From NCBI GenBank assembly GCA_950097015.1, contig CATNEN010000037.1:4402001-4466000 (forward strand): a stretch of 64,000 nt of DNA, read 5' to 3'. Below the pieces are notes generated by a model that saw nothing but the letters and a program-made list of their open reading frames with translations, made no database searches and was not told where the DNA came from. The stretch comes from Macrostomum hystrix (lineage: Eukaryota; Animalia; Platyhelminthes). Positions 1-64,000 of this stretch are shown one piece after another. The position numbers and the translations under genes were made by a program. Position 1 is the stretch's first letter, and the number at the start of each line of letters is the position of its first letter.

Positions 1-1141
1 TGAACTGTGCTGGGAACAAGCCTACCTGAATATCTGAACTGTGCTGGGAACAAGCCTACCTGAATATCTGAACTGTGCTGGGAACAAGCCTAATGAATAT
101 CTGAACTGTGCTGGGAACAAGCCTAATGAATATCTGAACTGTGCTGGGAACAAGCCTATCTGAATATCTGAACTGTGCTGGGAACAAGCCTATCTGAATA
201 TCTGAACTGTGCTGGGAACAAGCCTAATGAATATCTGAACTGTGCTGGGAACAAGCCTAATGAATATCTGAACTGTGCTGGGAACAAGCCTAATGAATAT
301 CTGAACTGTGCTGGGAACAAGCCTAATGAATATCTGAACTGTGCTGGGAACAAGCCTAATGAATATCTGAACTGTGCTGGGAACAAGCCTACCTGAATAT
401 CTGAACTGTGCTGGGAACAAGCCTAATGAATATCTGAACTGTGCTGGGAACAAGCCTACCTGAATATCTGAACTGTGCTGGGAACAGGACTACCTGAATA
501 TCTAACTGTGTTGGGAACAAACCTACCTGAATATCTGAACTGTGCTGGGAACAAGTCTACCCGAATATCTGAACTGTGCTGGGAACAAGCCTAATGAATA
601 TCTGAACTGTGCTGGGAACAAACCTACCTGAATATCTGAACTGTGCTGGGAACAAGCCTAATGAATATCTGAACTGTGCTGGGAACAAGCCTACCTGAAT
701 ATCTGAACTGTGCTGGGAACAAGCCTAATGAATATCTGAACTGTGCTGGGAACAAGCCTAATGAATATCTGAACTGTGCTGGGAACAAGCCTAATGAATA
801 TCTGAACTGTGCTGGGAACAAACCTACCTGAATATCTGAACTGTGCTGGGAACAAGCCTAATGAATATCTGAACTGTGCTGGGAACAAGCCTACCTGAAT
901 ATCTGAACTGTGCTGGGAACAAGCCTAATGAATATCTGAACTGTGCTGGGAACAAGCCTAATGAATATCTGAACTGTGCTGGGAAGAAGCCTAATGAATA
1001 TCTGAACTGTGCTGGGAACAAGCCTACCTGAATATCTGAACTGTGCTGGGAACAAGCCTACCTGAATATCTGAACTGTGCTGGGAACAAGCCTAATGAAT
1101 ATCTGAACTGTGCTGGGAACAAGCCTACCTGAATATCTGAA
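1..1141. repeat. 33/34-bp minisatellite (TGAATATCTGAACTGTGCTGGGAACAAGCCTA[A/CC])
   Basis: Direct head-to-tail repeats with no unique spacers; runs off the window start. Confidence 0.97.
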
Positions 1142-1535
1142 CACCAGCTTACGAACTCTAAGCTAATCTACGTAGATTTCTCAAAAATCGCAAACAAAAA
1201 ATGTTCTCGTAATTTTCGTTACCTGACTAAGTTCTCAGAAGAAAAAACAAAGACTACTAGAATAAGTATTTCAAATCTAGATTTTATTATGTTGCAGTCA
1301 GTATAAACAAAATTATGGTTGCCCGCGACTGGGACAGGTGTGTGAGGGAGAAAAATTGAAACAGAAACAAAAAACGCCTGAGAGAAGCGACAGCACTTGG
1401 CATTGCAAATTTCTAAGCATTATAATAGATTTCTGACGTGCCAAAGTTTGAATAGAGAAGAATTGTCGGAACTGCCACCAGTACACAGGCTGAGTACGCA
1501 GAATAGAATAATGACATTAAAGGTGAGTCATCAAG

Positions 1536-4500
1536 CTACGAGTAGGTGAGAATCTCCTGGCTGCCCTGGGAGCCATTGGACGCGCTGCTAGACAAGGACT
1601 TCATGCTGCCACCGCTGGCGGCGCAAGCGTCCAGATTCTCCAGGGAGCGCGACCGGCTACTTTCCGATACGACGGCTGCGGCGGCCGCGGCAGCAGCAGC
1701 AGCAGCCGCAGCAGCGGCCACGGCAACGGTTGCCGCCAGATGATTGCGATCACGATGACCGGACTCTTCGTCTAGAAGGTGATTCTCTGATTGGCTTTTC
1801 CTAACCGCGGCTGCGGAGTCGGTTGCCGACAGAACAACACTGCGAGGCCTGCTAGCTGAAGTTGTCGTTGAAGATGTCGATGATGAAGAACAAGACTGCT
1901 GGCCGCCAAAACGACGGCTCGTAGTGCGCAGTGGCGGCGGCGGAGGCGGCGGAGGCAGCGAAGCAGCAGCGGAGCGGCAGGGCGTGACGGCCACCTGCTC
2001 CAGGCTGGTGCCGGGAAACTCCGGCAGGTGATGCTGAACGTTGGCCGCGGCAGTTGAAGCGGATGCGCACGGTGTGAAGGAGAGACGCGACAGCGCCGTT
2101 GTCGGACTCTGCGCTGTCGCTGTCAGCAGCGGCGCCGGCGGCGGAGGCGGCCGCAGGAAGCCAGACGGCTGGCTGTGGCTGTTCACAACTGTCGTGCGCT
2201 GACGCTTCGCCTCCCAGCAGTCACTGGCAGAGCCGCCGCCGCTGCCGCCGCCACCGCTGCCGCCACCGCCGGATGATGGCGATGAAACGGCCTCCGACGA
2301 GAAGCTCTCGGAGCGTTTCAACTGCTTCTCAAATTCGAGCAGCTGGCCAAGGAAGTTGAAGTTTGGCGAAATATTGGTGCGCTTCTCTTTTACAAACCTG
2401 CGGGTTTGTGGCGGACACATATTTGAATAATTTAACAAAAACCTTTCATTTTTTAACACGAACATTGCAACGAATAGATAATAGAATACTTACTTGTAGG
2501 CATCATCATGTGACAGTTTCTTGTGCTTCATAATGTAGGCGATGGACAGCGTCGGCGAGCGCGAGATGCCAGCCAGGCAGTGGACTAGGCAGCGGCCTGA
2601 CGTCTCTCTGACATTTTCTAGCAAAACAGGAGTTTATTAATAGGAAGATTTATGACAAACCATGATGGATTAGATAGAATGGAGTATCGAATCTGGTTGC
2701 GAGTTTAATTTTAAGGATTAGGGATCGGGTGCGGGTGGGTGACAGTCTGGGATCTGAGATCGGGTGGATCAGTTTAAGGATCTGAGATCGGGTGGGTCAG
2801 TTGGAGGATCTGAGATGGGGTGGGTCAGTTTGAGGATCTGAGATCCGGTGGGTCAGTTTGGGGATCTGAGATCGGGTGGGTCAGTTTGGGGATCTGAGAT
2901 CGGGTTGGTCAGTTTGAGGATCTGAGATCGGGTGGGTGACAGTTTTGGGATGTGAGATCGGGTGGGTCAGTTTGGGGATCTCAGATTGGGTGGGTCAGTT
3001 TGGGGATCTCAGATCGGATGGGTCAGTTTGAGGATCTGAGATCGGGTGGGTCAGTTTAGGGATCTCAGATCGGGTGGGTCAGCTTGGGGATCTCAGATCG
3101 GATGGGTCAGTTTGAGGATCTGAGATCGGGTGGGTCAGTTTGGGGATCTGAGATCGGGTGGGTCAGTTTGGGGATCTGAGATCGGTTGTTTCAGTTTGTG
3201 GATCTGAGATCGGGTGGGTCAGTTTGAGGATCTGAGATCGGGTGGGTCAGTTTGAGGATCTGAGATCGGTTGTTTCAGTTTGGGGATCTGAGATAGGGTG
3301 GGTCAGTTTGGGGATCTGAGATCGGTTGTTTTAGTTTGGGGATCTGAGATCGGGTGGGTCAGTTTGAGGATCTGAGATCGGGTGGGTCAGTTTGGGGATC
3401 TGAGATCGGTTGTTTCAGTTTGGGGATCTGAGATCGGGTGGGTCAGTTTGAGGATCTGAGATCGGGTGGGTCAGTTTGAGGATCTGAGATCGGTTGTTTC
3501 AGTTTGGGGATCTGAGATCGGGTGGGTCAGTTTGGGGATCTGAGATCGGGTGGGTCAGTTTGAGGATTTTGATATCGTGTGGGTGACAGTTTGGGGATGT
3601 AAAGAATGCTGTCAGAAGCAGGTAAGGCGATCGCCGGACTCACCCAGAAACTGGAAAGCCTGCTGGAAGTGTGGCAGCAGTCGGTCAACGTAGCCGTCAT
3701 TGACGGAGATGCGCAGGAAATGATCCGGCGGCACGTGCCTGGACTGAGGACAGGATGAACTCACATTCAGAATGTGGGTGATGCCGTGCCGTCTGATCAC
3801 TTCCTCGTCTAAGGCGTCGGCCTGTGAGCCGACAAACAGGAAGTTAAGCACCTGAGTAGGGCCCTGGCTAACACCGGATGGCTCGGCTGTGGTCTTCTCG
3901 GCCGCCTCCGGGTCATTGTTAGTCTTGGACTCGCAGTGTTGCGGATAGCCGGCCGAGAAGCACAGGAAGCCGCCTGAAGAGAGAGAGAGATGCGAAAATG
4001 AAAAACGATATGCGCATAAACAAAGTGCACTGTTGGAGAGACAGATTGGAATTCTGATCGAATCGCCGAAAACAATTTATACAGCGAGCAATCGCGCACA
4101 AGAGAACAGATGGTCGCATTTATGACGGGGCGTGGCCAGCGAAAACTGAGCTTAGAGAGAGGGAGGAGAGGGAAGTGTGGCAGTACGGATGATCGATCCT
4201 TGATCAATGAGGCATGAGTACTAGAGAATATGTTTTTTTTTAAAAAAAAACAAAAATCTTGAGTCCAAAACTCGGGGATGGAGTGACGGAGCGGCAACAC
4301 CGAGGCGAGGTCAGATTATAGTCTGACGCGCAGTCGCGGAGAGAATTGGCTTGTGGGCTTATAGTGCAATTTACACCCCTGAGGGCCAACCTTCAAGGCG
4401 CAGTGAGTGTGTACACAGCCTGAGTCCCTCGCTGGCTGAGGGTCGACTGTCTCCAATTCATGCGTCAGTGCCCACAGCCCTTGTTATCATTTTGTTACAC

Positions 4501-7500
4501 GAGTACAGGATAGGCCTAATGCCAGGCTGCTCCTAACTGTTTGCTCCTAGCTCTCACCCATGCAAGTGCGACGCTTGCGCGCCATCGCAGACGTAGCTGC
4601 ATTAGCAATTGGCGTTGTCATGACAACGCAAGCATTCGCAGAAATCGGACTTAGCGGCGAATTTGCGGCCGAAGCGACGACTGGAACGGCCGAGGCTGAC
4701 AGGGACAATCGGCCGGGCGGGCGCGGCCTGGCGACTATAATGGGCGACTGGTCAGCACTGCCAATGCCGCTCCCGCCGACGCCGCCGCCGTCAACGCCAA
4801 CAGGACAACAGAGGTGATTTTCGAGTGCATCCGAGGGTGGCTGAGCTGAGACTAGCATAACTACCGCTGGCTGTTTTCACGCAACGTCTTTTAATCTCTC
4901 CTTTCAAGAAGATTAGCAGCATAAAACAGGGCTGTCCGGAGTCTGAGAGGGATAACTACGCCTAATTGAATTCAGAACTTGTTGTCAGAAGAAATGCGAA
5001 CACTTAATAGTGGACGGACAGTGTTGAAAGATAAATAGAATGGGGTGGAGCAGCCGATGTGACCAACCAGCAAATCAGAACCGGAGACAAGAAAAGCGAA
5101 ACCTGATAGGAAATAAGCGCGCAGTGAGTGAGTGAGAGACCGCTGTCACGAGCGCGCTGACTAAGTTAGGCGTTGGGTGGGGAAACCACCCAGTTGCCAG
5201 GGGCAACGCGCCCGGGGCAGGGCAACCCCGCGCAGCCCAACCTCACTCCGCCAACCACAGACAGCTGGTTGGCTGGATGGTCGAGTTATTTCTCTCTTAG
5301 CCATATTTTCTCTGACTAATCGCGCTCAGGGTGTCTTGCTTCTCTTTCTCGCACTGAGCACAAGCCTGTGCAGCACTGAGCAATACCATAAATGCTCAGC
5401 CATGTGCCAAGCTGTTAAACTGAGCTGTCTGCGCCACGTTCACCAAAATGATGTCGGAGAGAAATAGAGAGCGGGGAGAGAGGGAGAGAGTGGGTAGGCT
5501 TTGCGCGATGATGACGCAAAGTTATCGTAGGCGCTTCAATGCATCAACGGTGGTTGGGGCGAGCATTGCATGGGCAGGAGAGGATGAGGACAGAGATGCT
5601 ATTTAAAACTATTTCGCAAATATTTCGATCTACCTACTGCGACACTGAGGCAACTTGTGACCAAAAGTGACTCAGAGGGTACACACGCGGTTTGGCGGTC
5701 AAAGAAAACTTCAATAGTTTTTCAACTTTAGTCAGAATAAAATGCCAGCTAAACTAGAAGCAATTTCGAGGCAATTAGAAGCGAAAACACGAATTACCGC
5801 ACAAAACTCTAACCGAATCGCTGACTCATTATCGATAATTCGTGCTAGGAAAATCGATTCACACACACAATGGCCCAATAATTAGCTAGGCAGTTGAGTC
5901 AAGCTTGAAGTCAATATCAATAATATTTACTGCGCTATATTTTGTGCGCAATTCACAATTGGGAGAGTAGTTAGAATACCCCCAGTTAGAAAGTGAATTC
6001 TAAAGCGTTCGCTTGTAATCTATTATTTTAATCCAGGAATTCGTAAAAATTTGTGACTAAACAAGGATGAGTAATAATTTGTAATACTACATTTCAGGCC
6101 GTTCCACTGTCGCAGAATAGCAAGACCAGGCGGGCAAACTAAACTGTAAAAGCTCCTGGCCTGCCACTTTTTATCTTCAAACAAGGCTTTGTAGCATTTG
6201 CAGCAACCCCCAGTCACAAACAAAGATACCTTAGTCATGGCACCAAAATCAGGGGTTGGGTCTTAACCACAGCTTACTTTTTAGATTACACTAAATATGC
6301 ACATGTAGACATTTATTTTCAAGTTCGGGATTAAACCCGCAGTGTCCCATAAACAGGTCAACTTTTTTTGGCTTATTGCGGGTGACTCAGATACTCAGTG
6401 ATGCCAGATTACCTTTGTCGTTAGGCGACTTGTCTTAGCAGTTTAATTTCATTAAGGGACAGTCAGTGGTGGGTGGGGTCGGCAACCCACGATCCTGAAT
6501 CCTGCCCATGGACTTACACCAACAACTTCCCATCCCTGTCATCTAACTCGTCTGTTTTCACCGTGTCTCACCCCCCAATATCTTATCTCTCCCGTGTCTC
6601 ATCTCCCCAATATCTTATCTCTCCCGTGTCTCATCCCCCAATATCTTATCTCTCCCGTGTCTCATCCCCCAATATCTTATCTCTCCCGTGTCTCATCCCC
6701 CAATATCTTATCTCTCCCGTGTCTCATCTCCCCAATATCTTATCTCCCCCGTGTCTCATCCCCCAATATCTTATCTCTCCCGTGTCTCATCTCGCCAATA
6801 CCTTATCTCTCCTGTGTCTCATCTCCCCAATATCTTATCTCTCCTGTGTCTCATCTCCCCAAAATCTTATCTCTCCTGTGTCTCATCTCCCCAATATCTT
6901 GTCTCTCCCGTGTCCCTAGGAACTCTATCCCTAAGACACACCTAACTCGACTCGCTGTCATATTTTAGAATCTTTCTTATGCCACCAAGGCTTATAAGGT
7001 TACGGACCGTTGGTTAGGCTTAGGCAGATAACTGGCTATTTTCTGGAGATTAAAGAATTAGTTATAAATTTTCTAGAAACTAGAAAAAAGCGAAAATAGA
7101 AATGATAAGAAGAACCAAAAGGAAAAGTTCAAAACAGCCGCCTATTGAAATTGATAGCGCTAATGGCAAAGCAAGTTTCAGGCAAAGAGTGGAAACCTCA
7201 TAAATAAGCTGATTCATAGATATTAATCGGCCAGCAAAGTCAAGGTTAAGCCAGGCAAACTGCCAGGTACAGATATGGTTTGGGAGAAACTGGGATTAAA
7301 TACGAGCTATTTGATAGAATCAATACAATTATCAGCAATAGAGAAGTAGCTAAAGCGCAGTCTCACCCTGAAGCAGGCGAACAGTCTTGTACTGCCGCGT
7401 CAGCCGTTGCATCAGCAGCATCACGAAGCTGGAATCGCCAGCCTCGATCGGCAGTCGATCCGAGCACTGGTCATAGACGATGACCAGATCTGGATCCGGG

Positions 7501-10500
7501 CTGCGGATCTGCTGCTGCTGCTGCTTCTGCTGCCTGATTTCTGGTGCGGCCGACGTCGATGCATCGTCGGCTGGCGACGATTTTGGCGACGGCGGCGTAC
7601 GAGCACCGCCCGGACAGCCCGAAGCGATCAGGTCATCGATTGATAGCTGGGCAGTGGGGTGGAAGGAATGATTGACAGGTGAAATACGGTGCGCCATTGT
7701 AACCACATTTGATTTGAGGATCATTCACTCCCTTCACCCACTGTTTCGAGGATCATTCACTCCCTTAACCCACTGTTTAGAGGATCATTCACTCCCTTCA
7801 CCCACTGTTTAGAGGAGCATTCACCCCGTATAAATTTGGTGAAGGGAGTGTAGAGGATCATTCACTCCCTTAACCCACTGTTTAGAGGATCATTCACTCC
7901 CTTCACCCACTGTTTAGAGGATCATTCACTCCCTTAACCCACTGTTTAGAGGATCATTCACTCCTTTCACCCACTATTTAGGGGATCATTCACTCCTTTC
8001 ACCCACTGTTTAGAGGAGCATTCACTCCCTTAACCCACTGTTTAGAGGATCATTCACTCCCTTCACCCATTGTTTAGAGGAGCATTCACCCCGTATAAAT
8101 TTGGTGAAGGGAGTGTAGAGAATCATTCACTCCCTTAACCCACTGTTTAGAGGATCATTCACTCCCTTCACCCACTGTTTAGTGGATCATTCACTCCCTT
8201 AACCCACTGTTTAGAGGATCATTCACTTCTTTCACCCACTGTTTAGAGGATCATTCACTCCCTTCACCCACTGTTTAGAGGATCATTCACTCCTTTCACC
8301 CACTGTTTAGAGGATCATTCACTCCTTTCACCCACTGTTTAGAGGATCATTCACTCCCTTCACCCACCGTTTAGAGGATCATTCACTCCTTTCACCCACT
8401 GTTTAGAGGATCATTCACTCCCTTCACCCACCGTTTAGAGGATCATTCACTCCCTTCACCCACTGTTTAGAGGAGCATTCACCCCGTATAAATTTGGTGA
8501 AGGGAGTGTAGAATCCCTTCTAAACTGTAAACTGCTTGGAGGGTCATTCACTCCCTGCATTCTCTCCTCTAGTCTGTTATTCTGTTATCATCCAGAAATA
8601 TTTTATACGTATATAGGTTACCCATTGTTTTATAGAATATTTTTCTATGCCAGTTTATATTGTAACTCGCATTTTTCATTTTCACACATCATCCCTTAAC
8701 TGTAAGCAGAGTAAAGGTCATGTAGAGAATCCAAAGGCGAGAATCTACCAGACAAATGCCTCATATAAAATGATCCACTCGTAATCAATCAGATTAAAGC
8801 GGCCATTTGTAAGCCCGACAACTTTAGGCGGCCAAATCGCGCACCGGAGCCTCAGCTGGTTAAGGTCACAACCCCGACCTCTCCATAGTTCCTTTTCACT
8901 CCTGCTCCTAACCTGCCAGCAATAGAGATGTTGACTAACTCTTTACACAACTTGCTGACAAGGAATTACATATCTAGGACAAAATTCTACTCACTCTGAC
9001 TCAATACAACAACTCAACTTCTTCCTAGGAGCAGAGGGAATAACAATGCAAAGTATTGCCAGTACGATGACTTCCTAATGCAGCATCAAAAATAGTATTG
9101 AACAAAATCGAGAAATTAAACAATTACTAACCTAGGAGCAGAGAAAGTTAGGAAGTGACTCGATTTTAGGCCTTCGTAGATTTGGGCATCGGGTCCAGAA
9201 ATGCAGAAGCAAAGAGACGATAGGAAAACGAAACGGTAGAACGAGGTCAATCGAGGCAAATCCGCTCCCAAACCCCTCCCCCGCGACTCCGTCCTCGAAC
9301 CCAGTGAAATTTAGCAATCTAGAGCATTAGTCACCGGTCCCAGTTGCTGCTGCTGCTGCTGGGCTGATGATGATGCGCCCATGGGAGAAGTAGAGAGAAG
9401 AGAGACGGCCCAGGCTACAGCTACAGTGTAATAAGGAGAAGAAAAAACACACCCAATTACGTAATTGTCCAGCTGGGGTGAGGAGCAGAAGAAAAGAGAG
9501 GATTGAAGAGACGCCAAAAGCTTCTTAAGTGAATTGGGTAAAAAATGAGGGCGCGACAGGTCACGCACTGGATTATTCCACAGCATATGCGCAAATATAT
9601 ATTATGCATAAAGGCGAGGATTGCATTAGAGAAGTCAGTTGCCCAACAAATTCATATTTCCTACTAACAGTAGAGTGGCATTTACGAGTCGCTTTAGTGA
9701 GCCAGATTGTTTCTTTAATATTGCGAGCCACCGGGTCCTATATGCGCTCGAGAATATATAGCTGATAGCAGCGAGAAAAGTCTGACGAGATTATTTTTAT
9801 CTTTCTTATACTGTTATAGGACTAGGAGGCTATTTACAGTCGCAAACAGGAAATTTACACTGCGCGAACTTCTATATAGGAGTAAACAAAAGGTGTTGCC
9901 CTCAGATGATGAGTCATTCAGCTTTTCAGCAACCAGCTTGGGACCATCCTGCCCACAGTCGACGGATATGTAAACAAATATATAAGACTTGTTTGCTGGC
10001 AGTTGTGCGGCTCTATTTACAGCTAGGAGAAAATGTGTTTTCTATTTACTAAGAAAGCGCATGTCTGGCTAAGTGGAACTATTTTTAACAACCGCCACTC
10101 ACCGAGTACGCTATCCCCTAACGCAGTGTTGAGCGAAGAGAAACATGCATATCCTTATATTTCTACTTGCGCAGTAGCATAATGAGGACGTGCTCAATTA
10201 AATCTGCTAGAACTACAGAGTAAATAAACAATCCATATATTGATGCTGGGCACGGCAAGTTATATTTAATCGACAAGCCCGGCTGACTAGGCTATAGGGT
10301 GGATCTAGTCAATTTGTTGCATTACAAAATAAACTAAAGACACCCAATTAATGGGAATCAATTAGTGGGTTGTTAGACTATGGTGAGTAGACATTATTCA
10401 GGTAAATATTCACGTGAGGGATATATCTGACGTTAAAACTAAAAACAGAACAAACCCATCCCAGCTACACTAATGCGACAAGTTACTTTTTTTCCAGATA

Positions 10501-13500
10501 TAGAATCACATTATATGCGCAGACCATAGGCGACATGTGCGACGCAAAAGGTGTGAGTAAGCATTCGGCTCTCACGCTTCACACCCCATGCCCCGCGCCT
10601 AAATATATGTGCATACTTATGCGCTGAGGCACCAATACTTCCTCACAAACCGCCCTTCCTTCTATCTATAGCAACTCGATATACTGCAGTCTATATAAAG
10701 CACGGGCTAAGCCAGAAATATCAAGTTCCATTACCACAATATCTGATTTGATAAGTTCGGCTTACACGAGAGAGATGATAGGTCCTATATAGAAGGGACT
10801 CAAAATGCCCCGCAGGAAGGGGAATTGATTACGCAATAAACAGCTACGTGAGAAAGTAGGCAATAATATTATCCTACCAAACTCCAATGCATTATGAGAG
10901 AAAGTTACATTTGTAGAAATAAAGAAAAAGGGAATTGACATGCAATGATATGAGACTGCCTGCATTATATCATGATTTCAGAATATATATTTTCATTATA
11001 AAGTAAATGGTATTTGCAGATACGCCTCACAGAGCTCCTGAGTTCGGTCCCCTGGACCCTTCAAGCACCTACTCGCACCTTTCTCATCTCTCCCTAGTCT
11101 CACCTCTCCCCCGTCTTATCATCATTCTATAAGTCTGAGAGGTCATGAGTTGAAAGCTCATTTCATAGAAAACCATAGAGCGAGGCAAGACATTTGAATG
11201 TGGCAGCCTCTTCAGTCCATGGACTGAACAATTGTACGCAGCCTTAAGAAGCAAGGCTGGCTGTACATTTGGCCCAACTCAATCCATCTATCTACTATTC
11301 ATTCCAAAAACACCATAGACTTGGCTTGTAACTAAAAATAAAACAGAACCCGCCAACCAAGAAGCGCTTGCCAAATTTCATGAAACATTTGGTTGCACAT
11401 AACATATTCGCGTCAATCTAAACTTGCCCTTCTAACTGTAACTAAAATAATAAAACTAATTTATATTCACTGCGACAAAAACATATAGCTGAGAATGCGA
11501 ACCCACCAAAAACTCAGTGAGTCGTGAGTCACGTTCTAATAATAGATTTCGATGCATTCCTGTAGCTAAAATATTGTAACACGACAAGAATAATAACACT
11601 TTGTGAAAGTACTTATGGAATGAAGCTTTTTAAGTCAATTGCTTGAAATCACAATATCGATAATTCAATGGGATCACAATATAAAAATACTGTCTTAGTT
11701 TAACTAAGCACCCTGACATCCATGACAGCACCCTGACATCCATGTCAGCACCCTGAGATCCATGATAGCACCCTGACATCCATGACAGCACCCTGACACC
11801 CATGTCAGCACCCTGACATCCATGACAGCACCCTGAGATCCATGATAGCACCCTGACATCCATGACAGCACCCTGACACCCATGTTAGCACCCTGACACC
11901 CATGATAGCACCCTGTCACCCATGTCAGCACCCTGACATCCGAGATCACCATGGGGGAAACCATTGCTGCGCTGAACGACATGGACGGCACCAAAGCGCC
12001 TGGGCCGGACAGGATCCATCCACGACTCCTCAAAGAGCTACCACAATGTGCCATAGCAACGTTCCACAGGCTATTCCAACGATCTTGGACGGAAACCGAC
12101 GTGCCGCAAAACTGGAGGAAGGGCGAAATCATCCCGCTGCTCAAGCAGGGAGCCGATCCGGAACTGATCCCATCCTACCGCCCTATCTGCCTGACATCAG
12201 CTATCGGAAAATGGTTTGAGCGAATTCTTGCCAACCGCCTTAAGTTCGTGCTTGAGAGCCGTGGTCTCATCATAGACGAGCAAGCCGGTTTCCGCAGCGG
12301 CCGCGCCACCACGGACCAGGCACTGCTCCTCAGCCAGGCCATTAGCGACGGCTTCCAGATCAGGCTTAAAACGCTGCTGCTTACGCTGGACTATGCCAAA
12401 GCGTACGATACGGTGTGGAGAGCGGGCTTACTGAGTAAAATGCACAACCTAGGCATCGACGCCCGTCTCATCCGGTGGATCCAAAGCTGGTTGGCAAACC
12501 GTCGGGCCTGGGTCAGACTTGGACAAGAGACAGGCGCGCACGTCACCATGAAGCAGGGCCTGCCTCAGGGGGCCGTGTTATCGCCCATCCTCTTCCTCGT
12601 CTACATCAACGACGTTCGGAGTGCCATACCGGGAGATGTCGCCTTCAGCCTGTTCGCGGACGACCTAGCCATCTGGAGCCAAGGGAGGAGCATTTTAGAA
12701 GCCCGGCGCAAACTCCAGGCAGCGCTTGACGGAGTGGCCAAATGGAGCAGCAGATGGCTCCTCCGCCTCAACCCGGACAAATGCGAAATTGGAGTCTTTT
12801 CCATGAATCCTAATGATGCGTCGGCGGCCCCGGAGATCTACCTCAATGGGAAGCAACTCCGCGTGAACCCGCACCAGTGCTTCCTCGGAGTAACGTACGA
12901 CCGCTGCCTAACCTTCGCGGAACACATCCGGAAATGCGTCCAGAAGGCCAGGCAAAGACTCCACCTACTTAGGCGCATCGGCGGCCCGGAATGGGGCATG
13001 GACGACAGCACAATCCGCGTAGCCTATCTTGCACTCATCAGGCCGGTGCTCGAGTACGCTGCCGCGGCCTGGATGCCATGGGCGGCAAAATCCCAAATTG
13101 AAAAACTGGAGCGCTGCCAGCGCGCCGCGGCGCGCATCATAACCGGTGCACTTGCCAGCACACCGGCAGAAGCCCTCCTAGCCGAAGCCGGCCTGACAAC
13201 TATCGCGAGCCGGGGAAAGCTCGACGCTCTCACGCGCTACGACAAGTACAGCAGACTCGAACCGGAAACCAATCGCGCCAAAGCAGCCAGAAGCAACCTG
13301 CAGCAGCGTCTCCGGCGCCCATCGTGGCGAGACTGGTGCCGTGGCAATTGGCCGGCAAACATCCTGCAACCAACCAACACCGAAGGCAAAAACAGCATCG
13401 ATCTGCCTCCACCCCCATGGTCTACCAATCAGCCGCTGGAGCTCGACCGCAACTCCATCCACAAGCTTGACAATGCCCAAGCCAACCGGCAGGAAGCCGA

Positions 13501-15665
13501 GAAGAGGCTCAAAGACAAGCCAGCTGATGTCACGCTGTTCACGGACGGATCCACGACTGATGACAAAAAAGGAGGTGCGGGATGGATCGCGTTTGACCAA
13601 GACAACAACGAAATCGGCAGCAGCTGCCAGCCAGCCGGAATCGAATGCTCCTCCACGCAAGCCGAATTGGTAGCCATAGACGACGCACTTAAATGGCTAG
13701 CCAGAACGGAGGGCTGGAACACAGCTACCATTGCGTGTGATAGCGCGGCAGCCTTGGCAACGATCGTCAGGCGGCGAGCGCGATGGAACGATCCGATTGC
13801 GACTAGCATTGCCCACAGCTGGAACAGCATTGGTAGAAAAATTAGCCTAGTGTGGGTCCCAGGACACTGCGGATTGCCGGGCAACGAGGCTGCGGACGCG
13901 CTAGCCAAAGAAGGCAGCTTGATGGACCAGGCAAACTCCCCATGGCAGTGGACGCACCAGGCGGCAACCAATGCCCTGCGCAGAACGCTGGCAGACCGCA
14001 CCTGGACGCACAAACGGTCCGAAGAAACTTACGGAGGGCGCAAGATCAACAGGCAGCAAATGGCCGGATGGACCAGGCGGGAGACCGTCGAGTACACCCG
14101 TCTCCGCACAGGCCACTCGCTACAGCTACGAGCGTACGCACACAGAGTCGGCTGGGATGACAGCCCCACCTGTCGCCTCTGCGCGAGGCAGGCGGAGGAC
14201 ATCGAACATATACTGCTGGACTGCCCGACGTTAGATAGCATCAGGCGCACCATTGGCATCACCGCGCTTGCGGATATGAGCAGCAGACCGGCGGAGTGTC
14301 GGATCATGCTGGAGGAGTTTGTACGCCGGACAATCGCCTGACAACGATGACTGCAGTACCGAGCCCACAACAACAACAACCCTGACATCCATGTCAGCAC
14401 CCTGACACCCATGTCAGCACCCTGACATCCATGACAGCACCCTGACATCCATGACAGCACCCTGACATCCATGCACTATTTAAGTCACCTGCGGATTGTA
14501 CTAAACAGCTTATTATGTACTCTAAATGAAAAATATTTATCTAATAAAACCGAACGCGATCCCTGTGTTAATTTCAGATTTCAAAAGCTTCTTTAAGCCC
14601 GAACACAGTTCAACCGAAGTTCCTTTCAAATTATTCTCGGAAGCTTCGCTTAAAATAACCTATAAGAATCTAAAAAAACTAAAGCTAAAGCAGAGACAGG
14701 CCAAGGGCGTGCATGTACATGATACGGCATAGTTAGATGTATATATGCGTATATACATACATTTATTATTTACGCAGCTCGGCATTAAAATTGCGCGCGC
14801 TGACGTCATTTTCAACACTGACATGGCCTGGATAAGGTCGGGAGGAGAATTTGGGTGGGGGGTGAAACCGCAACCAGAAGGCAGTGACGCATAGAGAGCG
14901 AGACGCAGAGTCACCCCCTCCCCAAGGTCGAGATTTAATGGTTCGGATACACGCTCTACGATTAAATCAAGCATTTTGCCCTACTCTCTGCATACATATA
15001 CACCATTTGATATCCGATCGATGACTAGCAGCTTATGGCCGCGTTTGCATTGGTCCTGGAATTGCTGGATAGAGGCATAGACCAACGCTTAGCTAAATTT
15101 CTATAAACCCATTTTTATGCTGAAGTTTCAGATTCAGGTATTGTAAAATGAACCTAGGCTTCAATAATTTAATCTTCTTGGCACCCAAAGGCACAAGTAA
15201 CGCTAGTTTAAGTTGTCTTTGCTACCAGATATTTTTACAGTTAGGATTTTTACCTTCAACTAGAAGATAACGTCAAGCGTCACTCGTTAGATGAAGATAA
15301 ATGTTAAAACTAAGTGGCTGTCACTCTTACCTTGCCTTGCTGTAGTCGCTTTTTAACTAGGCGAGAGCAGCAGACATTAATCGCACCGCGAATGCAGCTC
15401 GTGCTGAACTCAAGAAACGAGCGACAATCGATGAGCAAAAGCTACAAAAAAAATTGGAAGATTTAATAATATACAGTTTACTGACTCTACCATATGGTTA
15501 GTGGCTAATAAAAACTAGAATCATTAAATCTAGAAGAACATCTTAAGATTAAAAATTAGAGAAGTGAGTAAATTGCAGTAAATTGGTAAAACAAATTACC
15601 TGGAAGTTGCCATCCAGCAGTGCCACCAAGCTCTGTGGGGTGATGATTAATGACTGAGGGTCTCC
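1536..15665 (-). CDS. DUSP8/16: Dual-specificity MAP kinase phosphatase (rhodanese/CH2 + DSPc), DUSP8/DUSP16 type. Exons (minus): 15665-15600, 15441-15331, 7646-7367, 3973-3644, 2617-2494, 2397-1536
   Basis: Spliced translation GDPQSLIITPQSLVALLDGNFQ|LLLIDCRSFLEFSTSCIRGAINVCCSRLVKKRLQQGK|LSIDDL...VIVYDQ...VRLLQG|GFLCFSAGYPQHC...GPTQVLNFLFVGS...FQFL|ENVRETSGRCLVHCLAGISRSPTLSIAYIM...DAYK|[24 protein letters not shown]. Catalytic HCxxGxSR is intact. All junctions are GT-AG and phase-compatible. AATAAA on minus at 1283-1288. No initiator ATG in the first coding exon. Confidence 0.93.
2722..3597. repeat. ~28-bp G-rich minisatellite (GATCTGAGATCGGGTGGGTCAGTTTGGG) in DUSP intron
   Basis: Direct tandem repeats. 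Confidence 0.96.
4274..4495 (+). mobile_element. tRNA-derived SINE family A, degenerate internally deleted copy
   Basis: Shares CGCAGTCGC..GAGGGCCAACCT.CAAGG..AGTGAG.GTGTACA and CCTCGCTGGCTG motifs with the copies at 47168, 51201 and 56168. Confidence 0.7.
4558..4858 (-). CDS. Candidate alternative first coding exon of the DUSP (isoform lacking the rhodanese domain)
   Basis: ATG-initiated GC-rich ORF ending ...RKRRTCM-G|gtgaga. The phase-1 donor matches the phase-1 acceptor at 3973. An upstream polypyrimidine-AG lies at ~4901. Confidence 0.6.
5193..6389. promoter_or_regulatory. Candidate internal promoter/enhancer: X-box-like GTTGCCAGGGGCAAC (5193), TGACGCAA (5512), AP-1 TGACTCA (5668, 5822, 6383)
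   Basis: Motif matches directly upstream (minus strand) of the 4858 alternative exon. Confidence 0.35.
6560..6915. repeat. ~31-bp pyrimidine-rich minisatellite (CAATATCTTATCTCTCCCGTGTCTCATCCCC)
   Basis: Direct tandem repeats. Confidence 0.95.
7716..8510. repeat. 32-bp minisatellite (GAGGATCATTCACTCCCTTCACCCACTGTTTA) with recurring variant blocks
   Basis: Direct tandem repeats; variant CCCCGTATAAATTTGGTGAAGGGAGTGTAG recurs at ~7820, ~8090 and ~8480. Confidence 0.95.
9335..9382 (-). CDS. Candidate alternative first coding exon of the DUSP: MGASSSAQQQQQQLGP
   Basis: cccATGG start, 16 codons, then CCG|gtgact phase-0 donor matching the phase-0 acceptor at 7646. A strong polypyrimidine-AG lies ~40 nt upstream (~9421). 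Confidence 0.55.
11707..11941. repeat. 20-bp minisatellite (CAGCACCCTGACATCCATGA), left part
   Basis: Tandem repeats interrupted by the retrotransposon; resumes at 14379. Confidence 0.95.
11942..14380 (+). mobile_element. 5'-truncated non-LTR retrotransposon with RT + RNase H + C-terminal Cys/His motif (I-group-like)
   Basis: Begins abruptly upstream of KAPGPD with no APE domain or ORF1. ~40-nt 3'UTR ending (CAA)n. Apparent TSD ACCCTGACATCC (11930-11941 and 14379-14390), ambiguous because it lies in a tandem array. Confidence 0.92.
11951..14341 (+). CDS. Reverse transcriptase-RNase H (truncated ORF2 of the non-LTR element)
   Basis: 796-aa open frame: YRPICLTS, QAGFR, LDYAKAYD, GLPQGAVLSP, FADD; RNase H LFTDGS..AELVAI..CDS..WVPGHCGLPGNEAADALAK; CRLC..EDIEHILLDC. 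Confidence 0.93.
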   Translation: MGETIAALNDMDGTKAPGPDRIHPRLLKELPQCAIATFHRLFQRSWTETDVPQNWRKGEIIPLLKQGADPELIPSYRPICLTSAIGKWFERILANRLKFVLESRGLIIDEQAGFRSGRATTDQALLLSQAISDGFQIRLKTLLLTLDYAKAYDTVWRAGLLSKMHNLGIDARLIRWIQSWLANRRAWVRLGQETGAHVTMKQGLPQGAVLSPILFLVYINDVRSAIPGDVAFSLFADDLAIWSQGRSILEARRKLQAALDGVAKWSSRWLLRLNPDKCEIGVFSMNPNDASAAPEIYLNGKQLRVNPHQCFLGVTYDRCLTFAEHIRKCVQKARQRLHLLRRIGGPEWGMDDSTIRVAYLALIRPVLEYAAAAWMPWAAKSQIEKLERCQRAAARIITGALASTPAEALLAEAGLTTIASRGKLDALTRYDKYSRLEPETNRAKAARSNLQQRLRRPSWRDWCRGNWPANILQPTNTEGKNSIDLPPPPWSTNQPLELDRNSIHKLDNAQANRQEAEKRLKDKPADVTLFTDGSTTDDKKGGAGWIAFDQDNNEIGSSCQPAGIECSSTQAELVAIDDALKWLARTEGWNTATIACDSAAALATIVRRRARWNDPIATSIAHSWNSIGRKISLVWVPGHCGLPGNEAADALAKEGSLMDQANSPWQWTHQAATNALRRTLADRTWTHKRSEETYGGRKINRQQMAGWTRRETVEYTRLRTGHSLQLRAYAHRVGWDDSPTCRLCARQAEDIEHILLDCPTLDSIRRTIGITALADMSSRPAECRIMLEEFVRRTIA
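14379..14473. repeat. 20-bp minisatellite, right part (same unit as 11707-11941)
   Basis: Same unit resumes directly after the (CAA)n tail. Confidence 0.93.
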
Positions 15666-18600
15666 CTGAAATCATAGTAAAAGGCAAGAGACATTTTGTT
15701 TTAATGTAAGCTTCAAAATGCAATTAACAATTGTCTGACTAGGAAAACTACTGAAATAAATAAATAAATTATTATCCTAAAATTTTTTAAAGAGATTATT
15801 AAAACAAATGTTTTATATCAATGTTTGCATAAAATGTCTAATTAGAAATGAAGTTACAACAACATTATAAAAAGGTTAAGATTTAGTAATTAAAGTGTGC
15901 TTTGATACACATATATAACAAAAGCAAAATGATATAACAGAAAAATAGAAACATAAGAGCCAACTTAATATTTACGTTACAAAAAACTGACAAAAGTATT
16001 TGCAAGAAAAAATGATTTGAAAATTTCAAATTCTAAAAGAACTGAACTATTTTACACAATGTATTGCAGATAACTATTAGTTAATATGAAATATTTAGCT
16101 TTATTGCTAGTTTAAAATAAGAGGAAATTAAAAAAACAATAAACTATTTAGTCAAAATTAATCAAAGCTTTTTGTTTAAAAAATATTTTTAAGTAATTTA
16201 CCTATGAGGTACATTAAAAAGTTATCTGGTATGCCCTAAATATGGCATTGAGAAATTGGAACAAAAAACAAAGCTTAATCGGTAACAGTCATTAACCTTA
16301 AAAATGTTATTCATATGGTCCTTACACTTATGGGAATAAGGTACTTGGTCTCTGGTTCTAAAGATCAAACCTTTGGTATCCACACCACATTGTATACCAC
16401 AAATTAGTTAACCTAAAGGTGCTTCTTTATAGTTAAAAATATAAACACACTGTGACAAGTCAGGCTTAATGTGGCTGCTGGAGCACCTCCTAACCCTATC
16501 TGGTCAGAAGATCTATTACATTGTGCTTGTGATATGCTAGTACATTTCATGCAACAGGATCATACCAGATTCTATCAGGCCAAGACATAATACAAATTGC
16601 ATGACACAACTTCTCCTACAGGATCTACTAAGCTATTGTAGTCAAAATTCATAATGGATCAATAGGGCTTTACCTAGCTTAGCAAGACTCTATTAAGCAT
16701 AAAAATGATAGCATGGCCTTCAGAGCACCCTGCTTCTTCATTGCTTTAAGTAGCCTAGGAGAATTGGTTAGAAGCCTTTCAGTAAACAACTCGTACAACT
16801 TGCAAACCACCTGCTTAGTTTGCTCAGTTTGTACATTGCTGCTAAAAGCTTGCTAAAACTCTAAAACACAACAGTGGCATGGGCTTTTTCCATTGCAGAA
16901 ATTTGGGGAAATTACATTTCAAACAGTTGGTTTTGTGAATCATTATGTCAATACTATTTGTTTAATAGTTTAGCAAAAATAAAAAATCTAGCTCAGACAT
17001 AGTTGGAAACAAAGGCTTAAAATAATTAGAAAGGTTAGGCCATAGACCTAGCTTTTAGTGCCGAAAGAACATTAGTTTTGCTTGCAAATTTAGAGGTGAA
17101 ATCTAGAAGCATAAAAAAACTTTTTTGCATAATTTTTTTTACATATATTTAAATACAAAAGAAAGCAATATTTACATTAAATAATACAAATAAAAAACCA
17201 ACTGTTGTGTTGAAGTTTATTTCTACTTGTAATTATAAAGTAAAGGTGATAATACAATTATCATGTGATAAAGAGAAATCGCATGCCTAAATAGTGACAA
17301 AATGGTTAAAACGTAATAAAATTAATATAATAGGCTAGTTGATATTGCAGATTGGTTAGCATTCGACAGATTAGCACTTCCATTTAAAAATTTCTAAATC
17401 AGTTTCTATATAATATAAATTACAGCATTTAGTAGTCTTACAAAAGCTGCCTAGCTGATTGACTTAAGTGTTAGTTAATCGCCTAATTAGTGGAATAGGC
17501 ATCATGACCAAATAAATATTAAACTACCAAAAGTCATTATAAAGCCAGCCTTCGGCCCAGCTAGCTAAGCTTTTTTAGAAATCGAAAAATATCGTAAAAT
17601 TTTTAAAATTTATCGTAGGAGTAAAAAAGTATAGCAAACTTTAGTAGCAAAAAACTCATGCTAGAATAAAAAAATTAAAATGTAAGATGAAGAGCTTAAA
17701 AAATATTTTAATATCTTTTTTACTTTACGTTGACTAAAAAAGTCCTACAACTGATCTTCTAATACCTAAATCTGTGTATGTTTCTGCCTATGTCTGTCTG
17801 TCTGTCTGTCTGTCTGTCCGTATGTTTCACGTTTTAAGCTGAATGCCTGGACCATTTTCAACCGGATTTGTTGAATTCGATTCGAAATTTTCAGCCGGTG
17901 GTGTGGCTTAAAATTGGTTGAATTCTGTTTATATTAAGACTGTTAAATTGACAGAAAACTGTATTTTTTGCAAAGTTCATTCAAGTTCAAACATGCTCGG
18001 CTGCTCTGGCTTGCTAAAAGTGTTCATTTCATTAGATTGCATCAGCAGTGCCCAAGTTCAATTTACTCTCTTACCCTCTTTTCTGCATAGGCTAAAAAAT
18101 CCATGCGCATCAATGTGCGTGTGGACCTTTCCTGCCGGCCAAATGAATTGCCCAGTGCTAAATGTGCATATCGTGTGTATTTGTGGGTCCCGCTTACCCT
18201 GGCTGGCTGAATTATTCATTGCTAGCCTAGACGCACTAAAATGTACACTTCTTAGCTAGCTAGCAGTGAGAGATTCAAACATAAATATGCAGATTTTTGT
18301 GCCCTCACATCAACGGTCGGATAGCCAGCTGGTAGGCACTTAGGCTAGGTTAGGCTAGGATTCCCCGGCTCGAGTCCCCAGTGCGGCTGGCAAATTAATT
18401 GTCTTAATGGATGCCACCTGCTACTTTCAGTAACAGTCAGTGTGCTAAGTAACCTTTTTTCTTTTGTATGTTTCACGTATGTTTCACGTTTTTAAGCTGA
18501 ATGCTAAATGAGATTATCGCTTACATTTGCGATTGGCTGCTGCATTCAATACAGAAATTTCTGTATTGACAGGGTACAGTTTGTACAGGTACAAAGGCGA

Positions 18601-18764
18601 ATGTACAAATCAGGAGTACATATGCAACAGATATTGATTTAAAGGTATGAGAGCTGCATGGTTTGTTTCTTCAAATTTATTCACCCATCGCTTTGTCTAT
18701 AAAAAGCATTTCGTATATCTGAACACTTTTATCGGATTTTTGTCTTCATTGTCTAAGCAAAGTA

Positions 18765-18950
18765 ATGCCTAAGCGCAAGAGCTTTCTCCAAAAGAGCCGC
18801 CAAGCGAAGCAGCATCGCCGTGCTGAAACAGACGATGAAAGAGAAGAGCGTCTTCGGAAGAATCGTGAGTATGCACGTAGGCGTCGAGAGGAGGAAAATG
18901 AATCGAGTCGAGTGGCTCGTATATATGAATGGTTGCTTGCTTGTAATTGA
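18765..18950 (+). pseudogene. Remnant resembling the charged N-terminus of Helitron Rep/Hel proteins
   Basis: MPKRKSFLQKSRQAKQHRRAETDDEREERLRKNREYARRRREEE, then an abrupt junction into non-coding Helitron sequence. Confidence 0.5.
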
Positions 18951-19479
18951 TTTTCTCCCGAACGGCTCAACCGATTTTCACCATTTCTTCACCAAAATAT
19001 GCCAAATATGGGCAGAATTTTACACGTATTTTTAATAAGCTTAACTTCATTGTTAAGGGGATTAAATATTCGAAAAACTGTTTTAGATAGGATTTTTAAT
19101 GCATTTCATCAGAGCCAGTTTTGTCAACGTGCATTCCACTGCCAATTTTAATGATTGCATCAGGGCCAGTTTTGTTAATAGTGAGTACATTTAATGATTG
19201 CATCAGGGCCAGTTTTGTTAATAGTGAGTACACTGATAAGAATTTCACTGTGTCAAATGTACATAGCTATGTCAACCCCACTGGCGAGACAGTCAGTGCC
19301 AATTTATAAATAGATTACATCACAGCTTTTCTCACCCGTGTGTGTGATTTGAATAGGTAAAATGTGCATAGCAGACTTCAATTCAACGATATATTGAGAC
19401 ATCTACTACTTTCTTACTACAACATATAAATCATCAAATCTTTAACAAAATTTCAATCGAGAAAAGTGTCCAACAGTTT

Positions 19480-20740
19480 TTTAAATGTCCAACAGTTTTT
19501 TTAATGTCCTACAGTTTTCTACATGTGTTTACCAGTATTCTAAATGTGTTTACCCGTATTCTAAATGTGTTTACCCGTATTCTAAACGTGTTTACCAGTA
19601 TTCTAAAAGTGTTTACCAGTATTCTAAATATGTTTACCAGTATTCTAAAAGTGATTTGAATAGGTAAAATGTGCATAGCAGACTTCAATTCAACGATATA
19701 TTGAGACATCTACTACTTTCTTACTACAACATATAAATCATCAAATCTTTAACAAAATTTCAATCGAGAAAAGTGTCCAACAGTTTTTTAAATGTCCAAC
19801 AGTTTTTTTAATGTCCTACAGTTTTCTACATGTGTTTACCAGTATTCTAAATGTGTTTACCCGTATTCTAAATGTGTTTACCCGTATTCTAAACGTGTTT
19901 ACCAGTATTCTAAAAGTGTTTACCAGTATTCTAAATATGTTTACCAGTATTCTAAAAGTGTTTATCAGTATTCTAAATGTTTTTACCAGTATTCTAAATG
20001 TGTTTACCAGTATTCTAAAAGTGTTTACCAGTATTCTAAAAGTGTTTACCAGTATTCTAAATTTGTTATACAGTATACTAAACATGTTTAACAGTTCTCT
20101 AAATGTGTTTACCAGTATTCTAAAAGTGTTTACCAGTATTCTAAATTTGTTATACAGTATTCTAAACATGTTTAACAGTTTTCTAAATGTGTTTACCAGT
20201 TTTCTAAATGTGTTTTAAACCGTTTTCTATATGTGTATAACAGTTTTCTAAAACTGGGTCTCTAAATGTTTTCTAAATGTGTATAATTCTAAACGTGTTT
20301 AACAGTTTTCTAAAAGTGTTTAACAGTGTTCTAAATGTGTTTACCAGTTTTTAAAATGTGTTTTACAGTTCTTAAAATGTGTTTTTATAACTGTTTTCTA
20401 AATGTTCTCTGACGCCACATTGGTTCTCTGCTGGGTATAGTATTCTCATGTACATTAGTACCCTAACCCGCTTTTTTACCAGTTTTCTAAATGTGTTTAC
20501 CAGTATTCTAAATGTGTTTACCAGTTTTCTAAATGTGTTTACCAGTATTCTAAATGTGTTTAACAGTTTTCTAAATATTTTATCAGTTTTCTAAACGTGT
20601 TTATCAGTTTTCTAATTGTGTTTAACAGTTTTCTAAATGTGTCCAATAGTTTTCTAAAAGTGTTTAACCGTTTTTTAAATGTGTTTAACGGCTTTCTAAA
20701 TGTGTTTAACATTTTTCTAAATGTGTTTAACATTTTTCTA
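19480..20740. repeat. 21-bp AT-rich minisatellite (GTGTTTACCAGTATTCTAAAT) inside the Helitron, with a 307-bp block duplication
   Basis: Tandem repeats; ~19347-19653 is duplicated at ~19654-19960. Confidence 0.93.
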
Positions 20741-20759
20741 AACAAAAAGCAACAAATAA

Positions 20760-21125
20760 GGGGAATTAGGGGGGAATTAGTTCTCTGCTGCTGGGGGGAA
20801 TTAGGGGGGAATTAGTTCTCTGCTGCTGGGGCGGAATTAGGGGGGAATTAGTTCTCTGCTGCTTAGGGGAATTAGGGGGGAATTAATTCTCTGCTGCTGA
20901 GGGGAATTAGGGGGGAATTAGTTCTATGCTGCTTGGGGGAATTAGGGGGGAATTAGTTCTCTGCTGCTGGGGCGGAATTGGGGGGGAATTAGTTCTCTGC
21001 TGCTGGGGCGGAATTAGGGGGGAATTAGTTCTCTGCTGCTGGGGCGGAATTAGGGGGGAATTAATTCTCTGCTGCTGAGGGGAATTAGGGGGAAATTAGT
21101 TCTCTGCAGCTGGGGGACATTAGTT
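20760..21125. repeat. ~35-bp minisatellite (GGGGAATTAGGGGGGAATTAGTTCTCTGCTGCT) inside the Helitron
   Basis: Tandem repeats. Confidence 0.93.
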
Positions 21126-21772
21126 TTTTATTGCTGAGGGGATAGTATTCACTTGTACCTCAGTAGCATTATTACTGACGAAATGAGTTTTCGTTTTTGT
21201 TTGCTTTTAGGTGTGTTTTGTCCTTCTGCATTGCACAAGATTTTTTTGTCTGACCAGTATAGTGCTCCCCGAAGGGGGGCAAAACAGGCTAGTTAATATA
21301 CTAAAAATAAAAATCTTGCTTGCTTGCTTGTAATTTATTATACTAAAGATATACAAAACACATATTCACCAAGAGCTGTAAGAGTTCCATCCTTTAATTA
21401 TTTATTAGGCTGCCATTCGAAAAATATTTGCGTTTTGTAAAATATATGCAGGACCTGTGGGATCTTTGATCGAAAGAAGTTGAACTTTTGAGTTTGAGTT
21501 TGAGTTTGAGTTAGAGTTGGAGTTTGAGGCTTTGAGTGGACTGTCGTTAAATTCTCATTTTCGTGCATTTTTTCAACTTTGCCTTTTTCTTAGAAACAAA
21601 GTTGTTTCAGTTAATTATATTACTTTATTAGTTTTGATCCATCTTAAAATTATTTTTTTTGTCTTAAAGCGTGCCATTTAAATTTTTGTCTTGCTTTTTA
21701 CTATCTTCACCAAAGATTAAGTGTAAGGAAGTTGATAAATAAGAAGCGAGCTGAAGTCAGCGACAAATAACT

Positions 21773-24700
21773 ATGTCCTTCTTAAAAAAGCCTTTATCCA
21801 GCTGTTTTGCTTCACTTCATGTTACTGGCGATTCCGCAAGATATAACTATAAAGGTGATGCTTTCTTTAATCAATCTTGCTTCCTTATATACCGGTGCGT
21901 TGTTGCACTTTTTTATTTTTCATTCTAACTTATTTTAATTGTATTTTAAGTCCAGAGCAAGGAGGCGGCAGGAATGACCAGAACGAGATGGGAGCAAAAG
22001 TGATTAAGGCATGCATATTTTAAGTAAATATTTTACCGAAACAATAATGCGAAGCAGAAGTTTAAGACAGCATAGAGAAAATTTTAGAGTAGTTGTGAGT
22101 GGCAACACCCTCTCACTAAGAGGTTGGGTTAGCAATAATAGTAGTTTTAATAAAAGTTAAAGTATAGGATATATTATGTACATTCCCAATATTTTTCCCT
22201 TACTTGCACTGATGTATCAGGTAACACCCATAAACTTTTATTGTTCATTTTTATTTAGGTAGGTAGGTTGTCTCAGTCAAACAGCCTGTTTTGGCAATAT
22301 TATTTCATGTTTTTTGGGTGAATTAAGAAAATGAATGTTCAAAAGTATAAATTATTATGATAGTTTTAAATTGGTACAAAATGGAAAAAAGCAAGTGATA
22401 TTTAGCATTTAATAAACACAAAAAGTTGGATATTTTTATTCACTGAATACATAACTATAGGAAATCAAAGAAAAGCTAGAGAGGAAAAATTAAATCAAAG
22501 CAATCTCAGTAGTGATAATGAAGCAGTTAACAAAGCTTATTATTTGGCTACTGATCACAAGGTGGTCAAATCAATAGTAAGTAAGTTAAAAAATGAGTAA
22601 GTTAAAAGGTTGAGTAACCCAAGAGCTCATAAAAATGATTTTGAGAATATATATATATGATAGTTAAATAACTAGGCTATAAATATCAATATTGTTCATT
22701 TTTCACACAATTAAATTTTTCTAATAAGTCATCATTTTTTCTAAAAATCTAAAGTGAATCACAGATCATGATACAGACAATAATGTCTTTGCCCCAAAAA
22801 CCCTGATGTACAGTCATTCTGATGTATTTCCAAAACAAACACTTTTTGAAATATATCAACAGTTTAAAACATTCAAACTTGTATAATTGTAGTGCAGGAT
22901 AGTGTTTTTTTCTATTTTTTTCATTGAACTGTGACTTGTTGATGAGTTATATGATCCTATATCCAACCAGTATATATATTTCCAGATATTGTTTAGCTAT
23001 AAGAATAAGCTCAGTGCCAGTTGATACTGTGTATTAGCAGTGTTGGGCAACCTTCCGGCACTTTTTGTGCCGGAAGTTACTGTTTTTTAAAGCGGCACTT
23101 TTTTCCGGTTCTTTTTTTTGTAGTGCCGGACTAGGGTATCGGAAGTTACTTTTTGTTAAGTCCGGTACTTCCGGCACTTTTTTAAATGCAGAGAAAAAAA
23201 AGAGAAAGAAAGTAAAGAAAACATACAAATTGAAAGAATTTTCATATCATCAGTTCATAATGTCGTAAGAAATGCCGAGAAATTTCGAAATTTATTTAGT
23301 TGGTGAATTTTAACAACTTTTTGGTTCTTTAAAAAATTAAATGTTTAATTCGAGCAAAGCGAGCACCTCTTGCCGACGCGACACTAAACCGCCTTGTACT
23401 ACTTCGCGGCAACAGGCATTTGATGTGAATTGTGACAACATGACTGTCTATATCTAGCTTTTACACTAGTGCTAAAGCTTTCAAGTTTAAATTACGGGGG
23501 TTCCTTTTAAGAAGCATGCAAACTTTTTTTCTCAGCTGTTAACCTAGGCTAAATTGTCTAAATGTCAAAGTAGTTTTTTCAGGGCTTAAAAGGTTATTGA
23601 ATTAATAAAGGTAATTATCAGCAGGGCAGCAGCGCCACTAGAGCTACTCTTTCCACCTTTTTAGAGTTGTCACTTTATGTCATTAGTTTGTAAGACTCTT
23701 GTGTTGTTAGTTATTCAGTGGTGTGATTGAGGCGCGAATATGCGATTTCTGAGGGCAGGCTCGAATTATCGTCAAACAGAGGCGCGATTTTTCAATTTTC
23801 GAATTTTCATTTTTTACTGATCACGTTTAGTCTATTTGCGCACGCTTTATTCAAATTTAAACTTAATGTAATGTTACGGTGTAAAATACATGCAAATCTA
23901 ATTTTTTTTCAGCTTTTTTAGTTGCGCAGGCCAAACTTTTGAGTGGTAATTGGTAAAGTTCTGCCACAGCAAGGATTGAACCTTAGTGCTGGAAAAAGAA
24001 GCAAAAACCATAAAAATATAGGTTTTCAGAAATTAATTTTTCGTTTTCAATAATTTCATTTAATCATTTTCCACTTGGTTTTACTCTAGACAAGTTGGCA
24101 GTTGCAAAGGCATGTTATTATTGGTTTTTTAATAATAAAAACATAATTAAGCCCTTCTTTAACACGCGATTTTTCAAAAGTAGAAAGTACCGGTGCCGAA
24201 GAACCGGAAGTTACTTTTATTTTCGAGTGCCGGTACCGGAACTACTACCGGAAGTTACTTTCTTTAGAACCGGAAGTTACTTGACCGGAAGTTACTTTTT
24301 TAAAGTAACTTGCCCAACACTGTGTATTAGATAAATGGTTGAATTATTTGAAATGCAGTTTTCAAGTTGAAAAATGAAAAATGTGTGAGATTTCAATATT
24401 GTAAAATTATGCAAATTGTTAAAGTGAAATTTTTTGTGCAACTGTATACTTAAAATCCTTAAGTACCTTTGAATTTGACGACTGTTTCAATAATTCTACT
24501 TGGCAGTGATTACCCTAGTATCAACAACAACATTTTAGATTTTGAATGGAGTGTAATGCGACTTTCATTAGAGAAGATACTTCCTGTTCATTCTGGCTGT
24601 GTAAGTTGTTTTTTTACTAATTGTATTTTTTGCTATAAGAGTTTTGTTCATTATATTACTTTTTGCAGGTAAACACAGTGTGTTGGAGTTCAAATGGGCG

Positions 24701-27700
24701 CTATCTGCTATCTGGTTCCGATGATCGTAATATTGCTATAACTTCACCATTCTGCCATTCAGTAAGAGCCATTCATTGAATGAATTCATTCAAACAATTC
24801 ATCTGAATTCCTTAAAATCTTACTTTTACTGCTTATGATCGCCTTTTTACAATCCCTTTCTTTGGTTCACAGTAAACAGAAAGACCAACCAGCCACGACC
24901 ACCCACCTTACCACACGCACACAAAGCACACCCAACAATGACCGACCACCCCATCAAGGCCTACCTCTCACTAACTCCGGTTAGTGCTTACCAAGGTCGC
25001 AAAACTGAGCTAATATGCTAAACTGCGCTTCACCTTTTGCCGAAACTTTTAAAGCATTTTTCGACTTTTAAAAAACTTAGATGCCTACCTAAAGTAGAGT
25101 TTAATGCGTATTAACCAAAAAAATTAATTCGTGCTTACTTATAGGGTGAATCCCATTCGATCGCCTCCGGCCACCGGGCTAATATATTCAGCGCCAAGTT
25201 TCTGCCCCACTCGGACGATTTAAAAATTGTCACCGCCGCCGGCGATGGTCGGATTAACCTGACGGACCTCGGCCAAGCCTGCAACGATGGCGGCAACGTC
25301 CGCTGCTACGCTTGTCATCGAGCCACCGTGTTCGACATTGTCACTAGCCAGTCAGAGGCCAGCTTGTTCTTTAGCGTCAGCGCTGATGGCACGCTTCGGC
25401 AGTTTGATGTGCGCCAGCCCGACTCTGGTCACGTCGTGTTATTGACCAATCAGCACTGCCGGTGAGATTAAATATGCTTGTGAGCCTCTGCGCTTGATGC
25501 CTGATGCTCTGCTCCTGAAGCCTGATACTCTGCTCCTGATGCCTGATGCTCTGCTCCTGAAGCCTGATGCTCTGCTCCTGAAGCCTAATGCTCTGCTCCT
25601 GAAGCCTGATGCTCTGCTCCTGAAGCCTGATGCTCTGCTCCTGAAGCCTGATGCTCTGCTCCTGAAGCCTGATACTCTGCTCCTGAAGCCTGATGCTCTG
25701 CCCCTGAAGCCTGATACTCTGCTCCTGAAGCCTGATGCTCTGTTCTTAATGCCTAATGTTCTTTTCTTGATGCCTAATGTTCTGTTCTGTTCTGCTACGT
25801 GCCTGACGCTCTGCGCTTGATGCATGATGCTCTGATGTACTTGTGCTTAACACCTGATCTTGGACTTTAGATCAGGTCTAAAGATCAAAATAAGATCTTA
25901 CAGCTCTGAGGCTCTGTTTTTGATGCATTATTCTAAAGAGTACTCATCCTTCAACATCGCGCGCAGGTACTACGGCTACACAGCGGCCGTGATTCATCCG
26001 TTGGCTAGGGAGCGCTTATTTGTAGCTGATAAGGACGGATACATTGGCGAATATGATCGCCGTTGCATCGGCTACGGCCGCTGGATCAGCCAATCCAAGC
26101 CTGTGGAGGTGCTCAGCTCCAAGCGCCTGGTGCGCGTCACCAGCCTCAGCTTCGATCCCAGCGCCAGCCAGCTGCTGGCTTCCTATAATGGCGGCAGCCT
26201 CTACCTGTTCGACATCAGTCGGACAGTGCCGCACTCGCAGCTGACCGCCGCGCCAAATGCCGGCTACGATCCTCTGAACGGCGGTCCGCTGGCTCCGGAG
26301 GCTGCCGCAGCGGCTTCCGCTGAGGACTCCAGCGGTCGCATTGTGTTTCGCTTCCGCGGCGACTGGTCGGACACAGGCCCAGGATCCGAGCCGCCGTCTT
26401 CGTCTGCTGGCCGCGGCGCCGGCTCTGGCGACTATAGCGAGCGCCTTGGCCAGTTCATGATGCGCGCCTACCAGCTGAATCGGCAGCGCAATCCGGCACC
26501 GGCGGCGCAGGCTCCGCTGGACCAAGAAGGTCCGAATCCGAGACCGCTAGAGGAGCCGTTGGCGGCGACAGCGGATGCCGAGGACAGCGTTGAGCTGCTA
26601 GAAGTTCGTCAGGAACGTCGATCTGAGCCTCCGACGCCGAGATCATTCGAGCAGGCGCCGGTTGGTGTTCATCGGCCACAGATGGAACTCGACGATAATC
26701 GCGAAGCCGTGGCGCCGACTCCGTCGGTTGACATCGTCGCAGACGACTCTGACAAGCCGCCGCAGCCCGGACACCTGACCGACAGCGGCTCCCAGGCTGA
26801 AGCCGCCTCCGACTATCCAAGCTACCCGGTGTGCCGGGTGTTCCAGGGTCACCGCAACGCTCGCACCTGTATTCAACAGGTACTCTACGTGTAGTTAAAC
26901 TGCATTTCGAGGGTATTTTAATGCGAGTCATTGCGGGTCTCATGACTTAATTAAGATTCGTGGAGTTCCATTTAGATAAACTATCTGTCTAACTCATGAC
27001 TTCTAATGAGTCTGAATTTTTACATCTAGGTCCGAGGATAGCAATCAACCATTAGCATTAGTTCGCTGATTTTAAATGATCAGCCAATTATGGTTAAAAA
27101 GTGATGTGATTTCTCATTTACGATTTATTTATATATCATAGCAGTATTCATTGTTTTAGAATCTGCAACGAGTCTGGGGGTTGTAGCCAAGTGGTTTAGG
27201 TCGTCGGACTCACGACTACTGGAACAATTTGTGTCCTTTCGCAAGACACTTAACTCTGAATTGTTTTACTTTCACCAAACTGTTAAATAGGTACCAGCAT
27301 TAGCTGTAGTAATTGAATGTTGCTTGATGCCCCCAGTCCATTCGGCAGCTGTACATGATCCTGAACAGCTGTACGCAGCCTTGAGTAAGTGTGACCCGAT
27401 TGGGGTTGGTGTGATTAAAAAGATGTACTGTGTGATGTTTGCAGGACTCTTCTGCACTTATAGTAGCTTTTTGGGTATAATGAAACTCTACAGTAGTCTT
27501 GACTTGACTTGGCTGCTGGGTGCATCGGCCCAAGCGAAGAGCAGCGGAGAGACCCTGACAACCTCCCTCTCTCTGCAGTTTTAGTTAAGCCGCATCGCAT
27601 TGACTTTACAGGCCGCATTCTGGGGCTCCAGCTACGTCATCTCAGGCAGCGACTGTGGCCACTTTCTAGTTTGGCGCGCCAGCGACGGTCGCCTATTGAA

Positions 27701-27977
27701 CGCCTGCCTGGCCGATCAGCGGGTTGTGAATCGGGTTGCGCCGCATCCCAGCCTGCTGTACCTGGCGACTAGCGGCATTGACTACGATGTGAAGCTCTGG
27801 TCACCGATAGCCGGCGGTGAGCAGTCGCTGACGTCGGCTAATTCGGATCTGGCGCGCCTGGTCCGGCGCAATCAGGAGATGCTGGCGCAGACTATGAACA
27901 CGGTGACTGTGCCTGGCAGTGCGATGCTGTCAATCATGCGTACTCTATCTAGGCTGTACTCGCGCGACGCTCAATGA
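21773..27977 (+). CDS. DCAF6: DDB1- and CUL4-associated factor 6-like WD40 protein. Exons 21773-21854 (less certain), 24539-24600, 24669-24761, 25145-25461, 25967-26879, 27612-27977
   Basis: RLSLEKILPVHSGC|VNTVCWSSNGRYLLSGSDD, SGHRANIFSAKFLP, GHRNARTCIQQ|AAFWGSSYVISGSDCGH..ADQRVVNRVAPHP..LATSGIDYDVKLWSP match the recalled DCAF6 motifs. Junctions are GT-AG and in phase. Confidence 0.88.
23038..24322. mobile_element. Non-autonomous hAT-type TIR element in DCAF6 intron 1
   Basis: TIR CAGTGTTGGGCAA / TTGCCCAACACTG, perfect 8-bp TSD TGTATTAG, subterminal CCGGAAGTTACT repeats at both ends. Confidence 0.9.
25485..25835. repeat. 21-bp minisatellite (GCCTGATGCTCTGCTCCTGAA) in DCAF6 intron
   Basis: Tandem repeats. 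Confidence 0.95.
27176..27500 (+). mobile_element. tRNA-derived SINE family B (CORE-like), B box deleted
   Basis: GGTTGTAGCCAAGTGGTT A box, then CTGGAACAATTTGTGTCCTTTCGCAAGACACTTAAC shared with the copy at 42124; resembles the CORE-SINE GTGTCCTTGGGCAAGACACTT motif. Confidence 0.65.
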
Positions 27978-29855
27978 GAGTTTGAGTCACAGCTTTTTTT
28001 CACACTAGCTGCTTGCTTTTACTTGTCGTTTTTATTGACCATCGTGCTAATTTATTGTGATTTTTGGCTTATCGCATATTGTACACAACGGAACAGATGG
28101 AGTCAGATAATATTCAAGTAGTTTATATGCTAAATTTGCATCATTTAAAAATTGCAAGATTTTTTTCGTCAATAAAGGGTTGCAATTTTGAAATTTAGAA
28201 AATCTGATGAAGATAAAAAAATACTTTTAAAGAACCCCACCTAAGCACGTGACTCACGGCCGAAATCCACAGAGTTAGTTTGGTTCCTCGCTCCATCATT
28301 TTCCCATAAAGTACTTAGATACTGCTAAGGCGTGTCTACTTTTGAAAGCGGCTTTTTTAATGATCCTTACTATATAGCTTGCAATATAATATATTGTTTA
28401 ACCTTGTTTGTAACCTCGATGTAAAAAATAGTTGTAGTTTGTCTTTCCAAATCGATCAAATATCGAACATTGTATTTTTTGTTTCAAACTATTTTTCTTG
28501 TTTTTCTACCCATTTAATTTTTATTTTATTTTAGATATTGTATCAGCCATGATGAGCATAAAATTTTCATTCACTTCACTGTTTCTGTTTTTAAAACATC
28601 TATTTACCTATCATTGATTCAAATTTCATTTAATTTGATAAAAGTGGAACAGTTTGCGCCAATAAAACTAATATATCGACACATCTCCCAGAATTTTTCT
28701 TCTCTCTTTGTACTTTTGGCTAACGTCAAAGAAATAAACAGCTGCTCTCGCAATTTCATTGCGCAGTGTTTGTTTGTTTGTTAGAACAGTGTCCTGTTCT
28801 AAGCTTATAGTATATCTCAATTTGAACTATCCAATGCTAATATAGCTTGTGTGTGCGTAATTCTTGTTATCTTTAGTTGGAACGTGCGCATAGAGAGGTA
28901 GCATACAGAATTAGTTACCAGGCACAATTGCGCATTCACTATTTAAGGAGAAATTAAAAAAAATTTGTGAGTAAAAACAAACTTCTACTTAGAGGATAGT
29001 AAGTAGGAAAGGAGGTTGAAAGTAAGCTGCAAGTGTCAATTCAGTGCTAATAACAGCGAATTTCAAGCATAATTTACACGGTTCACTTCAAGCATTTAAG
29101 CAAAAAAAGTATTTCTTTCTGCTACTGATGCGCAAAGAACTCAAAGCGGCTTTACTGAAATGAAATAAAAAATAAATATAATTTATTTGATAACAATAAT
29201 TTTCTATGGTGCATTCAATTTTAACTATAATACAAGAAACACACGACGACTAAATATATGTAAAGTCATAGTTATTGTTATTGGCCCTATGAGCCCCATG
29301 AGAAGCTCCAGACAATGACTCCGTATGTGTTGATGACGGCTTAGCACAGGCGGCTTGAAATAAGGCCTAAGAAATACTAAATCCTTTTGCCGTATAGTTG
29401 CTCCCTTATATTTCGTAATTTCTATCTTCGATCTGTAGTTTTAGGCTGAAAATAAAACTTGCATGTAACTTTGATGTTATTAGGGCCTATGGTAAATTTA
29501 ATGCTAGTGCTAGGGGCCTACCTGTAGCTGTAGGCCTAGCATTTATAGCAAAATTTACATTTCAGCAAATATTTCTTTACTGGAAACTATATTTTACATT
29601 AAATTCTATATATTTATATGTCCAATTGGCATTCTTCAGTTTCATGTGTTTGCCAAAATATTTAGAATAAAAAATATAATTTAAGGTTATTATTTTACCA
29701 ACCACCAATCACCATGGTTGTGCCCCACAATGTAGAGAAAGGTGCAGAACTTTTCTATGGGAAGTGGTGGTGCCATCCATTTTTGTTCATGTCTCTTAAA
29801 CAAGGAATCAGAAAGGTTGGTTGAGGTTCATTTGGTTGTTGCCACTTCCTCTGGG

Positions 29856-30411
29856 CCATAGTCCGGATCATGCTGGACTTACGCCGGAGGAAAAATCCAA
29901 CATTTTTTGGCACTTACGCCAGACTTACGCCAACCAAAAAAGGTCCCTCTGACTTATGCCACCCAAGAAAGGTCCTTCACAATTCTTGTTAATTGGTGAT
30001 TATAATTAAATTCAGAAGTTGCAACTGTTTAAAAATCTCACAAGTTGCAAATTCTGAATCAAGTATCAAAGTAAGCATCTTAAAGCTAAAAAACTTTTGC
30101 TATCCTACAATAGATATTCTGCTATCTCATTTATACGAACTGCAATATTTTATTGAACTTAGTTTTAATGCTGCTCCTTAACATCATAATTAACGCAAAT
30201 GTGTTATGTTCTATAGTGATACATTTGATCGTGAATGATCTCATTTGTGCTAACATTTACGCCACTTGATTTATGCCATGTACTTACGCCAAGCACTTAC
30301 GCCAAGGCACATTTTGGCCTATACTTACGCCAAGCACTTACGCCAGCCTCCGATCCCAAACCAGATTTACGCCGGAGATCTCCGGTGTAAACGACATGAT
30401 CCGGACTATGG
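29856..30411. mobile_element. MITE with 17-bp TIR and 8-bp TSD (superfamily unassigned)
   Basis: CCATAGTCCGGATCATG / CATGATCCGGACTATGG, TSD CCTCTGGG, ~11 internal [C/T]TTA[C/T]GCC motifs. Confidence 0.85.
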
Positions 30412-32036
30412 CCTCTGGGCTCTGGCACATAATTGTCTATTATAACTAATTTCAAGTTGTTTTGCCAATCAAATTTTTTATTCTCGTGTTTTGACGTGTA
30501 TGTATCTTAGTTTAATTTAAGGCATTTGTTATTTGTCTGGTTAACTAGACAAATAGACATTTTGTTATTTGTCTGGTTAGATGGACAAATAGCCATATTG
30601 ATTATTCATCTTGCCATGATGCCTAGGCCTATGTACTGCTAGTGTGAGAATAGAAGATCATCTGATTTTTTAGTTCCTTGACTAATTAGGGCCTCTTAGC
30701 CTCATGGCCTACTTGAAAAGAATAGCACCTTCCCCAAACCAGATTTTCACAAGCTTCCCAGGCATGCACATATTTAAAGACAAGTTATAGCAGGCAATAT
30801 GGCAACAGACAAAAAGACTGGAAACCTGGTTAACCAGACAAATAACATATTTGAAACTTTTTCCAGTTTATTGCAACTTGTAACCAGTAGTCTCTTGACA
30901 TTATGTACAGATTTTTGTTACAATAATAAAATTCTTCATTTTATGCTATATTAAATGTAGTATTGTGAATGTAAATGGACCAATACTACTAAAAATGCAG
31001 TTTTTTAATAATTTTTATCATTTTTCAAAAATAAATAGAACTCTAGATCTGTTCATCTAATATTTAGCTTTTCTTACATTTTAATTCTAAAATCCATTGC
31101 CATTTGATTTTACTCTCTGTAAGAAAAAGTCATGTTGTCTGCCTGTAAATTGGACCCATATCAGAAAAACTAGTCAGTAAACAAAATTACTGTGCAGATG
31201 CAGTTGCATTTTCAAGCCAACAGGTTTTTAAAAAAATCAAAAATTGAAATTTGTTGTTAACTGACTATATATTTTAATATGTTTACAAAGAGAGAAAAAT
31301 ATAAAACAAAGCAGTCAATAAGAGGCACATATATGTTACCTAAGGGAATTAGTTTGTTTAAAACAAAAAAAATTGCACTACTATATAATTTTCACTGTGT
31401 ATATTGTTGAGTGCTTTATTCAAGTTTACATGTTTACCTATTAATCTGGGGTATAACAGTTTGAGCAATTGTTTGGGAGCTTGCATAAGCTTGTGTTTTT
31501 TTAGTCCCAGTGTTAGTCAATGTGTGCTGCAAAATTGGTCAGTATGCACCAGAATTTTCCAACCAAACTGCCACCTTCCTGACTATGGGTATCACACTTC
31601 TCCATCACTCAAACGTTCACAATCAAGTTTGGGTGGCTGTGATGCATTTAAATAAACTGGATTAATAAAAAATAGGATCTTTTTTGTTCCTTGATTAGCT
31701 ATAAAGCGAATAAAATATGTTAATGTATGCTATTGTAGTGCCTTATGTATATTAGATAAATATATATCTGATGTATATAGCCTTAACAGTCTTTTTTTTC
31801 TAATGCTCTTACTTTCCAGAACTTTTCATTGTACATAATTCCTGTATTGTTGGAATAAGGGCTAGGAAATGCAATCCTAAAGTTCATTGACCCTAGTTTG
31901 AATCTTTGATTTAGCAACAATTTTATGAACTAGTTTTAGAACAATAATTGAGTCTTTTCTAAGACAAATTTATTTTTAAAAGATAAAGCAATGACTGACT
32001 TGCAATTGCAGCTGAGGCATCTAAGTTACAGTAGAA

Positions 32037-32402
32037 ATGGTAGTAGCTGACACGCCATTGACTCGGGCCAGCCTAGGCGGCGCACACGCACCAGAAAATC
32101 GCATTGTGCACGCCCTGTCTGGCACCTCCTTCTACAACTTGGACGCTGGCCAGTTGGCCGACCGACGCTCTGGCGGCCTCGCCGCCAGCCAATCGCAGCC
32201 GCTTGGCGTGATTCCCAAGGGCGCCAAGTACAGGCGCATTCTGTACCTGCAGCACGTGCTGACCAGGCAGGATGGACTGCTAATCTGGCAGAAGTTTCCC
32301 AGCTACCGAATCGGAGCCAATGTGGTCATTGCTACTAGCCTTGCTAGCTTTGTGTACACCATTGGCCTGTGCGCCTCCATGGCTCTGCCCAAGAAGAACT
32401 AG
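32037..32402 (+). CDS. COX7A: Cytochrome c oxidase subunit 7A family, long form (121 aa)
   Basis: KYRRILYLQHVLTRQDGLLIWQK + one TM helix + MALPKKN resembles the COX7A KNKVPELQKFFQ..DG.PVYLK..TM..PKK pattern. Confidence 0.72.
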   Translation: MVVADTPLTRASLGGAHAPENRIVHALSGTSFYNLDAGQLADRRSGGLAASQSQPLGVIPKGAKYRRILYLQHVLTRQDGLLIWQKFPSYRIGANVVIATSLASFVYTIGLCASMALPKKN

Positions 32403-33096
32403 ATATTTTTAATTTAGCTATGACTGTCATCTAGAACCTAAATCGTATTTTAACATATTAGTACCGCAAGTTGCGTGTGTCAATATATTTTGCGCACCAT
32501 ACTACTGAAATATCACCCAGTAGTCTTGTTAGTAGTACCCCTTCCTATAGACTGACTTTATGCCACTGGTTTTTACCAACTAACAGTTTGCTCTTTGCGT
32601 ATTAAGATGCCGAAATAAGTATTTTTATTAGCTTAGTAGGCCATAAAATATTTATTTATTGAAAATACAGTATTATTAGGTTAATCAGTCTAATTAAATA
32701 TTGAAAATGTACAAATATTATTGGCTTTAACTGTTTAAAGGGTATAGTTAGATTTTGTTAAAAATACATACGCCAACCTCTGCGTAGCAACTGTCAGATT
32801 CCTTATTTCCCCTTTTTTCTTGAAGTTATTTGTGCTTTGTATATTTAGTGTAAATCTGTACTTTTGGAAACAGGAAGGAAGGTACTATTACTTTAGACGA
32901 TATGAAATGACGGTATTTAGGGAACAAAAAGAACTGTACTTAAGCGACCGGAGAGGACTGTACTTTAAGAAATGTGAGTTTCTCGACCGTGGAAATTTTC
33001 TGCTCTTAAGTTAACAAGGACAGTTACCTTTTTGTTCTGGCCTAAGGCTACAATATCATTAGTACCCTTGTTGCCACATTCCAGCTAATCGAAGCC

Positions 33097-33339
33097 ATGG
33101 TTGCCGGCTCCTTGAAGCAGCCGCTGCCCTCGCAGCCGCTTGGCGTGATTCCCAAGGGCGCCAAGTACAGGCGCATTCTGTACCTGCAGCACGTGCTGAC
33201 CAGGCAGGATGGCCTGCTAATCTGGCAGAAGTTTCCCAGCTACCGAATCGGAGCCAATGTGGTCATTGCTACTAGCATTGCTAGCTTTGTGTACACCATT
33301 GGCCTGTGCGCCTCCATGGCCCTGCCCAAGAAGAATTAG
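33097..33339 (+). CDS. COX7A: Cytochrome c oxidase subunit 7A family, short form (80 aa)
   Basis: Near-identical to the C-terminal ~70 codons of the upstream copy, with a different short N-terminus. Confidence 0.72.
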   Translation: MVAGSLKQPLPSQPLGVIPKGAKYRRILYLQHVLTRQDGLLIWQKFPSYRIGANVVIATSIASFVYTIGLCASMALPKKN

Positions 33340-34025
33340 ACCGACCATGCTAGTGTGGAACAGTGGTCATTTTTGTTTTTAAAAAACTATTTAAATGGCC
33401 ATCGAAGACAAAAAGTGTGTGTCCCATTCAGTCTGAATGAATTATATAAATATTAGGGATCTTTATAGCAAGTAGTAAAGCCTAACAGACCTTTATGAAC
33501 CAAACTGTTAGTCTGCTTCTCCATCTCCCAAAATAGCTTACGTAAGTCCCATCTGTATGAAACATAGTGGCTGAAGCACAACTATTAAAAGACAACAGTA
33601 GTTAGTTGCTAAGTGCCGATCTAAGACATTTGAATATTCCACAAGAAAATTGATCACATTTAGCACCCCACGCAATCCCTAATCCTCAATTTAAGTAGAA
33701 TGAAACCGCGAGAATTAAATTACAGCAAAATGGTACTGCTTTCACGCTGTTTGTTCTTTCTATTGCTGCTGCTTAGATAATTAGCTTTTAATAGATAGAC
33801 GATTGATTATATCGGCAAAAAATATTAGTTTATTTGATACCAACTTCAGACCTTAGTTTTTAGCGTTTTCTTATAGCTACAACTTACTACGTCAGGTAGT
33901 AACTGAATAATAATTTAAATATAGAGTTATCAGTTTCATCTTTGCAAATGCAAAATTTCAGATTGAAAACTTAATCAATAATTTATAAAGAGGATTATTA
34001 GTAATCGATTTATCGATCGGAGGCC

Positions 34026-34970
34026 ATGTCCGGCAAATTTGTTCCCAAACGCGACGACTGGCGCTGTCCGGACGCCAAATGCGGCAACGTCAACTATGCT
34101 AAGCGCGATCGTTGCAATCGTTGCGGCATACCTAAGGGCACCGTAGGCGGAGGCGGCAGTAGCAGCAGCGACCGGCATGGCGGTGGCGGCGACAGGTACG
34201 GCGACAGGTACGGCGACAGGCACGGCGGAGACCGGCATGGTGACAGGCACGGCGGAGACCGGCATAGCGACAGGCGCAGCGGCGGCGGCGACTCTCGTCA
34301 CAGACAGCAGGCATCGAAATCCGAGATCGGACGCCAGACAGCCGAGAAGAGTCGGGGCCTATTCAGCCCGGAGGACTGGAACTGTCGTAGTTGTGGCAAC
34401 ATCAACTGGGCAAGGCGCAACATCTGCAACGTGTGCAACACGTCGCGCGACACCCAACAGTTGGGCCAGCGGACCGGCCTAGGCGGCGGCTTCATGGAGC
34501 GCGACGAAGTTGAACACCGCCGACGGAGAAACATTCGCGACGATGCCGACTCGGACGGCGAATACGACGAGTTTGGCCGGAAGAAAAAGCGTTACAGAGG
34601 CGGCGCTTCCGCCGGAAGCAGCTCAGATGCCAAATCGTCACCAGCCAAAGAGCGCAACAGAGACAGAGCTAAAGAAGAAGAAAAGAAAGACGAAGATGAG
34701 GAAAATGAGGAGGAGGACGACGATGACGGCGATTTGGCAAAGTACAATCTGTGGGCGGAGGACGGCGAAGCGAAGCCGATTAGCGGCGACGCCGGCGATC
34801 GCAAACGGAAAGTGGCGCCTAGGTCTCGCTCCGCGTCGGCCTCTTCTTCGTCGTCTTCTTCATCGTCATCGTCGTCATCGTCTGGCGGCGACGCTGCCGC
34901 AAAACGACGCCGACGCAGCGACGGCGAGTCTCCATCGACGTCGCCATCCAAATCAAACTCTAAACAGTAG
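34026..34970 (+). CDS. ZRANB2: Zinc finger Ran-binding domain protein 2 (splicing factor), CDS intronless
   Basis: Two RanBP2 fingers (DWRCPDAKCGNVNYAKRDRCNRC; GLFSPEDWNCRSCGNINWARRNICNVC), RTGLGGGFMER, DSDGEYDEFGRKKKRYRG, DDDGDLAKYNL and an S/R-rich tail. Confidence 0.95.
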   Translation: MSGKFVPKRDDWRCPDAKCGNVNYAKRDRCNRCGIPKGTVGGGGSSSSDRHGGGGDRYGDRYGDRHGGDRHGDRHGGDRHSDRRSGGGDSRHRQQASKSEIGRQTAEKSRGLFSPEDWNCRSCGNINWARRNICNVCNTSRDTQQLGQRTGLGGGFMERDEVEHRRRRNIRDDADSDGEYDEFGRKKKRYRGGASAGSSSDAKSSPAKERNRDRAKEEEKKDEDEENEEEDDDDGDLAKYNLWAEDGEAKPISGDAGDRKRKVAPRSRSASASSSSSSSSSSSSSSGGDAAAKRRRRSDGESPSTSPSKSNSKQ

Positions 34971-35484
34971 CAGCTCAATGATGATGTTAAATAATTAAAT
35001 AATTTAGCGAGTCAGTCTGCAATTAAACTGCCCTGTGTCTCTATGGTCTGCTTTTTCTATACGATGCCCACTCATCCGATTGCATTAAATAGTTGGCCTT
35101 TTGCTTTTTTGTATCTGTGTCTACTGTTTGTTGTACTTATAGTAGTAAATTGTGGGTGTTGTTTTTACATAACCACCAAATGCTTGCACTTGAGCACTTT
35201 CTATTAAGGCTAAAGAAAATAATGAGTTTTTATTTTATTGTAACATTTTTATCTTGTCAGTGGCATTACTAGCTGTACTGTAGTCATATTTATTCAACCT
35301 TCCCATTTAATAGTTTCATGAATTATATCTAGTAAATAGTAATAATGAAAATGTTCTAAATAACTATGGTGACTTGTTTATAACTAATTTGTGTCCTCAT
35401 CTTTCTCTCATATTATACTAGCCTATTGTTAACTGATTCATGATTCACCATTTTAACCTGACCCGACTTGCAGGCCGTTGGCTC

Positions 35485-37273
35485 ATGCAAGGCCATTGGG
35501 AAGAGCCGCGCGGCGATGACTTGCCACCAAGCGCGGAAGCGCAGCTGTTTGACGCGGCGGTGCGCGACCTGCTCATTGGCAGCCTGCTATTTGTGGCCCT
35601 GTTCCTATTGGCCCACCAGGCTCTGTCGCATTGCCGCCGGGCCGATCCGGAACTGCTACGATTGGATAGCGAAGAACGCATTGTTGACACTGTCACATTG
35701 CTAATCTGCACTCTCAGCCTGGCCGTTGCCATAGCAACCGTGCTACTCCTGCCCCTGTCGGTGATTAGCAACGAAGTGAAACTGGCCTATCCGGATTCAT
35801 TCTATATGCAATGGCTGACTGGTACTTTAGTGCTGCACCTGTGGCGCTGGGTCAGCTTATGCGCTAATCTATGCATCTTTGTACTTTTACCATTCGCCTA
35901 TCTGTTCTCCGAGAGTCAGGGCTATCCGGGCTCCAGGCCAGGCCTTTTGGCCAGATTCTACGAGACATTGTGCACATTTTGCCTGCTCTGCGTTGTATTG
36001 CTTGGCCTGGGCTCTACACTCTTTGCATTCTTCTGGCATGGCTCGTTTCTGGATTTGTGGCGGGTAAGTTTCACGATTGTTTTCCCATGGTAGTGATGGC
36101 TTCAGGGATTGTTATCCTCTGATAGTGATGGCTTCAGGGATTGTTATCCTCTGATAGTGATGGCTTCAGGAATTGTTATCCTCTGGTAGTGATGGCTTCA
36201 TAGGTTGTTATCCTCTGGTAGTGATGGCTTCAGGGATTGTTTTCCTATTGTAGTGATTGCTTCAGGGATTGTTTTCCTATTGTAGTGATGGCTTCAGTTC
36301 TAAGTTTCCAGTACTCCTTAATCCATCCCATACTAAATCGTGCACTTTTACCGGACAGTTTTACCTGCCGGCCCTGTTCTCTCTGGTGTCATTCTGCGCC
36401 GTGCTGCTGCTGCTACTGTGCACACCCATGGGCCACGTCTACCTGCTATTGTTCGCATTCCGGGGCGCCAGCGCCCAATTGAAGGCTCGTCTAGCCAGTC
36501 GGCCAAATGATCGACTGCGCAGTCAGCTCGAACAGCTGCATCGGGCTATGGCGCCGTCCGAATTCCGACTTCGCATTGGCCCACAACAGCAGCAGCAGCA
36601 GCAGCAGCAACTTTCAGCGTCTCAGCAACCGGCCGTGTTCTCGCCTGCCCGACTTCTCTGCCACCTGGCCCTGTTGTGCTGCAGCCTATTGCTAACACTG
36701 TTAGAATTCCTGTTCATTGCTCATCATCTGCTCCGACTGGCTGCCGGTATGCCGCAGGATCAGGAGCAGCAGCAGCAGCAGTCGCATCGTCCGCATCAGC
36801 TGCACGAAGCGTTCAGCTTCGGTGTCCGCTCCCTATCTTCTCTTGGCGGCATTGGCGCCCTGCTGCAGACGGCCCTGGTCCTTCACAGCCTGGCCTGCAG
36901 CCTCACCGGCTTGTACTCGCTTGGCCCGATGCGGCGAAGGGCCCTACGACCGCGCGACACGCCACTCATGCACATGCTGCTCAATGCATTCTGCCTGTTA
37001 TTGTGCGCCTCTGCTCTGCCGCTGCAGGCTCGCCTACTTGGCATCACCACCTTCTCTCTATTGGGCACCTTCGACTCCGCCACCGATTATTGGCTGGATA
37101 ATCTGCCCCTAATCCTTGTCTACGATCTGGTGTTCGCTAGCGCCACCGCCCTATGCGTTGTCAATCATTTTGCCCGCAAAGTTTGGCCAGACGTGCGGCA
37201 GCAGCCGTGGGCCAGGGTCTTTCTGTACAGTTCCACGGCCGCTGCCACCACTGTGGCGTCCAAGTCGGACTGA
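35485..37273 (+). CDS. LMBR1: LMBR1/lilipod family multipass membrane protein. Exons 35485-36063, 36359-37273
   Basis: LLLPLSVISNEVKLAYPDSFYMQWL, FVLLPFAYLFSESQG, DLWR|FYLPALFS..LLCTPMG, SALPLQARLLGITTFSLLGTF. Confidence 0.92.
36090..36300. repeat. 32-bp minisatellite (GTGATGGCTTCAGGGATTGTTATCCTCTGATA) filling the LMBR1 intron
   Basis: Tandem repeats. Confidence 0.92.
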
Positions 37274-37436
37274 AATCGGCTTAATCGAGCTTTTTGTCTT
37301 TTTTTCTGTTTAAATATTTTGTCCAAGGCTTAACGAAGTCCTGGTCTCTGTGTACTTTCTAAGAGGTCTGTAAGTTGCAAATTTCTAAAATTGCTTTCGA
37401 GGTTGTTGCCTAGTTGCCGTTATAGACTCGAACTTC

Positions 37437-37835
37437 CCCGCTAAAAAATAGGGATGTTTCTTTGGGTGATTCCAGTTGGAATCTGCGGTGTTTCCAGAAA
37501 AAGAAACAGCCGAACGCTGGAAACATACCAATCGGATGATTCCATGCTTAGAATCTACCCAACTGGGCGTTTTCTCGGTGCTTCTTAGTGGCGAAATGGA
37601 ATCACCCAAAGAATCCTCCAGTTCGGAAGATTCCATGCTCAGAAACCGCCGAGGAATCGCCCGTAAATAATTCTCTGGTTGTCCCATGGGCCACTGGTTC
37701 GGGTGATTCTTCGGCGGTTTCCGCACAATTTACGGTGGTTTCTTTAACTCTTGCGAGATAGGGGGGATTTTGGTAGATTCCCCTCCTATTTTGCACAAAA
37801 AACCCGCCGAAGAAGCAGCCGAATTTTTTACAGGG
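37437..37835. mobile_element. Possible CACTA/EnSpm-like MITE (CCC...GGG termini)
   Basis: CCCGCTAAAAAAT vs reverse complement CCCTGTAAAAAAT; 2-bp TC flank on both sides. Confidence 0.45.
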
Positions 37836-38633
37836 TCTGATCCGAATGAAAAAAATTGTCTAGAATATGATCTAGGATCCATTCAAATTGTGGTAATAAA
37901 TTACGTTAGCAGGCTAGACATATGCCTGCTATCGCAACCATCTACAGACCAAAACAGTTGCGCATAATTTCTTGTATCTCTTTACCATCTTAAGTCAGTA
38001 TTTTATTAATTTCGCATTGTTCCAATTCGCTTCTGCTTGCCTATCATCTATAAATATACCATACAGCGTTTGCATGCTAGGTATTAGTTAAGCTTTAGCT
38101 GTTGTATTTGCCTTAATTTCTAATGTTTAAAAGCATGTTAAAATTGTTTTTTTCTTACATTTTTGTTCACCACACGCACAATTCTATTTGACCTTGTTGG
38201 ATTCTGAAGTCAATTCCGCGCTATTATTAGCTTATATAGTGTAGGTAAGAGCTAATTACGCCGACCTTCTCATTGTGTCATGATTATCGATTGCCTCTGT
38301 AAATTATGTGGCTTTAAAATGCTTGTTTTGTCTAAGACTGCCTTTAAGCACTTTCGCTTGCTAATTCGCACCATTTCTTTCATTCCCAAGCCGTGTTAAA
38401 TGGCTTCTTCTAGTTTTCCCCAACAGAATAATTCGCATGTCTGATTGTAAGCATTCAAATGCTCTGAAGATGAGTTATTTTGTTGTTTCCCATTTGCTGA
38501 TGATACCATTGCCTACGCTAATACAGTATATGCTTCATGTCTATTCTAATCAAGAATGAATAGCCATGCGCCCAATAAACCATAAGTGTCTATTCAATCT
38601 TTTTATTCACCATGACTAGCCCTGGATCCGATG

Positions 38634-39382
38634 CCTTCAGTGAGCCACTGCCATCTCCTTCCAATCCCTTCAGTGAGCCACAGCCATCTCCTTCCAAACT
38701 CCTTTCAGTGAGCCACTGCCATCTCTTTCCATTCCCTTCAGTGAGTCACTGCCATCTCCTTCCAATCCCTTCAGTGAGCCACTGCCATCTCCTTCCAATC
38801 CCTTCAGTGAGCCACAGCCATCTCCTTCCAGTCCCTTCAGTGAGCCACAGCCATCTCCTTTCAATCCCTTCAGTGAGCCACTGCCATCTCCTTCCAATCC
38901 CTTCAGTGAGCCACTGTGATCTCCTTCCAATCCCTTTCTCCTTCCAATCCCTTCAGTGAGCCACTGCCATCTCCTTCCAATCCCTTCAGTGAGCCACTGC
39001 GATCGCCTTCCAATCCCTTCAGTGAGCCACTGCCATCTCTTTCCATTCCCTTCAGTGAGCCACAGCCATCTCCTTCCAATCCCTTCAGTGAGCCACTGCC
39101 ATCTCCTTCCAATCCCTTCAGTGAGCCACTGCGATCGCCTTCCAATCCCTTCAGTGAGCCACTGCCATCTCTTTCCATTCCCTTAAGTGAGCCACAGCCA
39201 TCTCCTTCCAATCCCTTCAGTGAGCCACTGCCATCTCCTTCCAATCCCTTCAGTGAGCCACTGCCATCTCCTTCCAATCCCTTCAGTGAGCCACTGCCAT
39301 CTCCTTCCAATCCCTTCAGTGAGCCACTGCCATCTCCTTCCATTCCCTTCAGTGAGCCACAGCCATCTCCTTCCGATCCCCT
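38634..39382. repeat. 33-bp minisatellite (CTTCAGTGAGCCACTGCCATCTCCTTCCAATCC), block 1
   Basis: Tandem repeats. Confidence 0.96.
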
Positions 39383-40535
39383 CTGTAAGCTGCTGTCGCC
39401 TCCTTAGAGAGGGATTATTCCCTATCTTCAAATCCCTTGTGCAAAAGTAAATTCATATATAGAATCATTTTTTACTGACTGCTGTGTTGTTTTACGAATA
39501 ATGTTTTGGGCACATATCTACTATTATCGGACCAAATCTAGGTTCACTAACAGGTGAGGTGCTGTGTTTTTAGTCATTATCATAATTTTTGTCACTTTCT
39601 CCCCGGTGTTTTAATGCCACCCGATGCCAGCGAGCTGACAGTTTTAAATCGATTAATTTTCAAAAACTATTAACAAACCTCTTGCAAAGAACAAACTTGC
39701 TTATCGGAAGCAACAGCAGCAGCAGTAGCAGTTTGTTAGCTGGCCATTCAAAGCCGCATTCATTTATTGATGTTTTTGCTAAAATGTCTCATGTCACACG
39801 CATAATAGCATATATACATTATTCTATTGTTGCTAATTACCAGTGAACTAAATTGTGGTCTAGTTTTGGTAGGTTATTGTCATTATTTGTGGTATACATA
39901 CTGTGCATAAGCACTAAATATTTTTCATTTACAACTAGAACTGTTCAGTACTGCCTGTTTATTTGCTTCTCTTGGTTATAACAAATCGATTTTTAGGTGT
40001 CTGTGAATTTATAGATTTGTTCTGAATATCTAATACTACTTAGAGTAGTAAAAATCAATTGTAAACTAATAAAATATTGCATGTTATCACTGGTTTAATA
40101 TGTATCAGTGTTGCTCTTCTAATGTACATAATATTACTTGGAACGACAGATAATTGCTGAATTGTACATAAAGCAGTGAAATCATTTATAAATAGTTGTA
40201 TTTATATTATCCGCTGGCCCTATTATTTACCTGGAAGCCATGTTTTGACCAGTCAAGCTCAATGTCGGTCATATCAGTTACGCTTGCTCTCCAATACACG
40301 TACAAGTGTTTAACTTGAAAATCTGCGCTTCATTTTATCTTCGACGTAAGCAATTTAACCATAAAGCATCGATAATTCACTTTTTAATCTATTACAGCAC
40401 AGTATGATTTGATTCGGTCTTTTTTTCTGAAGAATGTTGCCTCGATACATCCCAAACTATATTCTAGCTAAATGAGATTATTTTTGTTGCTCTATTGGTA
40501 ATTTTTACGGCTTGCGCATGGTATAGGCCACTTCA

Positions 40536-41512
40536 AATCCCTTCAGTGAGCCACTGCCATCTCCTTCCGATCTTTTCAGTGAGCCACTGTGATCTCCTTC
40601 AAATCCCTTCAGTGAGCCACTGCCATCTCCTTCCAATCCCTTCAGTGAGCCACTGCCATCTCCTTCCGATCCCTTCACTGAGCCACTGTGATCTCCTTCC
40701 AATCCCTTCAGTGAGCCACTGCGATCTCCTTCCGATCCCTTCAGTGAGCCACTGCCATCTCCTTCCGATCCCTTCAGTGAGCCACTGTGATCTCCTTCCA
40801 ATCCCTTCAGTGAGCCACTGCCATCTCCTTCCGATCCCTTCAGTGAGCCACTGCCATCTCCTTCCAGTCCCTTCAGTGAGCCACAGCCATCTCCTTCCAG
40901 TCCCTTCAGTGAGTCACTGCCATCTCCTTCCAATCCCTTCAGTGAGCCACTGCCATCTCCTTCCAGTCCCTTCAGTGAGCCACAGCCATCTCCTTCCAAA
41001 CTCCTTTCAGTGAGCCACTGCCATCTCCTTCCAATCCCTTCAGTGAGCCACAGCCATCTCCTTCCAGTCCCTTCAGTGAGCCACAGCCATCTCCTTTCAA
41101 TCCCTTCAGTGAGCCACTGCCATCTCCTTCCAATCCCTTCAGTGAGCCACTGTGATCTCCTTCCAATCCCTTCAGTGAGCCACTGCCATCTCCTCCCAAT
41201 GCCTTCAGTGAGCCACTGCCATCTCCTTCCAATGCCTTCAGTGAGCCACTGCCATCTCCTTCCAATCCCTTCAGTGAGCCACAGCCATCTCCTTCCAATC
41301 CCTTCAGTGAGCCACTGCCATCTCCTTCCAATCCCTTCAGTGAGCCACTGCCATCTCCTTCCAATGCCTTCAGTGAGCCACAGCCATCTCCTTCCAATCC
41401 CTTCAGTGAGCCACTGCCATCTCCTTCCAATCCCTTCAGTGAGCCACTGCCATCTCCTTCCAATCCCTTCAGTGAGCCACTGCCATCTCCTTCCAATGCC
41501 TTCAGTGAGTCA
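40536..41512. repeat. 33-bp minisatellite, block 2 (same unit as 38634-39382)
   Basis: Tandem repeats ending ~45 nt before the PSMD3 upstream acceptor. Confidence 0.96.
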
Positions 41513-41630
41513 CTTTTGAGACACTAATATGAAAACTAATTGAATTGGAACATTTTCAGCGCAGTTACTCTGTCTAATCAAATATTAGCACTTATTAACT
41601 AACCAAAGGCCAGGCTAAAGCAAGATTGAC

Positions 41631-44558
41631 ATGGGCACACAGAATGGCGAAATTAAGAAGGCCCAGCAGCAGCAGGCCACCGTTGCCACCGCCGCCAAGG
41701 CCGCCAACGAGGACGTTGAAATGGCCGACGACGAGGCGACGCGTGCCGACGCCGACACGCTCACGCTCGAGGACATCAAAGAGCAGGTGCGCCACATTGA
41801 GAAGGCGGTCCAGACCAAGGAGACGCGCTTCATGACCCGTACCGTTCGCTCGCTGGTGCCGCTGCGGCGTCGCCTGAACGAGGCTGTCCTACTGCGCCTG
41901 GCCCAGGCCTATTTTCCCGGCGTGTCGCCTAGCAAGGACGCATTCCTGGCCTTCCTATCCGCTGCCAGCTCCGGTTCCGGTGAGGCCCTCTTGTTGATTT
42001 AGCTCCGATGTGTCGAAAATTGCGTTAATTCACAACAAATTTTAATCCAGCAAAATTTGTTACTCATTAACCTGAAGATTGATAGAAATTACATCTAGCA
42101 TATTTGAACCTACGTCTAAGCACTTGGTGGTTGTAGCTTTGTGGTTAGAGCGTCTGACTCGCGTCTTGAAGGCCGGAGGTTCGATTCCCGACTCCACTGG
42201 AACAATTTGTGTCCTTTAGCAAGATACTTTCTTCAGTTCACCCAACTGTTAATTGGGTTAATAGAAGATTTGCGTTTTTGCCTTCAGGTCCCAGCGGACA
42301 GGCCTCCCGCCGCCTGCTACCCGAGACGGAAGTGTTTCTCCACCTGCTGCTACTGCTTCACCTGCTGGACTCCAATCGTCAGGCTGAAGCCGTTCGCTGC
42401 TCCCAGTTGCTATGGCAACGCACCGGCCAGTTCAACCGGCGCACCCTAGACATGCTGACAGCCAGGGCCTATTTCTACTTTGCTAGATCGCACGAATTGG
42501 CCGGCCAGTTGTCCACAGTGCGGCCCCAGATGCTGCAGCGGCTGCGCACCTGCACCCTGCGCCAGGACTGGCACGGCTGCGCCACGCTCACCAACTGCCT
42601 GCTCCGCTCCTACCTCATGGACCGACTGTTGGATCAGGCTGCTCGCCTAGTTGACAAGTGCGCCTTTCCCGAGCTGGCGCCTAATCACGAACTGGCCAGG
42701 TATCATTTCTACCTGGGCAGGATTAGGGCCGCCCAGTTGCAGTACAGCGGTGCCGCTCAGCACCTGCAGCAGGCTCTGCGTAAGGCCGCCAGCGGTCAGC
42801 GCGCGCTTGGATTCCGCCAGATCTGCTACAAACTGCAGGTTAGACTGTTTATTTTTATTTTGCTAGCGGCTAACTGCCTTCATCGATATAGATTAAACCT
42901 ATATCGAATCCATATTGGTTAAAAAATAATTTTATATTGTCGATACAATATTGTCACTAATAGCAGCAGTCCTTTAGTACATTAGTGGTTTTTGCCACCA
43001 GACACCCTGACAATAATCGTTGTGATTCAGGAAGTTGTTTCATCAAATTTAGCGTAAAATTTTAGCCCGTGTTCTGTATTTTCACGTTGATTGGTTGATT
43101 ATTTTGGGGCAATACAGAAAAATGTAGGTTGACTGTTGCACAGAATATTTCTTCTGGGCTGAGATTCGAACTCCCGACCGTTGGGCTACGCGCTCACTGA
43201 GTCACCTTCTAATCTGTGTTAACTGGCTCCATCTGGGTCACTCCAAGTTCCTTGAGTCTCTAAAAGTCCTTTATAAGTGTCAACCCTAGACTATTAAGTT
43301 TTTCCTCCCAAATTCTAACAGGTGGTGGTGCAGCTGCTCATTGGCGAGACCCCAGACCGGCAGGCCTTCCGCGAGCCGGGCCTTCGTCGTCCGCTGGCTC
43401 CCTACCTGCGCCTGACTCAGGCCGTCCGCTCCGGACGCCTAGCCGAGTACAATGCTGTACTGCGGGACAATGCCGCCAGATTCAAAGCCGACGACACCTG
43501 GCTATTGTGCGTCCGACTGCGTCACAATGTCATCAAGGTCGGTGTCCGTCAGGTTGCCCTGTCCTATAGCCGAATCTCCCTGGCCGCTGTGGCCGCCAAG
43601 CTGCAGTTGGACTCGGCCGAGGAAGCCGAATATGTGGCCGCCAAGGCTATTCTAGATGGCGTCATTGAGGCCACCATCGATCACAAGGCTGGCACTTTGA
43701 GCAGCCGTGAGACTGCCGACCTGTACGGCACCCCCGAGCCGGCTGATCAGTTTCAGCAGCGCATCAACTTCTGTCTGCAGGTAGGCGTCTTTCGTGTGTT
43801 TTTTTATTTCATAATAATATGTTTTAAAATCTGCTTAACAGTAGGACTACAGAGCCATTTTTCGCCCGTTGGGTGGTGACTGATAGTTTGACAGACTAGA
43901 CGATGGTGTACTGTGGTTGAGCTGCGCCTAATACTTAGGCTTGATCAGTGAAACAGGAGAAATTCGCGTCAGGGTGTCCATAGTGGACTAGTTCCACCTT
44001 TTGTAGCCCTTGAAGGTCCAGCAGACCGTCTAGATAAATGATGATGCGGGCACATTCGGGTGACATGCTGATCAATTTTGAAGGCCTGTTTCAGAAGATG
44101 CGCAACAAAAAGTTGGCTCGTGTTCTTGAGTTTTGTGTGCTTGCATTGCTCCGTTCGGGTGCAGCACAAAACTAATCAGGGGAGAATTCCCCCCTTGGTA
44201 GTCTACTGTTATACTGTTGAAATACATCTTCACTGCGTTGCCATGGCAACCAATCTAAAGCAACAGTCAAAATCATTCATGTTGTGTTACCATGGCATCC
44301 AATTTCAAATCGTTGTCAAAATATTATTTATATAACCGCCTCACATTTTCAATGCCCATGTTTTGGATTATGTTGCCATGGCAACTGCCTACTCTCTCCC
44401 ATGTGTTCCAGGTCCGCGAACAGTCGGTGCGCGCAATGCGCTACCCGCCTAAGAAGTACACGGAGGATTTGGAGAGCGCCGAGGAGCGTCGCGAGAGGGA
44501 AGCGGCCGAGTTGGAAACTGCCAAGGAGATGAGCGAGGATGACTATGACGACTTTTAA
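41631..44558 (+). CDS. PSMD3: 26S proteasome regulatory subunit Rpn3. Exons 41631-41979, 42288-42838, 43322-43780, 44412-44558
   Basis: [96 protein letters not shown]. Junctions in phase. Confidence 0.96.
42124..42262 (+). mobile_element. tRNA-derived SINE family B (CORE-like) in PSMD3 intron 1
   Basis: A box TAGCTTTGTGG, B box GGTTCGATTCC, then TGTGTCCTTTAGCAAGATACTT; homologous to the 27176 copy. Confidence 0.75.
43140..43205 (-). mobile_element. tRNA-like SINE head fragment
   Basis: Minus strand GACTCAGTGAGCGCGTAGCCCAACGGTCGGGAGTTCGAATCTC contains a B box; no convincing cloverleaf. Confidence 0.4.
44237..44385. promoter_or_regulatory. Cluster of three RFX X-box motifs in the last PSMD3 intron
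   Basis: Perfect palindrome GTTGCCATGGCAAC at 44237-44250 and 44372-44385; near match GTTACCATGGCATC at 44286-44299. Confidence 0.6.
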
Positions 44559-45313
44559 GCTAGCAAAGATGTTGACACTGGCCTCTATAACCGGTTTCTG
44601 GCTAAGCTTTGTATCCAACCCCAAATCTTAACCAGTGAATGACCGTTTGCTTGTCTCTGTGCCTGTCGGTTCTCCTGTTTCTCCCTTCCCTTGGCTAGTA
44701 GTGAAAAGCGCTGTTGCATGGCGGTATTTTAGCGCGCACAAGAAAAGTACATTTAACTAAAATATTGACAAAATGGGTGGCTTTGATATATTATTCCGCT
44801 TTTCAGTGCATTCTACTAATAATATTATAACTAATGATTATATAATCAAATAACCTATTAATGCTATTTAAGTTGTCTTATCTCTAGTTTAATACTGTGA
44901 AAATCATCCCCCTACTCAATATAACAAAATACGCAGTGTCCCACCCGTTAAACACTGAACGGCAATTTTATTTTCTATTATTAGTTTACATACCTGTTAT
45001 TGCAGCACTATTTCCTAAATACTATCAACCTTAGGCAGAAAAAAGCTTTCTCCGCACATCAGCAGTGTTAAATATAAAACTGTCCTACAAAATCCTATTT
45101 ATTGTTTCAAGAAAGGGTAGTCCTATATAATAGACTGCGAGTTCTAATTTATTTTTTTATTTGGGTCTGAATGTTTGAATTCTAAGAAGTGATTTTGGTT
45201 CGCAAATACAAAAAATTAAAACAAATTGCTACATCGGTTTTTCAGCTCTAGCACATCTTAAAAGGCACAGCTTCATTTTTGAACTGCAAATCAATTTTTA
45301 ATAGAAAGTCAGC

Positions 45314-47821
45314 ATGGACGACCAGCAGATTAATCTGCGCTGCGTGCTCACCTCATCCAAGGAGGGCGTACCGCTGCGCCTGCTGATGTCGGATTATCGC
45401 CAGCTGGCCTCTTGCGAGCTCAATCTGCATGGCTATCCAAGCCTGCTGTCCTACCTGCGGAGCATACCGGAGGTTGTGCGGCTGTCCAACGCTGGCGGCG
45501 AGGTCATCTGCCACGGCGTCGCCTCCGAGCGCAGCTCGCACATTGAACAGCTGATTGCCCGACAGAGGACAGCTAAAAAGAAGCGTTCGGGTGCCTCAAG
45601 AGGCGGCCGTGGCCGCGGTCGCATCTCCCGTGGCTCCTCAGCGTTTGCGCCGCGCGGTGCTCGAGGAGCCGCTTCGTCTATCAGCAGCTCCTCCGGCTTG
45701 TCGTCACCCTCAGCGTCGACTATCCGCGGCCGCGGCGGCCCGGTCAGGGCGCCGTACCGTGGCGGCGTTGTTAGCAGCCGACGGCCGCTGCAGGAGCAGC
45801 AGTTGTACACGCCGCCCAGCATGCGCTCTAGCTTGGGCCGAGGCGGCAGCGGATCTGCTGGCACCGGCTTTAGCAGCCGTGGCAACAATTCCAATGGCCG
45901 AGGAGGCGGGGATTCGAACGCCCTGTTGCCTCATCCAGTCAATGGGCGCCAGTCTGTGCCAGCAGCGTATCAGAGACCGGCTCACAGATCTCAACTATCC
46001 ACAATGCCAATACCGTCGCCGCCCTCACCGCCACTTAAGAATCGACAACAGCCGGAATCGTCCGTTACATCTGGCCTCTCCAAAACTGATTACCATCGGG
46101 TGCAGAATCTTACAATTTCTACGCAGCAACACCAGCAGCAGCAGCAGCAGACCCAGTCGACTCGGCCGCAGAGTACATACTCGTCTTCGTTTTCCAGTTC
46201 AGTTCTTTGCTCCGATCAGCTGCTGGCCGCTGCTCGCAGCCTGATCCAGCCGCGCGGCAGTGAGCGGTCCTATTTTTGGCGCCAGGCAGCCAAGCGGTCC
46301 GGGGTAGCCCCACCTGCCCAATTCGACGCGCTGGAAGCCAGCCTGCTGGCCGAGGGTGTGCTGCGTGTTGAAGACATCCTTGGCCGCCTAATGTACTATC
46401 CGGCGGCTTCGGCGGCTGTAGATTCGCCAGTTCTAAGCGTCCCGACAACGCCCAAGGCGCCATCGATTCCTACTGCACCTACTTCGATGGCGGCGACTCC
46501 GACTACAAGTTCTGCTTCCGCTGCGGAAGTGGACGAATGGGGATTTGAAGTTGGCGCCAGTGGCGACAACCTCGGCGAGGCGTACGGCGACGATCTATTA
46601 GAGGACGATCTGTCTGAGACTGCCTACGACGGCGAGATCGAAGGCGATGATGAAGATGATGACGAGAGCGACACTCTATTAAACGTTGCCGACCTGACAG
46701 TGGGGAATCAGTTCACTTCACTCTGCTTCGGCTCAGATGAGAGTGAAGATGGCGTGTGGGTCTACACTCTGAGCAGTCAGCTCGAGGCGCAGCTTGAGCA
46801 GGTGATGAAAGAGGCCAGCGCTCTGGTTAACCATCTACGTCGCGAACTGCCGCCTTTATTTGCCCAGTACTGCATGGCCACAATGCCAGTGGAGATCCTT
46901 GGACAGCCGGTGCTGCTCATTTGTCAGGAGGACAGCAACGAGCTGCTGCGATGCCGCTTGGCTTCCGATGTCCTCAGCGAAGCTGTTGTCAAGGTCAGAC
47001 TTAAAAGATTCAGTTCCTGTCCTGCAATCAGAGTGTGAGATTCAGTTCCTGTCCTGCAATCAGTGTGTGAGATTCAGTTCCTGTCCTGCAATCAGAGTGT
47101 GAGATTCAGTTCCTGTCCTGCAATCAGTGTGTGAGATTCAGTTCCTGTCCTGCAATCAGAGTGTGAGGCCACGTTAATTTAAGGCGCAGTCGCAGAGACA
47201 AGGCTTGGGGGCTTGTCGTGTAATTTACGCCCTTGAGGGCCAACCTCCAAGGCATAGTGAGAGTGTACATTGCCTGACGATGAGAAAGTCAGACGTACAC
47301 ACCTGTGTGCGTGTATGCTCAGGAGTCAGCGGAATGGGCAGAACTGCCTCCTCGCTGGCTGCGGGTCTAGTGTCACCAAATGGTGTGCCATTGCCCGCAG
47401 CCCTCCTGCAAATATTCTTATCAAATTATTAGGGTGTGAGATTCGGTTCCTGTGATCAGAGTGTGAGATCCTGTCATCAGTGTGTGAGATCCTGTCCATC
47501 AGTGTGTGAGATCCTGCCATCCCACAGATTCAACTGTTGGACAAGTGCTGCGCTCCCATGGACGTCCCAATGACCCGCCTACGCCGACTGTCGGTTGAGC
47601 TAATCTCCGAGCTGCTGTCAAAGCGGCACGGCCCTCGGTGGGCTCTGATTGGCCAGCTGGCCAGCCAATGTCTAGCCTGCCTGACCAGCCTGCCGGACGC
47701 TGCAATTCGCTTCGCCTGTCAGAATCCGCCGCCGAAGTCGCTGTTCGCCAACGGTCCCGAGCTGATGGGCTTCCAGGTTGAGTCTACAGCCCCGGAGTTG
47801 GCGGTGCGCTGGCTCAAATAG
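45314..47821 (+). CDS. LOTUS/OST-HTH + RGG + degenerate extended-Tudor protein (Tejas/TDRD5/TDRD7-like). Exons 45314-46993, 47528-47821
   Basis: N-terminus LRCVLTSSKEGVPLRLLMSDYRQL..GYPSLLSYLRSIPEVVRL..GEVICHGVASERSSHIEQLIARQR closely resembles the TDRD7 eLOTUS. C-terminus VWVYTL..LEQVMKE..GQPVLL..LLRCRL..VVK|IQLLDK..VPMTRLRRL follows eTudor spacing. Confidence 0.75.
46995..47518. repeat. 32-bp minisatellite (AGATTCAGTTCCTGTCCTGCAATCAGAGTGTG) interrupted by a SINE
   Basis: Units at ~47005-47167 and degenerate units at 47435-47518. Confidence 0.88.
47168..47432 (+). mobile_element. SINE family A, 5'-truncated copy
   Basis: High similarity to the reverse complement of 51201-51500. Confidence 0.8.
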
Positions 47822-48399
47822 GCTAACAGACTGCTAGATTAATGGCCTTGAGTAGCCTTTTAAACCGGTTGAGTAAAGTAGCATTCACTAACAGGTAAAT
47901 TTGCTTTTCAGTCGTTTATTTCACTGTTCATCTCAACCGCAGAATAATAGTCTTTAAAATACGTGTTGCTTCAATGGAATAAGCTCTATCAGTATATCTT
48001 TTTTAGTTTGCTTTGAATCGTTTCAATGGTTTCATTTTTAAATAAATATATTTGTTTCTAATTAAATAGTTACTCACAACAGTCGTTAATACCCAAATAA
48101 ATAAGGCCTTCATTAGCCTCTGTCCGTCTGTGGTACGGTGCGCCTTTCAACCTGATTTTAGTTTTTAATAAAAATAGTTTTAACTTATTTTGATTTTATG
48201 CTCTTTTTTTCAACATTTACCTGTATTTTATTATTCATCGAGGTGACAAATACTGATTAGATCAGTATTTTCAACATTGCTTCTAAAGTTAGGATCTCGT
48301 GACTTTTTGTCCGGGAGATTTAGTTTTAACACAAACTTGTTTAGATTAAAAATCTCGTGACTCTCCACTTTGTATAGCGCGATCTTGTAGCAATAATTT

Positions 48400-49575
48400 T
48401 CAATCACATATTATTCTAGTTAGGATTAAGGATCACATAACATTCTAGTTAGGATTTAGGATCACATAACATTCTAGTTAGGATTTAGGATCACATAACA
48501 TTCTAGTTGGGATTTGGGATCACAAAACATTCTAGTTACGATTTGGGATCACAAAAAATTCTAGTTACGATTTGGGATCACATAACATTCTAGTTGGGAT
48601 TTGGGATCACAAAAAATTCTATCCAGGATTTAGGATCACTTAATATTCTAGTTAGGATTAAGGATCACATAGTATTCTAATTGGGATTCGGGATCACATA
48701 ACATTCTAAATTGGGATTTGGGATCACATAACATTCTATTTGGGATTAAGGATCACATAGTATTCTAATTGGGATTCGGGATCACATAACATTCTAAATT
48801 GGGATTTGGGTTCACATAACATTCTATTTAGGATTGAGGATCACATAGTATTCTAATTGGGATTCGGGATCACATAACATTCTATTTAGGATTAAGGATC
48901 ACATAGTATTCTAATTGGGATTCGGGATCACATAACATTCTATTTAGGATTCGGGATCACATAACATTCTAAATTGGGATTTGGGATCACATAACATTCT
49001 ATTTAGGATTAAGGATCACATAGTATTCTAATTGGGATTCGGGATCACATAACATTCTATTTAGGATTCGGGATCACATAACATTCTATTTAGGATTCGG
49101 GATCACATAACATTCTAAATTGGGATTTGGGATCACATAACATTCTATTTAGGATTAAGGATCACATAGTATTCTAATTGGGATTCGGGATCACATAACA
49201 TTCTAAATTGGGATTTGGGATCACATAACATTCTATTTAGGATTGAGGATCACATAGTATTCTAATTGGGATTCGGGATCACATAACATTCTATTTAGGA
49301 TTAAGGATCACATAACATTCTAATTGGGATTTGGGATCACATAACATTCTATTTTGGATTAAGGATCACATAGTATTCTAATTGGGATTCGGGATCACAT
49401 AACATTCTATTTAGGATTAAGGATCACATAAAATTCTAATTGGGATTCGGGATCACATAATATTCTTTTTAGGATTAAGGATCACATAACATTCTAATTG
49501 GGATTTGGGATCACAAAACATTCTATTTAGGATTTAGGATCACTTAATATTCTAGTTTGGAATTGGGATCACATC
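48400..49575. repeat. ~28-29-bp minisatellite (GGATCACATAACATTCTAGTTAGGATTT) in the intergenic spacer
   Basis: Tandem repeats. Confidence 0.95.
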
Positions 49576-49652
49576 GGATTTTAGATGTCCCAGCTTTTGT
49601 CAATCAGCAGTCTGTTTCTTTGCAGAGCAGCCAATTGATTAACTAAGCGGAA

Positions 49653-52600
49653 ATGCGTGTCTCAAGACTTGCTACCTGGATGGCTAGCTGGCCCATGGAA
49701 CTAAAGATTTTGTTAATCACCGTGCTGTTTAACGAATTGCTCATCTACTATTATTATTCGTGGGCCTGGTGGTGGAAAATCAGAAGCACTTGGTGAGTTC
49801 CAGCTTTTTTACTTTGAGTTATAGATAAACCTTCACTTGACTCAGACCATGCTGACTGATACTTTAGTGGCAAAGGAATCGTCCCGAATAATCCTCTACT
49901 CTATGTCGATTCTTTGTGTAGGAATCGTCCCAAACCATCCACTAGTCTGGGTTGATTTTTGTAGGAATCGTCCCAAACCATTCTCTAGTCTTTGTGAATT
50001 TTTTGTAGGAATCGTCTTAAACATTCTCTAGTCTTTGTGGATTTTTTTGTAGGAATCGTCCCAAACCATTCTCTAGTCTTTGTGAATTTTTTGTAGGAAT
50101 CGTCTTAAACATTCTCTAGTCTTTGTGGATTTTTTTGTAGGAATCGTCCCAAACCATTCTCTAGTCTTTGTGAATTTTTTTGTAGGAATCGTCCCAAACT
50201 ATTCTCTAGTCTGGGTTGATTTTTTGTAGGAATCGTCCCAAACTATTCTCTAGTCTGGGTTGATTTTTTGTAGGAATCGTCCCAAACTATTCTCTAGTCT
50301 GGGTTGATTTTTGTAGGAATCGTCCCAAACTATTCTCTAGTCTGGGTTGATTTTTGTAGGAATCGTCCCAAACTATTCTCTAGTCTGGGTTGATTTTTTG
50401 TAGGAATCGTCCCAAACTATTCTCTAGTCTGGGTTGATTTTTTGTAGGAATCGTCCCAAACCATTCTCTAGTCTGGGTTGGTTTTTTGTAGGAATCGTCC
50501 CAAACCACTCACTACTCTGGGTTGATTCTGTGCAATCTTTCTAAGTAATCTTCTTATTTCATACACAGCGGCTCGGGCCAGGGCTACACCACCTTTCTGA
50601 TCGCATCAGATCCTCAAATTCAGGGCTACCGTGACGAGAGCCAGCTATTTGGTTGGATCACCAGGTGGGACGCAGACAGGTAAGTAACTAGATTGACCCT
50701 GTTGATTGTCGTCAAATCATTGCTTCAACTGCTCGCCTGTTCCCAACCTGAGCTCAGATTTCTCTACAAAGGCTACTCAGCCGCTCTGGCAGCGGTCAAG
50801 CCATCGACGCTGCTCTTCCCCGGCGACCTCATCGATGAGGGCCTATCGGCGTCGCCTGCTGACTTGGACGACTACATGGCCCGTTTCCGCGGCCTGTTCC
50901 TCTGGCCCCGTCTGCGCCGCCTCGTTCTGGCCGGAGACAACGACGTCGGGGGCGAAGCCGAACCGGTCAGCGACGGCCGGGTGACCGCCTACGAGAGCGC
51001 CTTCGGCCGCTTGGAGGGCGCCGCCAAGGCTGGCCAACGCCTGCGGCTCGCCTGGCTGCGTTTCTATCCGGATGCGTTCGGCAGCGAGCGGGACATTGCC
51101 AGTCACGTGACCACCGCCTATGCACATCTGGCGCCAAGTGAGTGAGGCCAAACAGATGCATCATTGGATGGATCGTGACTCCAATTTCCAATAGGGGCGT
51201 TAATAATAATAACTGCAGGAGGGCTGCGGGCAATGGCACATCATTTGGTGACACTAGACCCGCAGCCAGCGAGGAGGCAATTCTGCCCATTCCGCTGACT
51301 CCTGAGCACACACGCACACAGATACTGTACGCACACGCTCACACAGGTGTGTACATCTGCCCTTTCTGATCTGTTCCCAGATATGTTTATCTCTCATCAT
51401 CAGGCAATGTACACTCTCACTGTGCCTTGGAGGTTGGCCCTTATGGGCGTAAATTGCACGACAAGCCTCCAAGCCTTCTCTCGGTGGCTGCGCCTCAAAT
51501 AAATGTGACCTCGCAGCGGAATCGAGCTCAGGGTCATTGATTGGTGCGAGAGGCAAACGCGTTAACCGCTCTGCCACCGACCCCCTTTCGCGTTTCACAA
51601 ACCCGAATTTTCACAACGTCGCGTAGTTCGTAATACGCAATTCGACGCGAAATGTCGACGTTATGAAATTACGAGCTTATGAAATTTATGAAATTATGAA
51701 ATCCTCAGACACCCCGGAGACTGGCTCGGCTAGTTATCGAATCCTGACCAACCACGCCAACCTGCTAACTCAGCGGCCAACCCAGTTTCGTCACCTGCTG
51801 CGCCTGCTGCGGCCCCATCTGGCCATCACCGGTCACAGGCACCGGGCGTTCGCTCTCCGCTGCGATGGTTGCTGGTCTGCCGCCGGCCCAGAGACCGTAG
51901 CGCCGTTTCCCGACCACAGCGGAGGCCCCTACGCCAGGGAGCCGCTGGACTCGGCTAAATTCACCCTGCGAGACGGTGTGCTGTACGAGATCGGCTCGCC
52001 CACCTGCTCTTACCGTATGGGCACCACTGAAGTGGCCTACGGCTACCTGGCTATTAGAGAGACTGACGGCCAAGTGTGCTACGTCACACTCTGGCTTGTG
52101 TCTAGGTGCGTGAAAATCTATATGGGCGAATATTTGTGTTGTTCTGCATTGGCATACCTCTCTACTCATCCTTTCCCCATCTTTACTCATCCTGCCCCCA
52201 TCTTTACTCATCCTGCGCCACTTCCCTACTCATCCTGCCCCACATCCCTACTCATCCTGTCCCACCTCCCTACTCATCCTGCCCCCCATCCCTACTCATC
52301 CTTCCCCACATCCCTACTCATCCTGCTCCCCATCCCTACTCATCCTGTCCCACACCTTTACTCCTCCTGTCCCACCTCCCTACTCATCCTGCCCCCCATC
52401 CCTACTCATCCTGTCCCACCTCCCTACTCATCCTGTCCCACCTCCCTACTCATCCTACCCCCCATCCCTACTCATCCTTCCCCACATCCCTACTCATCCT
52501 GTACCACATCCCTACTCATCCTGCTCCCCATCCCTACTCATCCTGTCCCACACCTTTACTCCTCCTGCGCCACATCCCTACTCATCCTGCCCCACATCCC

Positions 52601-53086
52601 TACTCATCCTGCCCCCATCTTTACTCATCCTTCGCCACTTCCCTACTCATCCTGTCCCACATCCCTACTCATCCTGCCCCCATCCCTACTCATCCTGCCC
52701 CCCATCCCTACTCATCCTGTCCCACATCCCTACTCATCCTGCCCCCCATCCCTACTCATCCTGTCCCACATCCCTACTCATCCTGCCCCCCATCCCTACT
52801 CATCCTGTCCCACATCCCTACTCATCCTGCCCCCCATCCCTACTCATCCTGTCCCACATCCCTACTCATCCAATCCAATGTTCCTACTAATCAAGTATCA
52901 TTGTGCCGCTACTTGTCCTCCACCTATGGCAGGTTCTACTGGCTTGGCCTGTACTGCCTGTCGCTGCTGCTTTGTGCCGGCCTCTGGTTAGTTCGTAGAG
53001 TGCGCCAATGCAGCGAGGCCGACGCTGGCAATGACTTCAGGCCAACTGGCGGCTCGCTTCGTCGGCAGGGACGTTTCGCGGTTTGA
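49653..53086 (+). CDS. MPPE1: MPPE1/Cdc1-family metallophosphoesterase. Exons 49653-49792, 50569-50679, 50758-51137, 51709-52105, 52933-53086
   Basis: N-terminal TM (LFNELLIYYY), IASDPQIQG, WDADR|FL, PGDLIDEG, AGDND, AITGHRH, PTCSYRMG, LWLVSR|FYWLGLY C-terminal TM. Junctions in phase. Exact paralog uncertain. Confidence 0.85.
49880..50525. repeat. ~41-42-bp minisatellite in MPPE1 intron 1
   Basis: TTTTGTAGGAATCGTCCCAAACTATTCTCTAGTCTGGGTTGA tandem units. Confidence 0.94.
51201..51585 (-). mobile_element. SINE family A, apparently full length (~385 bp)
   Basis: Minus strand GGGGGTCGGTGGCAGAGCGG (A box), GCTCGATTCC (B box-like), family body, (TTA)n tail. Confidence 0.82.
52150..52872. repeat. 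~21-bp C-rich minisatellite (CACATCCCTACTCATCCTGTC) in MPPE1 intron 4
   Basis: Tandem repeats. Confidence 0.95.
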
Positions 53087-53274
53087 AATTTTAAGTGAAA
53101 AACATCGCGAGTTCGATTTTAACTTTTATCTTACTTTTTTAGCTATCGGGACTTTGCTAGTCTGCATTTTGTATCTGTTTGTATTTTATCCAATATAAAT
53201 TTACATGTATGTTTAAAAGCTTTTTCTATAGTCTAGAAACATGAGACATCAATAATCCTTTCAAAGGATCCTGA

Positions 53275-54380
53275 AACATCCTTAGAATTCACCCTGAAAC
53301 ATCCCCAGAATTCACCCTGAAACATCCCTAGAATTCATCCTGAAAAATCCCTAGAATTCATCCTGAAACATCCCTAGAATTCATCCTAAAACATCCCTAG
53401 AATTTATCCTGAAACATCCCTAGAATTCATCTTGAAACATCCCTAGAATTCATCCTAAAACATCCCTAGAATTCACCCTGAAACATCCCTAGAATTCATC
53501 CTGAAGCATCCCTAGAATTCACCCTGAAACATCCCTAGAATTCATCTTGAAACATCCCTAGAATTCACCCTGAAACATCCCTAGAATTCACCCTGAAACA
53601 TCCCTGGAATTCATCTTGAAACATCCCTAGAATTCATTCTGAAACATCCCTAGAATTTATCCTGAAGCATCCCTAGAATTCATCCTGAAACATCCCTGGA
53701 ATTCATCCTGAAACATCCCTGGAATTCACCCTGAAACATCCCTGGAATTAGTCCTGAAACATCCCTAGAATTCATCCTGAAACATCCCTGGAATTAGTCC
53801 TGAAACATCCCTGGAATTAGTCCTGAAACATCCCTGGAATTCATCCTGAAACATCCCTGGAATTAGTCCTGAAACATCCCTGGAATTCATCCTGAAACAT
53901 CCCTGGAATTAGTCCTGAAACATCCCTGGAATTAGTCGTGAAACATCCCTAGAATTCATCCTGAAACATCCCTGGAATTCATCCTGAAACATCCCTGGAA
54001 TTCACCCTGAAACATCCCTGGAATTAGTCCTGAAACATCCCTAGAATTCATCCTGAAACATCCCTGGAATTAGTCCTGAAACATCCCTGGAATTAGTCCT
54101 GAAACATCCCTGGAATTCATCCTGAAACATCCCTGGAATTAGTCCTGAAACATCCCTGGAATTCATCCTGAAACATCCCTGGAATTAGTCCTGAAACATC
54201 CCTGGAATTAGTCGTGAAACATCCCTAGAATTCATCCTGAAACATCCCTGGAATTAGTCCTGAAACATCCCTGGAATTCATCCTGAAACATCCCTGGAAT
54301 TAGTCCTGAAACATCCCTGGAATTAGTCGTGAAACATCCCTAGAATTCATCCTGAAACATCCCTAGAATTCATCCTGAAA
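53275..54380. repeat. 23-bp minisatellite (CATCCTGAAACATCCCTAGAATT)
   Basis: Tandem repeats. Confidence 0.96.
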
Positions 54381-55091
54381 TGTCTGAACTTCTGTCCGCG
54401 CTTGTCTTTCAATAATTCCTTATATTTTTTAATAGCTAAAAAATCTGTAAATAAAATGACTTTTCAAAACTCGCATTATACTACTGAACCAATTATCAAG
54501 TAAGTCGTGCAGTGACTTACTCATTGCTGGTCGGTAGTGTAAAGTGCGCTTTTATGATAATAAAATGATGCCCTATTAGTGTTTTTAAAGTGCAAAGAAA
54601 GAAAAGTACGAGTTCAAGTTGTTCTTGCGTCTCTCTTTCATCTGATTATTATGCTGATTATGATAATTATATAGTCAGTTTTATTGTCAAGTTGTCCGAT
54701 TCCAGAATACACACCAGCGGAAGTACTTGCGCTGTGAGCTCGCGTGCCTCCCTATCCACACCCACCTTCCTCCTCACTCTGCTGCTTGCTCCGCGCCAAG
54801 CCTTGTCAAAGCTGCTGCGCTTGATAAATTCAAGTCAAGCCTCATCAGCGTCATCATCTCGACTGGAAGGTCGCCTTCCTAACCTCTTTTCTGTACAGCT
54901 CTAAATTCTCTTCCCAGCCTCCCCGGTCGACTCCCCACACCAACAGTCAGTTCATACTTCATTAGCCGTGACTCGTGAGCACGCATTGCCAGCTTACTCA
55001 AAAAATGATCAGGCTGCATTTTCGGAGAATGTGCGTTCTTTCTCCCTGTGCTTTAGTTTTGCCGCGCCAGTAATGCCCAACCTTTTGGAAG

Positions 55092-55335
55092 TCTAGTCTA
55101 GGGAATGTGCAGTCTAGTCTAGGGAATGCGAAGTTTAGTCTAGGGAATGTGCAGTCTAGTCTAGGGAATGCGAAGTTTAGTCTAGGGAATGTGCAGTCTA
55201 GTCTAGGGAATGCGAAGTTTAGTCTAGGCAAGGTGAAGTTTAGTCTAGGGAACGCGAAGTTTAGTCTAGGGAATGTAAAGTCGAGTCAAGGAAATGTGCA
55301 GTTTAGTCTAGGGAATGTGGAGTCGAGTCTAGAAA
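55092..55335. repeat. 21-bp minisatellite (GTCTAGGGAATGTGCAGTCTA)
   Basis: Tandem repeats. Confidence 0.92.
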
Positions 55336-56167
55336 ATTCGAGTCTACTGACTATAAAGTCTAGCAATTCCAAAGCTTGTTCAGTACTTAAAAATAAACGA
55401 TTTGTGACCGTAAAATGTAAGAAATTTGATGAGTAGTACATATCGGATTCTATTTATTGAATTACCAAGATATAGCTTATCTGTATTACCCGTTTGTCCG
55501 TCAACGCAGTGTATGTCTTAAAGCATTTCATTTATTTGCCCCGGGACAAACGGAACGTTCAGAATTTTATTATTACAAATACGTAATTCAGAAGGCTAGC
55601 CAATTCTAGCTTGATGCCGTACAGTATCGATGTTCAACTAATATTGGACTTAAAATATTGCCGGCTTCATGACCAAAATATAGATCAACGAGAACTGCTG
55701 TGCTGATCTACGTTTCGGTCCTACTATAGATACTAAAAACATTGAATAAGCAATCAGGATAAACCAATAAAAGCTCTGTGACGGATAATAGGGAGAGAGA
55801 GAAGTAGTAATTTACTGGATAGACAAATTTGTGCTTTCGGTTGAGTTGTGATATGCATAGAATATATGATTTCGTTTGGCGACCTACCTACCATTAGCCT
55901 AACCTGGCCCTGCAAGATGGACCGGCCCGTGCGACCTCTGTACTATGCTCCCGGGAGAATCGGCCCACCGGAAAGGTTTCTGGGCCACAAGATTTCCCCG
56001 GAGCAATTTTGGCGGATCGAAGATTCCTGTCCGACCCTCCCGCCCTCCCTACCTTACAGGTGCATCAAATTTAAAGGGAAAAACTGGCGAAATCTGATTC
56101 GGACAAATATGGGAAAATGAGTGCAAGAGCTTGACATTGTGACTGTTATTAGACAATATATTAGACC

Positions 56168-56312
56168 AATAAAACTGCAGGAGGCCTATGGGCAATGGCA
56201 CATTATTTAGTGACACTAGACTCGTAGCCAGCTAGGAGGCAGTTCTGCCCATTTCGCTGACTCCTGAGCACACACGCACACAGGTGTGTACGTCTGACTT
56301 TCTCATGGTCAA
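56168..56312 (-). mobile_element. SINE family A, 3' fragment
   Basis: Matches 51213-51360 (CTGCAGGAGG..GGCAATGGCACAT..GTGACACTAGAC..CTGACTCCTGAGCACACACGCACA). Confidence 0.78.
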
Positions 56313-59300
56313 TTTCATTGTGCTCCGCTGTGCTCCCGCGATGGAATATATAAATTACCAACCGAGCTGCTAAAACCCTTGCTACTCATTGCTTAATCCA
56401 CAGCGCTCAGCAGCAGCAGCAGCAGCAGCAGTCAGTCAGTCGAGTCATAAATAGTTAATTTAGCCAATGGCGATGCTGTGCTAAGGCTAGCTGTGTACTG
56501 CCACATTGATCATATATGAGCTTCCTCTCGGCTTATCGGGGAAATTTTAAATGAATGAAAAAATTTCTTTGCTCAAATATAGCGGCTTGGTTACTCGGAG
56601 CACAGTGCATGCCTACTTAGCGCACAATATATTGTTGACATGCCGATGAAGACCTTTCAACTCATAGCAGTTAGCAACAGTGCTGGGCTGTGCAAAGATA
56701 GATTGGAACTAAAATGTTCGGTGGTGGAGCGAAAGCTATCTCAAATATCTTTGAGATAGATAGATCTAGTGAGGGGGCAATAGTTATCTTCCCGACCCAT
56801 CCCCATCCCCACTTCTCTCTTTCTGTGTGTCGCGTGATCCCTGCCGTGCGGCGCAGCGAGTGCGTGAGGCCCTGGGCGCCGTCATAGTCGGCCCCTCTTC
56901 AGTTCCGTTGGCTCCCCAACTCTGTCCTATGGGAGCAGGACAGCAGCTGGCTGGCTGGAGGTGGGTGGCGGAGCTGCGGTGGAGGCAGACAATAAGAAAT
57001 GGAACGGCAGGCCAGCCAACCCCCGTCGATGATCCCAACAGTCACTTTGCCAGACTTGCCGTGTTGCAAGTCCCCCCCGCATTAAGCCGGTCAGAATCCC
57101 AGGATCCCGAAGCGTCTTGGCCTATCGTTTAAGCGACCCGCGCCGCCGGAGTCTCCCAGATCAATTCGGCACCATTGCGTCCCTAGCCGCTCTGTTCTTT
57201 CGGTGAGTGAGTCGATGGCGAGCCTAATGGATATCGGGCTAGCTGAGACAGTTGCACTTTTCGGCTGTTCCGCATGTCTGCAAATTGAGATGCAATCCCC
57301 GGCGGCAGTAGTTCGGAAAACACTGGGAACAAAATAAATGGCGCAGTTTTCATTCGACACCGCCACTGACTCAGCCTGGAAATCCCTGACTGGGCTGCTG
57401 CACGATTTGGGAACAGCGGGGGACTGTGGGCGAGGGAGAGATCGGTGGCGAGGGGTGGCGGAGGCAAGGCGCAGGTTTTTTTGTGGGGCGACTCGCCATT
57501 GTTGCCCTTGTTTGGAGCTGGTCTCACTGAGCAGCACGCGCTCAGCCCCCTCTCCCCTCGTTTCCAATTCAATCCTCATTGTGATTTTTCGCTCTCTTCA
57601 CCAAAGCCATCTCTTAGGTTTTTCGTCCGCCTTATCCTCGTCTATAGTTGCCGGTACTGGCTGGGTGGAACTCTAGCAGGATTTTAACGCTTCATATCCA
57701 GCGCGAATGTCTGGGCGTGGTACGGCCGCTGCTGCATCAGAGCCAGCTAGATGTGGCTGAGAACTGCACGGGAAAGGCTGGGACATGGCGGCGGAGCGAG
57801 CGTATGATATTATTGAGTCAGTGGGAAACAAGCGGTGCATTTGGGGATGCTGGAGGAAGGGTATAGAATCCATTTCGGCCTGTGGCTATAGAGTCTATAT
57901 TCTCCCCTTGCCGCCCTGCTCCAGCGGTGTTGACATTCGTTAAGGAGAGAAAGACAAGGGACAGACAAGAGTGATGCATGCGGCGCCAAACCAGTGCATG
58001 CTATGCATGATACAGCTTTCCTCTAATGGCAGTGTCTTGCACTCGCTTATGGCTAAGGCCAAATATGCCTGTTTATCGTGATCGAGGCGACGATCGCAAA
58101 AGGCTGAGAAACTGTCCTCCGAGCTCGTGCATTATGCATTTGTTGTTTGGGTCTGGCGAGCTGACCAACGGACTTAAATTGGTTAAAGGAGCCAGTCTGT
58201 TACACGTACTTTGCCTTTACATCCCTGCTCCACCCACTATAGCCCATTCTCAGAGTCTTTGTGAGACTTTTTGACAAGCAGAAAATAAGAAAATTAGACA
58301 GTCGTGTCCAAAAAGGAAAAATGCGCTTTACCCAAATCTACCACAGCTTACACACCACAGTGCAGACGTTACATTTGAGCATGTTTATTATATTCTCATA
58401 CAAATCAAAAGTAGGCACACAGCGCGGATCACTATTCCTTTCGTCTCTCGATATCTACCCCCGAATGTACATTCAACAGTCGTCCATGTTTATGACTAGT
58501 TGTTGCTGCTAGCTAACGAAACTTTCAGACATCCCGTATGCAGAATAATAATTTGATAAGATCATTAGTGGCTGCGTTTTCTGATCATCTGACACCTGAG
58601 TGACGAGTCAAGATAGGTAGGGGCTGGATGTTGAAATTTAAACAAAGATTTAATGGAATTGCCAGTCGCACTACGCGTGACACTCTTGGCCCTAGGTCGC
58701 TCGCGCACTCAATCCATTAAATTGAGCCGTCCCTGAGGCCCGCGCTCTTCCAGACTGGCGCTGCAATGCAACTGAATGCCATTATGCGGCCAGAACTAGT
58801 GCAGCAGGCCTATAGAATTGGCGCGAGGACAGATACGAAAAAATACAACAGAAAAAGCAGACGCCCCACTTGTCCCACTAACCTGCCCCGCCCTCCTCAC
58901 TCTGGCTCCTCCTCTCCTCTTGGCAACCGAGCTAACCTGGATGCGAAAAAAGTTGCGAGCAATTTTATATGAATATAACTATATCCGTGAATGTGCACGC
59001 CTCAGAGCAGCCTCAAACTGACAGCAGACTTCTCTGAGAGCCGTAGAGAATGCTGTATAGGCCCCAGCTGCATTGCGTTTTTCAGGCTGCTGATGGGGGT
59101 CGAAATACCCCGCGAGACTCTGGGACTCTGCTGGGGGGAGGGGAAGCCAGTTGAAAAAAATTGTGAGAAAGCAGAGAAGCAGCTTTACCAAATACCCGGG
59201 AAAAGCGTCCCCAGGATGAGGAGGACAGAAAGGAGATGGGAAAAGTTTCCCTTTGCCAGTGACTTTTTCCCTCACCTCTCTGTCTTTCATCCCTGTCACC

Positions 59301-59334
59301 CACTAAAACCGAACTATGAAAAAGGAGTTACTGG

Positions 59335-59338
<4 letters not shown>

Positions 59339-59382
<44 letters not shown>
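59339..59382. repeat. (CAG)n microsatellite
   Basis: About 14 uninterrupted CAG units. Confidence 0.9.
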
Positions 59383-59384
<2 letters not shown>

Positions 59385-60054
59385 AGTGTTAAGCGTAGAG
59401 GAAGCGAGGCTGCCATCTCTCGCTATCTGCATGGCAGCCAGAATTTTCGCTTTCAAACACACACACACACACGCCCTGAGAGCAGACACTCGCGCACTCG
59501 TCAACGAGCTTACCACGCCAGAAACTCTTCCCCAACCACAACCTCCCTCTACCACTCACTACCTTTCATTCCCGTGTCACGTCAGTGCTGGCGGTGCTGG
59601 TCGACCCACTCGGATACTGCAGTTTTTACAGGCATTTATTTTGGCCATTCGCGTCAGAGCTTAGCTCAATGAAATTCCGGCGTGGTTGCTGACAAAAACT
59701 GCGACTTAATGGGCCGCTTGGTTTCGCCCAGGCGAGCCCGCCATCGATTCAAACCATGTCGTACAAAGGACGGACGGTGAAGGGGGTTGGGGTTGAATCC
59801 GAGGTTTGCGCCAGAGAAAACGGAAAAGATCAAAGCCGGGATTTGAACCCACCACCCGATATACAAGCACACACAAATTTATGATTAAAGACATTTTGTG
59901 CTTTAGAATCCAATATTGTCTAGTTTGAGCTCGCTCATCTCTTATCTGCGGATGCTACTCAAAGGCCAGGCAGGTACATGAGACGACAATTCTTAGCGTT
60001 TGAAAGCGACCGATTAGTTGGACAATTTTAATCCTAATAAAAAATACCCCACGC

Positions 60055-60735
60055 CCATTCAATATCAATCGAATCCCATTCAATATCAATCGAATCCCAT
60101 TCAGAATCAATCGAATCCCATTCAATATCAATCGAATCCCATTCCATATCAATCGAATCCCATTCAATATCAATCGAATCCCATTCAATATCAATCGAAT
60201 CCCATTCAATATCAATCGAATCCCATTCAATATCAATCGAATCCCATTCAATATCAATCGAATCCCATTCAATATCAATCGAATCCCATTCAGAATCAAT
60301 CGAATCCCATTCAATATCAATCGAATCCCATTCCATATCAATCGAATCCCATTCAATATCAATCGAATCCCATTCAAGATCAATCGAATCCCATTCAAGA
60401 TCAATCGAATCCCATTCAAGATCAATCGAATCCCATTCAAGATCAATCGAATCCCATTCAATATCAATCGAATCCCATTCAATATAAATCGAATCCCATT
60501 CAAGATCAATCGAATCCCATTCAATATAAATCGAATCCCATTCAAGATCAATCGAATCCCATTCAATATCAATCGAATCCCATTCAAGATCAATCGAATC
60601 CCATTCAAGATCAATCGAATCCCATTCAAGATCAATCGAATCCCATTCAAGATCAATCGAATCCCATTCAAGATCAATCGAATCCCATTCAAGATCAATC
60701 GAATCCCATTCAAGATCAATCGAATCCCATTCAGC
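60055..60735. repeat. 21-bp minisatellite (CAATATCAATCGAATCCCATT)
   Basis: Tandem repeats ending ~50 nt before the AG at 60787-60788. Confidence 0.97.
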
Positions 60736-60795
60736 ACCATTTGAATCAAATTCAGATTTCCATACAAGAATCCTATTTTGGTTCTAAGGCAAAGG

Positions 60796-61319
60796 ATGCC
60801 AGCCACGGGAGGACAGCCGTCAGCTGCTTCAGCGGCTTCGGCAGCGACCGTGGCGTCTGCAACGGCACCCTCCGGCTCTGCGGACAGTCCGCCAGCCGCC
60901 GCCGCCGCCGCCACCGCCGCCCCTGCAGCCAGCGGAGGTGGCCCAATCACTAGCAGCTCCTCGGTGGACCATCAGCAGGCGGCCTCGCGACTGAAGCTGG
61001 AGTGCCAGCGTCAGGCCGACCGTCTGCGCGACGTTCAGGCGTCCAACGAGGACCTGCGGCAGCTGGTCGAGGCTCAGCGGACTGAGATCTCGGTCCTGCG
61101 CCTAGAGATCGCCCGCCTGAGGTCCGCGCTGGATCTGGCAGTCGGCAGCGACGTGGCCGAAGCCCTGCACGGCGGCCACGGCGGGCCGAGGGCGCCGGCG
61201 GCCAAGGCCGGGCCTGGGACAAACCCGCGGGAGCGACTCAAGCGCCAGGGTGTGTCGGGCGAGTCGCTCGACTCCCAGCTTGGCGGCATCGAGCTGACTC
61301 AGCACGAGAAGGACGACAA
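60796..61319 (+). CDS. PRKG: cGMP-dependent protein kinase, first coding exon (partial gene)
   Basis: Heptad leucine zipper (LRDVQASNEDLRQLVEAQRTEISVLRLEIARLRSAL), autoinhibitory RLKRQGVSGES (PKG pattern K/R-x-GVSAE), ..HEKDD then an AA|gtgagt donor. Next exon not found in the window. Confidence 0.75.
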
Positions 61320-61822
61320 GTGAGTTGGCAGTTTGACTTGGCAACGGACCAGCGCCTTGTTGCTACGCTGTCTGAGCAAGGAGACGGCCAGATTCTTGAG
61401 TCTTGAGTCCCCAGAGAGAGAGAGAGAGTGAGTAGGGATCATTCCACTCGACGCAAAGTCCTCTCACCCAAGTTCTCTTCCCACATTTTTACCATGAAAG
61501 GATCTATTTTTTCTCTCGGGCCTTCTTCGATCCCATATCACATTTTTGACGTCTTTGGGGTGGGGATTTCATCTCTGCCTAATCCCCTAACTCACGAATA
61601 CTATGGGCCACTCACAGGATTTTTTGCTATTCGCCAGCTCACATTTCAGCTTCCAATCTGAGATGAAATTTCTGTGATGGAACTAAAATAGGATTTATCA
61701 GTTATCTTCGCCGAAGAGACTTCTTGGGCCTTGAGTCTGTTGACCTTTGCCTTCTTTTCTACTCGTATTAATCACAGATGCGTGATTTCCTGTTTGTTGT
61801 TGCCAGACTAGTGATTCTGTTA

Positions 61823-62920
61823 ATTTTACCAGAACCGGAATATCAATCAGCTGATTTTACCAGAACCGGAATATCAATCAACTGATTTTACCAGAACCGG
61901 AATATCAATCAGCTGATTTTACCAGAACCGGAATATCAATCAGCTGATTTTACCAGAACCGGAATATCAATCAGCTGATATTACCAGAACCAGAATATCA
62001 ATCAGCTGATATTACCAGAACCAGAATATCAATCAGCTGATTTTACCAGAACCAGAATATCAATCAGCAGATTTTACCAGAACCGGAATATCAATCAGCT
62101 GATTTTACCAGAACCGGAATATCAATCAGCTGATTTTACCAGAACCAGAATATCAATCAGCTGATATTACCAGAACCGGAATATCAATCAGCTGATTTTA
62201 CCAGAACCAGAATATCAATCAGCTGATTTTACCAGAACCGGAATATTAATCAGCTGATTTTACCAGAACCAGAATATCAATCAGCTGATTTTACCAGAAC
62301 CAGAATATCAATCAGCTGATTTTACCAGAACCGGAATATCAATCAGCTGATATTACCAGAACCAGAATATCAATCAGCTGATTTTACCAGAACCGGAATA
62401 TCAATCAGCTGATATTACCAGAACCAGAATATCAATCAGCTGATTTTACCAGAACCAGAATATCAATCAGCTGATTTTACCAGAACCAGAATATCAATCA
62501 GCAGATTTTACCAGAACCAGAATATCAATCAGCTGATTTTACCAGAACCGGAATATCAATCAGCTGATATTACCAGAACCAGAATATCAATCAGCTGATT
62601 TTACCAGAACCGGAATATTAATCAGCTGATTTTACCAGAACCAGAATATCAATCAGCTGATTTTACCAGAACCAGAATATCAATCAGCAGATTTTACCAG
62701 AACCAGAATATCAATCAGCTGATTTTACCAGAACCAGAATATCAATCAGCAGATTTTACCAGAACCGGAATATCAATCAACTGATTTTACCAGAACCGGA
62801 ATATCAATCAGCTGATTTTACCAGAACCGGAATATCAATCAACTGATTTTACCAGAACCGGAATATCAATCAACTGATATTGCCAGCTGAACTTAACATC
62901 AATCAGCTGATTTTACCAGA
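61823..62920. repeat. 31-bp minisatellite (TTTTACCAGAACCGGAATATCAATCAGCTGA)
   Basis: Tandem repeats in the PKG intron. Confidence 0.97.
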
Positions 62921-63771
62921 ACTTCAAAAGCCTCCAAAGCCTTAACATATCAGATGATCCCATGCGTGTGACAACTGAAAACTGACATTATTTTATTCTG
63001 CCGAGAAGCCGGAAGCGAAAGCACATGCCAACCGTGACACGGGGCTGGGGGGGCTGGCGACTCTGCAAGCAGGAAGTTAGACACAATGGGACAAGCGAGG
63101 AAAGTGGTATAAAGGAAAGATATTTCTCATGCCGCAGGGGTCAACTAGAACTAAAAATTGATATTCTTGGCATCCCTAAGTTAATTAAATGCGGCACTAC
63201 TGACCCTGGGCCGGCCCAGAATCACAAATTCCACTGTTTACTGCTGCATCATCTTTCACTCTGAGAGCCCCAGCATCCACCCCACCCCCACCCCACCCCA
63301 CACTCCGAGCAGCCATTTTTGGCGCTCAACGTCCAGCTGGTTAAGTGAGCAACGCTTTCTCAGATCCTGCCAGCTGTGAGCGGCCTTCTCACTCCCCTTT
63401 CCATTTATGCTCTTCCCGCCCCCCACCGCAGCTCTCCCGCCAAGAGATCTGGATTTTGGCTAAGGTGGAAGAAAAAAGCGGAAACTCACATGATTTGGAC
63501 ACTCTCGCTGCACTACGGCCCGATTTCATATTCTTGACTAATTCAATCTGGCTGCTCTGTGACAATTAAAAATCGATTTTTTTATCGTTGTTCCGATTTA
63601 TCTTTTGATGCCAATTTAGCACCGTAGGCACCTAGGCAACTCTTTCTGTTATTTTCTACCCTCTGCCAAGTTTACCCGACCGAAAATATTCTCTTACTCT
63701 AAATTTCAGCTGTCTGCCAATTCCAAAGCCTGCCTCAATCTTCTCAATCTGCCTTTTGCTTTTACTCTCCC

Positions 63772-64000
63772 CTCGGCCCTTCTCTCCCCTCCACCCTTCT
63801 CTCCCCTCCACCCTTCTCTCCCCTCGGCCCTTCTCTCCCCTCGACCCTTCTCTCCCCTCTAACCTTCTCTCCCCTCGACCCTTCTCTCCCCTCAACCCTT
63901 CTCTCCCCTCAACCATTCTCTCCCCTCCACCCTTCTCTCCCCTCCACCCTTCTCTCCCCTCGGCCCTTCTCTCCCCTCGACCCTTCTCTCCCCTCTAACC
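63772..64000. repeat. 17-bp pyrimidine minisatellite (CCCTTCTCTCCCCTCCA)
   Basis: Tandem repeats; runs off the window end. Confidence 0.94.

Follow-up and report, generated by a model that had tools for sequence, protein, structure and literature searches.

Two candidate polycistronic units in a run of eight co-oriented genes of Macrostomum hystrix

In the genus Macrostomum, a single 45-nt spliced leader is added to the transcripts of about 20-30% of genes, with conserved housekeeping genes trans-spliced more often than any other class. M. cliftonense and M. hystrix have the same published leader as M. lignano, in which about 15% of genes are classed as operon genes. For the operons of M. lignano, a spacer mode of about 100 bp has been reported, 18% of operons start with a non-trans-spliced gene, and the published criterion for an operon is a repeat-adjusted intergenic distance of <1 kb (PMC8629364).

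In the genome of M. hystrix, the exact M. lignano leader is present in 23 copies, and intact SL RNA genes with a GTAAG donor, three stem-loops and an Sm-like site were found, which indicates that the trans-splicing machinery is present; leader trans-splicing itself has been published for the genus. The genome also contains a second, 5S-linked class of SL RNA genes.

Gene content of the run

When the window (a stretch of 64,000 nucleotides of M. hystrix contig CATNEN010000037.1) was re-read, eight co-oriented plus-strand genes were confirmed at the positions given in the initial annotation, with all eight AGs and ATGs in agreement. The eight genes are real, but the Tudor half of the proposed "LOTUS-Tudor" identity was matched by no HMM. 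The features are as follows.

21714..21715, plus strand: AG claimed as the DCAF6 acceptor; reads CCAAAG, outside the trans-splice motif
21773..27977, plus strand: WD40/DCAF6-like gene, ATG to TGA; Pfam WD40 on two exons
27978..32031, plus strand: spacer 1, DCAF6 to COX7A-1, 4054 bp; multicopy MITE and TIR-like fragments
32026..32402, plus strand: COX7A-like copy 1 (COX7A-1); TTACAG acceptor ending at 32031, single-exon CDS 32037-32402, 121 aa
33079..33339, plus strand: COX7A-like copy 2 (COX7A-2); TTCCAG acceptor ending at 33084, CDS 33097-33339, 80 aa
33956..34970, plus strand: ZRANB2; TTTCAG acceptor ending at 33961, single-exon CDS 34026-34970
35468..37273, plus strand: LMBR1L; TTGCAG acceptor ending at 35473, CDS 35485-37273 in two exons
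37274..41559, plus strand: spacer 5, LMBR1L to PSMD3, 4286 bp; MITE and two 33-bp arrays
41554..44558, plus strand: PSMD3 (Rpn3); TTTCAG acceptor ending at 41559, CDS 41631-44558
45240..47821, plus strand: LOTUS-domain (TDRD5/7-like) gene; TTTCAG acceptor ending at 45245, CDS from 45314
48403..49574, no strand assigned: 29-bp minisatellite of about 40 copies, 1172 bp of the LOTUS to MPPE1 spacer
49620..53086, plus strand: MPPE1-like metallophosphoesterase; TTGCAG acceptor ending at 49625, ATG at 49653

All eight genes share the plus strand, uninterrupted by any gene of the other strand; the minus-strand ORFs in the spacers are repeat-derived only, and no tRNA or Rfam RNA was found inside the run. 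The upstream neighbour, DUSP, is on the minus strand.

Multi-exon genes were searched exon by exon in profile and protein searches. In the DCAF6-like gene, a GT..AG pair bounding a 2.7-kb intron links exon 1 (21773-21854) to exon 2 (24539-24601) with the reading frame kept. Pfam and PDB gave no match for the COX7A-like ORFs, the MPPE1 exons or a Tudor domain. Both COX7A-like ORFs have COX7A2/COX7A1 as their ESM Atlas top match (score 0.89, 200/256 shared features), and copy 1 carries a long N-terminal extension; the mature parts of the tandem copies are identical and their N-termini unrelated. ZRANB2 was identified by a Pfam RanBP zinc finger and ZRANB2 top matches in a search otherwise swamped by low-complexity sequences, and a search of representative sequences returned no Macrostomum ZRANB2.

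The PSMD3 protein possesses the domains TPR_PSMD3_N (1.7e-70), PCI and Rpn3_C, and its gene carries TE fragments within introns (42134-42258 and 43867-44211). The LOTUS protein, whose last ORF ends at 47821, has an OST-HTH domain and matches the LOTUS domains of TDRD7 and TDRD5 in PDB (1.5e-8). The MPPE1-like identity is at motif level together with a metallophosphoesterase lead at 0.89; the candidate stop is at 53086 or 52991, and two introns carry minisatellites. The LMBR1L intron (about 36085-36361) also contains one, with a 32-bp unit, and the minisatellites of the window are otherwise mostly intronic.

LMBR1L, recognized by Pfam LMBR1, is 85-90% identical end to end to M. lignano LMBR1L. 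The M. lignano orthologues are Mlig027885g2 and Mlig023685g3, that is, g2 and g3 of transcriptional-unit clusters. This naming no more than hints at multi-gene units, and the gN suffix can also number duplicated copies. LMBR1L alone was recovered when cross-species synteny was sought through M. lignano gene names, and the Mlig ids and gene names are absent from the supplement tables of Macrostomum papers and from a full-text literature search. A genome-wide search for retrocopies or paralogues with a preserved leader-exon junction found none, the returned matches being MITE/TE only.

Splice acceptors, spacers and base skew

The initial annotation placed an AG acceptor shortly before each ATG, several of them reading TTTCAG. 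All eight positions proved right, with TTTCAG at three (33961, 41559 and 45245). Seven of the eight fit the published Macrostomum trans-splice motif [T/C]TNCAG and lie 5-71 nt before the ATG. Since the background of this motif is about 1.2 per kb (in spacer DNA outside arrays and away from acceptor sites), seven of eight motifs within 71 nt of an ATG would be expected by chance at about 1e-7. These seven sites, which precede all seven downstream genes, are most likely spliced-leader acceptors, judging from motif and position.

In the seven genes, no ATG occurs from the acceptor to the start codon; the first ATGs beyond the acceptors lie 13-112 nt further upstream. Of the frames that a leader AUG would open, six close (within ≤8 codons) ahead of the gene's ATG, and that of COX7A-2 is in frame and would add four codons. 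A caveat that had been raised for LMBR1 holds: a leader AUG at the LMBR1L acceptor opens a 76-codon out-of-frame overlapping ORF, which argues against the operon reading.

The AG before the DCAF6-like gene is the weakest acceptor of the eight, and the nearest consensus TTTCAG ends at 21610. Given that 18% of M. lignano operons start non-trans-spliced, a first gene lacking an acceptor would be allowed. However, the absence of a consensus acceptor together with a leader of 327 nt upstream of the ATG that is free of ATGs, of the own-start type, argues against an operon of all eight genes, and DCAF6 probably stands apart, transcribed from a start of its own.

Counted from stop codon to acceptor, the spacers measure 4054, 682, 622, 503, 4286, 687 and 1804 bp in gene order. 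This bears out four short spacers of 0.50-0.69 kb, and the expected contraction of the LOTUS to MPPE1 spacer to about 0.63 kb was likewise reproduced, with 632 bp left after removal of the minisatellite, which ends 51 nt before the MPPE1 acceptor. Five spacers thus pass the <1 kb rule.

The two spacers of about 4 kb had been said to hold MITEs or arrays, and we located such elements in both. Spacer 1 contains a multicopy 556-bp MITE (29856-30411) and TIR-like fragments (30503-30610 and 31511-31594); its segment 27978-29850 is single copy, and at least 2.4 kb is unique overall. Spacer 5 contains a 400-bp MITE (37437-37835) and 33-bp arrays (38627-39380 and 40531-41514), leaving single-copy segments at 37836-38626 and 39381-40530 and 2.15 kb of unique DNA. 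Even with repeats subtracted, both spacers fail the published rule.

The short spacers, at 0.5-0.7 kb, exceed the M. lignano mode of about 100 bp and could house a promoter. As for splice donors, the COX7A-2 acceptor has a GTGAGT 111 nt upstream, at 32974, and the ZRANB2 acceptor a GTAAG 419 nt upstream, at 33542; these would permit cis-spliced leader exons. Consensus donors are numerous in spacer 5, where each minisatellite unit supplies one, and no GT[AG]AG donor is present in the ZRANB2 to LMBR1L, PSMD3 to LOTUS or LOTUS to MPPE1 spacers.

The pooled short spacers show a T>A skew of -0.10 (z about -4.5), equal to or stronger than that in introns of the same genes, and the minus-strand DUSP region has a skew of the opposite sign (+0.10). 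Spacer 5 has T>A skew throughout, its unique parts being uniform at -0.11 to -0.27, as strong as any intron. Within spacer 1, the segment at 28.9-29.4 kb has a positive AT skew and that at 30.4-31.65 kb one of about 0. A T>A skew in spacers is uncalibrated for this genome and would also fit outrons, 3' read-through or 5'UTR introns.

The operon reading and its alternatives

From the genes, acceptors, leader genes and spacers read in the sequence, we infer leader addition at the acceptors and co-transcription. Two polycistronic units of four and three genes, with DCAF6 apart, have in our estimate a probability of about 0.5. Unit A would run COX7A-1, COX7A-2, ZRANB2 and LMBR1L, and unit B would run PSMD3, the LOTUS gene and the MPPE1-like gene. 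In each, a single upstream promoter would yield a shared precursor, the 3' end of each cistron would be formed by cleavage and polyadenylation, and the next cistron would be capped via leader trans-splicing at its [T/C]TNCAG site. The leader genes, the seven acceptors, the leader-AUG frame in seven genes, the five spacers below 1 kb, the lack of GT[AG]AG donors in three of the short spacers, the common strand, the skew and the M. lignano names all favour an operon reading. The "one or two polycistronic units" first proposed can thus be narrowed: two are plausible by the <1 kb rule, and a single eight-gene operon is unlikely because spacers 1 and 5 fail that rule and because of the DCAF6 features.

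It is conceivable, though rather unlikely, that all or most of the genes are trans-spliced but each has its own spacer promoter and a short outron, forming a cluster of monocistronic genes and no operon. About 60% of trans-spliced M. lignano genes lie outside operons, spacers of 0.5-0.7 kb exceed the operon mode several-fold, and a germline-type LOTUS gene is expected to differ from PSMD3 in regulation. A TATATAA box also lies about 115 nt before the LOTUS acceptor, but TATA-like words are frequent in DNA of 33% GC. Such a cluster would moreover have to accommodate five spacers, called consecutive, below the published 1-kb rule, the sense-strand T>A skew across spacers, and a chance of (1/2)^7 for eight co-oriented genes. 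The donors at 32974 and 33542 and the many in spacer 5 raise a different explanation, in which ordinary cis splicing accounts for some or all of the acceptors, their partners being non-coding first exons in the spacers that have gone unrecognised. The cis (CAG) and trans ([T/C]TNCAG) acceptor motifs overlap, and the mostly intronic location of the window's other minisatellites would also suit it. We consider this improbable, since three spacers are free of GT[AG]AG donors, seven of the eight sites have a leader-AUG frame that is either closed or in frame, and conserved housekeeping genes are those most often trans-spliced in Macrostomum.

At the other extreme, one precursor might extend over all eight genes, or over seven from COX7A-1, with the MITE and array spacers transcribed and then discarded. 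The uniform T>A skew in the unique DNA between LMBR1L and PSMD3 fits such a transcript, M. lignano operons reach nine genes, and inflation of operon spacers by repeats is on record (PMC8629364). Nevertheless, the single-copy DNA of the long spacers (at least 2.4 and 2.15 kb) fails the 1-kb rule, the skew in spacer 1 falls to about 0 or becomes positive, and DCAF6 has no acceptor motif, which makes this reading very improbable. A precursor of about 21 kb from COX7A-1 to MPPE1, with its minisatellite and MITE spacers discarded as outrons, is just as improbable. If true, it would rank among the longest operons of flatworms, with a germ-granule LOTUS gene linked to genes of the proteasome and the respiratory chain, and the 5S-linked leader RNA class could serve its downstream cistrons, like nematode SL2.

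Significance and comparison with known systems

If the two-unit reading is confirmed, minisatellites and MITEs can stretch operon spacers several-fold, and one precursor may carry a germline-type LOTUS gene together with housekeeping genes. The tandem COX7A pair is the third special point of the locus, and current understanding is unchanged by any of the three. Being well delimited, the locus is chiefly of use for testing RNA-based operon calls in M. hystrix.

In Schistosoma mansoni and other parasitic flatworms (Protasio et al. 2012, cited in PMC8629364; PMC12582326), the leader ends in AUG, and a minority of genes is trans-spliced, with few in polycistrons, as a point of likeness; the differences are far fewer reported operons and an unrelated leader sequence. 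The operons of C. elegans mix functionally unrelated housekeeping genes in one unit, as the candidate units would, and, as proposed here, their polycistronic precursors are converted into monocistronic mRNAs by 3' end formation and trans-splicing. C. elegans, however, uses a dedicated SL2 for downstream genes and has spacers of about 100 nt, whereas one leader is documented on mRNAs in Macrostomum. Also close are the SL operons of M. lignano (Wudarski et al. 2017, PMC5730564; Ustyantsev & Berezikov 2021, PMC8629364), with which the locus shares the genus, the leader and the [T/C]TNCAG motif, as well as co-oriented conserved housekeeping genes and repeat-inflated spacers. The candidate units, of three to four genes, fall within the M. 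lignano range of 2-9. The differences are the species itself, with an assembly of 220 Mb, spacers of 0.5-0.7 kb in place of the M. lignano mode, and an operon arrangement predicted from sequence. Given that Macrostomum operons are already described genome-wide in M. lignano, the locus is a sound but ordinary candidate of the operon type.

Gene content and borders of the run

Multi-exon genes were searched one exon at a time, and most gene labels of the initial annotation held up in these searches.

Genes, candidate acceptors and MITEs of the region
15668-15600, minus: first exon of a DUSP gene, upstream neighbour of DCAF6, preceded by a TTTCAG acceptor
21773 (ATG) to 21854 and 24539-24601, plus: DCAF6-like exons 1 and 2, WD40 matches on both
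29856-30411: young MITE, 556 bp, copies 95-98% identical
32037-32402, plus: COX7A-1; TTACAG ending at 32031, 5 nt before ATG
33097-33339, plus: COX7A-2; TTCCAG ending at 33084, 12 nt before ATG
ZRANB2, plus, one exon (exon search); TTTCAG ending at 33961, 64 nt before ATG
35485 (ATG) to 37273 (stop), plus: LMBR1L, two exons, 497-aa M. lignano orthologue; TTGCAG ending at 35473, 11 nt before ATG
37437-37835: MITE, 400 bp
PSMD3, plus, TPR_PSMD3_N (1.7e-70), also PCI and Rpn3_C; TTTCAG ending at 41559, 71 nt before ATG
LOTUS protein, plus, residues 1-70 matching TDRD7/TDRD5 LOTUS domains; TTTCAG ending at 45245, 68 nt before ATG
MPPE1-like, plus, GD-IDEG and GH-H motif exons, a metallophosphoesterase lead; TTGCAG ending at 49625, 27 nt before ATG

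The two DCAF6-like exons join in frame across a 2.7-kb intron, and M. lignano LMBR1L aligns with the window gene from residue 1 to the stop. From the earlier label "LOTUS-Tudor" only the LOTUS part was retained, as no Tudor domain was confirmed in the searches. The COX7A-like ORFs had no match in HMM or PDB searches; a language-model atlas ranked COX7A2/COX7A1 first (0.89, 200/256 common features). This pair has in common only the last 215 bp of the CDS (98.6% identical), starting at TCGCAG and ending just beyond the stop, while the N-terminal coding parts (54 vs 13 codons), 5' flanks and 3' flanks are unrelated. Judged from the alignment, this looks like gene conversion that affected the mature-protein part alone, or like partial duplication, with two presequence variants as the outcome.

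Since DUSP lies on the minus strand, DCAF6 is the first gene of the plus-strand run, inside which searches for minus-strand genes, tRNAs and Rfam families found none. The first coding exon of DUSP (15600-15668) has no ATG of its own, and a leader AUG at its acceptor would provide the start codon (M-GDPQSLIITPQSL…). Within the DUSP gene span, an 810-aa ORF (11909-14338, plus) with reverse transcriptase, RNase H and zf-RVT domains marks a non-LTR retrotransposon with 20-bp minisatellites on its flanks.

Spacers and splice acceptors

The recomputed stop-to-acceptor distances were, in order, 4054, 682, 622, 503, 4286, 687 and 1804 bp, in agreement with the earlier lengths, including the reduction of the LOTUS>MPPE1 spacer to 632 bp without its 1172-bp minisatellite. 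When the two spacers of about 4 kb were compared with the whole genome for copy number, the MITEs and arrays proposed there were recovered. DCAF6>COX7A-1 (27978-32031) holds one MITE and two short TIR-like fragments; 27978-29850 is single copy, and at least 2.4 kb is unique overall. LMBR1L>PSMD3 (37274-41559) holds the other MITE with two arrays of one 33-bp unit beside it; 37836-38626 and 39381-40530 are single copy, and 2.15 kb of unique DNA remains. Under the published operon rule, the repeat-adjusted intergenic distance is <1 kb (mode near 100 bp; PMC8629364). Both spacers exceed this, so the run splits into DCAF6, COX7A-1-COX7A-2-ZRANB2-LMBR1L and PSMD3-LOTUS-MPPE1.

The arrays in LMBR1L>PSMD3 (38627-39380 and 40531-41514) leave 1150 bp of single-copy DNA between them, and the second stops 45 nt short of the PSMD3 acceptor. 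Every unit carries an acceptor-like CTTCAG and a donor-like GTGAG, which places about 50 decoy splice-site pairs directly upstream of that acceptor.

The published Macrostomum acceptor motif is [T/C]TNCAG. An AG shortly before the ATG, as first described, was found to end this motif in seven of the eight genes. Background density is about 1.2 per kb in spacer DNA outside arrays (acceptor sites excluded), two short spacers contain no further copy, and seven such motifs within 71 nt of an ATG are expected by chance at about 1e-7. Judged by sequence, we take these seven AGs to be real 3' splice sites. The AG at 21715, also put forward as a trans-splice acceptor for DCAF6, reads CCAAAG, outside the motif; the nearest TTTCAG ends at 21610, and the 327 nt upstream of the ATG are free of ATG, which suits an ordinary untranslated leader.

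No acceptor-to-start interval contains an ATG; further upstream, ATGs return at 13-112 nt from each of the seven acceptors. Because the spliced leader has a terminal AUG, the reading frame opened by that AUG was followed at each of the eight AGs. In six genes this frame closes within 0-8 codons, ahead of the genuine start codon. It is in frame at COX7A-2, where it would add four codons, and at LMBR1L it opens the out-of-frame ORF predicted earlier (76 codons, overlapping). About half of control AGs from the same spacers likewise close within 9 codons, so the leader frame lends weak support (p about 0.07).

Spliced-leader RNA genes in the genome

A search with the 35-nt M. lignano leader (PMC8629364) found 23 exact copies in the window's own 220-Mb assembly, and many more with 1-3 mismatches. 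Those arranged in tandem units of 11.6 kb are genuine SL RNA genes, with GTAAG directly after the leader and U1 adjoining. Their predicted RNA fold has three stem-loops (MFE -35.5, z -3.5); the donor is base-paired within stem I, and AUAUUUUUAG forms an Sm-like site between stems II and III. Leaders published for M. cliftonense and for M. hystrix (45-nt, 43-nt) equal the genome's leader, also in the 5' extension GCCGUAAAGA, which marks the source as a Macrostomum species.

Another class of SL RNA genes was found at G000:C39:12,667,900-12,753,130 (contig C39 of the genome) in about 65 tandem 927-bp units (extracted locus L017:173-292 and 531-649), each combining a gene for 5S rRNA (117.9 bits in Rfam) with an SL RNA gene that has a GTAAG donor, three-stem fold and Sm-like site. 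Compared with the published leader, the one encoded here is altered in the 5' extension (GCCGAAUUCAGU) and close to the 3' end (…GACUCUCUUUUUUGCAUG). It has 69 genome matches, compared with the 23 exact canonical genes of the 45S rDNA units; leader assemblies in the literature contain the canonical leader only.

The full 45-nt leader is also fused directly to unrelated sequence, without GTAAG, in dozens of dispersed copies (extracted loci L002-L004, L018, L019, L039-L055), which represent trans-spliced RNAs copied into DNA. Several of the joined bodies occur repeatedly, one beginning GCTTCAACTCGCTTCGC at no fewer than six sites and another as direct repeats on either side of a 7.2-kb element; they are probably retroelement families with a leader scar.

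Interpretation of the run

The eight-gene plus-strand run was confirmed as an observation. Of the proposed "one or two polycistronic units", two are the more probable; we consider one giant unit very improbable, as unique DNA stays above 1 kb in both long spacers. The reading judged most likely, with a probability of about 0.5, divides the run into a four-gene and a three-gene operon candidate, both of an ordinary Macrostomum type, and leaves DCAF6 apart. That the genes are leader-trans-spliced, each from an independent promoter, is a less likely but credible alternative. It is rather improbable that the acceptors are cis 3' sites joined to cis-spliced leader exons: GT[AG]AG donors were absent from ZRANB2>LMBR1L, PSMD3>LOTUS and LOTUS>MPPE1, where about three were expected (p about 0.05), but GTGAGT lies 111 nt upstream of the COX7A-2 acceptor and GTAAG 419 nt upstream of the ZRANB2 acceptor. 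On this donor pattern, a cis exon is unlikely at LMBR1L, LOTUS and MPPE1 but could exist at COX7A-2 and ZRANB2.

AT skew was A>T on the plus strand over the minus-strand DUSP region (+0.10, z 6.5). It was T>A in introns belonging to plus-strand genes (about -0.05 when pooled), in the five short spacers taken together (-0.10, z about -4.5) and in the unique parts of LMBR1L>PSMD3 (-0.13 to -0.19 at every 500-bp step). In DCAF6>COX7A-1 it was about 0 at 30.4-31.65 kb and positive at 28.9-29.4 kb. This pattern would fit plus-strand transcription over the short spacers and LMBR1L>PSMD3, with a gap in DCAF6>COX7A-1; it serves as a hint only, because skew is uncalibrated for the M. hystrix genome and looks alike for operon spacer, outron, read-through and 5'UTR intron. 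Between DUSP and DCAF6 the sign reverses, at about 17.7 kb, and a divergent promoter serving both genes may lie there.

A genome search for retrocopies of the eight genes, in which a leader junction might survive, found none. In M. lignano, the two LMBR1L proteins are BOX15_Mlig027885g2 and BOX15_Mlig023685g3 (ids not found in supplements of Macrostomum papers), and the gN suffix numbers a gene cut from a transcriptional-unit cluster. The suffixes g2 and g3 hint that other genes precede LMBR1L within its unit and are not decisive, because such clusters also merge near-identical duplicated units. In Macrostomum, 20-30% of genes are trans-spliced, and about 15% of M. lignano genes have been assigned to operons, with 2-9 genes per unit (PMC8629364); an operon resolved by a spliced leader would therefore belong to a kind of system already published in this genus.
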